This document shows positions 1 to 64,000 of a stretch of DNA of 64,000 nucleotides, piece by piece. Both the position numbers and the translations under genes were made by a program. The stretch's first letter is position 1, and each line of letters opens with the position of its first letter. Under the pieces are notes generated by a model. The model was not told the DNA's origin. It saw only the letters and a program-made list of their open reading frames with translations, and made no database searches. The stretch is taken from contig JBCCHT010000017.1 in NCBI GenBank assembly GCA_039028615.1, positions 32,001 to 96,000 on the forward strand, read 5' to 3'. The stretch is from Myxococcota bacterium. GTDB lineage: Bacteria > Myxococcota_A > Polyangia > Nannocystales > Nannocystaceae.

Positions 1-1
1 G

Positions 2-1534
2 CAGCACGGGGCACTGCGTGCGCTGCTCGAAGGCCTGCAGCAAGCGATGGAAGCGATCGTTGTCGGCGGCCGAGACCGTCTGCACCCGGGCCGTGCCGTC
101 GTGGTGGATCGTGGCCGGGATCGACTCGAGGCCGGCCGGGCGGGCCCGGGCCGCGATCAGCATGTGCGGGCTCGGCTGCGACAGCTCGAAGAACTCCGAC
201 GCGCGGTCTTCGAGCACGGCCGGCGCAAAGGGGCGGAAGTCCTCGCGGAACTTCACCCGCCGGTTGAGGGTGTCCTTCATCTGCGCGGGAAAGGGCGCGG
301 TGATGATGCTGCGGTTGCCCAGCGCCCGCGGCCCATGCTCGGAGCGCCCCTGAAACCAGCCCACGATCGCGCCCGCAGCCAAATGCTCGGCCGTGTCCGC
401 GAACACGTCCTTGGAGCGCACCGCCTCCAAGCCAGCGTCGGTGGCTGCCTGCACGATCTGCGCGTCGTCGAAGCCCGAGCCGAGATACGGGTTGCGAAAC
501 CGCAGCGGCCGTAGCCCGGGGTCGTGGGCTCGCTGGGCGAGGTAGCACGAACCGACGCAGCCGCCGTTGTCGCCCGCCGCCCAGAACACGAAGATGTCGT
601 CGAAGATCCGCATGCGCTCGATGGCCCCGTTCATCGAGCAGTTGAGCGCCACCCCGCCGGCCAGGCACAGGCGGCGATGGTCGGGGCGAAGCTCGCGGGC
701 GCGTCGCAGCTGGCCGGTCACGATGGTCTCGAGGCGCTGCTGCACCGCCGCCGCCACGTCCATGTGGTGCTGGGTGACCGGGGCCTCGGGCTGCCGTCGC
801 GGGCCGAAGGTCGACAGGAAGCGCTCGCTGATCCACGTGTCGCGCTTCGTCGGGTAGGCGAACCACTCGGGGTTGATGCGAACCCCGAAGTCGCCGTCGA
901 CCTCGATCATCTCGCGGAACACGTCCTCGTAGGTCCTCGAGCCCCGCGGTACCGTATGGCTCGGATCGCCGAAGCCGGCCAAGCCCATCACGATCCCCTC
1001 GTCGCAGCTGATCTTCCAGCCCAGGTAAAACGTGATGGCGGTGTAGACCAGCCCCAAGGAGTGGGGGAACGCGCTGCCGCCGTGCAGGACCTCCAGGCCG
1101 CTGGGGTCGGCGGCACACAGCAGAGACGACGTGTTCTCGCCGATCGCGTCGTAGCTGGCCACGATCGCCCGATCGAAGCCACTGGGGTAGTACGCAGTCG
1201 CGACGTGACACTCGTGGTGCGAGTGAAACGTGACCGGGCCGGAATAGCCGAGCTCGCGCTGCACCAGCTGTTCGTACTGCGGCCGTGACCGGGTCGCCCG
1301 ACGCGGTGTGCCCTCGGGGATCAGCTCGGGATCGAAGTTGAAGGCGACCTCATCGATGTCGCTCAACGTGATCCCGGCCATGCGAAGGCAGTCCATGACC
1401 GCTTCGGTGGGGAAGGCCCGGGTGTGTTTTTCCCCCGTGTAGCGCTCCTGCTCGCAGACGGCCACGATGCGCCCGTCCATCATCAACGCGGCGGCCGTGT
1501 CCCAGCCCCCGTGGGAGATCCCCAGGATGTTCAC
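2..1534 (-). CDS. Carbamoyltransferase (NodU/CmcH family), 3' end runs off the window
   Basis: Not in the ORF track; translated by hand from GTG at 1534: MNILGISHGGWDTAAALMMDGRIVAVCEQERYTGEKHTRAFP... and near the edge ...VKFREDFRPFAPAVL...IHHDGTARVQTV. These are the NodU N- and C-terminal motifs. GTGA overlap with the upstream stop. Confidence 0.92.
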   Translation of the reverse strand, partial: MNILGISHGGWDTAAALMMDGRIVAVCEQERYTGEKHTRAFPTEAVMDCLRMAGITLSDIDEVAFNFDPELIPEGTPRRATRSRPQYEQLVQRELGYSGPVTFHSHHECHVATAYYPSGFDRAIVASYDAIGENTSSLLCAADPSGLEVLHGGSAFPHSLGLVYTAITFYLGWKISCDEGIVMGLAGFGDPSHTVPRGSRTYEDVFREMIEVDGDFGVRINPEWFAYPTKRDTWISERFLSTFGPRRQPEAPVTQHHMDVAAAVQQRLETIVTGQLRRARELRPDHRRLCLAGGVALNCSMNGAIERMRIFDDIFVFWAAGDNGGCVGSCYLAQRAHDPGLRPLRFRNPYLGSGFDDAQIVQAATDAGLEAVRSKDVFADTAEHLAAGAIVGWFQGRSEHGPRALGNRSIITAPFPAQMKDTLNRRVKFREDFRPFAPAVLEDRASEFFELSQPSPHMLIAARARPAGLESIPATIHHDGTARVQTVSAADNDRFHRLLQAFEQRTQCPVL

Positions 1535-2487
1535 GTCAGCCCTCCCACTTCGGCGCCATGCGGAAAATGCCGGCAGTCGTAGCGCGGCAAGGCTTGCCGG
1601 GCACGCGGGTCGGCCAGGTGGTGAGGCGCGACGTCCTCGGGCTCGAGGCTGAAGCACCAATCGACGCCGGCCTCGAGCAGCAGGTCGACGGAGCGCTCGT
1701 CGAACGACTCCGCCCCCCCGTAGGGATACGCGAAGGTCCGGGCCGAGCCGCGGCAGTGCTGGGCGACCCACGAGAGCGATTCGAAGATCTCCTCGCGCTG
1801 CTCGGCTGCGCTCAGCTCGCTGAGCGAGTCGTGGCGAATCGAGTGCGCGCCCATGATCATCCCGTGGGCATCCATGTCCTGAATTTCCTGCGGGCTCAGG
1901 TAGATCATGCTCGGCTCCAGCTGCGGGAGATGGCGCTGCAGCAACGACGCGGTCAGGGCCCATCGAGCGTCCGTGTGCAGGTACCGTCGCCCGTTGATCA
2001 TCCGCTTGAGCGCGCCCGCGGGGGCATCCACCTCGCCCCGGTAGCGCTGCCGATAGTCGTCGCGAGCCTCGGCCCGCAGCGCATCGGGGTGCCCGTCGAC
2101 CCACGCCATCGCGTCGCGCAGCACGACCTCGGGCGCGACCGCTCCGAGCAGGTGGTGAATCGCGTGCACGGGCAAGACCTCGCCCTGCGTGTGCGGAGCG
2201 GCGGCGATGTAGAACACCCCCGTCAGCCCGCGGGAGCGCAGCTCGGGATAGACCACGTCGTAGTGGCTGCGCAGACCGTCGTCGAAGGTCAACACGGCCA
2301 CGTCCTCCGGGGCCTCGCGACGGCCCGACAACATCTCGATGAGCTCCGCCGCGCTCGGGAAATGCCAGCGCTGCTGCAGGTGATCGAGCTGTCGACGAAA
2401 GCTCTCCGGTTCCAGACGTCGGATGCCACCGGGACGGGGGAACCGTGCATCGGGGCCTCGCACGTAGTGGTACAAGATCGCCTTCAC
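1531..2487 (-). CDS. Polysaccharide deacetylase (NodB-like) family protein
   Basis: ILYHYV, LTFDDG, GAHSIRH and FAYPYG motifs; translationally coupled to the carbamoyltransferase. Confidence 0.88.
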   Translation of the reverse strand: MKAILYHYVRGPDARFPRPGGIRRLEPESFRRQLDHLQQRWHFPSAAELIEMLSGRREAPEDVAVLTFDDGLRSHYDVVYPELRSRGLTGVFYIAAAPHTQGEVLPVHAIHHLLGAVAPEVVLRDAMAWVDGHPDALRAEARDDYRQRYRGEVDAPAGALKRMINGRRYLHTDARWALTASLLQRHLPQLEPSMIYLSPQEIQDMDAHGMIMGAHSIRHDSLSELSAAEQREEIFESLSWVAQHCRGSARTFAYPYGGAESFDERSVDLLLEAGVDWCFSLEPEDVAPHHLADPRARQALPRYDCRHFPHGAEVGGLT

Positions 2488-2591
2488 GTTGGAGCCCCTG
2501 GACTATCGCAGGCAGCACGGAGCGCATACAACCGTCCGCTGCCGCGCGGCTCCCGCGGGGCGCCCATGCGATACTTCGTAGCCCACCCCTC

Positions 2592-4889
2592 GTGACTCCA
2601 CCTTCGAAACGCGGGACGGCACGGCCCCAACCCACCTCCAAGCGGTCGGGTCGAGGCCTTCGATTGCGCCAGCCACCGCCGTGGAGCGCACCGCTGGTGG
2701 ACGCCGAGGTCCGGCGGGTCAGGATCGGCGCGACGCGACGCGGGCTGGTGTACGAGCTGGCGGTCGACGGGGGTGCAGCTCGGATTCAGCTGCCCTCCGA
2801 CGGGCGGACGGGCTTCGCCTGGCCCCTGCTGCAGGCCAAAGCGAGCCCGGGGGTCACGTTGGTGGCCGACGCCGTCTCGCGCCTACGGGACGACGCCAGC
2901 TTCCGTACCGACGTCAACCGCCACGCGTGGCTGCTGGGTCGGCTCTCGGGCACCGCCCTGCCCCATGCTCATCGCCCCTCGGACCTCGAGCGTTCGCTCG
3001 CCGAGCTGATGGAGACCCTCACCCACGAGGACCAAGCGCTGCGGCTGCCCGCGAACGCCCACGCCACCGACCCCTTCATCGCCGGCTTGTCGCGCTACTT
3101 CGCGGTGGTGCACGGCGAGTGGCCGAAGGTCTTCGCGCCGACCGAGCCCGGCATCACCGACTGGGCCGACCCCATCCACGCGCTATTCAACGGCGACGTC
3201 GAGGCGCTGCAACGGCTGTCTCGCGAGACCTCGCTCGCCGGCTCACCGCTGGCCAACATCGTCGGCACCCTCTTCAAGGACATCGGGTTCATCGACGCGG
3301 GCGTGGACCTCATCGCCAGCAGCGTGGCGGGGCTCGAGCCGACGGAGCAGGCCGACGTCCTGCTCGGGCTCGGACAGGTCCAGGGGCGCACGGGCAAGCT
3401 CGCCGACGCCCAGGCGACCCTGCGCCAGGCCGCCATGCTCTCCGGCCACGATGCTCGTTTCTCTCGCCGTGTCGCGGCCGAGCTGGTGCGGGTGGGTGCG
3501 ATCGACGACGCGTATCTCGTGCTCGACGAGTACTGCACGAAAGACCCGGACAACGCGGACACGCTGGTCGAGCTGATCAAGCTGCTGCTCTTCGCCGGGC
3601 AGTGGGACCGCGCGCTCGAGCGGCTCGACCGGGTCGAAGCCCTCGCCCCCGAGCGCCCCGAGATCCTCCGGTACCGGGGCGCCATCGCGGTCGAGCGTCG
3701 GCAGCTCGATCGGGCGGTCCAGCTGCTCGAAGCGTTGATCGCGGCTCATCCTTCGGATCGCGAGGGGCGGACCTGGCTGGTCGAGGCGCTGATCCACCGC
3801 GGGCAGCTCGACGAGGCCCGGTCTCATCACCACGAAGCGCGGGCGGAGCACGACAGCGCGGTCCACATCCTCTTGCACGGTGCGCTCGCCAAGCAGGGAC
3901 GGGTGTCACGTGACGCCGAGCTGACCGCGTTGCTCACCGAGCTGGGCGACGAGGTCGACCCGGAGCAGATGGTGACCGAGCAGACCCGGGCACGGATCCT
4001 CGAGCACCTCGCCTCGCTCCGCGGCAGCCGCGGAGAGGTGCTCGTACAGGTCGACCCCTCGAGCACCGGGCCCACCGGGGTCCGCATGTTCGGGATGAAG
4101 AAGGTCGAGACCCGCTTGCAGAGCCGCACCGAGGCGGCCGAGGCGGTCAAGAGCATCATGCACGTGCCGGTCGAGCAGGTCCTGGCGACCTTTGCCGAGC
4201 TCGAGCAGCGCTACCCCGAGTCCCCCCACCCCTTCTTCTATCGCGGCGAGATCCACCTGTGGATGGGCGACTACGACGACGCGCTGAGGGACTTCGAGAC
4301 GGGGCTCCAACGCGATGCCGCGCGCTGGGGCTACGTGGGGCCGGCCGCCGTGCACATCTTGCGAGGCAACTACGACGCGGTGCCCGAGCTGATCGCCGAG
4401 TGCAACCGTCGGTTCCCGCCCGTCCCCAGCGCTTCGACCTCCATCTACCTCGGCGAGATGCACCGCCGCCGCGGCGAGCTCGACGTGGCCGCGAAACAAC
4501 TGACCGAGTCGCTGCGCGTGAAGCCGGGGCGCATCTCGGCATGGATCAACCTGGCGCTGGTGCACGAGCAGGCGGGTCACGCCGACGAAGCAGCCGAAGT
4601 CTTCGCCCGGATCCAACGCTGGGCCCCACGGCTTCTGTGGGACAGCCGGCGCGCGGTCGAGGCCTCGGGCGGAGCGCGGTGCAGCTGGCCTCCCACCGCC
4701 GCCGACATGCCCGTCTTGCTCGAGCAGAGCCTCACGATGATGCGAGGCAATCGCTCGTCCCACTGCGTCACCTACTTCGACCACGACGGGAAGTTCCGGC
4801 GGGTCTTCGACGCGGGGCACTGGCGAGAACAACTCAGCCGCATGCGCGTGCTCTTGTTCGCCGAGAGCCGCCGACGCCTGGTGGAGTGA
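2592..4889 (+). CDS. Tetratricopeptide-repeat protein
   Basis: Many TPR-like helical repeats (e.g. FYRGEIHLWMGDYDDALRDF, AWINLALVHEQAG). Start uncertain; ORF is open from 2445. Confidence 0.75.
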   Translation: MTPPSKRGTARPQPTSKRSGRGLRLRQPPPWSAPLVDAEVRRVRIGATRRGLVYELAVDGGAARIQLPSDGRTGFAWPLLQAKASPGVTLVADAVSRLRDDASFRTDVNRHAWLLGRLSGTALPHAHRPSDLERSLAELMETLTHEDQALRLPANAHATDPFIAGLSRYFAVVHGEWPKVFAPTEPGITDWADPIHALFNGDVEALQRLSRETSLAGSPLANIVGTLFKDIGFIDAGVDLIASSVAGLEPTEQADVLLGLGQVQGRTGKLADAQATLRQAAMLSGHDARFSRRVAAELVRVGAIDDAYLVLDEYCTKDPDNADTLVELIKLLLFAGQWDRALERLDRVEALAPERPEILRYRGAIAVERRQLDRAVQLLEALIAAHPSDREGRTWLVEALIHRGQLDEARSHHHEARAEHDSAVHILLHGALAKQGRVSRDAELTALLTELGDEVDPEQMVTEQTRARILEHLASLRGSRGEVLVQVDPSSTGPTGVRMFGMKKVETRLQSRTEAAEAVKSIMHVPVEQVLATFAELEQRYPESPHPFFYRGEIHLWMGDYDDALRDFETGLQRDAARWGYVGPAAVHILRGNYDAVPELIAECNRRFPPVPSASTSIYLGEMHRRRGELDVAAKQLTESLRVKPGRISAWINLALVHEQAGHADEAAEVFARIQRWAPRLLWDSRRAVEASGGARCSWPPTAADMPVLLEQSLTMMRGNRSSHCVTYFDHDGKFRRVFDAGHWREQLSRMRVLLFAESRRRLVE

Positions 4890-4896
4890 TTCGACG

Positions 4897-6117
4897 ATGA
4901 CGTCTGCAGGGCCCCTCTCCGACATCCAGCTCGCGGTGATGCCGGCACAGCCGGAGCACGAGACCCGCGTGTTCCTGCAGATCGACGACTTCCCCGCGGT
5001 GGTCGACGTCGGAGGGCAGAAGAAGCCCGGCGTGCTGGTGCTGGCCGGGTACACGCTCTACGGCGATGCCGTCCGCAACGCGGCCCCGAACCTGCGCGCC
5101 TTCGGCATCGCGCTAGGGCGCCTGTCCGCCGCCTGGGGATCGCGACTCGCCCCGTCGAGCCAGGCCGCGGCCTTGCGCCATGCCGTCGAAGACCCCGCCG
5201 CCCACCTCCGCGTGCTGCGTTGGGCCGCGGGCATGGAGATGAACGCCGAGGTCTGGACCACCTCGGACTTCCGCTTTCTCGCCGCGTTCGCCCCGAGCTT
5301 CGACGCCGCCGAGCTCCGAGCGCACAAGCACGCGCTCAAGCGCGCCGCCCTGAGCGAGCTTCGTCCCGAGTTCCTCGCCGCTCCGCACGTGTTCGTCCTG
5401 GGTCACGCGCGTAGCGGCACGCGATGGCTGGTGCGAGTCCTCGAGGAGATCTGCCGGGCGGGCGGGGCCGCGGTTCGCTTCGGCCCCATGGTGGAGCCCG
5501 GTCACGCCAAGCTGGTCTCGGAGCTCGGAGACACGGGAGGGCTCTTCGCCGACTCGGGGGAGGTCCCCGTCGCGGAGACCGACGATCCGGCCGTGCTCAT
5601 GCAACGGCTGTGTCCAATCCCCGGCTACTTGGCGTGCAAGCTGGCGTTCCAGTACGCCTCGAAGCTGGAGCTCTTTCCCAACGCCCGGCCCTTCGTGATC
5701 GTGCGAGATCCGAGGAACGTATTCCTGTCGAAAAAGGCGTTCCTCCCCGATCGCCCTCGCCATGTGCGGGAGCACCTGCGCGGCTTCGTCCGCGGCATGC
5801 TCACGGCCCGTAACGACGCCGAGCGTATTGGAGCACCGTGCATTCGTTACGAGGACATGCTCGAAAAGCCGCGCGAGACCTTTGCCGGCCTGGCCGAGTC
5901 ACTGGGTGTGACCCTCGACGACGAGGCCCTACGTGACTTGGTCGGGCGCACCAGCTTCAAGGCGATGAGCGGAGGCCGTGCCTACGGCGATCGCCGCAAT
6001 GGCGAGTACATGCGCGGCGGGTCACAGTGGGAGACCGAGTTCAATGACGACGACCGAGCGTGGATCGCCGACAACCTCGGCTCGGAACTCGAAACGCTCG
6101 GCTACGACCTCGAGTAA
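4897..6117 (+). CDS. Sulfotransferase-domain protein
   Basis: PAPS-binding motifs VFVLGHARSGTRWL and IVRDPRNV, plus RYEDMLEKP. Confidence 0.82.
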   Translation: MTSAGPLSDIQLAVMPAQPEHETRVFLQIDDFPAVVDVGGQKKPGVLVLAGYTLYGDAVRNAAPNLRAFGIALGRLSAAWGSRLAPSSQAAALRHAVEDPAAHLRVLRWAAGMEMNAEVWTTSDFRFLAAFAPSFDAAELRAHKHALKRAALSELRPEFLAAPHVFVLGHARSGTRWLVRVLEEICRAGGAAVRFGPMVEPGHAKLVSELGDTGGLFADSGEVPVAETDDPAVLMQRLCPIPGYLACKLAFQYASKLELFPNARPFVIVRDPRNVFLSKKAFLPDRPRHVREHLRGFVRGMLTARNDAERIGAPCIRYEDMLEKPRETFAGLAESLGVTLDDEALRDLVGRTSFKAMSGGRAYGDRRNGEYMRGGSQWETEFNDDDRAWIADNLGSELETLGYDLE

Positions 6118-6176
6118 GTGGCGAAAGCCGCACGCGTGACAGCGCTGAAATCTCGCCCGTACGGTCGGCGGGACCT

Positions 6177-8135
6177 ATGGAGCGAAGCCGATCGTCGGTG
6201 CTATCCTCGCGCCTCTTTTCCTTGGAGAGAACATTGGCACACGGATCGGCTTCGGTTACCAGGCTCCTGCTCTGCGCGCCATTTGGCGCCCTCGCTTTCT
6301 CCGCGGCCACCACCGCGAACGCGGCGAGCCCGACTTACTACGACAACTCCGCGACGTTTCTGGGCGACCTCTCCACCACCGTCACCGACGACTACTCCGA
6401 CGGCGGCTACGGGTTCATCCAGAACAACGCCACCATGAGCAACGTGCTCGGCGAGACGGACTACGAGAGCACCGGGCTCGACAACCAGAACACGGTGTTC
6501 AACTCGGGCGGCGACTTCCGCTACTGCTCGGGCTGCACGGGCTCGTTCCGGCTGTCGTTCCAGACGACCAGCGTAGGCACGGGCTCGGGCGTCATCGGGG
6601 CCGGCTTCTTCGTCGAGTCCCACGACCTGAGCTCCCCCTACGTCGCGTTCGTCACCTTCGCCGACGGCACCACCGAGAACGTGGCCCTACCTGCGGGCGG
6701 CAACTTCTGGGGCGTGACCGCGGCCGAGCGCATCGAGTCGATCCACATCGGTCTGCCCGGGGGCGTCGCCACGACCAGCGGCAACTTCGCAATCGACGAT
6801 CTGGTCGTCGGCGACGGCGTGGTGCCCGATAGCGACTGCTGCTCCGACAGCCCGATGAACCTGCCCGGCTGCCTCGACCTGACCTGCGAGGCGTCGGTCT
6901 GTGCAGCCCTGCCCTTCTGCTGCGACACCGAGTGGGACAACCTGTGCGCGTTCCAGGCCGAGGCCCTGTGCCCCGCCGTGTGCAATAGCTGCGGCAACGG
7001 GGTCGTGGCCGATGGCGAGGAGTGCGACGACGGGGGCGAGTCGGCCACCTGCAACGCCGACTGCACCTTTGCCGAGTGCGGCGACCTCCAGATCAACGCC
7101 AGCGCGGGCGAAGACTGTGACGAGGGCGGCATCGAGTCCGCGACCTGCGACGCCAACTGCACCGCGGTGGCCTGTGGCGACGGCGACCTCAACCTCACCG
7201 TCGGCGAAATCTGTGACGGCGGGGGCGAGACGGTCGACTGCGACACCGACTGCACCCCGGCCGAGTGCGGCGACCTCACCGTCAACAACACCGCGGGCGA
7301 GACCTGCGACGACGGTGCCCGCTCGGCCGGCTGCAACGCCGACTGCACCACCGCCAGCTGCGGTGATGGTGTCCTCAACGCCACGGCAGGCGAAATCTGC
7401 GACGCCGGCGGTGAGTCGGCCGAGTGCGACGTCGACTGCACCGTGGCCGAGTGCGGCGACGCGGTCGTCAACGCCACCGCGGGCGAGGCCTGCGACACGG
7501 GGGCCGAGTCCGTCGAGTGCAACGACGACTGCACCGTCGCGGCCTGCGGCGACGGCATCCTCAACACCGCGGCGGGTGAGAACTGCGACGACGGAGGCGA
7601 GACGGCCACCTGCGACATCGACTGCACCGTCGCCAACTGCGGAGACGGGGTCGTCAACACCACCGCGGGCGAAGAATGCGACGACTCGGGCGAGTCGGCC
7701 GAGTGCGACGACAACTGCACCGTGGCCGAGTGCGGCGACGGAGTGATCAACGTCAGCGCGGGCGAAGAGTGCGAGGACACCAACACCGAGGACGGCGACG
7801 GGTGCTCTTCGCAGTGCACCATCGAGCGAGACTCGGGCAGCAGCAGCGGCGGCGGGTCGACCGGGGACTCCGGCAACGCCGAGGGTGACACCACGGCCGC
7901 GGGTGGCGACACCACGGGCGACGACGCCAACGACGAGACCGCGACGCCGGGCTCCACCAGCACCACCGGGTCCACGGGCGCGACCGGGAGCGGCGACACG
8001 GCCGACGCAGCCGAGCCCGCGGGCGGCTGCAACTGCTCGACCAGCGACGAGGGGCAGACCCCGGGCGTGGTCTGGTCCCTGCTCGCTCTATTCGGTTTCG
8101 GCGCCGCGCGTCGCCGCCGACGCCGAGCCGCCTGA
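6177..8135 (+). CDS. Exported Cys-rich repeat (DUF4215-like) surface protein with MYXO-CTERM tail
   Basis: Signal-like N-terminus, 9 CGDG..N..AGE.CD...C...C repeats, Ser/Thr/Gly linker, C-terminal GCNCST..hydrophobic..RRRRR. Confidence 0.85.
   Translation: MERSRSSVLSSRLFSLERTLAHGSASVTRLLLCAPFGALAFSAATTANAASPTYYDNSATFLGDLSTTVTDDYSDGGYGFIQNNATMSNVLGETDYESTGLDNQNTVFNSGGDFRYCSGCTGSFRLSFQTTSVGTGSGVIGAGFFVESHDLSSPYVAFVTFADGTTENVALPAGGNFWGVTAAERIESIHIGLPGGVATTSGNFAIDDLVVGDGVVPDSDCCSDSPMNLPGCLDLTCEASVCAALPFCCDTEWDNLCAFQAEALCPAVCNSCGNGVVADGEECDDGGESATCNADCTFAECGDLQINASAGEDCDEGGIESATCDANCTAVACGDGDLNLTVGEICDGGGETVDCDTDCTPAECGDLTVNNTAGETCDDGARSAGCNADCTTASCGDGVLNATAGEICDAGGESAECDVDCTVAECGDAVVNATAGEACDTGAESVECNDDCTVAACGDGILNTAAGENCDDGGETATCDIDCTVANCGDGVVNTTAGEECDDSGESAECDDNCTVAECGDGVINVSAGEECEDTNTEDGDGCSSQCTIERDSGSSSGGGSTGDSGNAEGDTTAAGGDTTGDDANDETATPGSTSTTGSTGATGSGDTADAAEPAGGCNCSTSDEGQTPGVVWSLLALFGFGAARRRRRRAA
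6990..7826 (+). repeat. Nine ~93-nt coding tandem repeats (Cys-rich repeat)
   Basis: Counted in the translation: CGNG.../CGD... units of about 31 aa. Confidence 0.8.
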
Positions 8136-8146
8136 GCAGCTCGCCG

Positions 8147-8179
8147 GTTGGGGGGCGGCGCTTCCGTCCGCTCCCCGAC
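8147..8179. terminator. GC-rich hairpin between convergent genes (possible terminator)
   Basis: gttggggggcgg / ccgctccccgac 12-bp stem including G-U pairs; no clear U-tract. Confidence 0.35.
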
Positions 8180-8191
8180 GCCTCCGCTCGA

Positions 8192-10183
8192 CTACTCGAG
8201 GTTCGAGCGGAGGATGGTCAGTGAGTCGACCTCGGTGCCGTCGACGTCGTAGACGGTGGCCACGAGCGCCGGGTCGACGGCACTCGTGTCGATCTCGAGG
8301 TTCATGAAGTAGTTGCTGCCGCTGAAGCAGTTGACCAGCTCGCCGCCGATGGGCGGGCAGGCGGCGATCGAGCTGTTGGCCATGGCCGACGACGTCAGCT
8401 CGGGGATGGGATAGCCCCCCTTCACCGCGGGCAGGGTTCGGAACTCCGAGCGACGGATGTCGCCCGAGAGCAGCACCACCCCGGTGATGACCTCGTCGGC
8501 GATGTGCTGCAGCAGGCGCTGCTGCGCCGTGGGGAAGTTGGCCCACGACTGGCTCGCCGTGCTGTCGAGCGAGAACTGGCTGCCGCTGGCGATGAGCTTG
8601 AAGGTCGCGGTAGAGGCCGAGAGCGCATCGAGCAGCCACTGCTCCTGCGCGTCACCAGTGATCGAGTCGTCGAGCCCACGGTAGTAGCGATCGTCGATCA
8701 TGAAGATGTCGACGTCGCGATACGAGTGCATGCTGAAGATGCCCGGCGTGACCGCGAGCCCGTACGAAGGGTTGGCCCAGTACTCGGAGAAGGCCTGCAG
8801 CGAGAACTGCTTGCCAGTGGCGTTGCCGTCCTCACCGGAGCCCGTGTAGTCCAGGTCGTCCCAGATCGACAGGATCGAAGCCTCGTGCTGGAGCACGCTC
8901 CGCAGCCCTCGGCTGCGAGTGTAGCGGTAGTACTGCCGCAGCGTGGTCAGGTTGGAGGAGCCAGCGAAGTGGTTGTCGCCGAGGAACAGGAACACGTCGG
9001 GCTCGACGTCGCGAACCCCCTGCCAGATCGGCTGGTCGTCGGCGCCCGCCGAGGAGCCCATCGCCATCGACCACGTGCCGGACTCGCCCACGTCGGGGGC
9101 GGTGTTGAACGACCACGGGCCGTAGCGCGTACCGTCGATCTCGATGTCGTAGAAGTACTCCGTGTCGGGAGTCAGGCCGCCCACGTGCACGGTCTCGGTG
9201 AAGTCGTTCACGATGACCGGATAGCCGTAGTCCACGACCGGCGCGGACTGGAGCTCGACGAGGCTGGTGGCGACACGCAGCAGCACCGCCCGCGTGTGGT
9301 CGGTGCGGTACCAGATGCGCGCGTCGGTGGGCCCCATCGCGCCGAGCATGGGACCGTGCGTGATCGGGGTCGGCCAGATGGTGTCGCAGTGATTGCCGAA
9401 ACCGTCGGGATCGGCCCAGGCCGACAGCTCGCCCTCGCCGTTGCCGAAGTAGATGTCGAGCCCGTCCCGGCAATAGACCGGGTTGCCATCGAACGAGACC
9501 TGGAACCCCAGCGGCTTCCAAGCGTCGTTCCCCTCCGAGGTCAGGTAGAACTCCATGCTCTGGATGTCGGCGACGGCCGCCCCGTCCGCGTCGATGGTCA
9601 TGACGTCGTAGTTGGCGCGCCCCCGGTCCGCCCAGTCCTCGATGTCGAGCGCCTGGCACAGCCCGAGATCCGGGAAGCACACCTCGAACGAGTCGCCGCT
9701 CTCCGCGTCGGCCTCGACGTCGGTGTGCACGGTGATGTGAATCGTGTCGACCGTATCGCCGAAGGTGGGCGGGCCCGGATCCATGCACCCTTCGCCGTCG
9801 TTGGGCACGCCCTCGTCGATCTCTTCGTTGCAGTTCTGGTCGATGCCGTCGCAGACCTCGACCCCGTCGGCAAAGCCGGTCGGGTCGTCACCGTTGCAAT
9901 CCTCGGGCTCGCCGGTTCCCGTGGTCGTGTCCGATGACGCGTCGGTATCCCCGTCGCTCGTGGTCGTGTTCCCCCCCGCGCCCGTCGAGGACTCGTCGTC
10001 TGGAGAGGGAGTGCCCGTGGTGGTGGTCGCCTCGACCGTTCCGGTCGAGGTCGGATCCTCCGTGTCGAGCATCGTGTCGGGAGGGTCGAAACAACCGATC
10101 GCCGTCGAGCCGAACACCAAGGAAAAAATCGTAGAGCATGCGGCATCGCGGCGCTTACCGGGCATGCCATCATGCTGCCTCAT
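8192..10183 (-). CDS. phoD: PhoD-family alkaline phosphatase, probable lipoprotein with Thr-rich linker and Cys/Asp-rich segment
   Basis: Lipobox-like TAIGC; PhoD motifs FLFLGDNHF, IWDDLD, DDRYYRG, LSGDIR; HGPMLG..ARIW N-terminal domain. Some canonical His ligands appear substituted (DDLD, GDIR). Confidence 0.75.
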   Translation of the reverse strand: MRQHDGMPGKRRDAACSTIFSLVFGSTAIGCFDPPDTMLDTEDPTSTGTVEATTTTGTPSPDDESSTGAGGNTTTSDGDTDASSDTTTGTGEPEDCNGDDPTGFADGVEVCDGIDQNCNEEIDEGVPNDGEGCMDPGPPTFGDTVDTIHITVHTDVEADAESGDSFEVCFPDLGLCQALDIEDWADRGRANYDVMTIDADGAAVADIQSMEFYLTSEGNDAWKPLGFQVSFDGNPVYCRDGLDIYFGNGEGELSAWADPDGFGNHCDTIWPTPITHGPMLGAMGPTDARIWYRTDHTRAVLLRVATSLVELQSAPVVDYGYPVIVNDFTETVHVGGLTPDTEYFYDIEIDGTRYGPWSFNTAPDVGESGTWSMAMGSSAGADDQPIWQGVRDVEPDVFLFLGDNHFAGSSNLTTLRQYYRYTRSRGLRSVLQHEASILSIWDDLDYTGSGEDGNATGKQFSLQAFSEYWANPSYGLAVTPGIFSMHSYRDVDIFMIDDRYYRGLDDSITGDAQEQWLLDALSASTATFKLIASGSQFSLDSTASQSWANFPTAQQRLLQHIADEVITGVVLLSGDIRRSEFRTLPAVKGGYPIPELTSSAMANSSIAACPPIGGELVNCFSGSNYFMNLEIDTSAVDPALVATVYDVDGTEVDSLTILRSNLE

Positions 10184-10532
10184 TTGCGGTGACCGTCAAA
10201 GGGTTTGAGCCTCGTAGCACTCGACATGAGGGCGCCTACGCGGCAATCCACGTTCACCGTGCGAATCAACCAACGCGCGGCACCAATAAAGGACTGGCCA
10301 CAACAGTCGTGGCCACGGTGGCTAGCGGGGAACCGACTGCACCCCGGCTTCGAACGGCAACGAACGAACCGCTCGCGCGTTGCCACGCACGCGAACATCT
10401 CCACGCGATCACGGTCGTCCGACCGTTCGTTAGGCAAGCGCGGTCTGTGATCCGCGACATCGACACGCCGTCGATGACTCGTCCTCGATAACGTCGAGCG
10501 CAGCCGTGTGTCGGGCACCGAGCCCGAGCCGA

Positions 10533-12920
10533 CTACTTGCTCTCGGGGTTGCTCAGCTCGGCCGCGACCCGCTCGTGGAAGCCGGCGGGGATCGACTCGT
10601 GCCGACGCGGATCGTCGATGGGTCGCACGAGGTCTTCGGCCGCGATGATCCACGGCGGCTCCGGTACGCGATCGAGTTCGTAGAAGCCGCCGCAGAAGCA
10701 CGCGTGCGGACACGAAGCGCACTGCTCCTTGCGGGTGCGCCGAGCCGCCAGGTACTCGCCCAGATTCACCGTCTCGTTGTTCACGAACACCATGTGCCGC
10801 GAGAGCTTGGCGAGGTCCCCCTGCAGCAGCTCGGTGTGGTCGGGCATGAAGCAGAAGGGCAGGTTGATGACCTGGAACTTCATGCGATCGCGGAACTCGT
10901 CGATCACCTCGGTGGCGATGCGAGCCGCGTCGGCGGTATCGGGTGCGACCCCACGCGTCGCACGTCCGAAGGGAGTGAGGAACTGGATGTTGAGCCACGG
11001 CAAGCCGAGCTTCAGGCTCAGCTGCGCCAGCTCCCGCAGCTTGCGGTAGTTCCCCTTGGTGAGCGTGACGTTCATGCCGAGCTCTACGCCGGGCGGCGCA
11101 TGCTTGACACAATTTTCGATGCCCCCGCAGGTCTGCTCGAAGGCCTCGGCCACGCCGACCTGCTGCGCGTGCGTGCGCTGGTCGGGGCCGTGCACGGAGA
11201 ACAGCAGCGTGGTCAGACCGCTGCGGACCAGCTCCTTGGCGTACCCGTCGTAGAAGCAGCGGCGGCCGTTGGTGGTGACGTTGATGCGCTCGTAACCCAG
11301 CGACCGGGCGGCGCGGATGAGCGGCACCAGCTCGGGGTTGAGCGTCGGCTCGCCGCCGTCGAAGTCGACCATGCGGACGCCCTTTTGGCGCCACTTGACC
11401 AGGTGCTCGCGCTGCCGCGTGGGGTGCCCCTGGATCTGCGTCCGAGTGCCCACCGCACAGAACGTGCAGTGGTTGTTGCAGACGTAGGTGACGTTCATGA
11501 TGAGCTTCTGCGGCGCGAGCGTGGCCTGCACGCGCTGCTGGAAGGTCCACATGAAGCGCTCGAGCAGCTCCGAGCTGAGCTCGCTGCCCGTCTGAGAGGG
11601 CGCCATCTGAAAGCGCGGCCCCCAGTCCTCGACGATCGGCAACGAGCGCCCCTCGGCCAGCGGCGTCCCCGGCAGCGGCGTGGCGAACTGGACGGCGGGA
11701 TAGGCCCCGTACTCGTCGAGGAGCTCGAGCGCGAACGCCAGCGTCTCGTTGACCTCGGCCGCCGTCTCCGAGGGCAAGCCGATCATGTAGTGGATCATCA
11801 GCGGCACGCCGACCTCGTGGGCGTTGCGAGCCGCGTTGCGGATGGTGTCGAGGTCGAGCCGCTTGCCCACCACCGAGTCGATCACCCGCAGCGAGCCGCT
11901 CTCGGCCGAGACGCTGACGGTGGTCACCCGGCCGCGCATGCGCGCGAGGTGGTCGCGCTCGAGGTAGTCGGCCCGCATTCCGTTGGGCACGTCGAAGGCC
12001 AGGTCGTGGGTTTCGACCGCGGCCAGGAAGGTCTCGAAGTGGCTCTTGCGAACGTTGATGAGCTCGTCGAGCACCGCCAGGCGCGTCGCCTTGCACTCTT
12101 TGGCCAGGAACTCGACGTAGCGCCCGAGGTACTCCTTCGAGTAGCGGCGCTGGGTCTTGGGCGCGCCCTCGAGGCGATCGGGGTTGGAGCTGCAGTGCAG
12201 GCAGGTGAAGGGGCACCCGCGCGAGGTCACCAGCGGCAGGGTCCGCCCGTCGATGGGGAAGGCCCACGCACCCCGGCCCAGCTTGGCGACGAAGCGCCCG
12301 TGAAACTGCTGGTAGTGCTGCAGGTCCACCGCGTCCCAGGCAGGAAAGGGCAGCGCGTCGAGATCGGCCGGGCGCTCGCCCGAGATCACGCGCCCTTCGA
12401 CATCACCGCGAACGAGACCGAGCACGGAGACCTCGGCCTCGTACTTCACCCAGTGGTCGGCTTCGGGGTAGCTGGCCAGCACCTGAGCCCCGTCGCACTC
12501 CACGTAGTGCTGCCCGGACTGATAGCAGTCGGCCAGGATGATGGTGGCCTCGGGGTGGCGCGCCCGCAGCTGCTCCAGCACGGCCGCGAGCACGTCGTCA
12601 CGATGCGGCGGGCGGTGGAAGGGCGCGTAGGCGACGACGATATGCGACCACTGGGGCGCGGCCTCGCCCTCGTCGGCACGCAGGCAGGCCTCGACCACGC
12701 TTTCCACCGGGGCACCGAGGTGCGCCCGGTCGTCGTCTCGCCACGACAGGTCGGAGTCGGGCAAGCAGAAGGCGTCGACGATCCGCACCGAGCCCTCGTC
12801 TTGCAGCGCTTGCCGCAGCGAGGCCCCGACCTGAAGCGCCCCCAGGTTGGTCAGGTAGGGATAGTCGATGAAGTCCCTCGCTACCGTGAGCGGAGGGTGA
12901 ACGACGAGCACCTGGTTCAT
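10533..12920 (-). CDS. Two-domain radical SAM protein: B12-binding-type rSAM fused to HxsC-like rSAM
   Basis: N-terminal VLVVHPP..NLGALQV; TSRGCPFTCLHC; second motif CNNHCTFC with DGGEPT; C-terminal LPFC...CASCPHACFCGG. Confidence 0.85.
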   Translation of the reverse strand: MNQVLVVHPPLTVARDFIDYPYLTNLGALQVGASLRQALQDEGSVRIVDAFCLPDSDLSWRDDDRAHLGAPVESVVEACLRADEGEAAPQWSHIVVAYAPFHRPPHRDDVLAAVLEQLRARHPEATIILADCYQSGQHYVECDGAQVLASYPEADHWVKYEAEVSVLGLVRGDVEGRVISGERPADLDALPFPAWDAVDLQHYQQFHGRFVAKLGRGAWAFPIDGRTLPLVTSRGCPFTCLHCSSNPDRLEGAPKTQRRYSKEYLGRYVEFLAKECKATRLAVLDELINVRKSHFETFLAAVETHDLAFDVPNGMRADYLERDHLARMRGRVTTVSVSAESGSLRVIDSVVGKRLDLDTIRNAARNAHEVGVPLMIHYMIGLPSETAAEVNETLAFALELLDEYGAYPAVQFATPLPGTPLAEGRSLPIVEDWGPRFQMAPSQTGSELSSELLERFMWTFQQRVQATLAPQKLIMNVTYVCNNHCTFCAVGTRTQIQGHPTRQREHLVKWRQKGVRMVDFDGGEPTLNPELVPLIRAARSLGYERINVTTNGRRCFYDGYAKELVRSGLTTLLFSVHGPDQRTHAQQVGVAEAFEQTCGGIENCVKHAPPGVELGMNVTLTKGNYRKLRELAQLSLKLGLPWLNIQFLTPFGRATRGVAPDTADAARIATEVIDEFRDRMKFQVINLPFCFMPDHTELLQGDLAKLSRHMVFVNNETVNLGEYLAARRTRKEQCASCPHACFCGGFYELDRVPEPPWIIAAEDLVRPIDDPRRHESIPAGFHERVAAELSNPESK

Positions 12921-12929
12921 CGGGTGCCC

Positions 12930-14783
12930 CTACTCGGCCGCGCCGGCGACGTTCACCGGCTGCATGCACCCGTAGCTGTGCGCCCGGACGTAGTTGACGT
13001 GCACACCCTGGCAAGAGGCGTCGTACATGCACGTCTTACAGCGCAGTGACTTCGTGAAGTAGTGGTCCTGGATGTACTTCTTGGCGTAGCGGAAGATCTC
13101 GAGGTGCCCCTTGGCGTCGAGCATCGAGCCGTCGAAGGTCTTCGGCATGGCCCGCGGCTCGCGACCGGCGATGCAGGCGGGGATGCCTTCGAAGGGGATC
13201 TCGGCCTCCAGCTCGGCGAAGAACGCGTTGAGATCGACGTCCGCTTTAGACGAAGCGGTGAGCTTGGCGTGGGTGGGCTGGCGAAGGATCAAGCCCTCGG
13301 GCACCTTGGCCAGAGACTTCACCCAGTCGGCGTTGGAGCGGTCGAGCATGAGCAAGACCTCGAAGTCGCCGCGCAGATCGAGGAAGCGCTGGGCTTGCTC
13401 GTGATCGCGAACGATCACCTGGGCCAGCTTCAGCTCGGAGATCGCCCTGCCGGACTCGAGCGCCTCGAAGAGCCCGCTGTTGTCGGCCAGCTCGAGAGCG
13501 AGCTCGGTCGGACCGGGGTAGTGGGCAGCTTCTTGCAGCGCCGCGTCGAGGGTGGGCGCAACGACCCACAGTCGTCGGGCGCCCGCCTCGGCCCCGAGCT
13601 CGGGCGGCGCGAGATACTTGGGCGGCGTGCCCGTGCCGTACATCGGCAGGCTCAGGCGCAGGCGCTCGGCCGTCTTGCCCTCCGAGGCACCGGCCGCTTC
13701 CGCGGTGGTCTGATCGGAGTCGAGCATGAGCGCTTCGCGGGTCTCGCTGCGCTGACGACTGGCCGGGTCGCCGCCGTACACGGGCGGGAGCTTGGCTTCC
13801 CAGTCGGTGTCGACGCGGTAGACCTCGAAGTCTCGCTCGGCCAGCCGCTCGCGTCGCTCGTCGAGGCGATCGCAGAGCGGCTCGAGGTAGCAGTGGCTGC
13901 ACCGATGCGGCGCGCGGCAGTCCAGCGGCACGCCCTTCTCGAGCAGGTAGCCGTACTCTTCTTTGCGCCCGCGGACCTCGTCGTTGAGCTTGTACGGGTC
14001 CTGGATCAGGTGCTCGTAGCCCTCGAGGTGCTGAGGCGGGAAGCGGTTGAGCCAGATGTGGACATCCGGGCGCTCGGAGTAGGCGAAGGCCTCGAGCAAG
14101 TACGGACGCATCTGCTCGAGGTCGTAAAAGAGCGTCTCCTTGCCTTCCGTGTAGGCCCGGCCGAAGGGAATCACGTGCAGGAGGTCGTACTCGAGCACCC
14201 CCATGTCCGTGAACTTCTTCAGCATCGTGGGCAGCTGCTTGACGTTGCCCCGATTGACGCAGATGTCGATGTTGATGATGGGGCGGCCATCGGCCAGCGC
14301 GAGCTGGAGACCCTTGATCTCCTGCTCGAAGGCCCCCTTGGTGCCCACCAAGGCGTCGTGGATCTTGGCGTTGGGCCCGTGGATCGAGAACGTGATCTCA
14401 CCGAGGCCCGCGTCGAGAGCCGCGCGGAGGAACTCGGGGTAAGCAAACAGCCGCCCGTTGGTCACCGTCTGGATCCGCTCGTAGCCCGCGAGCGAGCCGA
14501 GGCGAACGAACTCCACGAAGTTGGGGTGGATGGTGGGCTCACCCCCGGAGAGGATCAGCCGCTCGGCGCCCTTGCGACGGCCGTCGAGGATCTGCGCCTT
14601 GATCTCTTGGTTGTTCCGGTTGGTGCCGTTGTGCGTGTGCGAGTCGAGGCAAAAGATGCAGTGATCGTTGCAATCGAAGGTCAGCCGCACCCAGTTGCGT
14701 TTTTGGTGAGCCGCCGCCTCGTGGGCCACGATCTTTTCGGTCCGCTCCTGAGCGGTCTCGGCACCAGCGTTTAGCCCGTCCAC
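12930..14783 (-). CDS. HxsC-like radical SAM protein with large internal insertion
   Basis: CNDHCIFC, SGGEPT, VTNG; Cys motifs CSHCYLEPLC (middle) and IPAC...CKTCMYDASCQG (end). Confidence 0.85.
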   Translation of the reverse strand: MDGLNAGAETAQERTEKIVAHEAAAHQKRNWVRLTFDCNDHCIFCLDSHTHNGTNRNNQEIKAQILDGRRKGAERLILSGGEPTIHPNFVEFVRLGSLAGYERIQTVTNGRLFAYPEFLRAALDAGLGEITFSIHGPNAKIHDALVGTKGAFEQEIKGLQLALADGRPIINIDICVNRGNVKQLPTMLKKFTDMGVLEYDLLHVIPFGRAYTEGKETLFYDLEQMRPYLLEAFAYSERPDVHIWLNRFPPQHLEGYEHLIQDPYKLNDEVRGRKEEYGYLLEKGVPLDCRAPHRCSHCYLEPLCDRLDERRERLAERDFEVYRVDTDWEAKLPPVYGGDPASRQRSETREALMLDSDQTTAEAAGASEGKTAERLRLSLPMYGTGTPPKYLAPPELGAEAGARRLWVVAPTLDAALQEAAHYPGPTELALELADNSGLFEALESGRAISELKLAQVIVRDHEQAQRFLDLRGDFEVLLMLDRSNADWVKSLAKVPEGLILRQPTHAKLTASSKADVDLNAFFAELEAEIPFEGIPACIAGREPRAMPKTFDGSMLDAKGHLEIFRYAKKYIQDHYFTKSLRCKTCMYDASCQGVHVNYVRAHSYGCMQPVNVAGAAE

Positions 14784-14872
14784 AGGGCACCACTATAGCC
14801 GATATGGTCGACGCGAAGTTGGCCGAGCTTGGGCACACACCCGCGATTGCAGGCACGAGTCACCCGCCGTGC

Positions 14873-16066
14873 TCAGTTCCCGCCGGATGAGTCGCGGCCT
14901 CGCTCCAGGTTCATCCCGCGACTCTCGATACGCTGCCCTTCGCGCCGACGCTTCGACTCGTAGAGCCGCTGACCCCGGTCGGTCAGGCGCCCCACCGCCA
15001 CGACGTTCCCATCGGGCCGGGGTGGGACGGCGATGGACGGGTGCGATTCGGCCTGAGGGAGCGCCCCCGCGTTGTGCTGCGCAAACTCACGCCGCCATTG
15101 CTCCATGCTCTGGAAGCGGTTGCTGGGGTCGCTGCCGTCGAAGAGCACCGATCGGACGATGGCGTCGCGGTCGACGAAGATCGGATAGAGCTCGGCCGGA
15201 TCGTAGCCATCGCCGCGGTCGAAGAGGCCGCCGCAGATCGATCGCACCGAGCAGCGCTCGCAGCTCTTGGCGTAGCGATGGCCCCAGGCCGTCTGGCGGA
15301 CCGTCTGCTTGTCGTCGAGGAAGTGCACGATGCGCTCCTCGCATTTGACGATCTTGCGGGTTTCCGTGCTGGCCCAGGCGAAATCCGTCATGTAGCACAG
15401 CGGCACCTTCTCGACTCGGAAGGTACGCCCGCTCTTGTGCAGCATTCGCATGGCGCGGTGCAGCGACAGCTCGAAGTCGGCCAGCCGCGGCGTGAACATG
15501 TCTTGGTTGACCTCGGCCCGGCCCATCGAGGGATCGAGGTTGTTCCACACGAAGTGGCGGATCCCCGGGTGGTGCTCGATCCAGTGGGCGATGCCCTCGT
15601 GCAGGTGGCCGGCGTTGAGCTTGTTGATGACGCAGTTGATGTTGACTTCGACGCCGTTTTCCAGCGCGTTGCCGACTGCGGCATAGGCGGAGTCGAGCGT
15701 GCCCTCGGTGCCCCGCAGCACCGCCTCGACCTCGGGGCGGGTCGAGTAGACGGACACGTGCACCAGCTTCAGGCCCGCGTTCGCCATGTCGCGGGCGAAC
15801 TTCGGATCGGAGAGCCGCGATCCGTTGGTGATCATCCGAACGTGCAGCCCCTGATTGGACGCATACTCGGCGATCTTGGGCAGCTCGGGATGTAGCGTCG
15901 GCTCGCCGCCCGTCAGGATGACCCCGAAGTAGCCCCGCTCGACGAAGTCGTCGACCAGCACCCGCATGGAGTCGAAGTCATGCGTGTACGGGGACGTCGG
16001 GTTCGAGCAGAAACCACACAGGTGGTTACAGTGCCGAACCACCTGGATGTAGCCGATGTTGGCCAT
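14873..16066 (-). CDS. HxsC-like radical SAM protein
   Basis: CNHLCGFC, TGGEPT, ITNG; VPLC...CERCSVRSICGG...ELYP. Confidence 0.87.
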   Translation of the reverse strand: MANIGYIQVVRHCNHLCGFCSNPTSPYTHDFDSMRVLVDDFVERGYFGVILTGGEPTLHPELPKIAEYASNQGLHVRMITNGSRLSDPKFARDMANAGLKLVHVSVYSTRPEVEAVLRGTEGTLDSAYAAVGNALENGVEVNINCVINKLNAGHLHEGIAHWIEHHPGIRHFVWNNLDPSMGRAEVNQDMFTPRLADFELSLHRAMRMLHKSGRTFRVEKVPLCYMTDFAWASTETRKIVKCEERIVHFLDDKQTVRQTAWGHRYAKSCERCSVRSICGGLFDRGDGYDPAELYPIFVDRDAIVRSVLFDGSDPSNRFQSMEQWRREFAQHNAGALPQAESHPSIAVPPRPDGNVVAVGRLTDRGQRLYESKRRREGQRIESRGMNLERGRDSSGGN

Positions 16067-16141
16067 GGGAGCTGAAGGACGTGAAGCCGCCAGAGGCGGC
16101 TTCACGAGGTCGCGGCCGAGGCCGCCGGCCCTAGGTGGGCG

Positions 16142-17935
16142 CTAGATCCACTCCGCGATGATCGTGTACGGAGCGCACACGTCGGGCAGACCCGGGACGG
16201 GAAGGACCTCGACCCAGAAGCTGGGCGGCAGCGGGTGCGGTGCCGTGTAGTTGGCGTCGCCGCAGTTGCCGAAGTTGCCGTCGCCTTGGCCGTCGGTGTC
16301 GTCGCACGAATCGGACCACTCCCAGAGGGTGTTGAACCCAGGCCCGGGCAGGGTGGTGTCGTTCGTGTTGTCGGTCTGCGCCGCGCCGACCGGGCCGTCG
16401 TTGAACGGCACGGTGTAGTTCAGCGGATCTTCGCAGCCGCTCGGGATGATGTCCTCGAAGACGCGGAAGCGGACGTTGGTGTTGCCGATGTCGGCCGGGT
16501 TGCCCGGGTTCGCCGGATCGTCGATGTAGATCCGCAGCGTACCGCCGAGCTTGGAGCCGCTGCGGTCGACCGCATCGCTGGCGTCGAAGACCACCTCGAC
16601 GTAGTCGCGGGCGCCCGAGACACCGACCAAGCCGGTGGTGCTGTCCGAGCTGCCGAAGGCGATGGAACCGACGGCCGGGATCCGCTCCGCGCTGGCGCAG
16701 TCGTTGTTGCCCGGGTCGTCGTCGCAGTCGGGCTGACACGTGGAGGAGCAGCCGTCGTTGTCGTCGAGGTCTCCGTCGTCGCAGCCCTCGCCCGCGCTCA
16801 CGTTCTGGATGCCGTCACCACACTCGACGAGGGTGCAGTTGGAGTTACACGTGGGCGACTCGCCCGCGTCGTCACACTCCTCGCCGGCCGACACGTTGAC
16901 GATGCCGTCGCCGCAGGAGGTGAGCGTACAGTCGGCGTTGCAGGTGGCCGAGACGCCACCGTCGTCGCACTGCTCGCCCGCCAGCGTGTTGAGGACACCG
17001 TCGCCACAGACCGGGTCGGAGCAGTCGGCGTCACACGTCGCCGTCTGCATCGCGAAGTCGTCGCAGTCCTCGCCCGCGAGGCCGTTGGTGATGCCGTCGC
17101 CACACTCGGGAACGGTGCAGTCGGGATCGCAAGTCGCCGACTCGCCCGCGTCGTCGCAGTCCTCGCCCGCGGTGGCGTTGTGGACTCCGTCGCCACACTC
17201 GGCCGGAGTGCAGTCGATGTCGCAAGTCGAGGACTCGCCGTCATCGTCACAAATCTCGCCGACGGCACTGTTGACGTAGCCGTCGCCGCATTGGACGAAG
17301 GTACAGTCCGCATCACAGACGTCGGTGCGCATGCCGTCGTCGCACTGCTCGCCCGAGGTGATGTTGAGGACACTGTCGCCGCAGACGACGAAGGTACAGT
17401 CGATGTCGCAGTTGGCCGACTCGCCGCCTTCGTCACACTCCTCGGCCGCCGTCGGGTTGGTCAGGCCGTCGCCACACGCCGCGAGCGTACAGTCGTAGTC
17501 ACACGTCGCCGACTCGCCACCGTCGTCGCACTCCTCGCCTGCCGCCGTGTTCGTGACGCCGTCACCACAAAGCACGCTCGTACAGTCGGCGTTGCAGTTC
17601 GCCGTCTCGCCACCGTCGTCGCAGTCCTCACCCGGGTCGACGTTGCCGTCACCACAAAGAGGACCGCCTTCGCTCGAGCTGTCGGACGTGTCGTCGGCAC
17701 CGGTGTCGTCGGGATCGACGGAGGTCGTGCTGTCGCCGCTGGTTCCACCCATCGACATCGCACTCGTCTGCTCTTCCGTCGTGGCGACTTCACCACCCGT
17801 CGTGGTCTCTTCCATCGTGCCGGCAGTGGTTCCTCCTCCACCGCCGGCCGAGGTGTCGACTCCGTCGTCGCCGCACGCGAATATTCCTAGAGAGCCATAA
17901 ACTAAAAACGGCAAGACCCGATTGCGACGCGGCAT
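16142..17935 (-). CDS. Cys-rich repeat (DUF4215-like) lipoprotein
   Basis: MPRRNRVL...GIFAC lipoprotein signal, Thr/Gly linker, 10 CGDG..N..AGE.CDD repeats, unique C-terminal domain. Confidence 0.85.
   Translation of the reverse strand: MPRRNRVLPFLVYGSLGIFACGDDGVDTSAGGGGGTTAGTMEETTTGGEVATTEEQTSAMSMGGTSGDSTTSVDPDDTGADDTSDSSSEGGPLCGDGNVDPGEDCDDGGETANCNADCTSVLCGDGVTNTAAGEECDDGGESATCDYDCTLAACGDGLTNPTAAEECDEGGESANCDIDCTFVVCGDSVLNITSGEQCDDGMRTDVCDADCTFVQCGDGYVNSAVGEICDDDGESSTCDIDCTPAECGDGVHNATAGEDCDDAGESATCDPDCTVPECGDGITNGLAGEDCDDFAMQTATCDADCSDPVCGDGVLNTLAGEQCDDGGVSATCNADCTLTSCGDGIVNVSAGEECDDAGESPTCNSNCTLVECGDGIQNVSAGEGCDDGDLDDNDGCSSTCQPDCDDDPGNNDCASAERIPAVGSIAFGSSDSTTGLVGVSGARDYVEVVFDASDAVDRSGSKLGGTLRIYIDDPANPGNPADIGNTNVRFRVFEDIIPSGCEDPLNYTVPFNDGPVGAAQTDNTNDTTLPGPGFNTLWEWSDSCDDTDGQGDGNFGNCGDANYTAPHPLPPSFWVEVLPVPGLPDVCAPYTIIAEWI
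16726..17656 (-). repeat. Ten ~93-nt coding tandem repeats (Cys-rich repeat)
   Basis: Counted in the translation; same repeat type as 6990-7826. Confidence 0.8.
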
Positions 17936-18286
17936 GCCGCCAGTGTACCGCCCTCCGGCGGCACAGCTAAGCCGAAACTTCGGCAATGATCGGTGAAAGG
18001 TGGCGGCACCCCGTCGATGGCGCGATCGAGATCGTCCGAAATCGTCTGGCATGCCGCCCGCGGGATCTGCGTGGGGTCACGGGTCGAGTGGCGGACGAGC
18101 GGGCCCTCACCCCCAATCGGCCGGCTGCGATCGGCTGAACCCGCAGGAAATCCGTGACGGATGTGCGGAACTAGGCTCGCGCAACCCACGATGGTCGGGT
18201 CATCCCCTCGCGTCGGTCCTCGGGACGGCGAAGCGGCAGTCCGACGTGCGGGGTCGCGGGCGTCGTTCGAAAAACACCGCTCGGCG

Positions 18287-18316
18287 TTGACCGTCTCCCG
18301 CCCGAATCGCTAGCGT
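18287..18316 (+). promoter_or_regulatory. Candidate sigma70-type promoter (TTGACC-N18-TAGCGT), probably leaderless
   Basis: -35 at 18287-18292, -10 at 18311-18316, TTG start 7 nt downstream. Confidence 0.45.
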
Positions 18317-18323
18317 TCCGCCG

Positions 18324-19169
18324 TTGGCATCCCCGGGCTCGAAGCACGCGCGCTGGCCTGATGGCCTTCTATTCGCCAAGCGCCACGAGCGCTGGCGCGA
18401 GCAGACCTCCGAGGATCCGCGTCTGGCCGCGCTTCGTGCGCGAGACGGCTCCGACGATGACATCGTTTCGACGGTGGCGGCCGCTCGTTCGGCGGGGTTC
18501 GAGCAGATCGTGCTGCAGCACGACGATCCGTCGGACGAGGCTCCACGCGATTGGGCGGCGCTCCGCGACGCTGGCCTCACCGCGGTGAGCGTGCGAGTCG
18601 AGGGCGGCACCGCGGACCTGCACGACTTCATCGCGGCTCAAACTCCCGACCGCCCCGCGCCCGACTTGGTCACCCTCGAGGCGACGTGTCGGCAGATTCG
18701 ACAGCACGGCCTGGCGATCCACTTCCGCACTCGGGTCGCTCGATCGAACTTTCGATCCCTCGAAGGTGTGCTTCGCCGGGCGATGGCCTGGGACGCGAAG
18801 ACGTGGACGTTGGAGTATCTGCCACTGCGCAGCACCGAGCTCCCGCCCGAGGGCGTAGGCCACGCGCACCCTCGATTGGCCTTGAGCCTGCCCTGGGTTT
18901 TGCGTTCGGGTGCGCGAGCTGCGGCCCGGCGCGTCGTGTTTGCACTGCGCGGCGCTCCGCTGTGTTTGCTGGGTCCCTTGGCTCCCCACGCCGTGCTCGA
19001 ACAACCCGCCGGCTTCGGCCCGACCTGCGAATCCTGCCCGGCTCGCAACGGCTGTGTCGGTGCCGATCCGACGTACCTCGAGCGCTTCGGACTCGACGAA
19101 CTGCGACCGCGAGCAACCCCCACCACGCCGAGCGTCGGCTGGTGGTCGGTCGCTCCGATCCTTTATTAA
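18324..19169 (+). CDS. Degenerate HxsC-like radical SAM-fold protein lacking CX3CX2C
   Basis: Barrel-like segments (AGLTAVSVRVEGGTADLHD, VARSNFRSL) and APLC...CESCPARNGCVG...YLERFGLDELRP, but no Cys triad. Confidence 0.7.
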   Translation: MASPGSKHARWPDGLLFAKRHERWREQTSEDPRLAALRARDGSDDDIVSTVAAARSAGFEQIVLQHDDPSDEAPRDWAALRDAGLTAVSVRVEGGTADLHDFIAAQTPDRPAPDLVTLEATCRQIRQHGLAIHFRTRVARSNFRSLEGVLRRAMAWDAKTWTLEYLPLRSTELPPEGVGHAHPRLALSLPWVLRSGARAAARRVVFALRGAPLCLLGPLAPHAVLEQPAGFGPTCESCPARNGCVGADPTYLERFGLDELRPRATPTTPSVGWWSVAPILY

Positions 19170-19178
19170 AATTCGTCC

Positions 19179-20660
19179 CTACTGGACGAAGTGATCGCGG
19201 GGACGGAAGGTCGTCCACCGATCGAAGATCTCGAGCACCTCGGGATCGTTGCTCGCGAGCTTCTCGAACAGGTAGTCCTGGATGCCCTTGTGCACCTGGC
19301 ACACGGCGTTGTCCGGCATCCGACCAAACACCGTTCCCTGGGTGTTGTAGTTGTACGCGCTGTTCGTGCCGCAGTACGGCTTATAGGCACAAGACGCGCA
19401 ATCGGGCTGGCCTTCGAGGTTGGTGGCCAGGGTCATCGCCCGCACCGTCTCACTTCCCACGAGATCTCGGTACTTGGTCTCGCCGACCCGACCGATCTCG
19501 AACAAGCCCTTGCCCATCTCGTAGAGCATGCGGCCCTCGTCGCAGGTGAACACGCGCCCGTCGTAGTTGTAGGCGAGCGCGCCGATCCCTGCCCCCGCCG
19601 GGCTGCGGCAGTCGAGATAGTTGGGGTCTACACCCCGCAAGATCTTCGTCAAGAAGATCGCGGCGTAGCGCTCGAGGATCTCCACGCCCTTCTTGTTCAG
19701 CTCGATCATGTAGTCGAGCGACTGGCGGTAGTACTCGACGTAGTCGCCGCGCGGGTACTCGATCTTCAGGCGGGTGCGCTCGGCGAAGCCGAAGGGATCG
19801 ACCGGCCGCAGGAAGATCGTCTTGAAGCCGAGGTCGATGTACGTGTCGATGACCTTCTTGGCCATGCCCAGCGTGGACTTGGTCGTCGTGAGCAGGGCCT
19901 CCACGTGATAGAGGCTCGAGTCGAGACCGCGGTCGATGTAGGCCTGGTTGATCTTGCGGATCCAGTGCACCGCCCGCTGGTGCGCATCCTGGGTGGGAAG
20001 CTTGCGCTGGGCGTTGTGCAGCGCCTCGGGCCCGTCGATGCTGGTGCAGATCTGCACCTTGTTCTCGAGCAGGTACTCGAACTTCTCGTCGTCCATCAGC
20101 GCGAGGTTGCTGACCATCGTGAACTCGAGCTGCTTGCCCGCCGTCTCGTTGCGCTTCCGGGCGTACTCGATGATGTGCTTGACGACGGGGAAGTTGACGA
20201 GCGGCTCACCGCCCTGGAACTCGATGGTGACCGAGGGGCTGGTGGACTCGAACACGAGGTCGACGGCGCGCTCGGCCGTCTCCGGCGTCATGTCGACGTT
20301 GGGCGTGTCGAGGTTGGCCCGCGACGCGTGGCAGTAGACGCAGGTCTCGTTGCACCGCAGCGTCACGATCATCAGGTGCAGGATGGGGCCCCGATGCACG
20401 AAGTAGTGGCGCTCGCGCATCTGGTCGATGGCCGCCGTGACGTCGTAGGTGGCCGCCAGGAAGTTCTTCTCGCTGAGCTTGGTCTCGAGCTCCGAGCCCT
20501 CGGGCACCGTGCCCTCGACGTAGTGCTTGAACTCCGCCGCTGACAGGATCAGCCAGTTCCCCTCGAAGTTGGTGATGAGGAAGTCGTCGCCGACCTTTCG
20601 ATAACGAAAGTAGGCCTGCGTCCCCGCCTTGGGCTCGGTTTGCGAAAGTCTCATGCTCAT
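19179..20660 (-). CDS. hxsB: His-Xaa-Ser system radical SAM maturase HxsB
   Basis: LHLMIVTLRCNETCVYCHAS, TIEFQGGEPL, STSIDGP-like CTSIDGP, DCRSPAGAG, YNYDGRVFTCDEGRM, CASCAYKPYCG; adjacent to HxsD-like gene and near the His-Xaa-Ser precursor. Confidence 0.9.
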   Translation of the reverse strand: MSMRLSQTEPKAGTQAYFRYRKVGDDFLITNFEGNWLILSAAEFKHYVEGTVPEGSELETKLSEKNFLAATYDVTAAIDQMRERHYFVHRGPILHLMIVTLRCNETCVYCHASRANLDTPNVDMTPETAERAVDLVFESTSPSVTIEFQGGEPLVNFPVVKHIIEYARKRNETAGKQLEFTMVSNLALMDDEKFEYLLENKVQICTSIDGPEALHNAQRKLPTQDAHQRAVHWIRKINQAYIDRGLDSSLYHVEALLTTTKSTLGMAKKVIDTYIDLGFKTIFLRPVDPFGFAERTRLKIEYPRGDYVEYYRQSLDYMIELNKKGVEILERYAAIFLTKILRGVDPNYLDCRSPAGAGIGALAYNYDGRVFTCDEGRMLYEMGKGLFEIGRVGETKYRDLVGSETVRAMTLATNLEGQPDCASCAYKPYCGTNSAYNYNTQGTVFGRMPDNAVCQVHKGIQDYLFEKLASNDPEVLEIFDRWTTFRPRDHFVQ

Positions 20661-20671
20661 TGAATCCGGAC

Positions 20672-21199
20672 CTACTGCTGCTCGGCCTGCTCGGGGGAGG
20701 GTTCGTCCGACGGTTCTACGGCGGCGTCTTCGGGGACCTCGGTGGCGCTGTCGGGGGAGGGCTTGTCGTGGCGTTGCTCCCACGACATCGCGATGCCGAG
20801 CGGATCTTCGAGTGCCTCCTCGCTGATCCCGTCGTCGCCCGCGAGCTGCTCGGTGCTGCCGAGCGCTTGCGCCATGACGAACTCCATGGTGCCGATGTTC
20901 TGCGCCTCGACCTGCTGCACGAGCACCTCGCCCGCGACCATGTCCTCGAAGTCGTTGCCCAGCTGCTCCCAGGCGTCCTCATCAGCGACATCCCCGCGCG
21001 CGACGAGGGTGACCCGCATGGTGGATTCGCCCGCGGCTTCCACTGCCACGTAGCAACGGTCGATGAAGCGGTAGGCGGCGTGGAGAAGCGCGGGGACCGG
21101 CACTTGCCGCTCGTCGACTTCCCAGGAGATCGCCCCTTCGTGCCGGGTCGACTTCATCGCCGGCGACGGAGCTTCAGAGGTTGCTGCGGTCGTTGTCAT
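20672..21199 (-). CDS. hxsD: HxsD-like protein
   Basis: VPALLHAAYRFIDRCYV resembles the HxsD AAY.F.DR core; directly upstream of hxsB; acidic tail LEDPLGIAMSWEQR. Confidence 0.72.
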   Translation of the reverse strand: MTTTAATSEAPSPAMKSTRHEGAISWEVDERQVPVPALLHAAYRFIDRCYVAVEAAGESTMRVTLVARGDVADEDAWEQLGNDFEDMVAGEVLVQQVEAQNIGTMEFVMAQALGSTEQLAGDDGISEEALEDPLGIAMSWEQRHDKPSPDSATEVPEDAAVEPSDEPSPEQAEQQ

Positions 21200-21396
21200 A
21201 GCCCTCGCATTAGGCTTTTTACCGCAGGGTGGGGTACGGCGTCGCCCCGATGTCGGTGTTCTCGTCGGCGCGCGGCGGCCCACGTGGACACGAACGACGT
21301 CCGAGCGTGGCTGCCCTTTTCGCCGATCCGCGCATCCAACGCGATCCGACCCGGCCCTCCTGGAGGCGAAAGCGATTTCGCCATCCGATAGATCGT

Positions 21397-21426
21397 TTGA
21401 CCATCCCAGGAGCCGCCCCCTACAAT
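21397..21426 (+). promoter_or_regulatory. Candidate sigma70-type promoter (TTGACC-N18-TACAAT) with upstream palindrome
   Basis: -35 at 21397-21402, -10 at 21421-21426; inverted repeat ggcgaaa-gcga-tttcgcc at 21365-21382. Confidence 0.5.
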
Positions 21427-21442
21427 CGTTACAGAGTTCGCC

Positions 21443-21988
21443 ATGGCCAATACGCTGCAAGAAAAACTGGGTCGACGTACGTTCCTCGCTTCTGGGGTGG
21501 CCGCCGTCGGAGCAGTGGCGGCGACGTCGACCGTAGCGAACGCGGCGACGCCCGAGGCCAAGGCCCTCGCTCGCACCAATGCCCGGCGCGGCGATGCTCG
21601 CTACGGCTTCGAAGATCCCGATCACGACGAGCTGCAGCTGCTCGGTCTCACCGCCGGCATGATGGTCGGGCCCTACACCATCGAGCGCGTGGCCATGCGC
21701 GAGGGTGCCGCCCGCATCGAGGCGAAGGGCCAGGGCACTCAGTTCCGCGTCGACGTCCTTCGTCGCAGCCGGTCGCCCAAGGCGCTGGCCGACGTCGGCG
21801 AGTTCAGCCTGTACCTGTGCAACCACGGCAGCGGGAACTACCGCACCGAGGAGGCGGCAGGCGTCGGCGTGCTCACCCTCGCCAAGTACCTCGAGACGGC
21901 CAAGCCCGAGGTGCCCGAAGCACTGATGACGTACGCCGATCGTCGCCTCATGCACCCGATCCGCCACACCGGCCTCGGCCGTCCGTAG
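21443..21988 (+). CDS. Tat-exported small protein of unknown function
   Basis: Twin-arginine signal LGRRTFLASGVAAVG...ANA. Confidence 0.75.
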   Translation: MANTLQEKLGRRTFLASGVAAVGAVAATSTVANAATPEAKALARTNARRGDARYGFEDPDHDELQLLGLTAGMMVGPYTIERVAMREGAARIEAKGQGTQFRVDVLRRSRSPKALADVGEFSLYLCNHGSGNYRTEEAAGVGVLTLAKYLETAKPEVPEALMTYADRRLMHPIRHTGLGRP

Positions 21989-22035
21989 GCCGTGAGCCTC
22001 GGGCACCCGCGAACGAACAAACGACCGAGTCAACG

Positions 22036-23952
22036 GTGAATGGGCCAGACCTCTCACCGGGTCTGACCACGCGTAGGCCCGTCGCACCCGATCCCTCGGC
22101 ACGCCCGACCAAGGCGCTGATCAAGGTCGGCTACGGCTGCAACGATCACTGTAGCTTCTGCCACACCCTCGACGTCCGCCACATCCAGGGCGAGGCGATC
22201 GAGGTGCATCGCAAGATCCGTCGGGCCAAGGCGCTCGGCCACTCGATGATCGTGCTGTCCGGGGGCGAGCCCACCATTCGCCCCGAGCTTCTGGCCTGGG
22301 CCAAGCACACCGCCGCGCTCGGGCTCGACTTCGGGTTGGTCACCAACGGCCGGATGCTGAGCTACCCCAAGCTCGTCGCCAAGCTGCTCAAGTATCGGCT
22401 GCGCTACGTCTATCTGTCGCTGCACGGGGGCACGGCCAAGATCCACAACTTGATGGTCCGCAGCCACGCCTTCGAGGAGACCTTCGGCGCCGTCGCTCAG
22501 CTGTCGGGCAAGGGCCTCGATTTTTCCGTCAACTGCGTGATCACCAAGCACAACGTCGAGCACCTCAAAGGGGTCGTCGACGCGCTGCTGCCCTACCCCG
22601 ACGTCCCGCTCAAGTTCTCGATGGTCGAGCCCAAGGGCGGCGGCAAGAGCCTCTTCGATCACATCATCCCGCGGGTCGAACACGTGGCCCAGCGCGTGCG
22701 CGAGGCCATCGCCTACGGCGAGTCGCTCACCGATGGCGATGGCACCGACGGCGTCCCGCCGCGGGGTCGCTGGCTCACGCACGGGGGCATTCCACTGTGC
22801 CTGATGCGAGGCTTCGAAGATCGCTACGACGATCTTCGCACCCACGGCTTCGACACGATGACGGAGATCGGCGAGCCCGACTTCTTCCCCGTCGACGACG
22901 ACAACAAGGTCCAGACCGACAAGTGTGCTCGCTGCTCGCTGTCGGGGGCGTGTCCGGGGCTCTACGTCGGCTACAACGCGCGCTTCGGCGACGACGAGCT
23001 GCGCCCGGTCATGGACCAGCCGCGCTCCAACTCGTTCAACTACACGCTCGAGGCCTCCGTCCCCGCGGCGGGGCCTCGGTGCAAGGTACTCGACTCCGGG
23101 CTCGCCCCCTGGGAGTACGGCCGGCACCTGTTCGTCAGGCGCGGCGACATCATCGAGCGCTATCGCAGCCGCACCCGTGACTTCTCCGATCGCGAAATCT
23201 CGGAGGTCAAGCACGAGCGCGGGCAGATCTACCTCGACGTCAGCACCAAGGCCGCGCCCGACGACTTCGCCAAAGACCTCGTCCAGCTGCAGCGCGCCTC
23301 GGTGTGCACCGACTGCCCCGAGTACCGCGACTGCACCGGCCTGTTCGAGCCCGTACGAGAGTCGGTATTCGAACGCGACGACGCCCGGGTTCGCGAACTC
23401 GTCGGCTCGCTCTCCGGCCGCGTGCTCGACGTGGGCTGCGGCGAAGGCCCGTACAGCGAGCTGCTCGCGCCGCTCACCCGAGCCGGCACCGTCGAGTACG
23501 TGGGCATCGATCCCCACGAGCAGCGGATCGCTCAGCTCGGCGAGCGCTGGCCGTGGGCCACCCTGCTGGCCACCACCGCCGAAGACCTCGCCGCCCGCGT
23601 GGCCACCGACGAACAGCTCGGGCGCTTCGATCACGTGCTCGTGTTGCGAAGCTGGAACCACATGCGCGAGCCCCAGGCGCTGCTGCGAGCGCTCGGCGGC
23701 CTGCTCGTCCCCGGCGGCACGCTCACCCTGGTGGACAACGAGGCCTTCGGGTTGGCCCGCTCGGAAGAGCAGACCGGCCACGCCGAGGCGGGCCCGGCCG
23801 AGTTCGAGCACTACCGCAACGACGGCGCCGAAGAAGCCGAGGCGATCGTCGCTCAGCTCGATCTGCCGCTCGAGCCGCTCGAGTCGCACGCCGTGCGCCC
23901 CGGACGGAGCAACCAGTGGCTGCTGCGCTACCGCTGGGCCCCGGCCGACTGA
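22036..23952 (+). CDS. HxsC-like radical SAM fused to a class I SAM-dependent methyltransferase
   Basis: CNDHCSFC, SGGEPT; IPLC...CARCSLSGACPG; second CTDCPEYRDCTG; C-terminal VLDVGCGEG, GID, LVPGG. The N-terminal extension to 21229 is a shadow of other genes. Confidence 0.87.
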   Translation: MNGPDLSPGLTTRRPVAPDPSARPTKALIKVGYGCNDHCSFCHTLDVRHIQGEAIEVHRKIRRAKALGHSMIVLSGGEPTIRPELLAWAKHTAALGLDFGLVTNGRMLSYPKLVAKLLKYRLRYVYLSLHGGTAKIHNLMVRSHAFEETFGAVAQLSGKGLDFSVNCVITKHNVEHLKGVVDALLPYPDVPLKFSMVEPKGGGKSLFDHIIPRVEHVAQRVREAIAYGESLTDGDGTDGVPPRGRWLTHGGIPLCLMRGFEDRYDDLRTHGFDTMTEIGEPDFFPVDDDNKVQTDKCARCSLSGACPGLYVGYNARFGDDELRPVMDQPRSNSFNYTLEASVPAAGPRCKVLDSGLAPWEYGRHLFVRRGDIIERYRSRTRDFSDREISEVKHERGQIYLDVSTKAAPDDFAKDLVQLQRASVCTDCPEYRDCTGLFEPVRESVFERDDARVRELVGSLSGRVLDVGCGEGPYSELLAPLTRAGTVEYVGIDPHEQRIAQLGERWPWATLLATTAEDLAARVATDEQLGRFDHVLVLRSWNHMREPQALLRALGGLLVPGGTLTLVDNEAFGLARSEEQTGHAEAGPAEFEHYRNDGAEEAEAIVAQLDLPLEPLESHAVRPGRSNQWLLRYRWAPAD

Positions 23953-23961
23953 GTCGACTCG

Positions 23962-25221
23962 CTAGCCGAGATCGGTCGCGGCCGTGCCCGCGTCGTAGTA
24001 GCGCTCCATGAAGTGCGCATCGAGCCGGGCGAGCTCGTCGACCAGCCCGCGCCCCACCGTCGTGGGTTGGGCCGCCTCGACGACCGTCGTCACCGCCTCG
24101 TGATTCGACGCCACGATCTGGGCCAGCCGCCGCCGAAAGTCGGGACGCGACGACCACGGGTGCTTCGCTTCGATCAGCCGCTCGTAGAGCTTCGCCACGG
24201 GCAAGAAGGCATGCGCCGCCAACAACACCCCGTGCAGCGGACGCGGGTCGGGCCGCACGGGCGAGCTGTGCATCGAGGTGAACGCGTTGAGCAAGACCCG
24301 ATCGATCTCGAACAGCGCGTTGAGCTTGTTGTGGGAAAACTCGTGGATCAGCGCTTCGGCCATCACCATCGCGTTGGGATGGAGGCTGAGATAGACGGTG
24401 CCGATCGCCTCGGCGTACGACGCCGACAAGTGCTGGTGGTCATCGAACCCGACCGGGACCACCCGCTGGATGTACAGCTGCATCTCCGCGAAGAGCGTCG
24501 GCATCCGGGCTTCGATGATCCCCAGCGCCTCGTCGAGGGTCTGGACCCAGTCGTCCGCGGAGCGATCTCCCAGCGACAACGCGTTGCCGAATTTGTCGGG
24601 GTGAGCCTCGAGCTCGGCGATGGGGTTGTTGTCCTCGAGGGCCAGGGTCAGCCCGCCGTGCAGCGCATGGGCCGTGGACTCGAGCTGGGCATCGGTACCG
24701 GCAGAAACTGCGTCCCTCACGCTCGTGCACACCGGGCGACCATCGGCATCCAGCCCCAGCAACTTCGGCCCTTCGAAGCGCAGAACCCGGACCTCCGCCG
24801 GGCAGGACCAGGTCGCGCGGCGGGGCAGCGTCACGATGCGTCGAGCAAAATCCTGCAGCTCGATCGGCCGATCCAGCACACCCAAGGCCCACAGCTCGAA
24901 GACCACGAGGGTCAGGTACTCCGCCGCCACGGCGAAATCTCGACGATGGCCCCGCGAAATGCAGCGGGCCAGGGTCGAAACATGGGTCCAACGAAAGACG
25001 CTGGCCAGCGCACCCGGGTTCGCTCGGGCCAGCTGCCGAAGCAGCCGTGCGAGCTCTGCCCACTGCTTGATGAACCGGGCCGGGGCCCCGGGGGGAGGCG
25101 GCAGCGAAGGAGCGGCCCGCAGCAGCGCCCCGAGACTCGCCGACAGCACACCGCGCGCCGTTCGAGACTCCGCCATCGGGACGGTCAGGTCCTGCGGCAC
25201 CGTGACATTGGCTTTGGGCAC
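23962..25221 (-). CDS. HExxH-motif peptide-modification protein (aKG-HExxH type)
   Basis: SASYAEAIGTVY, EALIHEFSHNKL, SPVRPDPRPLHGVLLAAHAF; AGGA upstream of GTG 25221. Confidence 0.85.
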   Translation of the reverse strand: MPKANVTVPQDLTVPMAESRTARGVLSASLGALLRAAPSLPPPPGAPARFIKQWAELARLLRQLARANPGALASVFRWTHVSTLARCISRGHRRDFAVAAEYLTLVVFELWALGVLDRPIELQDFARRIVTLPRRATWSCPAEVRVLRFEGPKLLGLDADGRPVCTSVRDAVSAGTDAQLESTAHALHGGLTLALEDNNPIAELEAHPDKFGNALSLGDRSADDWVQTLDEALGIIEARMPTLFAEMQLYIQRVVPVGFDDHQHLSASYAEAIGTVYLSLHPNAMVMAEALIHEFSHNKLNALFEIDRVLLNAFTSMHSSPVRPDPRPLHGVLLAAHAFLPVAKLYERLIEAKHPWSSRPDFRRRLAQIVASNHEAVTTVVEAAQPTTVGRGLVDELARLDAHFMERYYDAGTAATDLG

Positions 25222-25359
25222 TTCGGCAAATCCTACCTTCTGTTCGCGGGATGGACCCCTACGCGAGCGATCTCCGCCCGTTGATCCGCCACGGCTGCCG
25301 GCCCCGGTGGTGTACAATGGCGCGGCATCGGCGGGCTGGGACCCGCGTTCGACCACCCC

Positions 25360-25833
25360 ATGAGCGCTCTCCAAGGTTTCCCCAAGTCCTACACTCCGCG
25401 CGATGATGGCGGCGTCGACTTCCTGTGCAATGCACGGGTCTACCCGGCAGAAGCCATCTTTGCCGCCACATATGCGCTGCTCGACCGCGGCTACTTCCGC
25501 ATCGACCGCGACGACGACGGCAATCACATCATCCAGATCCACGCGCGGGAGGGCGAGTCAGTCCGAGATATCGTTGGGAGCCTCACCAATGAGCTGCTCT
25601 CTGCGGTCTGCAGGACCCACCTGCACCAGCGCAAAGAGGTGATCCTGGAGGCGGTGACCCTCGCGTCCATGGCGGGGGCCGTCGGACGCCCCGACCTCGA
25701 CGACCTCGAGGACTTCGACTTCTCCGAGGAGGGCCTCGACGATCCCCTCGGAATCGCCGTTTCCTGGGAAGAAAAGTACAAAAGTCCGAAAACGACCGCA
25801 TCTGAGCCCAAATCGGGCAAGGAGCCCTCATGA
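25360..25833 (+). CDS. hxsD: HxsD-like protein (paralog of 20672-21199)
   Basis: VYPAEAIFAATYALLDRGYF core; NELL; tail LDDPLGIAVSWEEK. Confidence 0.72.
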   Translation: MSALQGFPKSYTPRDDGGVDFLCNARVYPAEAIFAATYALLDRGYFRIDRDDDGNHIIQIHAREGESVRDIVGSLTNELLSAVCRTHLHQRKEVILEAVTLASMAGAVGRPDLDDLEDFDFSEEGLDDPLGIAVSWEEKYKSPKTTASEPKSGKEPS

Positions 25834-26048
25834 ACATGCGACTCCACAGCGAGATCTACACCGAGGCGTCCGTATCCGCCGCGGTCGAGGCCTTCACGGA
25901 CTACTCCACCGTGAAAATGTCGCAGGATTCCAACTACTGGGTGGTCACCGTAGAGGACGAAGACCCCGAGCGGGCGCAGCTGATCGCGCACGAATTGGGG
26001 AACATGGCCCTCGGTTTGTCGATCGACGCCGGCGGATCAGCGCGCTAG
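25830..26048 (+). CDS. Small HxsD-like protein
   Basis: 72 aa, IYTEASVSAAVEAF...ELGNMAL resembles the HxsD core; ATGA overlap with the upstream gene; directly before the precursor. Confidence 0.65.
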   Translation: MNMRLHSEIYTEASVSAAVEAFTDYSTVKMSQDSNYWVVTVEDEDPERAQLIAHELGNMALGLSIDAGGSAR

Positions 26049-26138
26049 CCGCTATCTCGGGGCCGATCGACAAGAACGAGCGAGTTGTCGCTGTCGACCC
26101 CACCTCGAATGGTTTGGATGGTAAGGTAATCAAGTTCC

Positions 26139-26558
26139 ATGGCCGACCCCAAGACGAAGAAAAAGAACGGCCTGCCAACTTTCAAAAAGGGGGTGGGTGG
26201 TCAATTGACGGCGTCGGATCGGTCGCTGACCGACCGGGCGCTCGCGCTCGCGGAATCGGGACAGGGTCCGGTCTTCTTGGCCGACGCGTCTTCGATCGTC
26301 GCGCCGCAGCACGCGAGTCACGGTTCGCACGGTTCGCACGGTAGCCACGGTTCGCACGGTAGCCACGGCTCGCACGGTAGCCACGGTTCGCACGGTAGCC
26401 ACGGTTCGCACGGTAGCCACGGCTCGCACGGTAGCCACGGTTCGCACGGTAGCCACGGCTCGCACGGTAGCCACGGTTCGCACGGTAGCCACGGCTCGCA
26501 CGGTAGCCACGGTTCGCACGGTAGCCACGGTTCGCACGGCAGCCACGGTTCCTGGTAG
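26139..26558 (+). CDS. hxsA: His-Xaa-Ser repeat precursor peptide (HxsA-like): 57-aa leader + HAS + (HGS)26 + W
   Basis: Direct translation; flanked by HxsD-like, HExxH and HxsB genes and followed by a terminator. Confidence 0.9.
   Translation: MADPKTKKKNGLPTFKKGVGGQLTASDRSLTDRALALAESGQGPVFLADASSIVAPQHASHGSHGSHGSHGSHGSHGSHGSHGSHGSHGSHGSHGSHGSHGSHGSHGSHGSHGSHGSHGSHGSHGSHGSHGSHGSHGSW
26310..26552 (+). repeat. 9-nt coding tandem repeat (cacggttcg/cacggtagc/cacggctcg) with 18/36-nt higher-order period
   Basis: 27 units; Ser codons alternate TCG/AGC. Confidence 0.95.
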
Positions 26559-26586
26559 CGACCCCGCTCGAAACGTCTTGGTGAAA

Positions 26587-26618
26587 ACGCAGCCTCCGCC
26601 CCGTGGCGGGGGCTTCGT
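26587..26618. terminator. Probable bidirectional intrinsic terminator
   Basis: Stem agcctccgcc-ccgt-ggcgggggct between convergent genes; TTTT follows on the minus strand. Confidence 0.65.
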
Positions 26619-26629
26619 ATTGGTTCGAA

Positions 26630-27469
26630 CTACTTTCGCAGATAGTGGAAGTAAACGTTGGCCGGCGTCGGGTGAAGTGCCCGTCGCTCGTAGACATACG
26701 AAGCGATCCACGGCCGCAAGATGCCCGCGCCCGCGGCATCGAGGCGCTCGTTCATCGTCGTCATCATCGCGCGCAGCTTCGGATCGAGCGGGAGCCGTCC
26801 CTCGAGGAGCTCCGCCGATGCGGAGTGGAAGTACACCTGGCGCCGCTGGCTATGCACGCACTGCTGGAAGACCAGATAGCGACACCCGAGCACCAGCGTT
26901 CGGAAGGCGGTGAAGTTGCCGATCACCCGCGGCAGCCGTTTCGCGTCGAGCCGCACGTAGACCTTGAAGTCGTGCAGGCCCGAGGCATTGAAGTCGAGCC
27001 CGAGGATGCACATCGAGCTCGTGTCCAACGAGGGCGGCAGCTCGGGCGCCCCCACGGCCGCACGAAAGGCCTCCACCGTCTGGGCCGCAGGCCCGCGGAA
27101 CACCAAGTAATACTTCAGTCGTAGGGACGGCTCGGCCTCGATGCCCAGCACCACCTGGCGCACCGCGGGCGCATGGGCGCCGCCCTCGGAGAGCACGCGC
27201 CAAAACTCCTTCGGGATCGATACGCCCAGCGCTGCGACGATCGATTCGAAGCGCGTATTGGCCAGCGAGATCATCTCGCCCGACGGCGTCGCATCGAAGT
27301 AACAGGTCTCGCGCCAGGGTCGGAGCTCGCCGCCCATCCACGCCGAGTACTCCTCGAAGCTCGGCGGCGGTCCGTCGCCGCGGACCAACGCATCGAAGCG
27401 CGAGAAGCTGGCGGGTGCTTCGCCCCCGACCTCCGTCAAGGCTTCGAGCAGCGGGCTTCGGTGGCTCAC
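26630..27469 (-). CDS. Hypothetical protein, possible ABBA/PT-barrel (LynF/TruF/PatF-like) prenyltransferase
   Basis: VRQVVLGIE..LRLKYYL and CILGLDF..DFKVYV beta-hairpin motifs recall F-family peptide prenyltransferases; resemblance judged by eye. Confidence 0.45.
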   Translation of the reverse strand: MSHRSPLLEALTEVGGEAPASFSRFDALVRGDGPPPSFEEYSAWMGGELRPWRETCYFDATPSGEMISLANTRFESIVAALGVSIPKEFWRVLSEGGAHAPAVRQVVLGIEAEPSLRLKYYLVFRGPAAQTVEAFRAAVGAPELPPSLDTSSMCILGLDFNASGLHDFKVYVRLDAKRLPRVIGNFTAFRTLVLGCRYLVFQQCVHSQRRQVYFHSASAELLEGRLPLDPKLRAMMTTMNERLDAAGAGILRPWIASYVYERRALHPTPANVYFHYLRK

Positions 27470-27522
27470 CTCCACCAGCCTACCGCCAACCCGCCTGCGG
27501 TTTCGTGATAACGTGCCGAGCC

Positions 27523-28407
27523 GTGTCCAGCGCAGGTGCCGAAGCTCGCCCGCGTTCGCCCCTGGTCCCGAGTACCGGGCAAGACCGGTTCTTCGACTAT
27601 TGCCTCCAGCCCTATCCGCCGCGCTGCGATCCCGCCGGGAAGCTCCGCGGCGAGAGCCTGCTGTGGAACAGCCTGCAGGTCGCGGGCCTGAGCGAAGCCG
27701 AGTACGCGGCCTTCGACGCCATTCGGGAGGCCGCTGGCCGGGACATGACCGTCTTCGGCGTGAAGTGGTTCGACGGGCGGCTGTCCTGGGAGATGTACTT
27801 CTACGACCCGCAGCGCGACGACGAGCAGATCACCGCCGCCGCGCTCCGTCAGGCTCTGAAGGGCGTGCTCGACCTGCGCCCCTACGTCCCCGACAGCACG
27901 CGCTACTTCATGTACAGCTTCGATCTCGACGCCGCCTCCGTGCGCGCCGCCTCCGTGCCCGAGATCAACGTGTACCTCCAGTTCCACGAGGGCCAGGGCG
28001 GGCACTCCTACGCCCTGCGCGAGGACTCCTGCGAGCTCCGCAACACCTATCGCTTCCACGAGCCCAAGCGGGAGATCGACGCGATCCTCCATCAGGTGCG
28101 GCGCAGCATGTGGGTCGACTTCTCCACCGTGCGCCTCGCCGACATCGTGCTCCCCGAGCTGTACGAGTGCATGAAGATCTGCGTCGCCAAGAAGCGCTAT
28201 GCGGATGCCATCTACTACTCGGGCATCAGCATCGATCAGCTGCGCTGGTTCCTGCATCGCTTCGAGTATCCCGACGCGGTGCGGTCCTTCGTCGACGAGC
28301 ACCACGCCGACTTCGCCCACCTGCTCTTCGACGTCGGCATCGACTATCGCAGCGGGCCCGACGGGCGCCTCGAGTACCCGAAGACGGGCTACTACTCCAC
28401 GCTCTGA
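27523..28407 (+). CDS. Hypothetical protein (paralog of 29683-30582), possible PT-barrel fold
   Basis: GC-biased codon usage; helix/beta-hairpin alternation (TVFGVKW/WEMYFY, MYSFDL/EINVY, ICVAKK/AIYYS, FDVGIDY/KTGYY). Confidence 0.7.
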   Translation: MSSAGAEARPRSPLVPSTGQDRFFDYCLQPYPPRCDPAGKLRGESLLWNSLQVAGLSEAEYAAFDAIREAAGRDMTVFGVKWFDGRLSWEMYFYDPQRDDEQITAAALRQALKGVLDLRPYVPDSTRYFMYSFDLDAASVRAASVPEINVYLQFHEGQGGHSYALREDSCELRNTYRFHEPKREIDAILHQVRRSMWVDFSTVRLADIVLPELYECMKICVAKKRYADAIYYSGISIDQLRWFLHRFEYPDAVRSFVDEHHADFAHLLFDVGIDYRSGPDGRLEYPKTGYYSTL

Positions 28408-28413
28408 GACCCC

Positions 28414-29643
28414 ATGGCTATCGATCTCCTCGTGATGCTCGACGACGACGGCCCGGCTCCGGGTGCGCTGCGAGGCTCGAGCACGCCCGGTCCCGAGTTC
28501 ACCCCGCGACCCTTCCTCGACTTTTGTAGGGGCGTCGGCGAAACGCTGCCCTACGAGCGACTCGTCTTCGTGGGCGATGGCGAGCCGCTCGAGCGCTATG
28601 GCTTCTCGGCCGTCGAAGCTGCTCACGAGGCCGGGTTCCGCAACATCCGCCTGCATACCCGACCCTGGCGGCTCACCGATCCGCGCCAGGCCTACGCCGT
28701 GGTCAACACCGGGGTCAGCGAGATCTGCGTGGGGCTGCACTCCACCGATCCCGAGCTCCACGATCGCCTCTGCGACCGCCCCGAGGACTTCCGCGCCGCT
28801 CAGCGGTGCCTTCGCAACATCGCCAAGCTCGAGGCCGAGGCCTCCGTGCACGTCGTCATGACCCGCGCCAACCTCGACCAGCTCGCCGATATCGCACGGC
28901 TCGCCATCGAGTCCGAGGCCCAGCGCGTCGAGTTTTGGGCCCATGCGCCCCTCGACCCCGAGCCCGAGCTGCGGGAGCTGCTCGCCCCGCTCGACGAGCT
29001 CGTCCCGCGACTGCTCGAAGCCGTCGATGTCTGCGAAGCCGGTCGAGTCCAGACCGCGATTCACCACGTCCCCGTCTGCCTGCTCGGCCGCGCGGGCGCG
29101 CTCGTGGACAACCACGAGCCCCACGACTTCCTGCCTCGGGCCGACTCGCGAGCGCGGCCGCGCTTCAACTGCCTGCACGAAGCGCAGTGCGACACCTCCG
29201 AGATCTGCCTCGGGTTGAGCCACGCCCACGTCAGTCGTTTCGGCTGGGAGCTGGAGCGCCTTCGGCCCGCCCCGCGCACGCGACCGTGGCGGGCCCGCGA
29301 CCGCAGCGTCGTGCGGATCGGCGAGCACGGCAGCGCCCCGCATGGTCACGCCCAGTGGCTCGCCCTGCTCGGACCCCACGCCGAGGGTGTCGAAGGCATC
29401 GTCCTCACCCGAGACGAAGCCCGCTACCCCATGCAGATGCCCGACGGCACCCGCTTCGACCTGCTCGTCACCGCCCGGGACGAGACCTCGCGGACCTTCG
29501 AGCAAAGCCGCTCCTTCAACCTCTCGTATACCGACGTCGAGGGCTCCGCGGGCGAACGCGCCATCGCGACCTTCCTCGAGCCCATCTTCCGCACCATCAC
29601 CGCCAACGACGACGGCACCCTCTCGCTGGATGCGAGAGTCTAG
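28414..29643 (+). CDS. Radical SAM-fold protein lacking CX3CX2C (paralog of 34775-36172)
   Basis: Colinear with 34775-36172 (NIRLHT, GLHS, VPVCLLG, CLHEAQCDTSEICLG, FGWE) but has no Cys triad. Confidence 0.78.
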   Translation: MAIDLLVMLDDDGPAPGALRGSSTPGPEFTPRPFLDFCRGVGETLPYERLVFVGDGEPLERYGFSAVEAAHEAGFRNIRLHTRPWRLTDPRQAYAVVNTGVSEICVGLHSTDPELHDRLCDRPEDFRAAQRCLRNIAKLEAEASVHVVMTRANLDQLADIARLAIESEAQRVEFWAHAPLDPEPELRELLAPLDELVPRLLEAVDVCEAGRVQTAIHHVPVCLLGRAGALVDNHEPHDFLPRADSRARPRFNCLHEAQCDTSEICLGLSHAHVSRFGWELERLRPAPRTRPWRARDRSVVRIGEHGSAPHGHAQWLALLGPHAEGVEGIVLTRDEARYPMQMPDGTRFDLLVTARDETSRTFEQSRSFNLSYTDVEGSAGERAIATFLEPIFRTITANDDGTLSLDARV

Positions 29644-29682
29644 ATTGCGAGCCCTCGGCGCCGCGCATACCCTCTGAAGGCG

Positions 29683-30582
29683 TTGTCCTCCTCGGAAAAG
29701 CCCGCGGCCTCTTCATCGCCCGACGTCGAGCTCTACCCGGCGAGCGAGCACGACGTTCATATCGGCGTCAGCTTCGACACCTACCGGTTGTTGCGACCGA
29801 TCCAGGGCAAGATCCGCGCCGAGAACCTGCTGTGGAACTCGCTGTCGCACGCGGGGGTGCGCGAGACCTGGGAGGCGCCGCTGCGGGCAATTCAGTCGCT
29901 CGTGGGGCGTGACCGTACGATCTGGACGGTCGTGCTGGACCACGAATCGGGGGCGCTGTCGTGGGAGATCCGGGTGCTCAACGACGACGACGGTCGTGGC
30001 GCGCTCGGAGTATTTGGCCCGCTGCGCGAAGCCTTGATGCCTGGCGTCGAGCTGCCGGCCGTCGAGAGCCTGCCCGAGTATGCGGTGCTCACTCTGCGTT
30101 TCGATGCCACCTCGGCGCAGTCACCCGCGATGGCCATCGAGCTTCATCAGCCGGGTGCGACGCCGCGGCAGATGCAGCTGTCGCGGATCGATGGCGACGG
30201 GCTCCACCCCATCGGTCACGACGTCGCTCTGCACCCCAAGCGGGACATTCACGACGTGCTCGCGCAGATCAAGGACAGTCGCTTCGTCGACTACTCCAAG
30301 GATCGGCAGCTCCTCGGGCGGGCCTTGGTGCCCGAGCTGTTCGCGTGCCGCAGGGTCTACGTCGGGCGGCGGGATGACTGCGACGTGCTCGGGTTTTCGG
30401 GGATCAACATCGACCAGCTGAAGTTCGTGCATGCACGCTTCGAGTTTCCGGAGGCGATGCGGGCTTATCTCAACGATCACCGCGATCGGCTCGAGCACAT
30501 CATGTTCGATGTGACTACGGAGTACGTGGGTCGCGATGGGAAGATCGCCAATCTTCGGACCGGGTTTCGCTCGTGTTTCTAG
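29683..30582 (+). CDS. Hypothetical protein (paralog of 27523-28407)
   Basis: Shares RAENLLWNSL, HPKRDI, PELF, SGINIDQL and HIMFDV with its paralog. Confidence 0.72.
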   Translation: MSSSEKPAASSSPDVELYPASEHDVHIGVSFDTYRLLRPIQGKIRAENLLWNSLSHAGVRETWEAPLRAIQSLVGRDRTIWTVVLDHESGALSWEIRVLNDDDGRGALGVFGPLREALMPGVELPAVESLPEYAVLTLRFDATSAQSPAMAIELHQPGATPRQMQLSRIDGDGLHPIGHDVALHPKRDIHDVLAQIKDSRFVDYSKDRQLLGRALVPELFACRRVYVGRRDDCDVLGFSGINIDQLKFVHARFEFPEAMRAYLNDHRDRLEHIMFDVTTEYVGRDGKIANLRTGFRSCF

Positions 30583-31394
30583 GCGGGCGGCTCGGTGGGA
30601 TTGCGCTGGTCTTCGGGCTTGGTGCCGTCGGCTGCAGCAAGCCCGTCTCCGGGCCGACGACGGGGGAGCCACCGCGGGAACAGAGCGTGGCGCGGGCACC
30701 CGAGGTCCTCGATCCGCCGCGAGCCGTGCCTGCGCGCTCGGGGCCGTGCCCGGATGGGATGATCTTGCTCGAACCGGCACCTGACGACGGGTTGGAGGCG
30801 TTTTGTCTCGGGGAGATCGAGGTGACGGTTGCGGAGTATCGGCGGTGTTTGGAGGCCGGGGTTTGTGATGCGATCGATCCCGATTTGATGGACCCGCCGC
30901 GCAAGGCGACGTTGTTGGGGGACGATGATCAGATGCCGATCAACTTCATCGGGGGGGATGAAGGGACGCAGTATTGTGGGTTCATCGGCGGGCGGCTACC
31001 GACCGAGGCGGAGTGGACGTGGGCAGCGGAGTCGGGCAAGGGCCAGCAGTACCCTTGGGGGAGCCAGACCGAATCCGACAAAGAATACTATTGCGGCGCC
31101 TGGATACGGCCGGGGCAGAACTTCACGGACCCCATTCCGTGCCGTGCTCGCCAATACTCCACAGATCGCACGGAGCAAGGGATCTACGACATGATGGGCA
31201 GCCTCAACGAGATCGTGGCTCAGGATGACGAAGGGAACTACGGTTCTGCTCACCCGCCTGCGACCAAGGGGACAGAGCCGAATCCGTCGAAAGTGGAATA
31301 CGTATCGAACAAGCGGACCTTCACTTTCCGCGGCTGGCCGTTCATGTACCAGGACCATCTGGGCCTACGCTGCGCCGGCACGCCAACACCGTAG
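30573..31394 (+). CDS. FGE-sulfatase (SUMF1)-domain lipoprotein
   Basis: Lipobox GAVGC; EVTVAEY, RLPTEAEW, YPWG, IYDMMGSLNE, GLRC. Confidence 0.8.
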   Translation: MFLGGRLGGIALVFGLGAVGCSKPVSGPTTGEPPREQSVARAPEVLDPPRAVPARSGPCPDGMILLEPAPDDGLEAFCLGEIEVTVAEYRRCLEAGVCDAIDPDLMDPPRKATLLGDDDQMPINFIGGDEGTQYCGFIGGRLPTEAEWTWAAESGKGQQYPWGSQTESDKEYYCGAWIRPGQNFTDPIPCRARQYSTDRTEQGIYDMMGSLNEIVAQDDEGNYGSAHPPATKGTEPNPSKVEYVSNKRTFTFRGWPFMYQDHLGLRCAGTPTP

Positions 31395-33479
31395 TCACAG
31401 TTTGAGTTCGACGTGAAAGCGATCGAAGTCTTGAGCCAAATATCCCTTGGACTCGAACTCCTCATCGATGACCCCCGCAAGTTCAAACTCGACCTTCACG
31501 TCGAGTCCTTTGAACTCGGCATCGAGATAGGCGCCGAAGCGCTCGTCGTCGACATCGAAGATGAATCCCATCATCGCATCGAGCCCCAGGGACACGGTCA
31601 CGGTAATCGATCCGAGAAGGTCATAGTCTTCACCGAAGATCAGCTCGTCAAAGTCAGCCTTTCCAACCCCCGTCCACCTGAGCATTCCCCCAACCTCGAA
31701 CGTTGAGGCTCCCGGCTTTCCAGTACCAAACGACGGGATCTTCTTGTCCGGGTGCTCCACACGATAGTCTGGCGTGCCTCCGACGTCCCCAGAGAAAGAG
31801 CCCTCGAATTTGATGGAGCCTAAACGGGAGCGGATTTTATCGGGCAGCTTGTCCAGAATCTTGCGACCGATCTTTGACCGCTTCAGGTAGTTGAGGAGCT
31901 TCGAGAACGAGATCTCCATCTCCACCGAGCACTTCGCCAGCGGAGTGGCATCGACGAAGAAGAAGAACCCAAAGTAGCTCCGAAAATCTCTCTTCGTTCC
32001 CTTTGGCCCCGGGTGCTCTCGCCATTCACCCGTGAGCCCGCCCTTGAAGTCCTCCTTTTCGAGGACCCTCAGCTCAAAGTCCTCGGCGACTAGGTTTCCG
32101 GCTTCCTTCCAGATCCGCAGCGGTACATCCCACAGATCCTTGCGCAGGAGGCTCCGGATCGTCTCCATGTCGAAGTGGTACGCGGCGTCGGGATAAACCT
32201 TCACCTCGCACGTCTCCGTGCGGCCATCCTTGCTCGCCGTCACGCGGTGCCGCTTCGGCGTGTACCGCATCAGCTCGAAGAATCCCGGGTCGTACAGCGG
32301 AATGTGCTTGGCGACGAGGTCTGCGACGGGCGCCGTGTTAGGAACGCCGTCGACCTCCCAATCGACGGTCGTGACCGGCTCCGTCTCGAAGAGGATGAGG
32401 TCGTTCATCGTCCCCGGTACGACCTCGATCGCATCCCGTCCTGAGCTGTAGATCGACCGCCGGTTGACGTGGGCATCGTCCTCGCACTTTGCCCTCAGCG
32501 ACCACGTCTCCACCTTGGGAGGCGTGGGCGGAGGTGGTGGTGGTGGCGGAGGAGGCGGTGGCGGAGGAGGCGGAGGCGGAGGCGGCGGATCGGGCGGTGG
32601 CCGCCACGGGTCGACCAGCTCACACTCGTGCCCCCGCGCCAATCGATCGTAGTACCGACACGTAAACGTCCGATCGCTACGCAGGAACGGCTCCTTCGGC
32701 TTCCCACCGACAATCCGCGGCCAGTACTGCAACGAATCACTCGGCTGCCGACGCCGACGCCCCGCATCCGACCACTGCCGCGATCGACATTTGTCGACGC
32801 CCGCGCCCGCCACGGGGCACGGCCACTGCGCTCCGACGTAGGTCCCGGGCTCGAAGAAGTACGCGAGCACCCTCCGATTGACCGACGAGAGCCGAACTCG
32901 TTGCGGCCCCGACAGCCGCGACAGCAGGCTCGCCGCAGGCCGCAGCACGGGGTTGAACTCGGCGCACGACTGCATGGCCCGCTCGCCGTCATCGAGATAG
33001 TCGAAGGGCTCGAGTCGTCGACCCCCTCCGAGCTCGGCAAAGTACTCGCTCAACGCCTGCTCGGTCGCGCTACCCCAAGCCTCGGTGCCGGGATCGAAGC
33101 CGGCCTCACGCAGCATCTCGCGCAGATGAGCCATGTCCGCAGGGCCCTGGGCGAACAGCTCGAACCACATGCTCGGGTCCGCATTGAGCACGCCATAGAC
33201 CGCCTGCGCTCGCTCGGCCGCCAGCCGATGGTTGTAGTCGTCGCTACCCGCCGCATCCGTGTGCCCGAACAGCGCGATCGGAGCATCGGGGTGACGCTCC
33301 CGGATCGCCCAGAACTCATCGAAAGCTGGCTTGGCGCGCGGACCGATGAGCTTGTGATCGAAGCGAAACACCCCGTCACCGAGCCGCCAGCACGCGACCG
33401 TACGCAGGGGCGCCCGCAGCCGGTTGTGGGTGTCCGGCGACACGGACACCGAGACACGGCGTCGCTCGTCGTCACTCAT
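31395..33479 (-). CDS. OmpA-like domain protein with poly-Pro linker and lower-GC C-terminal domain
   Basis: FRFD, LFGHTDAAGSDDYNHRLAAERA, NRRV; long poly-Pro tract at about 32518-32600. Confidence 0.72.
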   Translation of the reverse strand: MSDDERRRVSVSVSPDTHNRLRAPLRTVACWRLGDGVFRFDHKLIGPRAKPAFDEFWAIRERHPDAPIALFGHTDAAGSDDYNHRLAAERAQAVYGVLNADPSMWFELFAQGPADMAHLREMLREAGFDPGTEAWGSATEQALSEYFAELGGGRRLEPFDYLDDGERAMQSCAEFNPVLRPAASLLSRLSGPQRVRLSSVNRRVLAYFFEPGTYVGAQWPCPVAGAGVDKCRSRQWSDAGRRRRQPSDSLQYWPRIVGGKPKEPFLRSDRTFTCRYYDRLARGHECELVDPWRPPPDPPPPPPPPPPPPPPPPPPPPPTPPKVETWSLRAKCEDDAHVNRRSIYSSGRDAIEVVPGTMNDLILFETEPVTTVDWEVDGVPNTAPVADLVAKHIPLYDPGFFELMRYTPKRHRVTASKDGRTETCEVKVYPDAAYHFDMETIRSLLRKDLWDVPLRIWKEAGNLVAEDFELRVLEKEDFKGGLTGEWREHPGPKGTKRDFRSYFGFFFFVDATPLAKCSVEMEISFSKLLNYLKRSKIGRKILDKLPDKIRSRLGSIKFEGSFSGDVGGTPDYRVEHPDKKIPSFGTGKPGASTFEVGGMLRWTGVGKADFDELIFGEDYDLLGSITVTVSLGLDAMMGFIFDVDDERFGAYLDAEFKGLDVKVEFELAGVIDEEFESKGYLAQDFDRFHVELKL

Positions 33480-33957
33480 GGGGGGCCACGCGCTCGAGGG
33501 TGAAGGTGCAGCCACCGTCCTCGGACAACCCATCGAGTCGGCCCGTCGCTTGCGCATCGAGCTCGAGTGCATGGGTGCTCCCGCTGGGGTCGAGCACCTG
33601 CACGCGATAGCCCGGCAACGGCCGCCCCCGAGGGTCGACCACTTCCACCCCGACCCACGCATCGGGTCGCGGCCGCGGAGGCTCGGGCACACCATCCATC
33701 GGCCCCAGCTCGAGCAAGTCGTGGACACGGGGCTCATCGAGCATGCCCGGCTCGCGATCGAGCCGCACCAACGACAGCCGGCCACTGGTCAGGCCATTCA
33801 CCAGCTCGCGCTCGTCGACGCTGTCGGGGTCGGGGTGCTCCGCGAGCAAGCGCTTCACCAGCCGACGCGCCGCATCCTCGGGCATACCCGTGAGCACGTC
33901 TCGGCGCGGGACCAGCAGAACCTTGTTGCCGGCCGCGGACCGTATTGTGATGGCCAC
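33472..33957 (-). CDS. Hypothetical protein with C-terminal Ig/carboxypeptidase-regulatory-like segment
   Basis: WVGVEVVDPRGRPLPGYRVQVLDPSG; overlaps the downstream start; TACGCT 7 nt upstream of GTG. Confidence 0.55.
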   Translation of the reverse strand: MAITIRSAAGNKVLLVPRRDVLTGMPEDAARRLVKRLLAEHPDPDSVDERELVNGLTSGRLSLVRLDREPGMLDEPRVHDLLELGPMDGVPEPPRPRPDAWVGVEVVDPRGRPLPGYRVQVLDPSGSTHALELDAQATGRLDGLSEDGGCTFTLERVAPHE

Positions 33958-33985
33958 CGCGGCCAGCGTAGCATGTCGTTTCTCG

Positions 33986-34606
33986 ATGACTCGCCGACAC
34001 ACGATCGAGCCCGGCGACCATGTCGTTCGCCTCGCGTACGACCATGGGCACGAGCGGGTCGAGGCGGTGTGGTCCCATCCCGACAATGCGTCACTGCGCT
34101 CGCGTCGTCCCGATCCCGGTGTACTCGCCCCCGGTGACGTGGTCGCGATTCCCGAGGCCGCACCGCGCGTGCTCGAGAACCTCCCGACGCGCCGTCGCCA
34201 TCGCGTGGTCATCCCCCTCCCCTTGCCCACGCTGAAGCTTCGGCTGCAGCGACCGGGCGACATCCCCTACGCCTACGTTCGCTGTCGGGTCGAACTCGAT
34301 GGCGAGCGCCACGACCTCAGCACGGGCCCCGAGGGTGACCTCGAGATCGAGCTCGGTCCCCATACCCGCGAGCTGTCGCTGGAGTGGGCGGGCCAGTGGC
34401 TCGAGCTGGACATCGCGTTCCTGCAGCCGGTCGACTCCGAGCCGGGTTGGCTCGCTCGACTCGAGAACCTCGGCTATGCGCCCGGGCCCGATACCTACGG
34501 GGTGCGGTCTGCCATCGAGGAGTTTCAGTGCGACCACGGCCTCACCGTCGACGGCGAGGTCGGCCCGCAGACGCAGCGGGCGCTGCTGGAGGCCCACGGC
34601 GCGTAG
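33986..34606 (+). CDS. LysM-like + peptidoglycan-binding domain protein
   Basis: HTIEPGD...WSHPDNASLR..PGVLAPGD; RLENLGY, AIEEFQCDHGLTVDGEVGPQT. Confidence 0.8.
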   Translation: MTRRHTIEPGDHVVRLAYDHGHERVEAVWSHPDNASLRSRRPDPGVLAPGDVVAIPEAAPRVLENLPTRRRHRVVIPLPLPTLKLRLQRPGDIPYAYVRCRVELDGERHDLSTGPEGDLEIELGPHTRELSLEWAGQWLELDIAFLQPVDSEPGWLARLENLGYAPGPDTYGVRSAIEEFQCDHGLTVDGEVGPQTQRALLEAHGA

Positions 34607-34774
34607 ACTCCCGTCCGCGACCCCTTCGAGGCGATAAACCTCGTGATATCAGCACCTTGAAAACCCGGGGTAGGATTACCTGCGGTGCGACTTCGGCCTC
34701 ATCCTTTCTCGAGACTGCCGGCCTACCCGGCGGTGGTTCGGGACGCACGCGGGGCCGCGGCCTGAGGAATCGGC

Positions 34775-36172
34775 ATGGAGAGTTACAAGGGCCGATTCGA
34801 TCCGACACGCTTCGAGGACCTGACGGTCACCGTCGAGTTCCACTGCCATAGCGCGTGTCGGTTCTGCATCGTGCAAGAGGGGATGAACTACTTCAAGGGC
34901 GTGCCCTTCGAGGTGTTCAAGGCGGCGGCCGACGACAACGCGAAGTCGCAGCGCTACCGACGGATCACGTTCACGGGCGGCGAGGTGACGCTCGAAGCGA
35001 AGCTCTTCGACTACGTCCACTACGCCCGGGACGTGGGCAAGTTCGAGCACATCCGCCTGCAGACCAACGGGCGACTGTGTGCGAAGCCGGAGTTCGCCAA
35101 GCGACTGGTGGACGCGGGGATCGACGAGTTCTTCGTGTCGCTGCACGGGCACGACGCGAAGACGCAGGACTACATCTCGCGCCGCCCGGGGAGCTTCGAC
35201 GAGGCGATCGCGGGCATGGAGAACCTGGCGGCGCTCGACGTGTGCCTGATGACCAACACGGTCCTCACCACGCTCAACCAGCCTCACCTGGCGGACATCG
35301 TGGAGACGGTACAGCGGCTCAAGCCGGTTCGCATGGAGTGGTGGAACTACCTCCCGATGGAGGACTACACCGACGAGCGCGAGCTGCTGTCGCCGATGCA
35401 CAAGCTCGCGCCGTCGCTGCGGGAGGCGCTGGCCCGGGCCAACGGGTACGGCATCGAGACGGCGGTGAAGTACGTGCCCCGCTGCTTGCTCGGCGACCAC
35501 GCCAAGAGCCAGGACAACACGCAGTCCGATGTGCTGATCGTCGAGGAGTTCTACGACATCTATCCCAAGTTCGCGTGCGCGTACGAAGCCCACTGCGAGT
35601 ACGCAGAGTCGTGCCTGGGGCTGCACCATCCGTACATCACGAAGTACGGCTGGGAAGAGGACGTGCTGACCCCGTACGCGCGCAGCACCGACTGGGAAGA
35701 GCCGGAGTACGGGCCGTGGGTGGGCTCGGATCGCCCCGGGCACGCAGATGCGCCGGCCACCGATCAGCCGGAGTGGACCTCGTTGGTCGATGGGGTCGCG
35801 GAGCGCCATGGCGCGACGCTGGCCGAGGTGATCATGCAGCGCCGCGCCTGCGTATATCGCTTCGAGCTTCGGCCGGGCGTGCGTGTGGACGTGCTGCTCA
35901 CCGCGCTCAGCCAGGACCACGCGCTGGCCAAGAGCGCGTCGTTCAACCTGCACTACCGCAACCTGCGGGCCGACCTCGATGATCCGGAGCAACGCAGCGC
36001 GCTGGCGGCCCTGGTGAAGGACGCGGTCAATACGGTCCGGGATCGCGACCCGGGCGGCATGCGGCTCGATGTTCGCAAGGGCTTGGTCGGACCCGAGGCG
36101 CTGCGACGTCGCCCCCGCTCGAAGCCCGCCCAAAAGCCGGGGGTGAAGAGCCTCCGCGTGCTCAACGACTGA
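34775..36172 (+). CDS. Radical SAM protein with C-terminal accessory domain
   Basis: CHSACRFC, TGGEVT, LQTNG, SLHG; VPRC...CAYEAHCEYAESCLG; GAGG RBS. Confidence 0.88.
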   Translation: MESYKGRFDPTRFEDLTVTVEFHCHSACRFCIVQEGMNYFKGVPFEVFKAAADDNAKSQRYRRITFTGGEVTLEAKLFDYVHYARDVGKFEHIRLQTNGRLCAKPEFAKRLVDAGIDEFFVSLHGHDAKTQDYISRRPGSFDEAIAGMENLAALDVCLMTNTVLTTLNQPHLADIVETVQRLKPVRMEWWNYLPMEDYTDERELLSPMHKLAPSLREALARANGYGIETAVKYVPRCLLGDHAKSQDNTQSDVLIVEEFYDIYPKFACAYEAHCEYAESCLGLHHPYITKYGWEEDVLTPYARSTDWEEPEYGPWVGSDRPGHADAPATDQPEWTSLVDGVAERHGATLAEVIMQRRACVYRFELRPGVRVDVLLTALSQDHALAKSASFNLHYRNLRADLDDPEQRSALAALVKDAVNTVRDRDPGGMRLDVRKGLVGPEALRRRPRSKPAQKPGVKSLRVLND

Positions 36173-36327
36173 GCGTCGACGCCCGTACGATTTCTCCGTC
36201 GGTGGTGGAGAGCGACGCATCACCGAGAGCGGAGCGCGTCCGCGGGCGGAGCCGAAATTCGTCACACACGAGGCTCGATTCGCCCCGAGAGTGAAAGAAA
36301 ACCGGCGGCGTGGGCATACCTCCATCG

Positions 36328-38106
36328 ATGCCCCAAACGAAGGTCCGTCGGCGCGCGCTTCATGGAGCCATGCTCACGTTCGTGGGTCTGATGGGCTGCG
36401 GGCCCAGCCCCCGGGCAACGCCCGCCTCCACGGCCCCGGCCACCTCGGCACCGGACCAGCCCCCCTCCCCGCCGCTGACCTGCGTGGAGAAGCTCGGGAT
36501 CGAGATACCGCCCGACGTCGAAACCATGGAAGACCCCACCACCTGGGTCTCGCTGCGCGAACTGTACCCTGCGCGCCCGCCCGCGGATCTGCGCGTCACC
36601 GCCTCGCCTCCGCCGAAGGGCACCATCAACCTCGGGGAGCACGAGGTGTTCCTGCCCTCCTGGGCGGATCAATGGGGGCTGTCGTGGTCGTGGGAAGGGC
36701 CCGATCTCGACCCGGCCATGGTCGAGCCCGGACTCGAGCCCGAGGCCCACGCCGCCCTGGTCGAGTTCTTGGAATCTCTCGACCGCTTCGAAGACGCCAC
36801 CGCGAAGCGAACCCGTGCGGTCCAGGAGCTGTACTACCTGATCGCCGTGGCCAACGAGACGGACGAGTTCTTCGAACGCGCGTCGGATTGTTTCGACTCG
36901 GTGGAGCGGCACCACGACGATGCGGTGGAAGAAGCCGAGCTGCGGATGATGGACGCCCGCGACCGCGTGAGCTCGCGATTGGCGGAAGCGAAGCAACGGA
37001 ACGGCACTCTGACTCCCGAGGAGCGCTACCTCCAAGCGGAGATGCGAGTCTACGACGAGGAGTCGGACATCGACGAGCTCGTCGAGCGCTTCAAGGAGAT
37101 CGCCGACGATCCCCGCACTCCGCCGCTGATCCGAGCACACGCCCTCGAGCTGGTCATCGTCTATACCGGAGATGAACAGCTGCTGCGGCAGACCCTCACG
37201 ATGGACCTCGAGCCCGAGTTCGAGCAGCGGCTCATGGTGCTCCTGGTCGACACCTACGACGAGGAAGACGAGCACGAGGTCGCACTGCTCGACGAGGTCA
37301 TCGCGTACCTCGAAACGCAACCGTACTCACCCGAGCTGGCGCGGCAACGAGGGCGACGCGCCCGATACCGGCTGGTCGCGGGGGACGTCGTCGGGGCGAG
37401 GGATGATGCGATCGCCTGCCTACGCGAGCCCGCCGTCGATCCCTTCGATGACGAGTACACGGAGGCCTGGGCGTGCACCGAGAGCCTGGCCTCCGCGTTG
37501 ACCACCCTCGGTACGGAGGCGCCCGATACCACCATTCCCCCGAGCGTCGTAGGGCTGATGGCGCCTCGGCTCATGGTCCACGCTGCGCTCCACCACGACA
37601 TCGCCACCGCCCGACACGTGGGGCATGTCGCGCTCCGAGTCGCGCCCGAGTCACCCAACATCCCGCTCGTGCTCGATCACCTCACCGAGCTGGAGCCCGA
37701 TCCCCACACCCGGGAGCGACTGCAGCGCGACCGGGAGCGAGTCATCGCCTCGGGACCTTGGCGGGACGCTCAGCTGGGGCGCCTCGCCTTCGACGAGGAA
37801 GAGGAAGACGTACTCCACGAGCTCGATCACCTCACGGAGGAGCGCCCCGAGCCCCGCGAGGCCGAAGAGATCACGCAAGGGCCCGACTGGAAGCTGCACC
37901 TCGAGAACATCGTGGGCGCGTGCCGCCTGCAGCTCCAGCCGGGCGAGCGCTACCGCATCGATGTCCAGGGGCACGCCGATGCGCCACCGAAGATTTCGGT
38001 CCGAGGCCCGAAGGCTCGCGCGTGCATCGAGGCCGAGCTTCCAGGCTACCTACGTGACTTCGGCACCGCCCGCCTCCGGGCGGTGCTGAAGATCGAAGAC
38101 GACTAG
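36328..38106 (+). CDS. Acidic helical (TPR-like) lipoprotein, hypothetical
   Basis: Basic N-terminus, hydrophobic stretch and LMGC lipobox; long ORF with typical codon usage. Confidence 0.6.
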   Translation: MPQTKVRRRALHGAMLTFVGLMGCGPSPRATPASTAPATSAPDQPPSPPLTCVEKLGIEIPPDVETMEDPTTWVSLRELYPARPPADLRVTASPPPKGTINLGEHEVFLPSWADQWGLSWSWEGPDLDPAMVEPGLEPEAHAALVEFLESLDRFEDATAKRTRAVQELYYLIAVANETDEFFERASDCFDSVERHHDDAVEEAELRMMDARDRVSSRLAEAKQRNGTLTPEERYLQAEMRVYDEESDIDELVERFKEIADDPRTPPLIRAHALELVIVYTGDEQLLRQTLTMDLEPEFEQRLMVLLVDTYDEEDEHEVALLDEVIAYLETQPYSPELARQRGRRARYRLVAGDVVGARDDAIACLREPAVDPFDDEYTEAWACTESLASALTTLGTEAPDTTIPPSVVGLMAPRLMVHAALHHDIATARHVGHVALRVAPESPNIPLVLDHLTELEPDPHTRERLQRDRERVIASGPWRDAQLGRLAFDEEEEDVLHELDHLTEERPEPREAEEITQGPDWKLHLENIVGACRLQLQPGERYRIDVQGHADAPPKISVRGPKARACIEAELPGYLRDFGTARLRAVLKIEDD

Positions 38107-38337
38107 ACGACGAAGATCCGGGAGCGGCAATGCTCGCCCCGAGCACCGAGAAGGGGGTGGTCACCCCGCCCCTCCGCGGTCTTCACCACGAGGGTCGACC
38201 CGGAGGAGGCGGTGCTCTGCTGCCCGTTCTCGGCCATATGGCGGACGGTCGCCCGTTTCGCCGACCGCGGCGCGCTCACCGGGTGTCGCGAGCCATGACT
38301 TGCGCCGCGGAAGCGATTTCAGCATCTTCGATCCTGG

Positions 38338-40716
38338 ATGAGCCGCCCGCAGCTCCAGGACTCGCTCGCATCGTGCGTCGAAGCCGTCACGGCGGGGCGC
38401 TGGCGGCTGGGCCGAGCCGAGCAACGGGGCGACGGCTTGCGCCTGCCCGTCGATCTGGGCGGCGAGGGTGAGACCCGAAGCCTGGTGCTCGAGGTCCGCG
38501 CGGTGGTCGAAGGCCAGCGCAGCTACAAAACCATCGGTCGCTATGCGCTCAGCTACCAGGGCAAGGAGCTGCCCGCAGTGGCGCGGGGGCTGCTCGACCC
38601 GGTGCTCGTCGCCATCGCCAAGGTCCTACACGAGCTCGATTTCGATCCGAGCGCACAGCCGCCGCCGCGCCCCGAGACGGTCGTGCGCGAGCGCGGGCCG
38701 GCCTTGTTCCCCACGCCGTACCAGTGCGCGCAGCTCGATGCCGAGACGCCGCTGAGCCAGGCCGACATCGAGACATTCCGACGCGATGGACACGTGCTGG
38801 TACGCCGCGCCCTGCGTCGCGACGTCATCGTCGCCGCTCGGCCCCCCATGCTCGAGGCGCTGGCCAGCCCGCCCGAGGAAGCCTCGAGCAAGGACACCCG
38901 CGAGGACGCCTACGCCCGCGCGTTCCGGCAGATCACCGACCTCGGTCACTCCAACGTCACCGTGCGGGCGTTCGCGTATGGCCGCCGGGTGCTCCGCATG
39001 GCCGCCGACCTCATGGGCGTGGAATCGGTGCGTCTGTTCTGCGAGGACTGGCTGATCAAGGAGCCGGGAGCCAGCATCACCCCCTGGCACCAAGACGAAG
39101 CGGTCTTTCCCTTCGAAGCGGAGCAGAGCATCACCTGCTGGATCCCGCTGCAAGACGTGCGCGACGGCGACGGCCTCATGCGCTTCGCGACCGGCTCCCA
39201 TCGGCTCGGCCTGGCGGACATCGAGGACATCAGCGACACCAGCGAGTCGGAGTACGACCGCATCATCGAGCGCAACGGCCTGACGGTGGACACCCAGCCC
39301 CCCGTGTTCTCGGGCGACGTCAGCTTCCATCACGGCCGCACGATCCACGGCGCCTTTGCCAACGACAGCGACCGGCATCGCGTGGTGCTGGCCCTGCACT
39401 GCTTCGCCGACGGGGCGCGGATCAAGCCGCCGACGACCCCGAAGATGGCGCGGCTGCTCACCACCGCCTTGCCCGGTGCCGAGCCCGGCGACCTCGCCCA
39501 GAGCGACCGCTGGCCGCGGGTGTACGAGCGAGACTCGGTGCGGACCGAGGTCGGTGAGCCTCGTGCCCGCGAGCGGCTGCACCTGCGCGCCCGCTGGCTG
39601 CCCGATGCGACCGAGCTTCGAGACCTGTGGATCGTCGACGGCCGCATTCGCCTCGAACCGGTGGACGGTGCCACCACCATCGCGGAGCCGGGCGGCTATC
39701 TCACCGCGGGCCTGGTCGAGTGCCACGGCCACATCAGCTATCCGCAAGACCGAGACTCGCCGGTCGGCACGCCCGCCTGGATGAACGGAAAACGGGCCGA
39801 GTACGCGGCCACGGGCGTCCTGTTGATCCGCGACATGGGCGCGGTGGGAGACGAGATCACCGACCTCACCGACTGGCCGGGGCTGCCCCGAGTCCAGGCC
39901 GCGGGCAACATGGTCCTGCGCTACGACGACTTCCCGTTCACGTGCACCGAACCCGAGGCGCTGGTGGCGACGTGCATCCGACGCATGGAGGCCGGCGCCC
40001 GGTGGGTGAAGATCTTCTCCGACTGGTCGAGCGACTACCGCGGCCGGGTCAACACCGGCTTTCGCGGCGACGATGCGTTGACCTATGCGCCCGACCTGCT
40101 CACCGCCGCCGTCGCGGCCGTGCACGAACGAGGAGGGCGCGTCGCCGCCCACTGCTTCACCCACACGGGCGCCGAAGCCTCGATCCGCGCTCGCGTCGAC
40201 TCCCTCGAGCACGGCTGGGGCATCGACAAAACGTTGCTCGACCGAATGGTGGACGCGGGCATCGCCTGGACCCCGTTGGTCGGCATCGCGGTGCACATGT
40301 GGCGAGCCGCCCAGCGCGAAGACCAGAGAGACCGTATGATCTGGGTGCAGGACGCGATGGCCGGGATGGAACGACATTTGCCGCTCGCGGTGGAGCGAGG
40401 GGTCCCGCTGCTCGCGGGCACCGACATGTTCCCCGAGGTCAGCTTGGGCGACGAGGTCCGGCAGCTGTGCGAGCTGGGCGTCGAGCCGACGACCGCGGTG
40501 GGAGCCGCGAGCTGGGCCGCGCGCGCATGGCTGGGCGAGTCGGGCATCGAAGAAGGAGCGCCGGCCGATCTCGTGCTGTTCCGCGAGGACCCGCGTATCG
40601 ATCCCACGGTGTTGGGGAGTCCCGAGCTCATCGTCTCCGGGGGCGAGCGCGTGACCCCGTCCGTGGCCGACATCCGGCCGAGCTACGTCTCTTGGAGTCA
40701 GCGGGACGAAGCCTGA
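38338..40716 (+). CDS. Fusion: small accessory domain + PhyH-like Fe(II)/2OG dioxygenase + amidohydrolase
   Basis: FRRDGH, TPWHQD, TCWIPL, FHHGRTIHGA; then GLVECHGH, IRDMG, VKIF, AAHC, LEHG, AGTD, GAPADLV. Confidence 0.85.
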   Translation: MSRPQLQDSLASCVEAVTAGRWRLGRAEQRGDGLRLPVDLGGEGETRSLVLEVRAVVEGQRSYKTIGRYALSYQGKELPAVARGLLDPVLVAIAKVLHELDFDPSAQPPPRPETVVRERGPALFPTPYQCAQLDAETPLSQADIETFRRDGHVLVRRALRRDVIVAARPPMLEALASPPEEASSKDTREDAYARAFRQITDLGHSNVTVRAFAYGRRVLRMAADLMGVESVRLFCEDWLIKEPGASITPWHQDEAVFPFEAEQSITCWIPLQDVRDGDGLMRFATGSHRLGLADIEDISDTSESEYDRIIERNGLTVDTQPPVFSGDVSFHHGRTIHGAFANDSDRHRVVLALHCFADGARIKPPTTPKMARLLTTALPGAEPGDLAQSDRWPRVYERDSVRTEVGEPRARERLHLRARWLPDATELRDLWIVDGRIRLEPVDGATTIAEPGGYLTAGLVECHGHISYPQDRDSPVGTPAWMNGKRAEYAATGVLLIRDMGAVGDEITDLTDWPGLPRVQAAGNMVLRYDDFPFTCTEPEALVATCIRRMEAGARWVKIFSDWSSDYRGRVNTGFRGDDALTYAPDLLTAAVAAVHERGGRVAAHCFTHTGAEASIRARVDSLEHGWGIDKTLLDRMVDAGIAWTPLVGIAVHMWRAAQREDQRDRMIWVQDAMAGMERHLPLAVERGVPLLAGTDMFPEVSLGDEVRQLCELGVEPTTAVGAASWAARAWLGESGIEEGAPADLVLFREDPRIDPTVLGSPELIVSGGERVTPSVADIRPSYVSWSQRDEA

Positions 40717-40720
40717 GCCC

Positions 40721-42364
40721 ATGTCTGCCGAGCCACGCATCGCGTTCCTGGCGCGAGACCTCGTCTGGGCCGACAAATCCGGCGGCGTGCTTCCGTTCTC
40801 CTACGCCGCCCGCAAGCTCGATGCATCGCTCAAGAGCGCCCCCGACCTCGAAGGGGTCGAGACCACGCTCATCGATCTGCGGACCGACGATCCCGAGGCG
40901 TTCTTCGAACGCATTCGGGAGTTCCGCCCCACCCTGGTCGCGGCCTCTACCTATATATGGTCGGCCAAGGTCTTCTGCGAGGTCGCGCAGCGGGTGCGGG
41001 AGTGGGACCCGAGCGTGCGCTTCGTGATGGGGGGCCCCGCCGCTCGCCCGTCCCTGCTGTCCTTGCCTCCGTATGCGCCCTACCATCGCACCATCGACGC
41101 GGTGGTGCTGGGCGAAGGCGAGGAGGTCATGCGCGAGCTGGCCCGCAAGCACCTGCACGACGATTGGCGCAGCGAGATCGAAGGGCTGGTGCTCTCCTCC
41201 CCGCTCGGCTGGCGGCACGGCACGCCGCAGGAACGCCCCGCGCTCGACGGCTACGCCTCGCCCTATCAGCTCGGCACCGTGCCCCGCGACGACGTCGGCT
41301 TCCTCGAGACCTTCCGCGGCTGCCCCATGAGCTGTGCGTTCTGCCAATGGGGCGACGAACGGTCCGATCGCGTGCACTCGGTCGAGTACCTCGCCGGGCA
41401 CCTGCGCGGCATGGCGGAGTCGGGCGTCGAGCGGGTCTACGTGCTCGATGCCGGCTTCAACCTCAGCCCGCGCGCGTTCCGAAACCTCATCGCCGCCGAG
41501 CAGCGCGAGCACGTGCTCGAGAACTGCCAGGTCCTCGGCCACATCTACCCGTCGCACGTGCGCGACGATCAGCTGGACTTCCTCGACACCTTTCGGCGAG
41601 CCGAGGTCGCGGTGGGGATCCAGAGCTTCGACACCGACGTGCTCGACGCCCTGGGCCGTCCCTTCGACATCCCGCGCTTCGAGTTCGTGATGAACAAGAT
41701 CCGCGGTCGGCTCGACATCGATCTCGAGCTCATCTTGGGCCTGCCCGGCGACAACCCGCGTGCGTTCCGAAAGACGCTCGAGCGCGCCATGGAGTTCGCC
41801 ACCACGGTGCGGGTGTTCTACTGCCTCGCGCTGCCCGACGCCCTGCTCGAGCGCGCCGCCGAGCTCGACCTCGAGTTCGATCCCGAGACCTTCATGCTCA
41901 CCCGCTGCGCGGGCTGGACCCACGAACAGCTGCAGACGGAGTGGGCCCGGGTCCTCGAGATCGCCCAGTCTTGCCATCGCCCTCATATCGGCCCCAACTG
42001 GGTCGACTTCCGCCCCAATACTCCCGCGAAGGCCGAGCGGACCGAGCGGCCGACCCGTCGCGACGACTCGCTGTCTGCCGCACGCGTGGCCCCGGTCGGC
42101 GAGCAGATCGCGGGCGCGGGTGTGGGCTGGAGCCTCGACACCGCACGGGCCCACCACGGCACGCTCTTGCTCGCGTTGGGCGGCGGTCGCGACGGGCTGA
42201 CGCTCGAGATCACCGCGGCGGCCGAAGGTCAGCGACACTTCCGAGAGCTGGGTGGCGTCGCCTACTCCTATCGCGGTGCGCTCGGCAACGGTGACGCCGA
42301 GCGACTGACGACGTTGATCCCTCGCATCCACGCGACGGTGAAGGACCTGCTCGAGTCGCTCTGA
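40721..42364 (+). CDS. B12-binding radical SAM protein with C-terminal accessory domain
   Basis: STYIWS, VMGGP, GEGE, ETFRGCPMSCAFC, GIQS, ILGLPGD. Confidence 0.88.
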   Translation: MSAEPRIAFLARDLVWADKSGGVLPFSYAARKLDASLKSAPDLEGVETTLIDLRTDDPEAFFERIREFRPTLVAASTYIWSAKVFCEVAQRVREWDPSVRFVMGGPAARPSLLSLPPYAPYHRTIDAVVLGEGEEVMRELARKHLHDDWRSEIEGLVLSSPLGWRHGTPQERPALDGYASPYQLGTVPRDDVGFLETFRGCPMSCAFCQWGDERSDRVHSVEYLAGHLRGMAESGVERVYVLDAGFNLSPRAFRNLIAAEQREHVLENCQVLGHIYPSHVRDDQLDFLDTFRRAEVAVGIQSFDTDVLDALGRPFDIPRFEFVMNKIRGRLDIDLELILGLPGDNPRAFRKTLERAMEFATTVRVFYCLALPDALLERAAELDLEFDPETFMLTRCAGWTHEQLQTEWARVLEIAQSCHRPHIGPNWVDFRPNTPAKAERTERPTRRDDSLSAARVAPVGEQIAGAGVGWSLDTARAHHGTLLLALGGGRDGLTLEITAAAEGQRHFRELGGVAYSYRGALGNGDAERLTTLIPRIHATVKDLLESL

Positions 42365-42431
42365 GTTCGGGCCCCTCGCCGCGCGGCCTTCATGGCCATT
42401 CGGCACCGTGCCCTTTACCATTGGAGGCGGT

Positions 42432-43580
42432 ATGGACGTTCACCAGCACCTGCGAGCCCTCCTCGCCCCGCTCACCGTGGGGGAGGACGTGCTGCCCGGG
42501 GTGAAGCTGGATGGAACCTCGACCGAGCTGGGCATCCGGCTGCGGCTCAAGGCCGGCGAGCAGCGCATCTGGATCGACGTCACCCCCGTCGATCGCACCC
42601 CACGATGGGCGGCGCGCTCGAAGCTGCTGGCGATCAGCTACCGCGACGAGGGCGGCCACAACGTCGTCGACCAGAAGCTCGGGCTGGCGGTCTGCCAGCG
42701 AATCGCGGGCATCATCGCGGGCAACGAAGACGCGGTCATCGAGGCCTTGCGCGAAGAAGCGGCGGCCGAGGCCCCCGTCGATGCGCGCATTCGCGAGGTG
42801 TTCGTCCCCACCGCGCTCGATGCCGCGGGCCCGGCCGACAATCCCTACTACACCATCAACCCCTACGTCGGCTGCGTGATCGGGTGTCGGTTCTGCTACG
42901 CGCAGACCACCCTCGGGCTCATGCGGCAGATGATGGGGCTGGTCGAAGTGCCGTGGGGCAGCTGGGTGGAGGTCCGGGCCAACCTGCCCGAGGTGCTGAG
43001 CGAAGAGCTGGCGCGGCTCCCTCCCCGACCGATCAAGTTCTGCCCCATTGTCGGCGACGCCTACCAGGCCGTGGAGAAGAAGCACTGCATCACGCAGCGC
43101 TGCCTCGAGGCCATTCGCGACAGCGGACGCCCCTGGCCCACGCTCATCCTCACTCGCTCCACGCTCATGGCGCGAGACCTCGAGCTGATGGCCACCCTGC
43201 CCGCACCCTGGGCCGGCGTCTCGCTCCCCACCGTCGACGACGAGGTCCGCAAGCACTTCGAGCCCCGGGCGTCGAGCGTGCCCGAGCGCCTCGAGCTGCT
43301 GGCCACCCTCCGCAAGGCCGGCATCAAGACGGTCGCGGTGGTGCAGCCGCTGTTCGCCGGCCCCTTGGAAGAGCTCGCGGATACCCTGGCCGAGTACGTC
43401 GACGGGGTCTCCTGGGACGTGCTGCGCGGGGAGGAAGGCGCGGAGAAGGACTTCGACGATCCACGCTTCGAGCAGACGCGCACCGAGGACTGGCAGCGCG
43501 ACCGCGCCATCGCCATGCTCGGGATGCTGAAAGATCGCGGCGTGGCCGTGTGGGATTCCGACCTCCCGCCGCAGCCCTGA
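42432..43580 (+). CDS. SPL/Rv2578c-like radical SAM protein with N-terminal accessory domain
   Basis: INPYVGCVIGCRFCYA, DAYQAVE, ILTRS, FEPRASS..ERL; GGAGG RBS. Confidence 0.85.
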   Translation: MDVHQHLRALLAPLTVGEDVLPGVKLDGTSTELGIRLRLKAGEQRIWIDVTPVDRTPRWAARSKLLAISYRDEGGHNVVDQKLGLAVCQRIAGIIAGNEDAVIEALREEAAAEAPVDARIREVFVPTALDAAGPADNPYYTINPYVGCVIGCRFCYAQTTLGLMRQMMGLVEVPWGSWVEVRANLPEVLSEELARLPPRPIKFCPIVGDAYQAVEKKHCITQRCLEAIRDSGRPWPTLILTRSTLMARDLELMATLPAPWAGVSLPTVDDEVRKHFEPRASSVPERLELLATLRKAGIKTVAVVQPLFAGPLEELADTLAEYVDGVSWDVLRGEEGAEKDFDDPRFEQTRTEDWQRDRAIAMLGMLKDRGVAVWDSDLPPQP

Positions 43581-43595
43581 TCCCCGCTCGCAGGC

Positions 43596-45308
43596 TCAGC
43601 TTCGATCGAGGCGCACGAGGCGAATGGCCGGGACGCCATCGCCGTCGACCCCCACCGCGAAGTCGCCTTCGAGGGTCACGGTGACGCCGGCTCGCTCGGC
43701 GGCGCGGGTCATGGCTCCCTCATAGGCCCCCGCGTTGCCCTCGTCTCGCACGGTGACCGCCGCGGGCAGCACGATGCGAGCCGGCAGCGCTCCCGGGTAG
43801 TCCATGAGCAGCCCGAAGCGCGTGTCGACACACTCCATGTCGCCGTTGGGGCAGCTGTTGAAGACTCGCTCGAGGCGAACGGTGGACAGCTCGCCGCGCC
43901 CCAGTGAATCGATGACCCCCGCGAGGTTGTAGTAAGTCGTGTAGAGGGTCGCGTCTGGATCGGGATGCTCCATCAGGTACGTCATCAGGCGCTGCTCGGC
44001 CCGCGCATTGATGGGCATCGGCACGTCGTCGATGTCGCTCAGGCGGCTGTAGATCGCGTGGGTCAGCCCGAACATGAACAGGGACGCGATCGCGATGGAC
44101 GCCCGCACGGGGTTGCCGAAGCCGGCGACGTTCTTGTCCCCGAGCCATCGCACGAAGGAGGTGATCGCGGTCGCGATGGTGATGGCGAAGATCCCCTGCA
44201 GCGGGGCGTAGTTGGCCCCCTGGGGCTTGTTGTAGAGCTTCAGGCTGATGACGATGAACGCGACGATCAGCAGCCCCGAGATGGCCTCGACCGGGTGCCC
44301 GCCGCGGGAGAGCATCACCCGGACCGCCTGCACCACCACGTAGATCATGCACAGGCCGATGAGGGCCCCGGTGAGGATGCCGATGACGCCCAGCGGCTCC
44401 CAGTCGGGGCTCGAGTACGAGGCAGTGTCCGACGCGAAGCGGATGACGTTGAGCAACTCGCGGCCCACGTCGGCCAGGGTCGTCGAGCGCGAGAAGAACG
44501 AGGTGCGGTTGGAGACCTGCTGGTTGAGCCGGTCACCGCTGAAGACCACAGCGGGCCCCCACAGCGGAATCAGGCCGATCACGAAGCCCACCGCCGCCTT
44601 GCCCACGTCGCCGCGCGTCACCCGTTGCAGGGCCTTCACCCGCCAGGCGACGGCTACGATGATCGTCAACAGGAACACCGCCTTGACGTTCGAGGCGGTG
44701 GCGAGACCGATGAGCAGCCCGGTGAGCCAGGGCCGCCGCGGCGTGGTGTTGCCCTTGGGCCCCAGGACCACCAGCGCGGCCATCAGGATGAGCAGCCACG
44801 GCGCGACCTCGAACTGCAGCAGCGTGGCGTGCAGCAGGATGAACACGGGGCTCACCGCCATCACCAGGGTCGTGATGCCCGCGGTGAGCTCGTCCTGCAG
44901 GCGGCTGACCACGCGGTGGACGAGGAACAGCGAGAACAAGCCGACGAGCAAGACCCATCGGCGCAGGCCGATCACCGTGCCGTCGTGCAGCGGCCAGCCC
45001 AGCAGCGCGTGCCAGTGCGGAATGCCCGACGCGTACGACGCGATGAGCACGGGCAGCGTCAGCCCACCTACGCACACCGCGAGCTGCGGTCGCCCCTTCG
45101 AGGACACGGTGTCCGGCGGATCCTCGTCGGCACACGACGGCTCCAGCTCGAGCTGCTCCGTCTGCGGGTTCATCACCAGGACTCGGGCCGGCCGCGTGGG
45201 GAAGGTCGAGATCTCCTCGTGGTGTGCCGGCGTGCGTCCCGAGGTCCAGATGCCCAGCGCGAGGAAGAGCAGCCAGGACACGACGAGCAGCACGGGCACG
45301 CGACGCAT
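43596..45308 (-). CDS. Polytopic membrane protein, GT-C (ArnT/PMT)-like
   Basis: About 10 hydrophobic segments, acidic loop motif HHEE after TM1, GLLIGLA...K. Confidence 0.55.
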   Translation of the reverse strand: MRRVPVLLVVSWLLFLALGIWTSGRTPAHHEEISTFPTRPARVLVMNPQTEQLELEPSCADEDPPDTVSSKGRPQLAVCVGGLTLPVLIASYASGIPHWHALLGWPLHDGTVIGLRRWVLLVGLFSLFLVHRVVSRLQDELTAGITTLVMAVSPVFILLHATLLQFEVAPWLLILMAALVVLGPKGNTTPRRPWLTGLLIGLATASNVKAVFLLTIIVAVAWRVKALQRVTRGDVGKAAVGFVIGLIPLWGPAVVFSGDRLNQQVSNRTSFFSRSTTLADVGRELLNVIRFASDTASYSSPDWEPLGVIGILTGALIGLCMIYVVVQAVRVMLSRGGHPVEAISGLLIVAFIVISLKLYNKPQGANYAPLQGIFAITIATAITSFVRWLGDKNVAGFGNPVRASIAIASLFMFGLTHAIYSRLSDIDDVPMPINARAEQRLMTYLMEHPDPDATLYTTYYNLAGVIDSLGRGELSTVRLERVFNSCPNGDMECVDTRFGLLMDYPGALPARIVLPAAVTVRDEGNAGAYEGAMTRAAERAGVTVTLEGDFAVGVDGDGVPAIRLVRLDRS

Positions 45309-45429
45309 CAGGGACGACACGATCACCCGCTTAGCACAAAACCCCTGCCCGAGGGGGCGAACAGTGCGGCGGGACGGCACCCGAGGCCCCATTCGACCGC
45401 GGTCGGCGAGACGTACTAATCTGGGGGTC

Positions 45430-46218
45430 GTGAGTGCGACCGCTTCGAGCTTGGGCCAGGCCGATGCCGAGGCTCTGACCGCGCTGCGGGAGCAGGGCTA
45501 CTGGGTCTTCGAGCACGCGTACTCCCCCGAAGAGGTGGCCTTTTTTCGCGACCTGCTCATGGGCGAGTGGGACAAGCTGGGGCGACCAGCTCTGGCCGCG
45601 AGCCCTCCCGTGCGACCGGCGGACAACGTCGAGGTGGGGCCGGCGGGGATCATCTTCCACGGACTGTCGAGCGCGTACCCGCAGGTCGTTCCGCGGCTAT
45701 ACAAGCCGAACATCATCGCGACCATGCGCGGCCTGCTGGGCGAGGGCATGCGCCTGGAGCTTCCGGCCGGGGTCCTGAGCGACGAGACGCGCCCCTTCTT
45801 CGACTGGCACACGCACATCGACGGGGTCGACGACGCGCACTACGACAACAAGCGCCCCTTCTCCGATTTCGAGACCTCCGCTCGGGTCACGCACCTGCTC
45901 TATCTCGACGATCTCGACGAAGACAACGGGCCCCTGCTGGTGCTGCCACGCAAGATCACCGACCCGACCCCGCCGCCCTACGAGACGACCCAGAACTACT
46001 GGCCGGGCCAGGTCGAGATCAACTGCCCAGCGGGCAGTGTGGTGGTGATCGAGCAGTGCACCTGGCATGCCGCCTACCAGAAGAAAGAGCCCGGGATTCG
46101 GGCCTTCGTGGGCAGCTACTTCCGGGCCGCGCATGCTCCCGCCACCCCGCTGACCGATCCCAAGCTCGCCGAGTGGGACGGGGACGACCCCCTCTTCGCT
46201 TCGCTGGTCGGACCCTAG
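45430..46218 (+). CDS. PhyH-like Fe(II)/2OG dioxygenase
   Basis: LREQGY, WHTHID, LYLDDLDEDNGPL, AGSVVV..TWHAA, R.FV. Confidence 0.8.
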   Translation: MSATASSLGQADAEALTALREQGYWVFEHAYSPEEVAFFRDLLMGEWDKLGRPALAASPPVRPADNVEVGPAGIIFHGLSSAYPQVVPRLYKPNIIATMRGLLGEGMRLELPAGVLSDETRPFFDWHTHIDGVDDAHYDNKRPFSDFETSARVTHLLYLDDLDEDNGPLLVLPRKITDPTPPPYETTQNYWPGQVEINCPAGSVVVIEQCTWHAAYQKKEPGIRAFVGSYFRAAHAPATPLTDPKLAEWDGDDPLFASLVGP

Positions 46219-46230
46219 AGCGTCTTGCCC

Positions 46231-48093
46231 ATGACTCGGCCGGTCTCGAAATCGCGACTGTGCCTGCTGGTGTTCTTGCTCGGCATCGTCGGGCTGGCGT
46301 TGTCGAGTCTGTGGGTGCCGGCCGAGGCCGAGCCGCGCACCGAGACGGCGAGCGCCGAGCCCGATGCTCCGGCGATCGCGACGATCCCCGCGTGCCGCGA
46401 TCCCAGCGGACCCGAGCGACCGGTGATTCAGCCGGGGCGCGAGGTCGCCATGCTCGATTGGATTGCACCGCTGAGAGAAGGCGGCGTCGGGGGGCTGTCC
46501 GTCCACGGGGTGAGCCTGGCGAGTGATCACCTGCAGATCCGCCTGGAGGGCGACGTCGCGGGCGAGTGCGCCTTGCCGCGCTGGTCCGGCACCGCGGGGG
46601 TGCTCGCGATCGGCTGCGGAGGGCTGGATCTCGAGGGCCTGCCGCCGCCCGAGGGGCAGGCCCAGCACGGCGACTTCGTCAGCGCCTGGTGGAGGTGCGA
46701 CCGCTCGACGCCCTTCGACGGCCAGCAAAGCCTCGAGTCCCTCGCCGCCCGCTACGACGGCGACATCTGGGGCACGACCCTCGACGCCAGCGTCCCGACC
46801 TCGGAGAGCCCGTCCAGTGCCGTCCCCGAGGGGTGGGATGTGTCCGAGCCGGTGTCCGTGTCGAGTCAGGGCATCTTGGGCCCCGCCGCGCAGGCGCTGG
46901 GGTCGTCCCCGTCGGCGGTGATGCAGTGGACCTTCGTGCTCGGCGCGTTGGTATCGCTGGTCGCGTTCATCGTCCTCGGCGATGCGAGCACGCCACCCGC
47001 CGCGAGCTCGGACGCCGACCCACCGAGCTCGCGAAGGCAGCCGCTCATCACCCTCCTCGTGCTCGTCGCGGTGGTGCTGGCTGCGGTCGCCCTGCGCGGC
47101 TGGCTCGGCTCGTCGGCGGTTCTCGACAGCGACGAAGACGTGTGGGGCCGCGCCTCGCAGCTCCCCGTGTTCGCCGACGACCACGACGCCTGGGTGCACC
47201 CGCCGCTCTATCGGCTCCTTCAGCACCGCTGGTCCGCATTCGCCTTCGACCGCGCCGCCTCCTCGATCGCATGGCTACGCGGCCCGAGCATGGTGGCCAG
47301 CATGATCGCCGCCGCGACAGTCGCCGCACTCGCGTGGTTCCGCGGCTCGAAGCCGGTGGGGCTGCTCGTGCTCGGCCTGTGCGTGGGCAGCCCCGTGCTC
47401 GCAGAAGCCGGAGTCATCGCGCGCCCCTACGGTCTCGCTTCGATGCTCTTCGCCGTGGTGCTGCTCGCCCTGCACGGTCGCGAAGACCGTCCCTCGTGGC
47501 CCAGCGCCACGCTCGCGGCCGGCCTCGTCCTGTGGTGTGACCTGCTCTACGGGGCGGCCGCACTGCTGCTGGTCGTGCTCGAGCTGGTGCGACGACAACG
47601 ATCCCGCGAGCATCGATCGTGGCCGACCATGGCGTGGGTCGCCTTTGCGCTCGGGCTATGGAGCGCACCGCTGCTGCCGGGGGCACTCCACCCCGCCCGA
47701 GCCGACAGCACGCTGATCCACAGCGGCGATCGAGCATCCGAGGACAACCCCGATCTGCGCCCGGAAGATCCGATGACCACGCGCGCCGCGACCGTGGCCT
47801 CGTTCGCGGGCTGGGACCTGGGCGCGCCCGTCGGCCTCGCGAGCGCGGTGGGACTCGTCGCGCTGTGCATCGCTCGCCGCCGATCGGAGCCCGCGCTCCT
47901 GCTGGGCGTCGCCTGCTTGGCGGCGGGGGCCGCCGCGGCCGTAGTGGAATTGCGCCCGCGGAACATCTTGTTCGTGCCCTTGGCCACCACCGCGGCGTGG
48001 CTGGTGCTGCTCGACTCGCAGCTCAGACCACGCGACCGCCCGATTGACGCGAAACCCGAACCAAAGCCCACGGACGCCGACGAAGCGTACTAA
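46231..48093 (+). CDS. Membrane protein, GT-C (PMT/ArnT)-like
   Basis: DSDE, HPPLY, WLRGPS and ARPY motifs; multiple TM segments. Confidence 0.6.
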   Translation: MTRPVSKSRLCLLVFLLGIVGLALSSLWVPAEAEPRTETASAEPDAPAIATIPACRDPSGPERPVIQPGREVAMLDWIAPLREGGVGGLSVHGVSLASDHLQIRLEGDVAGECALPRWSGTAGVLAIGCGGLDLEGLPPPEGQAQHGDFVSAWWRCDRSTPFDGQQSLESLAARYDGDIWGTTLDASVPTSESPSSAVPEGWDVSEPVSVSSQGILGPAAQALGSSPSAVMQWTFVLGALVSLVAFIVLGDASTPPAASSDADPPSSRRQPLITLLVLVAVVLAAVALRGWLGSSAVLDSDEDVWGRASQLPVFADDHDAWVHPPLYRLLQHRWSAFAFDRAASSIAWLRGPSMVASMIAAATVAALAWFRGSKPVGLLVLGLCVGSPVLAEAGVIARPYGLASMLFAVVLLALHGREDRPSWPSATLAAGLVLWCDLLYGAAALLLVVLELVRRQRSREHRSWPTMAWVAFALGLWSAPLLPGALHPARADSTLIHSGDRASEDNPDLRPEDPMTTRAATVASFAGWDLGAPVGLASAVGLVALCIARRRSEPALLLGVACLAAGAAAAVVELRPRNILFVPLATTAAWLVLLDSQLRPRDRPIDAKPEPKPTDADEAY

Positions 48094-48156
48094 CCTTGGA
48101 GAGCATGAGCGCAGCCGCCTCGAGCACGGACCCGGGGGTCGAACGGTAGTCGAGCC

Positions 48157-50001
48157 ATGGACGTCGTCCGCGTCGAAACCAACCGCTCGTGCTCGCTCCG
48201 TTGTAGCCACTGCTCCTGCTCGACCCGCGAGGACCCGGCCATCGTGCGTGGTGCTCCGCGAGCCATCGCGGAGGCGCTGCGCGACGACCCGCGCGTCCTC
48301 GTGTTCAGCGGCGGCGAGCCTCTGCGACGCCGCGATCTCGAGCGACTGGTGGCCTTCGCCAAGCGCAGCCGCAGCGCCGACCAAGAGACGGCCGAGCTCG
48401 GCCCCCGCGAGCGACGACAGGTGCTCCTCGAGACCTCGGCCGTCGGGCTCACCGAGCCTCGGGCCCAGTCGCTGCGCGAGGCGGGCGTCGATCGTCTGCG
48501 CGTGCGGCTGCCGGGATGGGGCCCCGTGTACGACCAGATCACGGGGATCCGCGGCAGCTTTGCCTTGGCCCTGGCCGGCATGAAGGCGGCGACCGCAGCC
48601 GGGCTCCCGCTCGAGGCCGAGGTCCCGGTGCTGCGCGCCAACCTCGACACCCTCGCGAAGCTACCGGCCCAGCTGCGAGAGCAAGACCTCGAGCTTTCCA
48701 CGCTGTGGCTGCGACTGCCTGGGTCAGACCCCGATCCCGTCCGGCTGCGCGACGCGGTGACGGCCATCGACGAGACGGCGACCGCCCTGCGAGCTCTTCC
48801 GCCCCCCCGCCGCGACGACGCCCACCCCACGCGGTTGCGCTTGGCCGCGGGAGGGCTGCCGCCGCCGTGCATGTTCGACCGCCCCGACCGCGTCGCGCAT
48901 GCCTATGCGCTCGACCGCGGCGCAACCTCGCAACCCGGCTACGCGCGGCGACCGGGCTGCGAGGGCTGCACCATCGAAGATCGCTGCCCCGGCTTCCCCA
49001 CCCGCGCCCTCGAGCGCGAGCCCGACCTCGAGCCCGCCCCGATCACCACCCAGCGAATCCGCCGCAAGCTCTCCGTGGTGCGAGGCGTCGACGACCAGAT
49101 CGCCCGCGAGCTGGTCAGCCGCGAGCCCGGCCGCGACATCGCGGGCAATTCCTGGCTGGTGCACACCATCCGGGTTCAGTTCGCGTGCAACCAGGCCTGC
49201 GAGTTCTGTTTCGTCTCCACCCACTTGCCCAACCCGCCCCACGCCGCGGTCCTGGCCGCCATCGATCAAGCCGCCCGCGAGGGGGCCCACATCGCGCTGT
49301 CCGGCGGCGAGCCGACCCTCAACCCGCGGCTGCCCGAGTACCTGCGTCACGCCAAGAACGCGGGCATCCCCTCCATCGAGCTGCAGACCAACGCCATTCG
49401 CCTCGCCGACCCGCAGCTCGCCCAGACGGTGATCGAGGCCGGGGTCGACACCGCCTTCGTCTCGTTGCACGGCAGCCGGCCCGAGATCTGCGACCCCGTC
49501 ACCGGAGCGCCCGGCACCTGGGCAAAGACGGTGGCCGGAGTCGACCAGCTCGCCCGCCTCGGTGTCCGCACTCGGCTCAACTTCGTGATGTGCCAGACCA
49601 ACGCCCACGATTTCCGCGCCACCGTGGAGCTGGTGGCCGAGCGCTGGCCCGACTTCGATCTCACCTTCTCGTTCGTCTCGCCCTCGACCGATCTCGTCCC
49701 GCGGACCTCCGAGCTCATCCCTCGCTACTCCGACGTCACCGAGCCGCTCCTCGACGGGCTCCGTCGCGCGCGCGAGCTGAACCTGCGCGTCGCGGGATTC
49801 GAATCGATGTGCTCGATCCCCCTGTGCCTCAAACCCGATGGCCTCGACGACTACGAGCAACTGGAGCAGATCGGCGAGCCCGGCGAAGATTTCGAGAAGC
49901 CTCCGGTGTGCGAGGACTGCCGGGAGCGCACGCGATGTTGGGGTCTGCGCCGCGGCTACCTGAGCCTCTACGGTGCAACGGAGCTGCGGCCCCTGTCGTA
50001 A
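48157..50001 (+). CDS. Tandem two-domain HxsC-like radical SAM protein
   Basis: CSLRCSHC/SGGEP ... CEGCTIEDRCPG, then CNQACEFC/SGGEPT ... CEDCRERTRCWG..ELRP. Confidence 0.87.
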   Translation: MDVVRVETNRSCSLRCSHCSCSTREDPAIVRGAPRAIAEALRDDPRVLVFSGGEPLRRRDLERLVAFAKRSRSADQETAELGPRERRQVLLETSAVGLTEPRAQSLREAGVDRLRVRLPGWGPVYDQITGIRGSFALALAGMKAATAAGLPLEAEVPVLRANLDTLAKLPAQLREQDLELSTLWLRLPGSDPDPVRLRDAVTAIDETATALRALPPPRRDDAHPTRLRLAAGGLPPPCMFDRPDRVAHAYALDRGATSQPGYARRPGCEGCTIEDRCPGFPTRALEREPDLEPAPITTQRIRRKLSVVRGVDDQIARELVSREPGRDIAGNSWLVHTIRVQFACNQACEFCFVSTHLPNPPHAAVLAAIDQAAREGAHIALSGGEPTLNPRLPEYLRHAKNAGIPSIELQTNAIRLADPQLAQTVIEAGVDTAFVSLHGSRPEICDPVTGAPGTWAKTVAGVDQLARLGVRTRLNFVMCQTNAHDFRATVELVAERWPDFDLTFSFVSPSTDLVPRTSELIPRYSDVTEPLLDGLRRARELNLRVAGFESMCSIPLCLKPDGLDDYEQLEQIGEPGEDFEKPPVCEDCRERTRCWGLRRGYLSLYGATELRPLS

Positions 50002-50074
50002 ATCGACAAAAGCGGAGCCATTACCGCAGCTTGCAGTTGACGCCACTACCCCGGCATGGGACTACTGATATGGG

Positions 50075-51085
50075 ATGGGAGCAGCGAAATCGTGGGCCAC
50101 GACGGCGCATTCGGTCGGCTCGGTGGCGCGCTTCCTCGCCGCCCGAGCCGTCGACGGCAAGCACCCGCTCGCGGTCACGCTGTGCCTCACCAATCGCTGC
50201 AATTTCCGCTGTGTCTACTGCCACATGCCGGGGACCAAGCGGGATGAGCTGACCACCGAAGAGTGGTGCTCGGCCATCGACCAGTTCCGCGCGGGGGGGA
50301 TGATCCGCTGCAGCCTCATGGGAGGCGAGCCGCTGCTCCGCAAAGACGTGGGCGAGATCATCGATCACCTCGTGTCGCACGGCGTGCACTCGGCCATGAA
50401 CACCAACGGCTGGCTGGTCGAGCACAAGCTCGACGACGTCGCCAAGCTGAACCTGGTCTGCATCGGCCTCGACGGACCCAAAGAGATCCACGACGTCCAG
50501 CGCCAGCGCAAAGGCTCCTTCGAAAAGGCCGTGCGCGCCATCGAGCTGCTCCGCGGTCGCGGCGTCGAGGTGGTGACCATGTCACCGGTCACCCCCGGGA
50601 GCATCGATCACATCGACGAGATGATCGACATGGCGCGCGACATGGGCTTCCGCGCCGGCTTCCAGATCGAGCACGACGCCGACTGTGACGTCCGCAATCC
50701 CATCGGGCCCGGGCTGACCGACGAGCGACTCGCCGAGCTCGCCCGTCACCTCGCCACCCGCAAGGCCGAGGGGGCGCCCATCGCCATCTCCGGCACCTTC
50801 CTGTCCGCCTTCGCCAAGCGAGGCCGCCGCATGCTCTCGTCGTGTGCCGAGTGCCGCGTGCCTCGGCACTCCTGCATGGTGCGCCCCGACGGCATGGTGG
50901 TCCCCTGCTTCCTCACCCAGCACCAGGGGCCCATGATCTCCGGGGCCGAGCTGGGCTATCTCCGGGCGTTCCACGAGCTCGCACAACCGGCGGACGCGAG
51001 CTGCTCGTCGCAACCCCTGATGGAGATGAACTTTCTCCTCGGCCTGAAGCCCGCCGCCGTTCTCAACGCACTGAGGCTGACATGA
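50075..51085 (+). CDS. Radical SAM protein with short Twitch-like C-terminus
   Basis: TNRCNFRCVYC, GGEPLLR, NTNG, LDG; C..C....C...PDG.VVPC. Confidence 0.88.
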   Translation: MGAAKSWATTAHSVGSVARFLAARAVDGKHPLAVTLCLTNRCNFRCVYCHMPGTKRDELTTEEWCSAIDQFRAGGMIRCSLMGGEPLLRKDVGEIIDHLVSHGVHSAMNTNGWLVEHKLDDVAKLNLVCIGLDGPKEIHDVQRQRKGSFEKAVRAIELLRGRGVEVVTMSPVTPGSIDHIDEMIDMARDMGFRAGFQIEHDADCDVRNPIGPGLTDERLAELARHLATRKAEGAPIAISGTFLSAFAKRGRRMLSSCAECRVPRHSCMVRPDGMVVPCFLTQHQGPMISGAELGYLRAFHELAQPADASCSSQPLMEMNFLLGLKPAAVLNALRLT

Positions 51086-52098
51086 GCAAGCACCTCAAGA
51101 CCATCTCCGAGATGGCCAGCTTGGCGCTGCCCTTTGGTCGCTACGTCGCCTCGCGGGTCCGGGGCGGCAAGATTCCCCTGGCCGTCACGCTCTCGCTGAC
51201 CAACCGCTGCAACTTCCGCTGCGTCTACTGCAACGTGCCCGATCTCGCCGCGGGCGAGATGGACACCCAGGAGTGGCAGCACTGCATCGACGAGCTCGCC
51301 GCCGCGGGCATGATCCGCGCCAGCGTCATGGGGGGTGAGCCGCTGCTGCGCAAGGACTGCGGCGCCGTCATCCGCCACCTCAAGCATCGGGGCGTGCACG
51401 CCTCCATGAACACCAACGGCTGGCTCGTCGAAAACCGCATCGAAGACGTCGCGCTGCTCGACGTCGTCTGCGTGAGCATCGACGGCCCCAAGGAAGTGCA
51501 CGACACCCAGCGACGCAAGGGCTCCTACGACCGCGTCGTGCGGGCGATCGAGCTATCGATGTCTCGCGGGGTCCAGGTCGTCACCATGACGGTGGTGACC
51601 CCCAAGAGCCGCAAGACCATCGACTTCGTGCTGCAGATGGCCAAGGAGATGGGCTTCCGCGCTCACTTCCACCTCGAGCACGACGCCGACTGCGACACCA
51701 ACAAGCCCATCTCGCCCGACATCGACGATGCGGGCGTGGCCGACCTCGCGCGGCTCTTGCTGCAGCGCAAGGACGAGGGCTACCCGGTCGGCCCCTCGCG
51801 CACCTACTTGAACGCGCTGGCCTCCAAGGGCCGTCGGCTCCACAGCTGCAGCGACTGCTTCGCCTCGCGCTACTTCTGCCACGTCATGCCCGACGGGATC
51901 GTGGTGCCCTGCCTGCTGACGCACCGCACCCCGGGCGCCGTGTCGGGCCGCGACCTCGGCTACGTGGAGGCGCTCCAGCAGCTGCCGCAGCCCACCGATG
52001 CCGGGTGCTCCTGCGAGCCGCTGCAAGAGATGAACATGATGCTCGGCGGACGGCCCGAGGTCGTGATGAACGCGTTCGGGCTCGCGACGCGGGGCTGA
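51082..52098 (+). CDS. Radical SAM protein, tandem paralog of 50075-51085
   Basis: Same motifs (TNRCNFRCVYC, GGEPLLRKD, EHDADCD); ATGA overlap. Confidence 0.88.
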   Translation: MSKHLKTISEMASLALPFGRYVASRVRGGKIPLAVTLSLTNRCNFRCVYCNVPDLAAGEMDTQEWQHCIDELAAAGMIRASVMGGEPLLRKDCGAVIRHLKHRGVHASMNTNGWLVENRIEDVALLDVVCVSIDGPKEVHDTQRRKGSYDRVVRAIELSMSRGVQVVTMTVVTPKSRKTIDFVLQMAKEMGFRAHFHLEHDADCDTNKPISPDIDDAGVADLARLLLQRKDEGYPVGPSRTYLNALASKGRRLHSCSDCFASRYFCHVMPDGIVVPCLLTHRTPGAVSGRDLGYVEALQQLPQPTDAGCSCEPLQEMNMMLGGRPEVVMNAFGLATRG

Positions 52099-52107
52099 GC
52101 CCTCGCT

Positions 52108-52887
52108 TCAGATCAAGCCGACCGCCGTCGCCAGGCAGCCCAGGATGAAGTGGGCCACGCAGACGCCCACGAGGCTGCGCTGGCGTCGGTAGAGCAGGCC
52201 GAAGCCCCAGCCCGCCACCAGGGTCAGGGCGGTGATCGTCCACCCGAAGGGCAGGTGCATGCTGGCGAAGACCACCGAAGCCAGACCCACCGAGACGAGA
52301 CCGCGACGGTCGCTGAGCAGCTCTTCGAGGCAGGTGACGAACATCCCGCGGAAGACCAGCTCCTGGAGCACCACCGAGACCATGTAGGCCGCCGCGAAGG
52401 GCGAGGTGGCGAACTCCAGCACGGTGGTGACGATGGGCAGGTCGGGCTGGGCGTGGGCCACCGCCAAGACGATGACCAGGCCCGCCAGCGCCCCCTCGGC
52501 GGCCCCGATCGCGCCGCGGTGCAGGTTCAGCCCGAAGCTGCGGAGCGGTCGCCCCATGATCTTGGGGGTCGCGATCGCAGCGGCGAGGGTCGAGAGCCCG
52601 AGCCCCACGAGCGAGAACACGTAGACGGGCACGACCGCGACGATCTCGTCGAACGCGGCGCCCATGAGGTTCTGGAACACCTGCAGCAAGGCGACGAGCA
52701 CGAAGAAGTGGCCGAGGCGAGCACGGAGGATCGCCTCGTCCCGCTCGACGGGTGCCGGGGCGACCCGGACCTCTTCGCGACGCCGCAGCTCGGGCACGAA
52801 GGGAAAGGTGGAGGAGGTCGCGACCGCGAAGGCCCCGGACATCCCGGCCTGCGCCATCACGAGGGTGTTTCCCGTGTTCGACATCAT
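52108..52887 (-). CDS. CPBP/Abi (type II CAAX) intramembrane protease
   Basis: QELVFRG, FASMH and AHF motifs with TM segments. Confidence 0.8.
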   Translation of the reverse strand: MMSNTGNTLVMAQAGMSGAFAVATSSTFPFVPELRRREEVRVAPAPVERDEAILRARLGHFFVLVALLQVFQNLMGAAFDEIVAVVPVYVFSLVGLGLSTLAAAIATPKIMGRPLRSFGLNLHRGAIGAAEGALAGLVIVLAVAHAQPDLPIVTTVLEFATSPFAAAYMVSVVLQELVFRGMFVTCLEELLSDRRGLVSVGLASVVFASMHLPFGWTITALTLVAGWGFGLLYRRQRSLVGVCVAHFILGCLATAVGLI

Positions 52888-52908
52888 AGGGCTCCGTCGG
52901 CGGCAGGC

Positions 52909-53745
52909 TCAGGCGGCGAGAGCGGGACGCGTGGGCTTGGGCAGCTGCACCAGCGACCCCCACAGCGTGGTGCCGAACTGTTGGGGTGAGCGACGGATCT
53001 GCCACCACGCCACCACGCCGACCACGAGGCTCACCGCGCTGAGGGCCTGATGGGCGAGCGGGGAGAACAGCGAGGCTTCGGCCAGGGGCCACGCCTCGGG
53101 CAGCGCCACCACCGACGCCTCGGTCATGGTGATGCAGAACGCCAACGAATACGCCCGCGCCTGAGTGTAGCGATGCGCACCGAGGCGAAGCGCAGCGAAG
53201 ATGGGCACCGCGAGGAGCAGCGCGGCGATGTACGTGTAGTCCCCCTGGTAGCCGCGCACGGACTCGTAGGAGAACAGAAAGCAGAAGTTCCACACGGTGT
53301 AGGCGGCGATGAACCACCAGGACGTGGGATAGGACAGCGAGTGGCGGTCGTCGACACGCAGGGTCTGCGGCGCGGGCAGCAAGCCGATGACGAGCAGACC
53401 GGCCGCGAAGTTGAGCCAGTGCCCGCTGGAGAAGTCCTGCGCGGTGGCCTCGACGATGTTGAGCAAAAAGAGCAGCGAGAACAGCACGGTGAAGGCCCGG
53501 CTGCGCAGGCCCAGTCGCATCGCAGTGAGATAGACCCCGACGAAGATCATCGTCATCGACTTGGCGAGGTTGAACCAGCCGTTCCACTCCGTCTGCAGGA
53601 TGAGGGGCAGGATCGCCACGGGCAGCACGATGAACAGCGCCACGCTCATCGATCGGGAGCCGCGGGTCAGCTCGATGACCGCCCACAGCACGAGGCCGAG
53701 CAGCGCGAGCTGGAGGGTCAGGGTCGAGACGGAGAGCAAATCCAT
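52909..53745 (-). CDS. Membrane protein, DUF5692-like
   Basis: WFNLAK, NIVEA, WLNFAAG, AYTVWNFCF, QARAYSL. Confidence 0.6.
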   Translation of the reverse strand: MDLLSVSTLTLQLALLGLVLWAVIELTRGSRSMSVALFIVLPVAILPLILQTEWNGWFNLAKSMTMIFVGVYLTAMRLGLRSRAFTVLFSLLFLLNIVEATAQDFSSGHWLNFAAGLLVIGLLPAPQTLRVDDRHSLSYPTSWWFIAAYTVWNFCFLFSYESVRGYQGDYTYIAALLLAVPIFAALRLGAHRYTQARAYSLAFCITMTEASVVALPEAWPLAEASLFSPLAHQALSAVSLVVGVVAWWQIRRSPQQFGTTLWGSLVQLPKPTRPALAA

Positions 53746-53927
53746 GGCACTTACTTTCGGCCGCCGAACGCGGCAGCGAAGGTGTCCAGGGTGCAGTCCC
53801 CCGGGCTACTCAATCCATTCAACCAACCCCGAAAAACAGGGGCGTCCTGCCGCGACTCGACCCACTGGCTACGGCCACTGCCAGGTGGCGAGTGTCGCCA
53901 AGCTCGGCGTGCGATCGAGCGTCCAGC

Positions 53928-54821
53928 TCAGATGTTTAGACCGCGGAGGCGCTTGTACAGGTCGGACGCGACCGAAAACGGCAGCGTCGCCACCGAGGAC
54001 CACCAATGGTTCACCGTGACCGAGGGCCCCAGCGACAGCGCGTAGTGCCACATTCGCCCCGGCATGAAGAGCATGTCGCCCTCGGACAGCTCGCAGTGCC
54101 AGCCCTGCGCCAGCGGCAGGCGGGGGAACCGGCGGAAGTCCGGGGCGCCGAGGTCGACGCGCGACAGGTGAGGCACGCTCGACCACGGCGGGAACGGATA
54201 CAGGTTGCGGTACTCGCCGAACGGATACAGCAAGAAGCGCTTCGCGCCGCTGACCTGCGCGATCAGGTTGTTCGGCAGATCGAAGTGCAGGCGGCTGACG
54301 GTGTCCTGCGCGCTGAACCACAGGTTGCGTCGCAGGCGGAGGCCTCCGCGGCAGTACTCGGGATCGACCCACTGGCGGCGAAGCTCGTCGGGCAGGCGAT
54401 CCAATGGCGCCCGAAAGTAGCCCTCGGGTCTGCGCCCGGCGATGACGTCGGCGGCATAGTCGGCCAGGCCGATCTCCCGTAGCTGGAAGCCGGTTCGCGC
54501 ATCCAGCCGGACCTGCCCGTCGGGCACGACATAGGCCTTCGAACGCAGCGAACCCGCGTGCTCGCGCAGGTACTCCGGCGTCCAGCGACCCACCGCGGCA
54601 CAATCCTCGAGCGCCCCCTGAATCACCAGGGGCAGGCCGGCCCGGGCCATGCGACGCAAGGTCGGCACCGACGGCCGGGTCATGCGTCGTACCGACCGCA
54701 GCGGGAGCGTCGGGAGCTCGGGCCCCAGGGGGGCGGTCTCTTCCGGCTCCGACTTCACCGCCTCGCTCGGCTCGTCGCCAGCGGCATCGGGAGACGGAAT
54801 CACGGGCAGTCGGCGGCGCAT
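53928..54821 (-). CDS. JmjC/cupin-8 Fe(II)/2OG oxygenase
   Basis: PLVIQG, WTPEYL, LWFS, LHFD..NL..QV.G.KRF, GDMLFMP..WH, VNHW. Confidence 0.85.
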   Translation of the reverse strand: MRRRLPVIPSPDAAGDEPSEAVKSEPEETAPLGPELPTLPLRSVRRMTRPSVPTLRRMARAGLPLVIQGALEDCAAVGRWTPEYLREHAGSLRSKAYVVPDGQVRLDARTGFQLREIGLADYAADVIAGRRPEGYFRAPLDRLPDELRRQWVDPEYCRGGLRLRRNLWFSAQDTVSRLHFDLPNNLIAQVSGAKRFLLYPFGEYRNLYPFPPWSSVPHLSRVDLGAPDFRRFPRLPLAQGWHCELSEGDMLFMPGRMWHYALSLGPSVTVNHWWSSVATLPFSVASDLYKRLRGLNI

Positions 54822-55051
54822 CTCGGGCAGAGGGCCAGGGTACCACCCCACCCCGGCACATCGGCTCCAGGCCCCCAACAACCGCGATACGCTGCCCAAC
54901 CCGGTGACCAGAGCCCCTCTCGCAACCCTCCCGAGTGCTCGTCTGCAGAGCGGCGCGTCGAGGACGAGGCGGGAATTCGCCGCGGGTTCGAGCCTACCAA
55001 CGGCATGCGGTGCCGCGCCCCAGGGCGCGAGAGGTTTTACCGATGGGCTCA

Positions 55052-55211
55052 AGTGTGGTGAGTCTGCAATCCGTTTCAAAAGAACGCTGTCAGCGCGGGC
55101 CATGCCAAGGCACGAAGAGGGCGTTCATTGGGCCTGAGCAACCGATGAGGAACGCAGGCATGGGCCGCGGGGGCGGTGCTATTTTGGAGCGGATTGCAGA
55201 CTCACCACACT
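55052..55211. repeat. ~160-nt long inverted-repeat element (MITE/REPIN-like or structured RNA)
   Basis: Perfect 22-bp IR agtgtggtgagtctgcaatccg (55052-55073 vs 55190-55211), extending to 55-nt arms with 10 mismatches, plus an inner stem. Confidence 0.75.
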
Positions 55212-55274
55212 AGCCACTCCGCCGAGGCCGCGGCCGGCCCCAGCAGTCGCCCGACGGGCAGCCGTGGAGCGCTC

Positions 55275-56165
55275 GTGCTGCGGTGGGCACTCGGGCTCGC
55301 GATCGTGGCTTGGGTGGTCGCGGCCGCGTCGGGAGAGGCCGTCCTCGCGGCGTTCCGTTCGGTGGATCCGCTGCTCTATGGCGTCTTTTGTGTGGGATTC
55401 GCGCTGCTGAATCTGCTGCTCGACACCGTGGCCGCGGTCCCCACCCATCGCCATGCCGCGCCCGCGCTGCGATACGGAGAGTACGCGATCGTCCGCGGCG
55501 CGGCGCACCTCACCGGAGCGATCAACGTGCATGTGGGCCAAGCCCACGTGAGCCTGTTGCTCGTGCGCGAGTACGGGGCTCGGGTCGCCGACGTCCTGGC
55601 CACCACCCTCGTCTGCTACGGCACCGCCTTGGGAGGGCTGCTCGCGGTGGGGCTCGCCCCCGTCCTGTCGACGTCTTCGCCTGCCTGGCTGACGTGGAGC
55701 GTGCTCGGTGGTCTGGGGGCCGCGATGCTCTACGGCGCCGCGCTGCTGCGGCCTCCGGGCGCCCTCGCTCGACTCCCCGTGTTCTCCAAGCTGCACGCGA
55801 TGGGGGTCGTCACGCAGCTGCGGCTGTTGGTCCTACGCCTGCCCTCGGTGCTGCTGCACATGCTGGGCATCTGGGTGGGCTATGCGTTCTTCGGCATCGT
55901 GCTGCCGCTGGAGGAGGCGCTGGTCGTGGTGCCGGTCTTGACGATCGCGAGCGCGGTGCCGCTGGTGCCCCACGGGATCGGGGCCCGAGACCTCGCCGCG
56001 TTCTCGCTGCTCGGCGCCGCGGCCAGTACCCAGGAACTGGGCAGCCTGGTGTCGGCTGGAGTCGCGTTCGCGGCGGGCAGCACCCTGGCGCAAGCGGTCG
56101 TGGGCCTGGCCTTCACGCCCGCGCTCCACCGCCTGCGAACGCGACGCGACGTGGCCGCGCGCTAG
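55275..56165 (+). CDS. Lysylphosphatidylglycerol synthase TM-domain (flippase-like) membrane protein
   Basis: LRWALGLAIVAWV, VPLVPHGIGARD, multiple TM segments; start uncertain (ORF open from 55176, inside the IR). Confidence 0.65.
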   Translation: MLRWALGLAIVAWVVAAASGEAVLAAFRSVDPLLYGVFCVGFALLNLLLDTVAAVPTHRHAAPALRYGEYAIVRGAAHLTGAINVHVGQAHVSLLLVREYGARVADVLATTLVCYGTALGGLLAVGLAPVLSTSSPAWLTWSVLGGLGAAMLYGAALLRPPGALARLPVFSKLHAMGVVTQLRLLVLRLPSVLLHMLGIWVGYAFFGIVLPLEEALVVVPVLTIASAVPLVPHGIGARDLAAFSLLGAAASTQELGSLVSAGVAFAAGSTLAQAVVGLAFTPALHRLRTRRDVAAR

Positions 56166-57064
56166 ACCACGGTGATGAATAGCAGCGCCCCGCTCACCGC
56201 GCTGGCGAGACGATGCTGCGAGCGCAGCGTGGCCACCTTGGCGTCATCGGATCCGCAGCGCCACAAGAGCACGGGGAACACCAGGACGTAGGGAATGGCG
56301 TGCACGGCCAGCCACAGCGAGACCCCGGCTCGCTCGGCGAGAAACCAGGACGCCACCACCACGCAAAGACCCATGAGCGCGGTCGCCAACACCACGCCCC
56401 GAGCCCCCAGCAGGCCGTAAGTGGTCTGGAGTCCGCCGTCGCGGTCTTCCTTGGCGTCGGCCGCCTCGTGCAGCAGCTGGTTTTGCAGCAGCAACGCGCT
56501 GAAGGTGCCCACCAAGGCCCACTGGGCGGGGCTCATCGTGTCGCCGACCAAGCCCAGGACCATCAGCGGCGCAAAGCAGCCCACGTTGAGCAGCGTGCAG
56601 ATGATCGGATAGCCCTTGAGCCGCGGACCCGCGGAGTACAGCGTGCCCGAGACGATGCAGGTGAGCGTGGCCCCGAGCACCAACGACGACGCCCCCGCGG
56701 CCAGGGCGAGCGCGATGCAGGGCATCAGCACCGCGAGTGCGTAGTGCAAGCGCGACGGACGACGCGCCTGCACGAAGGGGTTCTTCGATGCGCTGAGGTC
56801 GAGGTTGCGATCGGAGATGGCGTTGAGCAGGTAGCCCCAGCCCAGCACGATGGCCGCCAAGACCACGCCGCGGACCAGCGCGGGCACGCTGTCCATGAGC
56901 GGGAGCGCGCGATCGAAGCAGGCGAAGGGCAAGATCGCGAAGTGCAGCCACTGGGCGGGGCGCAGCGCCTCCATGATGCCCGCCGATGCCGACGCCGACT
57001 CGGGTGCCACGTGACCCGCGGCTGCCCCGGGAGGGTCATCGATGGCGGGGCAGTCGGCGTCCAT
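56162..57064 (-). CDS. UbiA-family prenyltransferase
   Basis: ALRPAQW, YLLNAISDRNLD..KNP, LYS..PRLK, HEAADAKEDRDGGLQT. Confidence 0.82.
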   Translation of the reverse strand: MDADCPAIDDPPGAAAGHVAPESASASAGIMEALRPAQWLHFAILPFACFDRALPLMDSVPALVRGVVLAAIVLGWGYLLNAISDRNLDLSASKNPFVQARRPSRLHYALAVLMPCIALALAAGASSLVLGATLTCIVSGTLYSAGPRLKGYPIICTLLNVGCFAPLMVLGLVGDTMSPAQWALVGTFSALLLQNQLLHEAADAKEDRDGGLQTTYGLLGARGVVLATALMGLCVVVASWFLAERAGVSLWLAVHAIPYVLVFPVLLWRCGSDDAKVATLRSQHRLASAVSGALLFITVV

Positions 57065-57087
57065 GGCTTCGCGGCTCGTATCCCACC

Positions 57088-59484
57088 CTACCGCAGCCGC
57101 AGGCTCTCCACCATCCACGGATCGAGCTGTTCGAGCTCCGCAACGAGGCCCACGATCGCCTCGGGAGGTCCAACCTCGCGCTGCTTCAGCACCAATTGCG
57201 CCTCGACGGGTCCTGGGCTGGTCAGCTCGATGACCTGCGTCCGGCTGGACTCCGCGGTGTAATCGGTGGCCGAACATTCGACCGCGCTGCACTCGACCAG
57301 GTCCCACCCCCGCCGGAGGATCAGGTACCGAGTGCCCTCGTCGGCCGTACGCACGGTGAGTCGCTGCATGACGGTGGCGGGGTCGACCGCTTCGGGCCAC
57401 GGCGAGACGTCCATGTTCCGCGCCCGCTGGTGCCAAGTCGCCTCGGGATCGAGCTGCCCGGCGTCGACCACGGGCTGGCACCAGCGCTCGCCGTCGATCT
57501 GGCCGCACGCCTCGAACTCGCCGCGCTGCACCCACGGCTCGGGGCCGAGACCGAGCACCGCGACGTGGCTGGCCAGCGGCACGCGCTCCCAGCCTCCGGG
57601 GAGCTCTGGAGGCTCGTCGGGGAACATGAATGCCACGATGGGCCGTTGCCCGGCCTGACGCTCGGACTCCAGTGGGGTGTCGGGGTACAGCAGCGCGAGC
57701 CCGACGACATGGGCGAATCGAGAGGGCGCTTGCACCGAGAGCCCGACTCGATCGCGGGGAACACCGCGAGCGTGCAATGCCTTCGCCAGCAACTCCACAT
57801 CCTCGAGGCCGTAGGCCTGTTCGGGGTCCTCGGGGCCCTGGTTGTACGCCACCGCACCCGCGGCCAGCCATGCCGCGACCTGCCACCGCGGGTTCGGAAT
57901 GAGGCTCAGCAATCGAGCGCCGATGAAACCGGCGAAGCACGCGACGCCCGGCACCACCGCGGCGAAGTAGTGGCGCCGGGGGAGTTCCACGAGGATGGCC
58001 GCCGCCCCGATCGCGCTCACGACGAGCACGGTCGCGACGTAGATCAGGACCCGCTGACGAGCCACCGCCGACAGGCGCTCGAAACGGCCGCGCACCAGAC
58101 CGCCCAGGCCAACGCCCACCGGGACGCCCAGCGCGATGACCACGGGCAGAGGGCCCGCCGATTCCGTGCTGCGCCAGCTCAACACCGACTCGGGGTCGAT
58201 GATCGCGATCGTCAGGAACGCAGCATTGGCGGCCAGCAGGGCGTCGAAGGTCGAGCGGGCGCGAAGACTGGCGATGCCGGCCACCAGCGGAATGGCGAAC
58301 ACGTTGGTCGGATGAGCCTGCATCGCGAGGCCGGCCATGGCCCCGGCCGCAACCGCGAGCGACGGACCGCCGCGCTCGAGCAGGAGGGAGCACGACAAGA
58401 ACAGCGCCGCCAAGGGCAGCGTGGCCATGGCCGGGTTCCACAGCAACGGGTGGACCGCGAGCCACGGGCCGAGGAGTCCGGCCGCCAGCGCTGCCGCCCA
58501 AGCACCCCCGACCCCGTGCAGCCGTACCGCGAGCACGGCACACAGCGCGGCCGCGAGAGCGGCGCTCAGATCTCGAATCCAAGAGATCGTACCGAGGTCG
58601 GCACCCATCGAGCGCAAGGCCCCCAGCACCATCGGCCACAGACGCCCGTGCTGGATTCCCGGGATGGAGGACGAGTGGCTTCCCGGACCGACGCCCTCGA
58701 CCCAAAAGTCACGGGCGACGGCGAGATCACGCATCGAGTCATGGCGAATGGGCAGGCCGTGGCCAGACATCGCCAGGTACACCCCGGTGACCGCCATGGC
58801 CCCCGCCATGATCGCCAGCATCGTCGAACCGTGCGGCGACGGCAGCGGCACCCAACCGCGCTCCGCCCCATCGGAACGCCGAGAGCGCGCCAGCCAGGTC
58901 GCCAGCCCCGTCCCGAGCAAGAAGACCCACAACAACAGCCACGGGACGCGGGCCAGCAGATGAGCCCCGTCGTCCTCGGCCGAGCCGCGCGGTTTGGTGG
59001 ACTCGTCCCACTCCGCGACCATGTCCTCGAGCTCGAACGATCCCGCCTCGGTCCGTCTCTCCGCGGGCTGAATCAAGGCGACGATCGAGTCTTCGGGTTT
59101 GTCGGCCGCTTCGACTTCGCACGCCGTGAGCTCGGCGACGACGATCGGATCTTCGGCCAAGGCGGGGCCGAGCCCGGTCAACGCCGCCCCCAGCTCCTCG
59201 GGGAGCCGTGTGGCGCTGCTGCTGGTGACGAATTGATCGCCATCGACCTGAAGCGCCAACGCACCGGTCTCCCCCGAGAGCGTCTCGATCTCCAGGAATA
59301 TGACCGCGCCGTGGACGGTGGCCGTGATCGGCGCGAGCTCGGGCATCAACGCCGTCGCACGAGCGCGCACGACTTCGGGATCGCAAGAGCCCACGAGGTC
59401 TTCGGCGTAGGACTCGCCCGCGCCCAGTTCTCCTGCCCCGGGGTCACCCAGCAGCGCGAGACCGAGGACCCAGGCAGACAGCAC
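57088..59484 (-). CDS. Large polytopic membrane protein, GT-C-like
   Basis: HDSMRD, LWNP, AGLAMQAH, RHY; N- and C-terminal soluble domains. Confidence 0.55.
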   Translation of the reverse strand: MLSAWVLGLALLGDPGAGELGAGESYAEDLVGSCDPEVVRARATALMPELAPITATVHGAVIFLEIETLSGETGALALQVDGDQFVTSSSATRLPEELGAALTGLGPALAEDPIVVAELTACEVEAADKPEDSIVALIQPAERRTEAGSFELEDMVAEWDESTKPRGSAEDDGAHLLARVPWLLLWVFLLGTGLATWLARSRRSDGAERGWVPLPSPHGSTMLAIMAGAMAVTGVYLAMSGHGLPIRHDSMRDLAVARDFWVEGVGPGSHSSSIPGIQHGRLWPMVLGALRSMGADLGTISWIRDLSAALAAALCAVLAVRLHGVGGAWAAALAAGLLGPWLAVHPLLWNPAMATLPLAALFLSCSLLLERGGPSLAVAAGAMAGLAMQAHPTNVFAIPLVAGIASLRARSTFDALLAANAAFLTIAIIDPESVLSWRSTESAGPLPVVIALGVPVGVGLGGLVRGRFERLSAVARQRVLIYVATVLVVSAIGAAAILVELPRRHYFAAVVPGVACFAGFIGARLLSLIPNPRWQVAAWLAAGAVAYNQGPEDPEQAYGLEDVELLAKALHARGVPRDRVGLSVQAPSRFAHVVGLALLYPDTPLESERQAGQRPIVAFMFPDEPPELPGGWERVPLASHVAVLGLGPEPWVQRGEFEACGQIDGERWCQPVVDAGQLDPEATWHQRARNMDVSPWPEAVDPATVMQRLTVRTADEGTRYLILRRGWDLVECSAVECSATDYTAESSRTQVIELTSPGPVEAQLVLKQREVGPPEAIVGLVAELEQLDPWMVESLRLR

Positions 59485-59502
59485 GGCTCGATCCTGACGG
59501 AT

Positions 59503-60264
59503 TCAGACCAAGGAGCGCAATAGCTCGCTGTCGCCCACGTAGGGCTTCCAGCTCTCGTCCCGCCAGGAAGGCGCCTCGGCATGGCTCGCCGTGAAGTAGC
59601 AGGCCACGAACGAACGCAAGCCCGCGGAGCGCTTGGGGCGGGCGGCGTGCCAGGTATTTTGCTCGGCCAAGACCACCGTGCCCCGGCGACACGACAGCTC
59701 GACCTGCCCCTCCCAGTGCTCGTCGTTGGGGTCGAAGGGCGGCCGCGTCGGATCCTCGAGGCGGCGCGGGTACACCAGCAGCTCGCCGTTTTCGGGGGTC
59801 AAGTCGTCGAGGTACAGCAGCATGGTGAGCCGCTCCGACCGCGTGAACGTGGGGAACAGCCCCTTTTTGCGGTAGACCAGGTTGTCGACGCCCCCGACGT
59901 GCATGTGCCAGGGAAAGAAGGGGCGGTCGCCGTGGTTGACGATGGCCGCGGTGTACTCGAGGAACATGTCGTCTCCGAGCACGGCCCGGGCCGAGGCCAC
60001 CACCTCGGGATCGAGCAGGTGCCCCGCCAGCTCGCCGCAGTGCTTGCCGAGCTGGTGAAAGACCAGGCCCACCACCGAGACCTCCACGTCGGGCGCAGGC
60101 TCGAGCGGCGGGCGAGCGAAGGTGATCGGCGACCCGATCTCCGTGTAGCGCGTGGTGATGCGTTCGCGGATGAAATCGACCGCGTCCGGGCGGCAGGCGT
60201 CCTCGAAGACCGCGTAGCCTCGCTCGCGGATCTCGGCCGCGGCCTGCTGTGCACGCGTGGTCAT
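59503..60264 (-). CDS. PhyH-like Fe(II)/2OG dioxygenase (paralog of 45430-46218)
   Basis: RERGY, WHMHVGGVD, LYLDDLTPENGEL, TWHAA, RSFV. Confidence 0.8.
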   Translation of the reverse strand: MTTRAQQAAAEIRERGYAVFEDACRPDAVDFIRERITTRYTEIGSPITFARPPLEPAPDVEVSVVGLVFHQLGKHCGELAGHLLDPEVVASARAVLGDDMFLEYTAAIVNHGDRPFFPWHMHVGGVDNLVYRKKGLFPTFTRSERLTMLLYLDDLTPENGELLVYPRRLEDPTRPPFDPNDEHWEGQVELSCRRGTVVLAEQNTWHAARPKRSAGLRSFVACYFTASHAEAPSWRDESWKPYVGDSELLRSLV

Positions 60265-60278
60265 GGGCAGCTACGATC

Positions 60279-61634
60279 CTAGCCCGCCGTCGGCCGGGTG
60301 CCCAGCGGCTCCACCACCGCGTCACCGTAGCGAGCATGCTCCTCGGGGCGCACGCCGAAGCAGGCATCGGCGACCCGGCAATCATCGCAGGACGGGAGCT
60401 TGACGCGGAAGTGACGGGGCAGCGGACCCGGGATCGGACGCAGGCTGACGACGCGTGGATCGGCCCCGAACGCGCACAAAGCCGGGCCGCAGGGTCCATC
60501 GAGCCCGTCGAGCTCGAGGCCCACCGCCACCGCCCGCTCCACCGTCTCGCGCAACGCAGAGCGGAGCTGGTGGGGCTCGGGCAGCATGTCCTGCAGCAGC
60601 TGCTTTTCGTAGGGCTCGGTCGGGTACGAGAGCATCAGGCCGGAGATCCCACGGTGGCCGAACTCGCGGGCGATGAGGTCCGGCAGCTCGGGCAATCGCT
60701 CGAGGCCCGCGCTGGTCATCACCGCGTTGAGCTTCACCGCCACCCCGGCCGCCAGCAGCCGCTGGATGCCCGCGACCGTGCGTCCGTGGGTCCCCGGGGC
60801 GCGGGTGATCGCGTCCGAGACCTCGGGATCGGAGCTGTGCAGCGAGACGAAGGCGTCGGTGAGGCCCGCCTCCCTCAGGGTCTGCGCGTAGTCCCCTCGG
60901 CTACAGCGGATCGCGTTGGTCTCGAGGGTGATCGTCGAAAAGCCCAGCCCCCGGGCGAAGCGCAGGTGCTCGGGGAGCTTGGCGTCCAGCGAAGGCTCGC
61001 CGCCCGAGATCAGCAACGCACGCGCCCCCGCGGCGTACAGGTCCTCGATCCAGGTCCGTACTTGCTCCGCCCCGAACCCACCCCAGTCGCGCGACTGCCA
61101 GCACATGCCGCAGTCCTGGTTGCACAGGTAGCCGAGCCGCACCAAGCCCACGCGCGGCTCCACCCCCGCGACGATCTGTCGGTGGAACTCCATGCGCACG
61201 CCGACCGGGATCCGTCGCAGTCGTGCCGCGACCTCGGCGGCTTGTTTCCAGCGCGCCGCCGTCGTCGCTCGCGCCACGCGATCGGCCAAGGTCTGCATGA
61301 CCTTCATGTAGCGATCGGCTCCCGGGTTGAGCCGCACGACCTCGACCTCGACCGCAATGCTGCCGACGCCCTGGAACCGCCGCATCCGCAGATGAGCGAC
61401 CGGAGCCTCCAGACCCAACACCAAGTCGATGCTGCCCCGCGGGACCTCGACGCCCAACAGGCGCAAACCCGAGGCCGGCAAGTCCACGGGCAGCGACGGG
61501 GCCCGCACCAGGATGCCGGCAATCTCCAACGCCAGCCGGTCTCCCTCGATCTCGGCGGGTGGCGGATCGCGAAAAACGGGCTCTGACGGGCGCTGCGACG
61601 AGTCCCCGGAGGACGGGCTCGATCCTGCCGTCAC
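60279..61634 (-). CDS. HxsC-like radical SAM protein with N-terminal extension
   Basis: CNQDCGMC, SGGEPS, ETNA, SLHS; PALC...CDDCRVADACFG. The track's 1221-aa version is extended by a shadow frame. Confidence 0.85.
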   Translation of the reverse strand: MTAGSSPSSGDSSQRPSEPVFRDPPPAEIEGDRLALEIAGILVRAPSLPVDLPASGLRLLGVEVPRGSIDLVLGLEAPVAHLRMRRFQGVGSIAVEVEVVRLNPGADRYMKVMQTLADRVARATTAARWKQAAEVAARLRRIPVGVRMEFHRQIVAGVEPRVGLVRLGYLCNQDCGMCWQSRDWGGFGAEQVRTWIEDLYAAGARALLISGGEPSLDAKLPEHLRFARGLGFSTITLETNAIRCSRGDYAQTLREAGLTDAFVSLHSSDPEVSDAITRAPGTHGRTVAGIQRLLAAGVAVKLNAVMTSAGLERLPELPDLIAREFGHRGISGLMLSYPTEPYEKQLLQDMLPEPHQLRSALRETVERAVAVGLELDGLDGPCGPALCAFGADPRVVSLRPIPGPLPRHFRVKLPSCDDCRVADACFGVRPEEHARYGDAVVEPLGTRPTAG

Positions 61635-61766
61635 GCCCACCAGCATAGACCCTCCGTCGCCCCGTCGCGACCAGCGTTCCTCGCTCCCCTCGGTTGATCG
61701 GCGAAACCCCCTGGGCGATACTCGACAGCGCTCTTTACGGGCTCGTAGCGGGCATCTGGTCGTTCC

Positions 61767-64000
61767 ATGCAGCGCACGCGAAACTCCGTCGATGTGTTGT
61801 TCCGCGGGCGGTGCACCCTGGGCTGCGCCCCCTGCGACTGCGGCCGATCCGACGATCCCGAGCGCTTCGAAGGCGCCCTGGCGAGCACCGCCGAGCGCGT
61901 GGTCCTGCGGGGCTGTGCCGAGACCCGAGGCGACCTCCCCGAGCTGGTGCAGCAGGTCCGAGAGTCGGGCAAGGTCGTGGTGCTGCGGACCAATGCCATC
62001 GCCTTCGCGCGCCCCGAAGCGGCGACCCGCCTCGCGCGAATGGGGCTCGACGCGGTCCTGGTGCCCATCTTCTCGCACCACGCGACGCCCCACGACAAGA
62101 TGGCCGGGCGCGCGGGCTCGCTGCGCTCCGCGCTGCAGGGCATCGCCACGCTCGCGCAGGCCGGGTTGGGCATCGAGATCGAAGTCCCGGTGCTGAGCGC
62201 ACGGCTGCAGAACCTCGACCGCATCCTCGACATGGTGCGGGCGGTCGCGCCTCGCCTCGAGCACATCCGGCTGTTCGTTCCGCAGGCCGACACCATGGCC
62301 GCCGTGTTCGCCCCGCCCCCGTGGGACGAGCGTCGGCCCGACGTCGAGGCGTTCTTCCACCGCTGCATCGCCGAGAAGATCCGCGTGCAGATCGATCAGC
62401 CCGACGGGATCCCGCAGTGCGCCATCCCCAGCGACGAGGACCTGTGGCCGCTGGTGCGCTTCGATCCCAAGGGCAAGGCCGAGCCGCTGCCGGGGGCCTC
62501 GTATCCGAAGGCCTGCGATTCCTGCAAGGTTCGACCCCAGTGCGCAGGCGTGGTCGCCCCCTATCGCGCCGCCCACGACGGGCGCGGCTTGGTGCCCTTC
62601 GACCGCAAGCCCAAGCGCATGTACGAGCAGCGGACCACCCCGCGACCGCGGTGGACCGAGCTTCGGCGGCGCGCCGCGTCCACCCCCGAGAACGTGGTGC
62701 TGCGGCCCACCGTCAACTGCAACCAAGACTGCCCTTTTTGCAGCGCCAACGAGACCTCCAGCGACATCTGGCCCGATCAGCAGCAGATGCTGCGCCGCAT
62801 CGCTCGCGTGGGCCGAACCGGGGTCGAGCGCATCTCCTTCAGCGGCGGCGAGCCGATGCTCTCCCGCGACATCACCAGCTATATCCGCACCGCGCGGCGC
62901 GTCGGCGTGCCCGTGGTGGAGCTGGTCACCAATGCGGTACTGCTCGCCTCCCCGCGGCGCGCCCAGGCGGTCGCGGACGCCGGGCTCACCCACGCGTTCG
63001 TCTCGCTGCACGCCCACACCGAGGAGGTCTCGCGCTACCAGACCCGCAAGGTCGGCGACTTCGCCAAGACCATCGCGGGCGTGAAGAACCTGCTCGGACA
63101 TGGGGTCGAGGTCGTCCTCAACCACGTCATCAACTCGCGAAACTACCGCTACCTGCGGCGCTACACCGAGTTCGTACACGAACAGTTCGAGGGCAAGGCG
63201 CCGATCTCCTTCGCCTTCATCACCCCGCAGTTCCAGGCCCTCGAGCGCATCGACCTCGTGCCGCGCATGTCGGAGGTGATGCCGTTTTTGCGTGACGCCA
63301 TGTATCGCGCCCAGCAGATCGGCCAGGGCTTTCACATCGGCTCTCGCCAGGGCATCCCGCCGTGTCAGCTGCGGGAGTTCGAGTTTTGGTCCGACGTGCT
63401 CGAGAGTTCCTCGAATGCCGCGGCCGAGGACTCGTACCAGAAGATCCGCAGCCCGGTCTGCGACGAGTGCAAGTACTCCCGCGTGTGTACGGGTCTGTGG
63501 CGCCCCTACGCGGACATGTACGGCCTCGACGAGCTGCGGGCGCTCCCGGGCGAGCTGCCCCCGGATGCACGGGCCGGAGCCGACGCGTGGGCCCCCGTGC
63601 CCTTCGACCAGGTCCCCGACGTGTTCCGCGATCGGGAGGCCGAGGCCGAGTACACCCAGGGTCGCTCGCAGCCGACGCCCGAGGTCGAGCCGGAGCTCCC
63701 GGAGGAGACCGGTCACTCCCGACAGCCCCGCGTGCTGCTCGTCGGCACGGGCAATCGGGCGCGAGTCTTGGCGCGAGAGCTCATTCGCACGCCCGAGCTG
63801 CTGATCGGCTGCGTCGCCTCTCCGCACGCGCCCGATGGCGATCTGGGCGCCTTCGGCAATGCCCCGGCCTACCGCGACATGGCCGAGGCGCAGGACGAGC
63901 AGGACCCCGACGGGATGGTGATCGCCAGCAACACGCGCCACCACCTGCCGGCCCTGCGCCGCGCTCGCGAGGCCGGGATCCCAGCGCTCGTCGAAAAACC
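61767..64000 (+). CDS. Fusion of two HxsC-like radical SAM domains + Gfo/Idh/MocA oxidoreductase (runs off the window)
   Basis: Not in the ORF track; translated by hand: MQRTRNSVDVLFRGRCTLGCAPC ... CDSCKVRPQCAG ... CNQDCPFC, SGGEP ... CDECKYSRVCTG ... VLLVGTG ... IASNTRHH ... LVEKP. Confidence 0.85.
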   Translation, partial: MQRTRNSVDVLFRGRCTLGCAPCDCGRSDDPERFEGALASTAERVVLRGCAETRGDLPELVQQVRESGKVVVLRTNAIAFARPEAATRLARMGLDAVLVPIFSHHATPHDKMAGRAGSLRSALQGIATLAQAGLGIEIEVPVLSARLQNLDRILDMVRAVAPRLEHIRLFVPQADTMAAVFAPPPWDERRPDVEAFFHRCIAEKIRVQIDQPDGIPQCAIPSDEDLWPLVRFDPKGKAEPLPGASYPKACDSCKVRPQCAGVVAPYRAAHDGRGLVPFDRKPKRMYEQRTTPRPRWTELRRRAASTPENVVLRPTVNCNQDCPFCSANETSSDIWPDQQQMLRRIARVGRTGVERISFSGGEPMLSRDITSYIRTARRVGVPVVELVTNAVLLASPRRAQAVADAGLTHAFVSLHAHTEEVSRYQTRKVGDFAKTIAGVKNLLGHGVEVVLNHVINSRNYRYLRRYTEFVHEQFEGKAPISFAFITPQFQALERIDLVPRMSEVMPFLRDAMYRAQQIGQGFHIGSRQGIPPCQLREFEFWSDVLESSSNAAAEDSYQKIRSPVCDECKYSRVCTGLWRPYADMYGLDELRALPGELPPDARAGADAWAPVPFDQVPDVFRDREAEAEYTQGRSQPTPEVEPELPEETGHSRQPRVLLVGTGNRARVLARELIRTPELLIGCVASPHAPDGDLGAFGNAPAYRDMAEAQDEQDPDGMVIASNTRHHLPALRRAREAGIPALVEK

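Follow-up and report, generated by a model that had tools for sequence, protein, structure and literature searches.

An Enzyme-Rich HxsA4-Type Gene Cluster from a Marine Myxococcota Bacterium with an Unnamed Domain on Nine Proteins

Introduction

The HXS system, HxsD-HxsB-HxsC-HxsA (TIGR03976–TIGR03979), is an anti-phage system described from E. coli (Li et al., Nat Commun 2026, PMC13128918). It comprises four genes, and its effector is a 214-residue protein with a signal peptide, a domain for peptidoglycan binding, and five basic repeats (PMC13128918). The modification amounts to +C/−4H, the product remains on the protein, and every repeat is needed; HXS is 99.7% Pseudomonadota, and Myxococcota are unmentioned in the main text of that study (PMC13128918). 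The original prediction for the locus described here knew of no characterized product of an Hxs system, a view that the E. coli work has overtaken.

A second, HxsA4 type is catalogued in NCBIfam (NF038313, NF038315, and NF038332); a literature search, with subscription journals mostly outside its scope, found no paper on this branch. Other points of comparison are the triceptides and His-cross-linked RiPPs (HaaB, YhhB, ScaB, bicyclostreptin HghBC, and ChlH) and the cyanobactin F family (LynF/TruF/PatF and LimF). ChlH hydroxylates His on a cyclophane, and peptide-backbone cleavage is reported for some HExxH enzymes (PMC12636437). LimF geranylates His, and His-x-Ala cross-links are formed by radical SAM (rSAM) enzymes (PMC11002830).

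Results

Extent and Radical SAM Inventory

In coordinates of the window (the whole 64,000-nucleotide stretch of DNA that was analysed), the cluster spans ∼85 kb from −6485 to 78891 and contains ∼60 genes (61 in the gene-by-gene comparison). It thus continues past the right edge, as predicted, and also runs past the left edge. Within positions 10533–64000 are 15 rSAM(-like) genes, which together carry 18 domains and 16 CX3CX2C motifs, the figures originally given, in a count that takes in HxsB and the motif-less genes 18324–19169 (+) and 28414–29643 (+); the whole cluster has 19 such genes. Seventeen of the 45 proteins in the genome that match the rSAM profile fall within the cluster, which is 0.7% of the genome, and this concentration is not due to chance. 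Gene orientation is mixed. The segments 30849–34606 and 36370–38106 are insertions absent from the syntenic, same-genus genome G005. PADLOC gave only generic viperin-type rSAM matches, and a promoter and terminator scan of 17800–37000 returned 1 and 9 sites, respectively, versus 1.7 and 8.7 in shuffled sequences.

The Precursor and the Hxs Core

The core consists of the following genes:

10533–12920 (−), double rSAM: an N-terminal rSAM domain and an HxsC-like rSAM domain
12930–14783 (−), HxsC-like rSAM
14873–16066 (−), HxsC-like rSAM
18324–19169 (+), degenerate HxsC-like protein, without CX3CX2C and with the C-terminal Cys motif kept (PF04055 E 0.042, below cut-off)
19179–20660 (−), HxsB, rSAM/SPASM maturase (TIGR03978 570.5, cut-off 370)
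20672–21157 (−), HxsD-like protein 1 (TIGR03976 31.4, below the cut-off of 50)
21443–21988 (+), stand-alone protein of the shared domain, bearing a twin-arginine (Tat-type) signal, the RR being invariant in 7/7 aligned orthologues
22036–23952 (+), HxsC-like rSAM fused to a class I methyltransferase
23962–∼25197 (−, start approximate), aKG-HExxH peptide beta-hydroxylase family protein (TIGR04267 94.7, cut-off 40)
25360–25833 (+), HxsD-like protein 2 (TIGR03976 34.0, below the cut-off of 50)
25830–26048 (+), HxsD_rel, directly upstream of the precursor (NF038315 65, cut-off 41)
26139–26558 (+), HxsA4 precursor, 139 residues

The precursor comprises a 57-residue leader, one His-Ala-Ser, (His-Gly-Ser)26, and a final Trp, and the 27 predicted His-x-Ser repeats are therefore exact. 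It scores 129.4 bits against NF038313 (HxsA4; cut-off 55) and matches only HxsA4 and collagen-like models. Neither a signal peptide nor a peptidoglycan-binding domain was detected in it, and its N terminus is charged and without a hydrophobic stretch. In 22/22 aligned precursors the leader retains an invariant Leu-Pro and one further invariant Leu; across genomes the repeat unit is invariant and its copy number is 9–27, and almost every precursor seen retains the terminal Trp. With its short length and its conserved leader and core, the precursor resembles those of RiPPs.

Family profiles recovered HxsB, all three predicted HxsD-like genes (two of them below cut-off), and the HExxH protein. 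HxsB resembles 5WGG only from residue 99 onward; its N-terminal 95 residues may be RRE-like. No cluster gene reaches the HxsC cut-off (TIGR03977, 267.9; best 115.5) or the HxsC4 cut-off (NF038332, 500; best 122.8), and for HxsC4 none does so genome-wide. On these profile matches, the cluster falls within the catalogued, unstudied HxsA4 branch and outside the four-gene HXS system of E. coli, to which it is distantly related. The precursor and HxsD_rel pass their HxsA4-type models and the core is the same as in relatives; in contrast, no gene here passes HxsC4.

Like the E. coli system, the locus has an HxsB that passes its cut-off, proteins resembling HxsD and HxsC, and a His-x-Ser repeat substrate, and an extracytoplasmic destination is plausible here as well. 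In place of an effector with a signal and a wall-binding domain, however, this locus encodes a leader followed by 27 repeats with uncharged spacers that end in Trp. Moreover, it has ∼60 genes, 19 of them rSAM(-like), with a Tat-type partner and tailoring modules, its HxsC-like and HxsD-like proteins fall below the TIGR03977 and TIGR03976 cut-offs, and the D-B-C-A order is absent. Similar to the triceptides and other His-cross-linked RiPPs, the repeat places His at position i and a small residue at i+2, His-Gly-Ser fits the three-residue aromatic-x-residue motif, and an rSAM/SPASM enzyme is paired with an HExxH protein. The main differences are that HxsB belongs to another family (ChlB matches at E 3e-4 only), that 27 motifs stand in tandem, and that many more enzymes are present; none of the best five matches of any cluster rSAM is a known cyclophane-forming triceptide rSAM family.

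The genome has another precursor and another hxsB/hxsD locus, which makes the prediction of a single precursor incomplete. The gene adjoining the native hxsB (C5:244697) looks like a response regulator rather than a peptidase, and no conserved soluble peptidase was seen among the profile and Pfam matches of the core genes. In each of five congeners, the 10533 gene is present as one copy, in the native locus or in the supercluster and never in both; the same holds for the HExxH gene in four of the five. In FastTree trees, supercluster and genus-native copies do not fall together, a pattern that fits acquisition.

Add-on Modules

To the left of the core lies a sugar-tailoring module, which extends to about −6485 and encodes a UDP-GlcNAc 2-epimerase, a NeuB synthase, an NTP-transferase, a carbamoyltransferase, a deacetylase, and a shared-domain membrane protein; it is syntenic in G005 only. 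The remaining genes are as follows:

2697–6117 (+), TPR protein (paralogue of 74862–77072) and sulfotransferase (Pfam), the right end of the sugar-tailoring module, syntenic in G005
26630–27475 (−), distant relative of LynF/TruF/PatF-type peptide prenyltransferases, suggested by a family profile search
27523–30582 (+), two paralogous ∼295-residue proteins of an unnamed family (27523 and 29683) flanking a degenerate rSAM
28414–29643 (+), that degenerate rSAM, without CX3CX2C and with the shared domain
34775–36172 (+), HxsC-like rSAM with the shared domain, present in 43/51 loci fetched with the 27523 family
38338–40716 (+), fusion of the shared domain, a PhyH dioxygenase, and an amidohydrolase
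40721–42364 (+), B12-binding rSAM (methyltransferase-type) with the shared domain
42432–43580 (+), shared domain and PA0069/SPL-like rSAM
43596–45326 (−), polytopic membrane protein of no family, candidate GT-C-like
45451–46218 (+), PhyH-like oxygenase, His-x-His replacing the usual His-x-Asp
46270–48093 (+), polytopic membrane protein of no family, absent from the G005 cluster
48157–50001 (+), double HxsC-like rSAM
50123–52098 (+), paralogous pair of PTO1314-like rSAM proteins, 56% identical
52108–53745 (−), Rce1-like (CPBP) intramembrane protease with a DUF5692-like membrane protein, both absent from the G005 cluster
53928–54821 (−), Cupin_8/JmjC oxygenase (Pfam)
55275–56165 (+), LPG-synthase-TM-like membrane protein, below cut-off
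56162–56974 (−), UbiA-family prenyltransferase (PF01040 63.4 bits, cut-off 34.2)
57088–59484 (−), polytopic membrane protein of no family
59503–60264 (−), PhyH-like oxygenase with a His-x-His motif
60279–61529 (−), HxsC-like rSAM
61767–64679 (+), double HxsC-like rSAM and Gfo/Idh/MocA, running past the window edge
Right of the window: DUF483-like protein; rSAM(-like) genes 66470, 68275, and 77170; shared-domain membrane protein 72592; TPR protein 74862–77072; last gene ending at 78891

Pfam confirms the four further Fe/2OG-type oxygenases of the original prediction (three PhyH and one Cupin_8/JmjC) along with its methyltransferase, amidohydrolase, and Gfo/Idh/MocA domains. Pfam also confirms a UbiA protein; the LynF/PatF-like link of 26630 is weak. 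All four PDB sequences matched by the 26630-family profile are of the LynF/TruF/PatF type, with best E values of 0.0014 and 0.0019, and the profile aligns with SmiF and 8YE0 over 120–160 positions; 26630 has no curated-model match at E ≤ 1e-5. These matches (E about 0.002) weakly suggest that a distant LynF/TruF/PatF-type relative stands beside the precursor, in a cluster that, unlike those of the cyanobactins, has no cyanobactin protease or YcaO. PF11468 was found in 0/301 genomes of the phylum sample, in a search whose positive control gave no match either. The 27523 family has no PDB match, has no Pfam family common to more than one member, and matches the 26630 family at an HH probability of 5.5%; a prenyltransferase-like fold for the 27523/29683 pair was predicted once by a language model and serves as a lead only. 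Six of the 16 longer homologues of this family are fused to rSAM, B12-rSAM, or PhyH domains.

Membrane proteins 43596, 46270, 57088, and 72592 have 6–9 hydrophobic stretches, and no fitting Pfam or PDB match to GT-C was obtained for them. On this question, one membrane-protein homologue weakly matches DUF6541, and G144 has a PMT_2 protein with the shared domain. Two further candidates were rejected. One is the peptidoglycan-binding gene 34169, a conceivable substitute for the HxsA anchor of E. coli, which has 11 paralogues elsewhere and is absent from the G005 cluster. The Rce1-like protease 52108, considered as a leader peptidase, is likewise absent from the G005 cluster and therefore not required there.

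A Shared Domain on Enzymes, an Exported Protein, and Membrane Proteins

Nine cluster proteins, including cytosolic enzymes, the Tat-type exported protein, and membrane proteins, carry an unnamed domain of ∼95 residues. It was detected with a pooled profile under a leave-one-out design in which each held-out protein was ranked among 9,244 proteins: six of seven cluster proteins ranked 1–3, and 34775 was missed at rank 31. Iteration from single seeds gave no link between the shared-domain families, and only the pooled leave-one-out design linked them. A profile rebuilt from relatives recovers nine cluster proteins at E ≤ 4e-4 and only three others, and the best E in the reversed proteome is 0.14. 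In a predicted-structure search, the domain of the Tat protein retrieved clusters of Myxococcota SPL-like rSAM (TM 0.62) and B12-rSAM proteins (TM 0.52). A further fusion joins the domain to a family that has homology with the LynF-like protein (HH probability 90.8%).

The NCBIfam HxsA4-type models cover neither this domain nor the prenyltransferase-like or membrane modules. Comparison with HxsD was negative, and no convincing PDB match was found; the likeness to the C-terminal domain of MucB/RseB (0.88) lies under the 0.9 bar and is a lead only. Its presence on both distal enzymes and the core ties the former to the latter. In a 301-genome sample of the phylum, in which relatives are not independent, it occurs in 105/112 genomes with HxsB versus 6/189 others, and in both exceptions able to separate the domain from HxsB, it goes with HxsA4.

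Conservation and Distribution

By best match, 42/61 cluster genes are present in G005 at 50–93% identity and in nearly the same order, and two further genes are present as fused halves. More distant superclusters occur in Minicystis rosea and in uncultured lineages; with 13–17 CX3CX2C-bearing genes around hxsA4/hxsB, they are found in G112 (Minicystis rosea), G115, G144, and G127. They share only 9–14/61 genes with the cluster, vary widely in content, and hold many GT2, nucleotide-sugar, WelO5-like, Rieske, and SGNH genes. In G017, homologues of the far-right genes 68275, 66470, and 64676 adjoin hxsD-hxsB-hxsA. Distal genes stand beside hxsA/hxsB in unrelated lineages, and the synteny, the distant superclusters, and the shared domain support the predicted greatly elaborated Hxs system; the lack of co-occurrence between distal genes and hxsA/hxsB that the original prediction named as refuting it was not observed.

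HxsB is present in 44/49 genomes with the 27523 family versus 112/301 in the phylum sample, the genomes in these tallies being related and not independent. The middle module (26630–29683, 34775, 38338, 40721, and 42432) is apart from hxsA/hxsB in ∼10 of ∼20 genomes in which linkage could be judged, including G082, G018, G023, G035, and G002, and the Tat-type core protein is present in other genomes even without a nearby add-on module. The cluster is a mosaic of a core and portable modules that are often unlinked elsewhere.

Discussion

The reading that we put forward, and regard as evenly poised between right and wrong, is one extended pathway to an envelope peptide that would be cross-linked, methylated, oxidised, lipidated, and probably glycosylated. 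HxsB and about a dozen HxsC-like rSAM domains would likely cross-link the leader-(His-Gly-Ser)n-Trp peptide; by analogy with E. coli, HxsB, the HxsC-like proteins, and the HxsD proteins would modify His and Ser of the repeats, +C/−4H being what one added carbon and oxidative cross-links would give. Judging from their families, the HExxH protein may beta-hydroxylate His, the B12-rSAM and methyltransferase domains may methylate, the PhyH/JmjC proteins may oxidise, and the LynF/PatF-like protein may prenylate His, Ser, or the terminal Trp. The shared domain could recognise the cross-linked repeat scaffold and so recruit enzymes of different folds. Because the precursor has no signal peptide, the stand-alone Tat-type copy may bind the product outside the cytoplasm or carry it there, and the shared-domain membrane proteins may transfer lipid-linked sugars. 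The role is the least certain step: an envelope barrier against phage DNA entry, drawn by analogy, is a doubtful first guess, and an envelope polymer with a metal-binding or structural function has about the same likelihood.

Among the points against a single-peptide pathway, PhyH, WelO5-like, Rieske, UbiA, Gfo/Idh/MocA, amidohydrolase, and NeuB enzymes usually act on small molecules or sugars, the middle module is often unlinked, and gene content varies between superclusters. An alternative that we judge unlikely divides the work, with the peptide modified by the Hxs core and a distinct small molecule or glycolipid produced by the add-on modules; the shared domain would then serve only for docking, either between enzymes or at one common site, and clustering would reflect co-regulation or joint mobility. 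It would account for the stand-alone middle-module cassettes of several genomes, the strong variation in content, and the genes typical of glycan or lipid tailoring in the distant superclusters. However, genomes with the middle module nearly all have HxsB, the shared domain goes with HxsB/HxsA4 and has a core Tat-type copy independent of nearby add-on modules, and a putative peptide-type prenyltransferase relative adjoins the precursor.

Less probable again is that the repeats are multi-copy feedstock, each His-Gly-Ser being cross-linked, excised, and made into a small molecule (a cofactor, metal chelator, or lipid head group; cf. PQQ and mycofactocin) tailored by the add-on enzymes. An invariant unit in variable number would suit this scheme, as would the amidohydrolase, oxidoreductase, PhyH, and UbiA families, and backbone cleavage is known for some HExxH enzymes (PMC12636437). 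Against it stand the E. coli product, which remains protein-bound and requires all repeats (PMC13128918), the core without a visible conserved soluble peptidase, and the near-universal terminal Trp. That unrelated acquired genes simply happened to accumulate around an ordinary Hxs operon is very improbable and largely refuted: mixed orientation, two unrelated insertions, and supercluster copies that stand apart from genus-native ones would fit it, yet gene order is conserved in G005, such superclusters recur in distant lineages, and the shared domain and gene fusions link the parts.

If the add-on enzymes of the extended pathway do act on the peptide, few ribosomal peptide pathways known to us would be as rich in enzymes, with ∼20 uncharacterised rSAM domains working on three types of residue. 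The shared domain would then represent a new, portable module for recognition, comparable to the RRE. What is new here is this domain, the putative LynF/PatF relative beside the precursor, and the core-plus-portable-module build. The Hxs core is common in the phylum, though the sole HXS study found the system almost only in Pseudomonadota. We tentatively extend this to a broader proposal: about one-third of Myxococcota genomes may encode an undescribed ribosomal “assembly line” that would turn (His-Gly-Ser)n-Trp into a cross-linked, prenyl-anchored, glycosylated envelope polymer, a new scaffold-recognition domain active on both membrane sides letting unrelated enzymes plug in, with this cluster among its largest forms. 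Carriers in culture include Paraliomyxa miuraensis and Minicystis rosea, which makes both the product and its role (possibly an anti-phage one) testable.

Extent and composition of the supercluster

The supercluster is real and bigger than first described: it spans -6485 to 78891 (85 kb), 0.7% of a 12.27-Mb genome in which the window is C17:32001-96000, and the closest named homologues come from Paraliomyxa miuraensis and Enhygromyxa, which places the genome in the Nannocystaceae. Gene calls made with our own codon-model script, together with family scans of the predicted proteins, bore out every sequence feature listed in the original prediction, including 15 radical SAM(-like) genes with 18 domains and 16 CX3CX2C motifs, a tally that includes HxsB and the motif-less proteins 18324 (degenerate HxsC-like) and 28414 (degenerate radical SAM). 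Three more radical SAM(-like) genes, 66470, 68275, and 77170, plus one more start, lie past the right window edge. The whole cluster contains 18 HxsC-like or other radical SAM(-like) genes plus a DUF483-like partner; with the degenerate 64676/68275 pair taken as separate genes, the total is 18 by family scan and 19 at the widest reading. The radical SAM profile matches 45 proteins genome-wide, 17 of which are encoded by these cluster genes. In 12 cluster proteins, including those that lack CX3CX2C, the C-terminal region has a Cys motif that follows a single pattern.

The precursor (26139-26558, 139 residues) is composed of a 57-residue leader followed by His-Ala-Ser, 26 His-Gly-Ser repeats, and Trp, the repeats being encoded by six different 9-base units. 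The HxsD-like protein at 25360-25833 has a conserved acidic C-terminal tail containing Trp-Glu-Glu-Lys-Tyr.

A conserved core and its relation to known Hxs systems

In profile searches of 61 relatives, HxsA4 scores over cut-off in 29 and HxsB in 30. The core that recurs in loci from 14 family genomes, where it is frequently scattered over two to four places per genome, comprises hxsA4, hxsD, hxsD_rel, hxsB, orthologues of the double radical SAM 10533, the HxsC-like proteins 12930 and 14873, and the HxsC-like methyltransferase 22036, the HExxH protein, and the small protein 21443. All precursors follow the same plan with 9 to 27 repeats, and a Leu-Pro and a further Leu are kept in the leaders of 22 of 22 aligned.

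The genome also has a second Hxs set in scattered places: contig C5 carries hxsB, hxsD, and an HxsC-like gene, and C16 carries hxsD_rel together with a precursor of 11 repeats. In trees of HxsB (IQ-TREE) and of 22036, 14873, and the HExxH protein (FastTree), the supercluster copies do not group with those native to the genus. Single copies of 10533 and the HExxH gene are found in 5 of 5 and 4 of 5 congeners, respectively; in the congener G005, the HExxH gene is at the native locus and absent from the supercluster, and the window's genome shows the reverse. This tree separation, together with single-copy genes at one locus or the other, fits a cluster that was acquired or long duplicated, has replaced native genes, and would be in use. 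In another congener, G003, the HxsA4-type system is accompanied by a compact Hxs locus of a different kind (L013:3515-6783); this locus has 6 repeats, and its HxsB is the highest scorer against the HxsB model.

The original prediction knew of no characterised Hxs product, a statement now outdated. As described in a recent report, the four-gene HXS system of E. coli stops phage DNA entry, HxsA processing requires HxsB, C, and D, and one HxsA repeat becomes 8 Da heavier (+C/-4H), with the protein reaching the periplasm (PMC13128918). By family scan and gene order, the cluster lacks four features that define this E. coli system: neither HxsC nor HxsD scores over cut-off, the precursor has neither the signal peptide nor the wall-binding domain of E. 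coli HxsA, and the gene order differs. The cluster instead passes the HxsA4 and HxsD_rel models of the NCBIfam HxsA4-type system. This branch is already catalogued, and our literature searches found no paper on it; they likewise turned up nothing on the supercluster, on its shared domain, or on the possible link to peptide prenyltransferases described below. The terms "radical" and "His-Xaa-Ser" are absent from the searched main-text passages of the P. miuraensis genome paper.

Modular assembly

The cluster is one unit assembled from modules. In G005, 42 of the 61 genes are recovered by best match at 50-93% identity in nearly the same order, with a 20-repeat precursor; two further genes exist there in fused form, and the pair at the far left has been relocated inside the cluster. 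The central 21 kb is also seen in the P. miuraensis record L090.

The middle module is portable; it comprises the LynF/TruF/PatF-like 26630, the paralogues 27523 and 29683, 28414, the HxsC-like 34775, the B12-radical SAM 40721, the SPL-like 42432, and PhyH genes. Of 73 family genomes, 11 carry 27523; no hxsA or hxsB lies within the fetched flanks of the module in G082, G018, G023, G035, and G002. Among 51 loci of the 27523 family across GTDB (L129 yielded no gene calls), 43 have a homologue of 34775 and 24 a homologue of 40721. HxsB is present in 44 of the 49 source genomes searched (41 over cut-off; L090 and L128 left out, G107 unpublished) versus 112 of 301 genomes in the phylum sample. In G071, the middle module includes hxsD and a copy of hxsB broken by many single-base frameshifts (L074:7962-10216), which look more like long-read error than decay.

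Core and module are physically linked in about half of long contigs. Minicystis rosea (G112), G115, G144, and G127 have 13-17 CX3CX2C-bearing genes around hxsA4/hxsB, as motif counts in which genes cut at locus ends may be counted twice; the regions compared were picked from hxsB coordinates suggesting linkage and are not a random sample. Core and module are apart in G106, G120, G125, G138, and G141. The radical SAM(-like) 68275, 42 kb from the precursor in the window's genome and present in 4 of 73 family genomes, has a homologue adjoining hxsD-hxsB-hxsA in G017. Distant superclusters have themes in common more than genes: a family scan of 108 proteins (104 of them picked from 132 candidates) found B12-radical SAM enzymes, PhyH, WelO5-like, and Rieske oxygenases, GT2 and nucleotide-sugar enzymes, UDP-GlcNAc 2-epimerase, carbamoyl- and sulfotransferases, PMT_2, and MurJ. 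The G144 supercluster also contains a reverse-transcriptase gene (L142:13399-14421).

A shared domain on unrelated enzymes

Several unrelated enzymes carry a terminal segment of ~95 residues, first noticed by reading the proteins. In a ranking of 9,244 predicted proteins, leave-one-family-out profiles placed six of seven cluster proteins at rank 1-3, with E values from 8e-7 to 0.011, and missed 34775. A profile rebuilt from relatives only, excluding the G005 supercluster loci, although window proteins were in the seed used to collect the relatives, recovers nine proteins of the cluster with E <= 4e-4: 34775, 28414, 40721, 42432, 68275, the PhyH-amidohydrolase fusion 38338, the stand-alone 21443, and the membrane proteins 72592 and -6485. 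Its only matches outside the cluster are one radical SAM on C9 and, on C16, a pair of proteins related to 21443; the best E in the reversed proteome is 0.14. The C9 protein (C9:57309-59081, L171) is HemN-like and stands alone, bearing the domain at its C terminus; G106 has a distant homologue of it close to the Hxs core. Comparisons with Pfam, PDB, and HxsD gave no convincing match to the domain. Predicted-structure searches with the 21443 domain independently returned a cluster of 386-residue SPL-like radical SAM proteins (TM 0.62) and one of 562-residue B12-radical SAM proteins (TM 0.52), both mostly from Myxococcota.

Of the 301 phylum genomes, 111 carry the domain and 112 carry HxsB; the two occur together in 105, HxsB alone in 7, the domain alone in 6 (five weak), and neither in 183. 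No P value is attached because kin genomes are not independent. Five exceptions were checked: HxsA4 adjoins the domain gene in G292 (domain, no HxsB), G395 (HxsB, no domain) is without HxsA4, and three HxsB-only genomes carry HxsA4, so the domain is either missed or absent there.

A twin-arginine signal, which we take to be Tat-type, is present in the stand-alone protein 21443 and is conserved without change in 7 of 7 orthologues aligned. In 72592, a hydrophobic stretch at the N terminus precedes the domain, which thus probably faces the periplasm. Its occurrence on cytosolic enzymes and exported proteins alike argues that it would bind something present on both sides of the membrane, the matured scaffold being likelier than the leader.

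A possible peptide-prenyltransferase link

The 26630-family profile matched four PDB sequences, all LynF/TruF/PatF-type (SmiF, E 0.0014; 8YE0, E 0.0019; two others, ~1.1). In distant lineages, a homologue of ~340 residues (HH probability 90.8%), fused to the shared domain, stands in place of 26630. The LynF/TruF/PatF family prenylates peptide residues, and LimF attaches a geranyl group to His at C2 (PMC11002830). A language model gives a tentative lead to a prenyltransferase fold for the paralogues 27523 and 29683 (PTase_Orf2, assigned to 11% of one cluster with a score of 0.90). Of 16 longer homologues in their family, 6 are fused to radical SAM, B12-radical SAM, or PhyH domains.

Proposed pathway

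What was observed are the genes, how they are linked, and the shared domain; beyond that, the chance is about even that the add-on enzymes all act on one peptide, cross-linked by the Hxs core, to which the domain recruits them. By analogy with the E. coli mass change and with the His-x-Ala and His-x-Arg cross-links that other radical SAM enzymes form (PMC11002830), HxsB and the HxsC-like set, aided by HxsD, would cross-link His and Ser in each repeat. The HExxH protein may hydroxylate the peptide, for which PMC12636437 offers a precedent. Enzymes recruited by the shared domain would then methylate, oxidise, and prenylate, and the Tat-type protein and membrane proteins would handle and glycosylate the product beyond the cytoplasm. 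Alternatively, the add-on genes could form a separate small-molecule or glycolipid pathway, which appears unlikely; excision of the repeats into small molecules is more doubtful again, and a chance gathering of genes is very improbable. The closest precedent for a possible role would be the blocking of phage at the envelope, but the inheritance of conserved single copies throughout whole families would fit a standing envelope function better than a mobile defence island.

Neighbouring and inserted genes

A separate small RiPP-like locus lies just left of the cluster (window -12479 to -9245; L003:5522-8756), with an MNIO (DUF692, PF05114), a radical SAM/SPASM gene, and a 54-residue ORF resembling a precursor, with two Cys and a leader of the Gly-Gly type; the locus is not found in the G005 flank. 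Insertions absent from G005 occupy 30849-34606 and 36370-38106 and carry an FGE-sulfatase-like gene, a lower-GC secreted-effector-like gene, a peptidoglycan-binding protein, and a lipoprotein. The genes flanking the second, 34775 and 38338, form one 1157-residue fusion in G005. In the PhyH-like proteins at 45451-46218 and 59503-60264, and in their relatives, His-x-His replaces the usual His-x-Asp and may be a variant iron site. Cys-rich-repeat surface proteins, with over 20 paralogues in the genome, lie within the cluster at 6234-8135 and 16142-17815; two are at the same place in G005, and the G115 and G144 superclusters contain DUF4215 proteins.

Follow-up and report, generated by a model that had tools for sequence, protein, structure and literature searches.

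The window, that is, the whole 64,000-nucleotide stretch of myxobacterial DNA analysed here, carries a gene cluster of the His-Xaa-Ser (Hxs) system in which six proteins share an additional small domain (Table 1; proteins are referred to by their first coordinate). The HxsA4 precursor consists of a ~57-aa signal-less leader (LPTF...L...DR.L..RA), 26 HGS repeats and a Trp, and HxsA4 leaders contain a conserved LPxF-type motif. HxsA4, HxsB and an HxsD-like protein (NF038315, 65 bits against a cut-off of 41) score above their family cut-offs and the HxsC4-like proteins below theirs, which places the cluster in the NCBIfam type-4 Hxs set (HxsA4 NF038313, HxsC4 NF038332, HxsD-like NF038315). The 28414 protein lacks the N-terminal CxxxCxxC motif, and its Pfam match begins at model position 47. 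The domain is absent from HxsB, the HExxH hydroxylase, the HxsC-methyltransferase and most HxsC-like paralogues of the cluster. Sialic-acid, sulfotransferase and flippase-like genes could also be read from the sequence of the cluster region, PADLOC 2023 returned only generic radical SAM matches for the cluster, and no RNA holder is listed for positions 21400-26600.

Table 1. Genes of the Hxs cluster and domain copies discussed in the text, with positions in the window.
Feature	Position	Strand	Basis
HxsB radical SAM, without the domain	19179..20657	-	TIGR03978, 570 bits (cut-off 370)
HxsD-like protein 1, start uncertain	20672..21196	-	TIGR03976, under cut-off
Stand-alone domain protein with Tat-type signal (RRTFL, hydrophobic stretch, AxA); proposed precursor carrier	21443..21988	+	sequence
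Domain copy 1 (Tat subtype)	21626..21916	+	profile comparison, structure search
aKG-HExxH peptide beta-hydroxylase, without the domain	23962..25542	-	TIGR04267
HxsD-like protein 2	25360-25833	+	NCBIfam
HxsD-related protein	25830-26048	+	NCBIfam
HxsA4 precursor	26139..26558	+	NF038313, 129 bits (cut-off 55)
HxsC-like radical-SAM-fold protein, C-terminal domain	28414..29643	+	Pfam, sequence
Domain copy 2	29347..29619	+	sequence and profile comparison
HxsC4-like radical SAM (under family cut-off), C-terminal domain	34775..36172	+	
Domain copy 3	35765..36058	+	AlphaFold2 (mean pLDDT 71), profile
Fusion of domain, PhyH-type 2-oxoglutarate dioxygenase and amidohydrolase	38338..40716	+	
Domain copy 4, N-terminal	38350..38649	+	profile
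B12-binding radical SAM, C-terminal domain	40721..42364	+	
Domain copy 5	42074..42361	+	profile comparison
SPL/PA0069-like radical SAM, N-terminal domain	42432..43580	+	
Domain copy 6	42432..42743	+	AlphaFold2 (mean pLDDT 93), profile

According to its description (PMC13128918), the E. coli HXS anti-phage system (HxsD-HxsB-HxsC-HxsA) blocks phage DNA entry, and HxsB, HxsC-like and HxsD-like proteins and a His-Xaa-Ser repeat substrate are also present here. On the other hand, the E. coli system comprises four genes whereas a large multi-enzyme set is found here, and E. coli HxsA has its own signal peptide and a peptidoglycan-binding domain whereas the present precursor is a signal-less leader followed by (HGS)26; neither these HxsA features nor the four-gene order occur in the cluster. 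The same source reports that the HxsA effector acts in the periplasm and so has to get there, that HxsB, HxsC and HxsD are without signal peptides, that an HxsC-HxsD pull-down indicates complex formation by the Hxs machinery, and that the modification amounts to +8 Da, with its chemistry open and not reconstituted. Four compact plasmid HXS loci yielded no match to the domain.

All six segments named in the original prediction were found in their places, each in a plus-strand open reading frame (ORF). At about 91-104 aa they are somewhat longer than the ~90 aa proposed, and the Tat protein, which had been described as nearly all domain, carries it at residues ~62-158 of 181, the remainder being signal, linker and a short tail. 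The [FL]x[LI]xY motif first used to describe the segments is uninformative alone, being present in 866 of the 9,233 genome ORFs that are 300 aa or longer, and two copies deviate from it (YALSY, VAYSY). Pairwise identity among the segments is 7-26%, and direct sequence comparison backs two pairs only (28414/34775, E 4e-9; 38338/40721, E 1e-7). Five-sequence leave-one-out profiles ranked the omitted copies 1, 2, 4, 16, 22 and 73 among 42,503 genome ORFs, with E<0.01 for one copy only, which is too weak to decide homology.

More sensitive comparisons were based on four subfamilies with homologues added: tat (the Tat protein), rs (28414/34775), pb (38338/40721) and spl (42432). Profile-profile scores were 91% for pb-spl, 84-89% for rs-spl, 27-35% for tat-rs, 14-23% for tat-spl, 6-17% for pb-rs and ~0 for tat-pb. 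Five of the six subfamily pairs beat 25/25 block-shuffled nulls; the score of the tat-pb pair was reached by 2/25. When one whole subfamily was removed and the remaining profiles were run against the 42,503 genome ORFs, every copy in the window was recovered and outscored the best unrelated ORF of its run (whole-genome E of 4e-4 for the Tat protein, 7e-11 for 42432, 2e-4 for both 34775 and 28414, 7e-4 for 40721 and 0.011 for 38338); a second Tat paralogue, on contig C16, was missed in this test. Together with the predicted element order, these profiles confirm that all six segments belong to one uncatalogued family of domains with a predicted alpha/beta fold.

The family comprises 1,228 clusters at 50% identity (E up to 0.001). 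In a quick tree, built from few columns, with many open forks and used for this purpose only, copies group by host type, and an N-G-x-G...T-x-E motif is peculiar to the Tat subtype. In the last strands, an Arg, a Thr and a Tyr are conserved (columns R55, T63 and Y70). A conserved His/Cys metal set is absent from the copies. When 60 copies were scanned against Pfam and NCBIfam, just single-member weak matches emerged, with no MucB/RseB or DUF4367-type match in the Pfam scan; the Tat protein itself had no match in either database, and no NCBIfam model covers it or the domain. The PDB sequence search with a 60-row profile gave only a protocadherin at E 0.15, and literature searches, for the most part at the level of listings, turned up no published description of the domain. 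A relationship with HxsD or the HxsD-like proteins was rejected, as hhalign probabilities were no higher than 16% and the alignments spanned 31 columns or fewer.

The predicted folds of two copies, compared by element order and shared match lists, agree in a helix, an antiparallel sheet and a long helix (42432: H3-11 E19-21 E24-30 E36-41 E44-52 E66-71 H81-113; 34775: H9-15 H18-21 E25-31 E35-43 E46-54 E67-75 H81-101). When the Atlas model of the Tat protein served as a structural query, the two best-ranked rows were a myxobacterial SPL-family radical SAM (TM 0.45) and a B12 radical SAM (TM 0.38), each scored over the whole 181-aa query and each below the Atlas naming bar; DUF4367 rows reached TM 0.33-0.35. 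Atlas feature searches gave a single row at 0.76 and none usable, and the best Foldseek match of the domain had an E of 0.33. VIA fold searches with the 42432 and 34775 copies gave no Z of 8 or more, which does not show that the fold is new; lipid-binding TULIP and KA1 domains are among the weak neighbours (Z 4-7). The C-terminal domain of MucB/RseB (6JAU, 2V42), which according to PMC7400510 likewise has an antiparallel sheet with one helix and binds a helical segment of a periplasmic partner, matched the 42432 copy with Z 5.8 (rmsd 3.0 over 79 residues) and the 34775 copy with Z 5.0, values that fall short of the 8 at which the tool is reliable and are on a par with those of Aha1-N, TULIP and KA1 folds. 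It differs in its six- plus two-stranded sheet (PMC7400510), and the match has no support from sequence.

N- or C-terminal fusions of the domain involve four or more unrelated enzyme types, and it also occurs as stand-alone proteins with a Tat signal, as membrane-anchored proteins and on GT-C-like and HTTM-like membrane proteins. Tandem arrays of 2, 3 and 6-7 copies were observed. Among PhyH-amidohydrolase homologues collected by their catalytic part alone, 55 of 62 have an N-terminal copy (reversed-sequence control, 0/62); in one genome (G005) the enzyme lacks its own copy and follows that of an upstream radical SAM in one open frame. In L239 and L240, PhyH and amidohydrolase homologues close to hxsB are without the domain.

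The domain tracks the His-Xaa-Ser system, and in these searches it was found solely in HxsB genomes. Across a phylum sample of 301 genomes, all 89 domain-bearing genomes have HxsB, and none of the 189 HxsB-free genomes matched. The contrast holds within families (f7, 7 vs. 8 of 23; f17, 3 vs. 3 of 18). Genome size is a possible confounder of the family-level pattern, since all 11 negatives there are 2.5-6.9 Mb, and the phylum sample lessens this confounding; domain-positive genomes range from 3.1 to 12 Mb. Five genomes of 5.3-11.2 Mb that were deeply re-tested gave no match better than E 0.005, HxsB having been checked, and found negative, in two of them (G162, G043). A domain match was absent from 23 of the 112 HxsB genomes of the phylum sample, and a deeper re-test of five of these gave none in three and only weak matches in two. 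Tat copies are tightly linked to hxs genes, 24 of 29 with HxsB on the same contig lying within 80 kb. SPL-like carriers are only loosely linked: of the eight with HxsB on the same contig, six are more than 80 kb away among unrelated neighbours.

The original prediction had compared the module with a RiPP recognition element (RRE). As defined in PMC12710340, the PqqD-like RRE is likewise a small, divergent domain, alone or fused to unrelated enzymes of peptide pathways, with a precursor-recruiting role that is here proposed only; the present domain, too, either stands alone or is joined to enzymes that modify peptides, in a cluster that includes a precursor. The RRE described there has a beta3-alpha3 fold whereas a helix, an antiparallel sheet and a long helix are predicted here, and, unlike it, the present domain occurs on exported and membrane proteins. 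RRE identity was rejected because the element order of the two AlphaFold2 models does not fit the RRE fold definition; no PqqD family was among the Pfam matches of 60 copies and no PqqD or RRE among the top 50 fold rows, where absence is not exclusion. The idea of a shared module tying enzymes to the Hxs pathway is supported by homology, genome-level co-occurrence and mobility between enzyme families.

The Tat protein is a predicted Tat substrate, with an RRTFL motif, a hydrophobic (KD) window of 1.85 and an AxA site, and among 98 aligned homologues the RR motif is present in 86, together with a hydrophobic stretch in 82. The distribution of this copy is complementary to the signal peptide of the precursor. 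HxsA4 was without an export signal in 12/12 genomes with a Tat copy, all readable precursors of which lack an RR motif plus hydrophobic stretch, and had its own signal in 10/10 readable genomes without a Tat copy (eight RR-type, two hydrophobic without RR); other domain copies were present in 8/9 Tat-copy-negative genomes checked. This count leaves out G041, whose leader is cut by the contig end, G039, in which no repeat ORF was found, and two genomes that have a Tat copy but a precursor below the E cut-off (G023, G032); it includes G038 and G047 as additions. The pattern points to a carrier role, and might represent one or two evolutionary events because 9 of the 12 Tat-positive genomes belong to one family. 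The exported copy, which had been suggested to bind the product, probably does more than bind it outside the cell. In Tat hitchhiker export, the hydrogenase large subunit, for example, is carried by the signal-bearing small subunit. Here, too, a signal-less partner would leave bound to a folded Tat substrate; unlike in the hydrogenase, a copy of the modifying enzymes' own module would act as the carrier, with a ribosomal peptide as its cargo.

The reading preferred here, with a probability of roughly 55%, is that the domain acts as a handle on the precursor, bringing tailoring enzymes to it and allowing the Tat copy to take signal-less HxsA4 out of the cell; we infer both the binding and HxsA4 as its ligand. 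Core modification by HxsB, HxsC-type enzymes and HxsD would need no domain copy, whereas optional tailoring enzymes (B12 and SPL-like radical SAMs, PhyH/amidohydrolase, HxsC-like paralogues) would engage the same peptide through a fused copy and could therefore act from distant loci. If the precursor lacks its own signal peptide, a folded copy with a Tat signal would bind HxsA4 and ferry it through the Tat translocon as cargo, and outside, membrane-anchored copies and those on GT-C-like membrane proteins would receive the peptide. Since copies occur on both sides of the membrane and in tandem arrays, we lean slightly towards the HGS repeats, or a leader retained during export, as the bound part. 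This reading is weakened by the lack of the domain in the core HxsB/HxsC-type enzymes, in compact HXS loci, in some HxsB genomes and in the hxsB-near homologues of L239 and L240, and by SPL-like carriers that often lie far from hxs genes. With identities of only 7-26% and a grouping by host type, the subtypes may also differ in ligand. A co-folding run that paired the 42432 domain with residues 1-78 of HxsA4 scored 0.00 without controls and counts neither for nor against binding. A wider form of this reading is advanced tentatively: a non-RRE recognition fold may serve as a pathway-wide address label that recruits a dozen enzyme types in the cytoplasm, ferries a signal-less ribosomal peptide via the Tat translocon and passes it to membrane enzymes on the outside, the export signal having moved from the precursor to a dedicated carrier.

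The strict dependence of the domain on HxsB genomes and its absence from the core enzymes, as expected of a docking target, would also suit a protein-protein docking module for HxsB, HxsC, HxsD or itself that builds a multi-enzyme complex, with HxsD or HxsC binding the peptide. Tandem arrays could then serve as scaffolds, and the HxsC-HxsD pull-down (PMC13128918) shows complex formation. This is nevertheless unlikely: E. coli HxsB, HxsC and HxsD are without signal peptides in that source, yet many domain copies are exported or membrane-anchored, and docking leaves the presence of the Tat copy with signal-less precursors unexplained.

That pattern is likewise unexplained if the ligand is solely the finished product or some other shared molecule (glycan, lipid carrier or metal), with the Tat copy as a periplasmic receptor or immunity protein. 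Copies on GT-C-like and HTTM-like membrane proteins and stand-alone anchored proteins, the weak TULIP and KA1 neighbours and the sialic-acid, sulfotransferase and flippase-like genes noted above would fit such a ligand. KA1 domains bind anionic lipids, and a KA1-like polyanion-binding role is disfavoured because the copies are not basic (median net charge -1; +5 or more in 3/114). Given also the lack of a metal set and fold Z-scores all below 8, this explanation appears improbable. It is very unlikely that the domain is an ancient appendage for structure or solubility that was passed down with its enzymes, its subtypes functionally diverged and its co-occurrence due to shared descent of a large gene set: low identity, grouping by host type, orphan SPL-like carriers, clustered homologues without the domain and the non-independence of kin genomes would allow it, whereas its placement at the N- or C-terminus of unrelated folds, its stand-alone and array forms, gain or swapping on one enzyme and a presence that follows HxsB inside families of mixed content speak against it.

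This large nameless family is a marker that places scattered orphan genes (radical SAM, dioxygenase, membrane) in the Hxs pathway. If the domain binds the precursor, it would join the RRE as a second modular recognition fold and provide a portable enzyme-recruitment tag, and the complementary signal pattern offers a direct way to test how signal-less HxsA4 peptides exit the cell. The genome of the window itself contains nine domain matches at E<1e-10, seven in the cluster region and two on contig C16, the latter lying ~39 kb from a second HxsA4.

The original prediction that six proteins of the window share a segment held: the six quoted strings were found in the named ORFs, and profiles with a subfamily removed, pairs exceeding shuffled nulls and an independent Atlas search show one real family. 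Pairwise identity is 7-26%, and direct sequence comparison supported the 28414/34775 and 38338/40721 pairs only; therefore, four subfamily profiles were drawn from 73 family genomes, in which the Tat type (tat) was present in 62, the 38338/40721 type (pb) in 11, the 28414/34775 type (rs) in 11 and the 42432 type (spl) in 42. Comparing the profiles with one another gave probabilities of 91% for pb-spl, 84-89% for rs-spl, 27-35% for tat-rs, 14-23% for tat-spl, 6-17% for pb-rs and ~0 for tat-pb; 5/6 pairs outscored all 25 block-shuffled nulls. Subfamily-removed profiles regained all six copies at whole-genome E-values of 7e-11 to 0.011, in every run ahead of the top-scoring unrelated ORF, and missed a Tat paralogue on contig C16. 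With the Tat protein as query, the Atlas structure search ranked a myxobacterial SPL-family radical SAM and a B12 radical SAM at the top, both under the Atlas naming bar.

AlphaFold2 models of the 42432 copy (pLDDT 93) and the 34775 copy (pLDDT 71) each run from a helix through an antiparallel sheet to a long helix at the C-terminus, and they agree in the positions of these elements. The most conserved positions are the hydrophobic core together with Arg, Thr/Ser and Tyr near the last strands. Their shared fold neighbours are weak (SPLUNC1/BPI, Aha1-N, Mdm12, KA1 and the MucB C-domain; all Z < 8), and no significant PDB match was returned by Foldseek or sequence search. Since PMC12710340 defines RREs by a beta3-alpha3 order, from which the predicted order differs, the models would rule out an RRE. 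Pfam/NCBIfam scans of 60 copies gave stray single matches only, no catalogue entry was found, and literature searches turned up no paper describing the domain, which is a real, uncatalogued, Hxs-linked module.

A 60-row profile retrieved 1,228 representatives at E <= 0.001. The copy is C-terminal in HxsC-like and B12 radical SAMs and N-terminal in SPL-like radical SAMs and PhyH-amidohydrolase fusions; other carriers include stand-alone proteins with a Tat signal, membrane proteins of single-anchor or GT-C-like type, and proteins in which the domain occurs 2 to 7 times. Among 62 PhyH-amidohydrolase homologues collected by the catalytic part alone, 55 bear an N-terminal copy (49 by a profile without that subtype; reversed sequences, 0/62). 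The homologue in comparison genome G005 lacks its own copy and sits behind that of the upstream radical SAM, in a single open frame. In P0119 (912 aa), about seven tandem copies make up nearly the whole protein, and no catalytic domain was found.

The window (GC content 68%) lies in a type-4 His-Xaa-Ser cluster that extends past both its ends, and contains HxsB (TIGR03978, 570 bits), three HxsD-like genes, one aKG-HExxH hydroxylase and many HxsC-like radical SAMs scoring under family cut-offs; the closest named homologues are myxobacterial. The stretch interrupting the cassette looks like insertions, because the G005 cluster showed no homologue of its lipoprotein.

Features of the cluster and of related loci (window coordinates unless a contig of the window's own genome, G000, is given)
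Position	Strand	Feature
21443		Stand-alone Tat-signal protein (Tat copy)
26139-26558	+	HxsA4 precursor, 26 HGS repeats
26630-43580		Enzyme cassette, found again in G023 and G002
26630-27475	-	No Pfam/NCBIfam match; co-travels with domain-bearing cassette
27415-28407	+	As preceding; resembles 29683 protein (by eye)
28414-29643		HxsC-like, no CxxxCxxC motif; 33% paralogue of intact 34775 enzyme, paired with it in relatives; possibly a non-catalytic partner subunit
29683-30582	+	No Pfam/NCBIfam match; co-travels with cassette
30573-38106		FGE-sulfatase-like, OmpA-like, peptidoglycan-binding and lipoprotein genes breaking up cassette
34775		HxsC4-like radical SAM
38338		PhyH-amidohydrolase fusion
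40721		B12 radical SAM
42432		SPL-like radical SAM
G000:C17 ~27250-38117		Window start and upstream: NeuA/NeuB-, KdtA-like transferase-, polysaccharide deacetylase- and sulfotransferase-looking genes (by eye) adjoining cluster; also retained in G005
G000:C5:243202-252889		Second HxsB, with HxsD and HxsC-like gene
C16:92651		Second HxsA4, no HxsB nearby
G000:C9:57309-59096	-	Isolated HemN-like radical SAM, weak C-terminal copy (E 0.007-0.02); no Hxs neighbours found

Across the window's genome, nine profile matches reach E<1e-10; the window contains six of them, one lies just outside it and two are on C16, ~39 kb from the second HxsA4. Membrane proteins flanking the window carry two weaker copies. 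The C5 and C16 genes form a dispersed second system.

The predicted co-occurrence with Hxs loci was borne out: among 301 phylum genomes, in which kin are not independent, the domain was found in 89 and HxsB in 112, and all 89 fall within the 112. Mixed-content families agree (domain vs HxsB: f7, 7 vs 8 of 23; f17, 3 vs 3 of 18). Within the family sample, HxsB was found in 58/62 domain genomes, and the remaining four are 72-84% complete; a further assembly, which is fragmented, has six copies and no HxsB match. Linkage varies among subtypes: of copies sharing a contig with HxsB, 24/29 Tat copies lie within 80 kb but only 2/8 SPL-like ones, whose neighbours are often unrelated. No precursor was found in the 40 kb covered in each of G023 and G002, where the cassette recurs. 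The domain was not found in four compact plasmid HXS loci, nor in HxsB, the HExxH enzyme or most HxsC-like proteins of the window cluster. A record titled Terriglobales bacterium (L235) contains a domain-PhyH-amidohydrolase fusion; because its assembly has HxsB and four copies, the system may reach beyond the phylum, if the bin is clean.

An RR motif occurs on 86/98 Tat-type domain proteins, whereas alignment of 22 HxsA4 leaders from the window's family showed neither that motif nor a hydrophobic stretch in any of them. Tat copy and precursor signal were compared across 121 genomes sampled from the class and two added ones, leaving out G041 and G039 (unreadable) and G023 and G032 (precursor not retrieved). 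Every readable precursor is signal-less in the 12 genomes with a Tat copy (four families; nine genomes from one), whereas all 10 readable genomes without it (seven families) have a precursor with its own signal (eight RR-type, two hydrophobic without RR). Other domain copies remain in 8/9 Tat-copy-negative genomes checked. The complementary pattern may rest on few evolutionary events; its simplest reading would place the signal either on the precursor or on the protein holding it. In E. coli, HxsA bears a signal peptide and needs to enter the periplasm (PMC13128918).

We favour, at a probability of about 0.55, a precursor-binding handle: fused copies would let tailoring enzymes grip HxsA4, even from remote loci, the Tat copy would carry signal-less HxsA4 out of the cell, and anchored and GT-C-fused copies would act outside. 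Docking onto the Hxs machinery, or self-assembly, appears unlikely. Somewhat less likely still, the domain would bind the product or some other ligand and the Tat copy would be a receptor. A diverged structural appendage is improbable.

Four signal-bearing HxsA precursors (L315, L318, L329, L330) have an N-terminal LP/IP-x-L-x-R-x-A motif ahead of the signal; it is similar to the LPxF motif found in leaders without a signal and is a candidate recognition sequence shared by both precursor types.

Follow-up and report, generated by a model that had tools for sequence, protein, structure and literature searches.

The closest described system is HXS of E. coli, reported in 2026, which blocks phage DNA entry; in it, HxsB, HxsC and HxsD process the substrate HxsA, and export is described as non-canonical (PMC13128918). 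E. coli HxsA carries five HxS units and each of them is required (PMC13128918), so that the repeats act as an array. The effector, the repeats of which are basic, also needs its signal peptide and its peptidoglycan-binding domain (PMC13128918). The sole Hxs modification that has been measured is a mass change of +8 Da (+C/-4H), seen once in E. coli; its chemistry is undefined and the export route is unexplained (PMC13128918). The strings "Myxococ" and "Deltaproteo" have no match in the main text of that paper, and our literature searches found no paper on HxsA4 or HxsC4.

More distant parallels exist among other modified peptides. Triceptides (3-CyFE; XncB, OscB, MscB, HaaB, YhhB) share with the locus described here an aromatic-X-X motif beside a SPASM-type radical SAM (rSAM) enzyme. 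Triceptide cores contain a few motifs each, whereas here dozens of HGS motifs stand in tandem and the HxsB protein scores below the 3-CyFE cut-offs listed. For triceptides, i,i+2 aromatic-to-C-beta links are established, His motifs included (PMC11002830). The aKG-HExxH hydroxylases (ChlBH, PflC) are represented here by a protein which passes the family cut-off; an HExxH domain is described as hydroxylating His on a pre-formed cyclophane, and PflC as cleaving backbones (PMC12636437). The poly-cyclopropylglycine RiPP TvgA/TvgB likewise has a tandem-repeat precursor that is repeatedly modified by an rSAM enzyme, but it differs in motif and enzyme family and its cluster has a dedicated peptidase and transporters; multi-unit precursors of this kind have been proposed as a source of many products (PMC9062424).

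The window (the whole stretch of 64,000 nt that was analysed) contains an HxS repeat substrate, an HxsB orthologue and HxsC-like and HxsD-like proteins, and thus resembles E. coli HXS, as it does in the envelope location that we infer here. It differs in that the substrate has no signal, no peptidoglycan-binding domain and 27 His-only units, and in that there is a separate twin-arginine (Tat) protein and a total of 13 genes with the rSAM cysteine motif. The HxsB of the window scores above the model cut-off (570.5 vs. 370 bits). The precursor reaches only 18.9 bits on HxsA (TIGR03979, cut-off 121.65 bits) when the leader with four units is scored, and Pfam assigns it to Collagen alone. Among 17 proteins scanned, the best scores were 96.2 vs. 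267.9 bits for HxsC (TIGR03977) and 34 vs. 50 bits for HxsD (TIGR03976), and PADLOC returned only generic rSAM, methyltransferase and 2OG matches. As the precursor does not qualify as HxsA, the system here is not HXS itself, although it may act in a similar way.

The precursor gene (26139..26558, forward strand) codes for 139 aa and ends with a TAG stop codon. It consists of a 57-aa leader (26139..26309) and a core of 82 aa (26310..26555; 7.8 kDa, devoid of Lys and Arg) which comprises HAS, exactly 26 HGS and a terminal Trp, i.e. 27 His-x-Ser units. This is precisely the layout given in the initial annotation, which had also described the leader as having a basic N-terminus and no hydrophobic signal peptide; hydropathy and motif inspection bear this out. 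The leader has 8 Lys/Arg and 5 Asp/Glu residues, and no signal peptide is apparent in it: its most hydrophobic 13-mer (KD 1.37) adjoins the core, contains Asp and is not accompanied by a twin-basic motif. The charge of the core is about +2 at pH 7 and +13 at pH 6. Over the core, 11 stops interrupt the +2 frame but the +1 frame is free of them, so that stops alone do not decide the frame; it is settled because leader, HxS register and the W-stop are conserved in about 200 relatives. A promoter scan returned none, and a weak terminator-like hairpin downstream (26598..26613, forward strand; z -1.17) is within chance of shuffles.

Judged by its sequence, the precursor is a member of the already named HxsA4 family (NF038313), with a length in the upper tail of that family which is not a record. 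It scores 129.4 bits on the model (cut-off 55), of which the repeat alone accounts for 90.2 bits, so that this score is mostly compositional. The leader alone has no NCBIfam match. It does score 31.3 bits on an HMM built from the leaders of relatives (without its own copy and that of the same-genus orthologue; motif LPxF..(L)...R..S/TDRA), the best of 1000 shuffles being 8.7. The gene ends with tandem HGS and a W-stop as expected for HxsA4, and HxsB and HxsD-like genes are found nearby in the window as in other HxsA4 systems known to NCBIfam, with which it shares leader, (HGS)n-W core and HxsB/HxsD neighbours. Compared to typical HxsA4 systems, this one has 27 units (median 16) and lies in an enzyme island of roughly 80 kb; compared to its HxsA4 relatives, it has a LynF-like gene in the position behind the precursor.

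The family is widespread. The NF038313 cut-off is passed in 52 of 73 genomes of the order, and the DNA pattern (HGS)5-W-stop occurs in 86 of the 401 phylum genomes that are at least 90% complete (reversed control: 0). Presence follows clades (family f23, 24/24; family f20, 0/26). A scan of a genome collection returned at least 121 loci, mostly with Myxococcota or Deltaproteobacteria labels and some from Binatia and Elusimicrobia. One locus (L109) is labelled Klebsiella pneumoniae, and its precursor and neighbours match myxococcal loci (L078, L111, L113); it is probably mislabelled or from a mixed bin. A metagenome scan with the HxsD-like protein yielded 16 loci, four of them with precursors (14-16 units) and none with a close orthologue together with its precursor. 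A looser pattern is matched by 59 viral stretches, but an HxsA4 leader together with a W-stop is found in none of them.

The initial annotation had taken so many units to be exceptional, which does not hold. For the 208 distinct W-terminated precursors, the median length is 16 units and the range 6-64, and six exceed 27 units; uniqueness of length is thus rejected. This set comes from all non-viral loci fetched, by patterns with a minimum of 5-6 units, and does not include gapped or leaderless precursors or six arrays without terminal Trp. Precursors with 64, 60, 50 and 37 units in their assemblies are from loci L097, L110, L270 and L077. The last unit is HGS in 197 of the 208, HGQ in 10 and HGR in one; the first unit is HCS in 162. 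The terminal Trp is almost invariant.

The alternation of the Ser codons TCG and AGC with periods of 18 and 36 nt, which had been noted at the outset, is real: self-identity of the core DNA is 0.64 at lag 9, 0.94 at lag 18 and 0.955 at lag 36, and the 9-nt units follow in the order AABABCBABABCBABCBABCBABADE. Expansion by 18- or 36-nt blocks is supported, and so is the variable copy number that had been thought possible: the orthologue in a second genome of the genus (G046) has 20 units with another synonymous pattern. Across the family precursors, identical 9-mers are adjacent less often than in within-gene shuffles (0.166 vs. 0.254), which makes block-wise expansion a family trait.

Arrays of this kind may be created by the assembler, or by neutral slippage in a duplicate gene that is silent while a shorter copy does the work. 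The genome does contain a second precursor of 11 units (C16:92651-92893; HCS, 10 HGS and Trp, with mixed codons), a second Tat-family gene (C16:53113-53628) and, on C5 (243202-248139), a second HxsB (67%) and an HxsD-like gene; no contig piece in sequencing run X1 spans the repeat; and HxsC4 above the cut-off was not found in the genome. Against this, the repeat number was checked by read depth in X1, which is possibly the source sample of the assembly and hence not independent of it. Its five repeat pieces have depths of 55, 30.9, 78.2, 42.6 and 111, with flanks at 19.6-20; these ratios (about 2.8, 1.6, 3.9, 2.2 and 5.6 fold) agree in all five cases with the 31-mer multiplicities in the assembly (3, 2, 4, 2 and 6). 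The k-mer sum over the repeat, calculated by hand, is 177 as compared to 182 expected, where one 36-nt block would make a shift of 36. The X1 read depth thus fits the assembled copy number. Run X2 covers just 216 nt upstream and run X3 covers none. In G046, both the island and all 20 units of the orthologue are intact and the synonymous codons differ, which also speaks against a silent duplicate, and we consider either version of this explanation very improbable. All six genomes of the genus have the 10-11-unit type of precursor, and two have the long type.

The reading that we prefer, to which we give an even chance, is that the HxsA4 precursor is made into a repeatedly modified, exported, single-chain envelope peptide. 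By analogy to E. coli HXS, the leader would very probably be recognized and removed. The neighbouring HxsB, HxsD-like and HxsC-like radical SAM proteins would modify the HGS array unit by unit in the cytoplasm; such repeated His/Ser-centred modification we regard as probable, with methylation and hydroxylation as possible additions here.

The HxsB maturase (19179..20654, reverse strand) scores 570.5 vs. 370 bits on TIGR03978 and has relatives in 31 of 80 loci; here and below, loci are counted within 10 kb of 80 other precursors, many of which end at contig edges. A quick tree places it among copies of its own family, some rows being identical to Nannocystaceae-labelled records. Directly upstream of the precursor are a small HxsD-like protein (25830..26048, forward strand; NF038315, 65 bits, cut-off 41) and a further HxsD-like protein (25360..25833, forward strand; below the TIGR03976 cut-off with 34/50 bits, relatives in 28/80 loci), and a second one of the latter kind is at 20672..21157 (reverse strand, 31.4/50 bits). 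The HxsC-like radical SAM proteins, with relatives counted at 200 bits or more, include one fused to a methyltransferase domain (22042..23952, forward strand; 19/80 loci) and three on the reverse strand: 10533-12920 with two rSAM domains (11/80), 12930-14783 (12/80) and 14873-16105 (17/80). The 13 window genes with the rSAM motif CxxxCxxC are joined by two degenerate ones, 18324-19169 (not found in G046) and 28414-29643 (conserved there). No HxsC4 (NF038332) above the cut-off was found in the genome (best 106 vs. 500 bits). The model passes its cut-off in four of four relatives tested and lies directly behind the precursor in three of them; HxsC4 may be unassembled here, as the genome is 96.7% complete. 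An aKG-HExxH-type peptide beta-hydroxylase (23962..25542, reverse strand; 94.7/40 bits), the true start of which is probably downstream of the first codon of the ORF, is an accessory: it occurs in 6 of 80 loci, and in G046 it is absent from the corresponding site, with a 44% homologue elsewhere in the genome.

These enzymes could also point to a classical RiPP, with a His-to-Ser three-residue cyclophane in each HGS, with or without hydroxylation, and a chain that is cut into many small identical units or secreted as a bioactive compound or as a signal. The triceptide linkages, the HExxH and PflC activities and the TvgA-like precursors described above favour this, as does a CPBP protease in the island. 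On the other hand, the window HxsB scores far under the cut-offs of those families that form cyclophanes among the best 25 of 59 families listed (YhhB 49.6/445, GrrM/OscB 49.2/310, AmcB 45.5/425 bits), the measured Hxs change is +8 Da and not -2 or +16, and HExxH is found near so few loci. The HGS units follow one another without spacers, and we recognized no peptidase, transporter, metal transporter or metal regulator in the neighbour families that recur beside the precursors. The single Trp and the distinct first unit suggest a chain with defined ends. A classical RiPP is thus quite unlikely. One polymer is a better candidate than the many released units which the initial annotation had considered as one outcome, and it is likely to act uncut. 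The exported chain would then act as one multivalent envelope polymer, with copy number tuning its valency and being only loosely constrained.

When neighbours were clustered, 16 of 80 loci proved to share an unnamed family, each time with a twin-arginine motif; the window member (21443..21988, forward strand; motif GRRTFL; family match E 9e-28) is a candidate export carrier. A profile built on its domain (17 rows) matches 100 of the 401 phylum genomes, of which 58 have the strict precursor pattern and 42 do not, and 28 of the same 401 genomes have the precursor without the Tat family. In a class sample, the Tat protein is present in 22 of 23 precursor-positive and in none of 63 precursor-negative genomes. 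From the 42 Tat-only genomes, 15 were fetched: within 10 kb, ten have an HGQ-W precursor, two an array with altered end, and three have none.

The leaders themselves differ accordingly. Precursors were fetched from each of the 28 genomes that have the precursor only and from 30 of the 58 that have both genes, and 26 genomes in each group were readable; a basic pair together with a hydrophobic stretch is present in the leader in 24 of the 26 Tat-negative and in none of the 26 Tat-positive genomes. This is a lead and not a statistic, as the criterion was set after the sequences had been seen and kin are not independent; the contrast lies between related clades, which means few independent events and not 52. 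The two exceptions among the Tat-negative genomes have the hydrophobic stretch alone (G235) or neither feature (G351). Such an either-or distribution of a signal-like leader and a Tat partner would mean that the product has to be exported and that either the precursor itself or the partner provides for this. That genomes lacking the Tat protein mostly carry what look like self-signalled precursors suggests carrier export: the twin-arginine partner would carry the modified chain through the Tat pathway, which we rate as somewhat likelier than not. In the literature searched we did not find the Tat partner and the either-or export signal. At locus L135:9662-10057, the leader of the precursor has the look of a full twin-arginine signal peptide. 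Loci L088, L097 and L110 have a small gene near the precursor cluster which we take to resemble tatA.

The Tat protein appears to share a module of about 95 aa with several enzymes. This module is found in an HxsC-like radical SAM protein (34775..36172, forward strand), relatives of which adjoin the gene for a predicted prenyltransferase barrel (see below) in 10 of 11 loci; at the C-terminus of the radical-SAM-like protein without CxxxCxxC (28414..29643, forward strand); and in each of three proteins encoded at 38338..43580 (forward strand), a PhyH-amidohydrolase fusion (38338), a B12-dependent rSAM protein (40721) and an SPL-like rSAM protein (42408). In profile comparisons, the Tat domain matches the C-terminus of 34775 at 91.8% and the N-terminus of 42408 at 98.7%, the latter being partly circular because of two Tat proteins in the SPL alignment; 40721 matches 38338 at 95% and 42408 at 88%. 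Direct comparison of the Tat domain with 40721 (2.4%) and 38338 (0.2%) is not significant. A first iterative search did not converge, and the links emerged after more loci had been added. The Tat-domain fold is predicted with confidence (pLDDT 92), but no solved structure clearly resembles it: Foldseek gave nothing at E<=0.001, and the best Z is 4.9. In the Atlas structure search it matches a myxococcal SPL-like rSAM protein (TM 0.63) and a B12-rSAM protein (TM 0.51); Atlas feature matches at 0.88 to C-terminal domains of RseB/MucB are leads only. The shared module may hold the substrate. An unnamed module common to a Tat protein and several enzymes was not found in the literature searched.

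Directly downstream of the precursor are three prenyltransferase-like genes, for which a Pfam match was not found. The first (26630..27475, reverse strand) is convergent with the precursor and, by profile match, codes for a putative distant relative of the LynF-family peptide prenyltransferases: the profile of its family, built from 37 of 39 matches, returned 6 PDB rows at E<=10, all LynF-family or F-type by name (best E 6e-4 and 1.7e-3). The second (27523..28407, forward strand) belongs to an unnamed family and is predicted to form an ABBA prenyltransferase barrel (pLDDT 94), and the third (29683..30582, forward strand) is its paralogue (32%). The match of the barrel to solved structures (E 2e-6, TM 0.49; Z 14.0, rmsd 4.1 over 246 aligned residues) is at the level of the fold, with about 10% identity and a TM of about 0.5; all 50 VIA matches listed are prenyltransferases. 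The profile of the 27523 family (112 of the best 120 of 270 homologues) finds no relative among PDB sequences and does not align with the 26630 protein or its family.

Both families are accessories. Of the 73 genomes of the order, 11 have the 26630 family, in many cases not near a precursor, and the 27523 family occurs in 26 of 401 genomes, all 26 of which are Tat-positive and 21 positive for the strict precursor; outside the genus, they are usually not beside the precursor (0/80 loci within 10 kb). The locus shares with the cyanobactin F-family (LimF, KgpF, LynF) and ABBA enzymes a weak profile match (26630) and a predicted barrel fold (27523); identity is low, and it is not a cyanobactin cluster. 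KgpF prenylates Trp and LimF prenylates His (PMC11002830). These F-family acceptors, Trp and His, make up the precursor core together with Gly and Ser. Judging from profiles and predicted structure, prenylation of the core is plausible as an accessory step; that the three barrel proteins prenylate Trp, His or Ser and so tie the polymer to a membrane is a suggestion to which we give somewhat less than even odds. Prenyltransferase-like genes beside HxsA4 were not found in the literature searched; like the Tat partner, they had escaped the initial annotation.

The island extends beyond the window and spans about 80 kb (G000:C17:about 33000-111000), with more HxsC-like genes and a second TPR protein. 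G046 keeps it at mostly 60-90% identity. It is interrupted at 30573-34606 by genes for an FGE-sulfatase, which lies in a lower-GC stretch, an OmpA-domain protein and a peptidoglycan-binding-domain protein; the flanks of this stretch are adjacent in G046, so that it looks like an insertion. The genes at 43596-59484, mostly conserved in G046 and not seen near the 80 other precursors, code for three large unnamed membrane proteins (glycosyltransferase-like by eye, without Pfam match), two PhyH and one JmjC oxygenase, a UbiA protein, an LPG-synthase-like protein and the CPBP protease. Two Cys-rich proteins with 93-nt repeats (6060-8135 and 16142-18052) are of a kind which we take to be common in myxobacteria and probably unrelated. 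Just upstream of the island are genes that we presume to be NeuB- and cytidylyltransferase-like, and outside the window (G000:C17:about 17600-23000) is a SPASM-type rSAM gene with what we take to be MNIO-like and TfuA-like neighbours, possibly a separate RiPP cluster.

The several 2OG oxygenases of the island, its sulfotransferase, UbiA protein and large membrane proteins might be read, together with the Pfam Collagen match (54.6 bits, cut-off 27.2), as signs of a collagen-like triple helix or fibre in a matrix or cell coat that is stabilized by hydroxylation, cross-links or glycosylation. We regard this as improbable: the Pfam match follows from Gly periodicity alone and there is no Pro, many family members have just 9-11 units, and models of collagen-like adhesins (SclA/SclB/Lcl) score 38-47 bits vs. 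cut-offs of 325-500. In addition, the extra island genes are absent from the other loci, with sulfotransferase, PhyH, JmjC and membrane genes in 0 of 80 within 10 kb.

For the exported polymer, protection from phage entry would be the most likely role; by analogy to the E. coli system, an anti-phage function is our leading guess, held with less than even confidence. Clade-wide retention and neighbours which are often housekeeping-like argue against defence, as defence systems are patchy, and a core devoid of Lys and Arg, without the signal or the peptidoglycan-binding domain of the E. coli effector, argues against HXS-like action. The main rival to this role is metal binding, in which the same maturation and export would yield an envelope peptide that acts as a buffer, scavenger or cofactor carrier for Cu, Zn or Ni. 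Its 27 regularly spaced His residues and the lack of Lys and Arg would suit such a peptide, clade-wide retention fits a physiological role, and a unit number free to range from 6 to 64 would be in keeping with a capacity function. However, no metal transporter or metal regulator was recognized in the neighbour families that recur; His binds metals even without modification, which leaves the many enzymes to be explained in another way; and the only Hxs system studied is anti-phage (PMC13128918). We thus consider metal binding unlikely. Returning to the preferred reading of a modified and exported single chain, its most specific version, a lipid-anchored, processively radical-modified HGS polymer of 6-64 units which is brought out by a Tat carrier with a new peptide-binding module and serves as a constitutive barrier, is quite doubtful.

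As the repeat is a family trait, its length alone is no discovery. The HxsA4 system is present in at least a fifth of the sampled genomes of the phylum. Its identical units without a fused domain make the precursor well suited to working out Hxs chemistry from a mass ladder, and the pattern of own signal vs. separate Tat protein allows carrier export of a RiPP to be tested directly. The two unnamed prenyltransferase-like families could add new catalysts of peptide lipidation.
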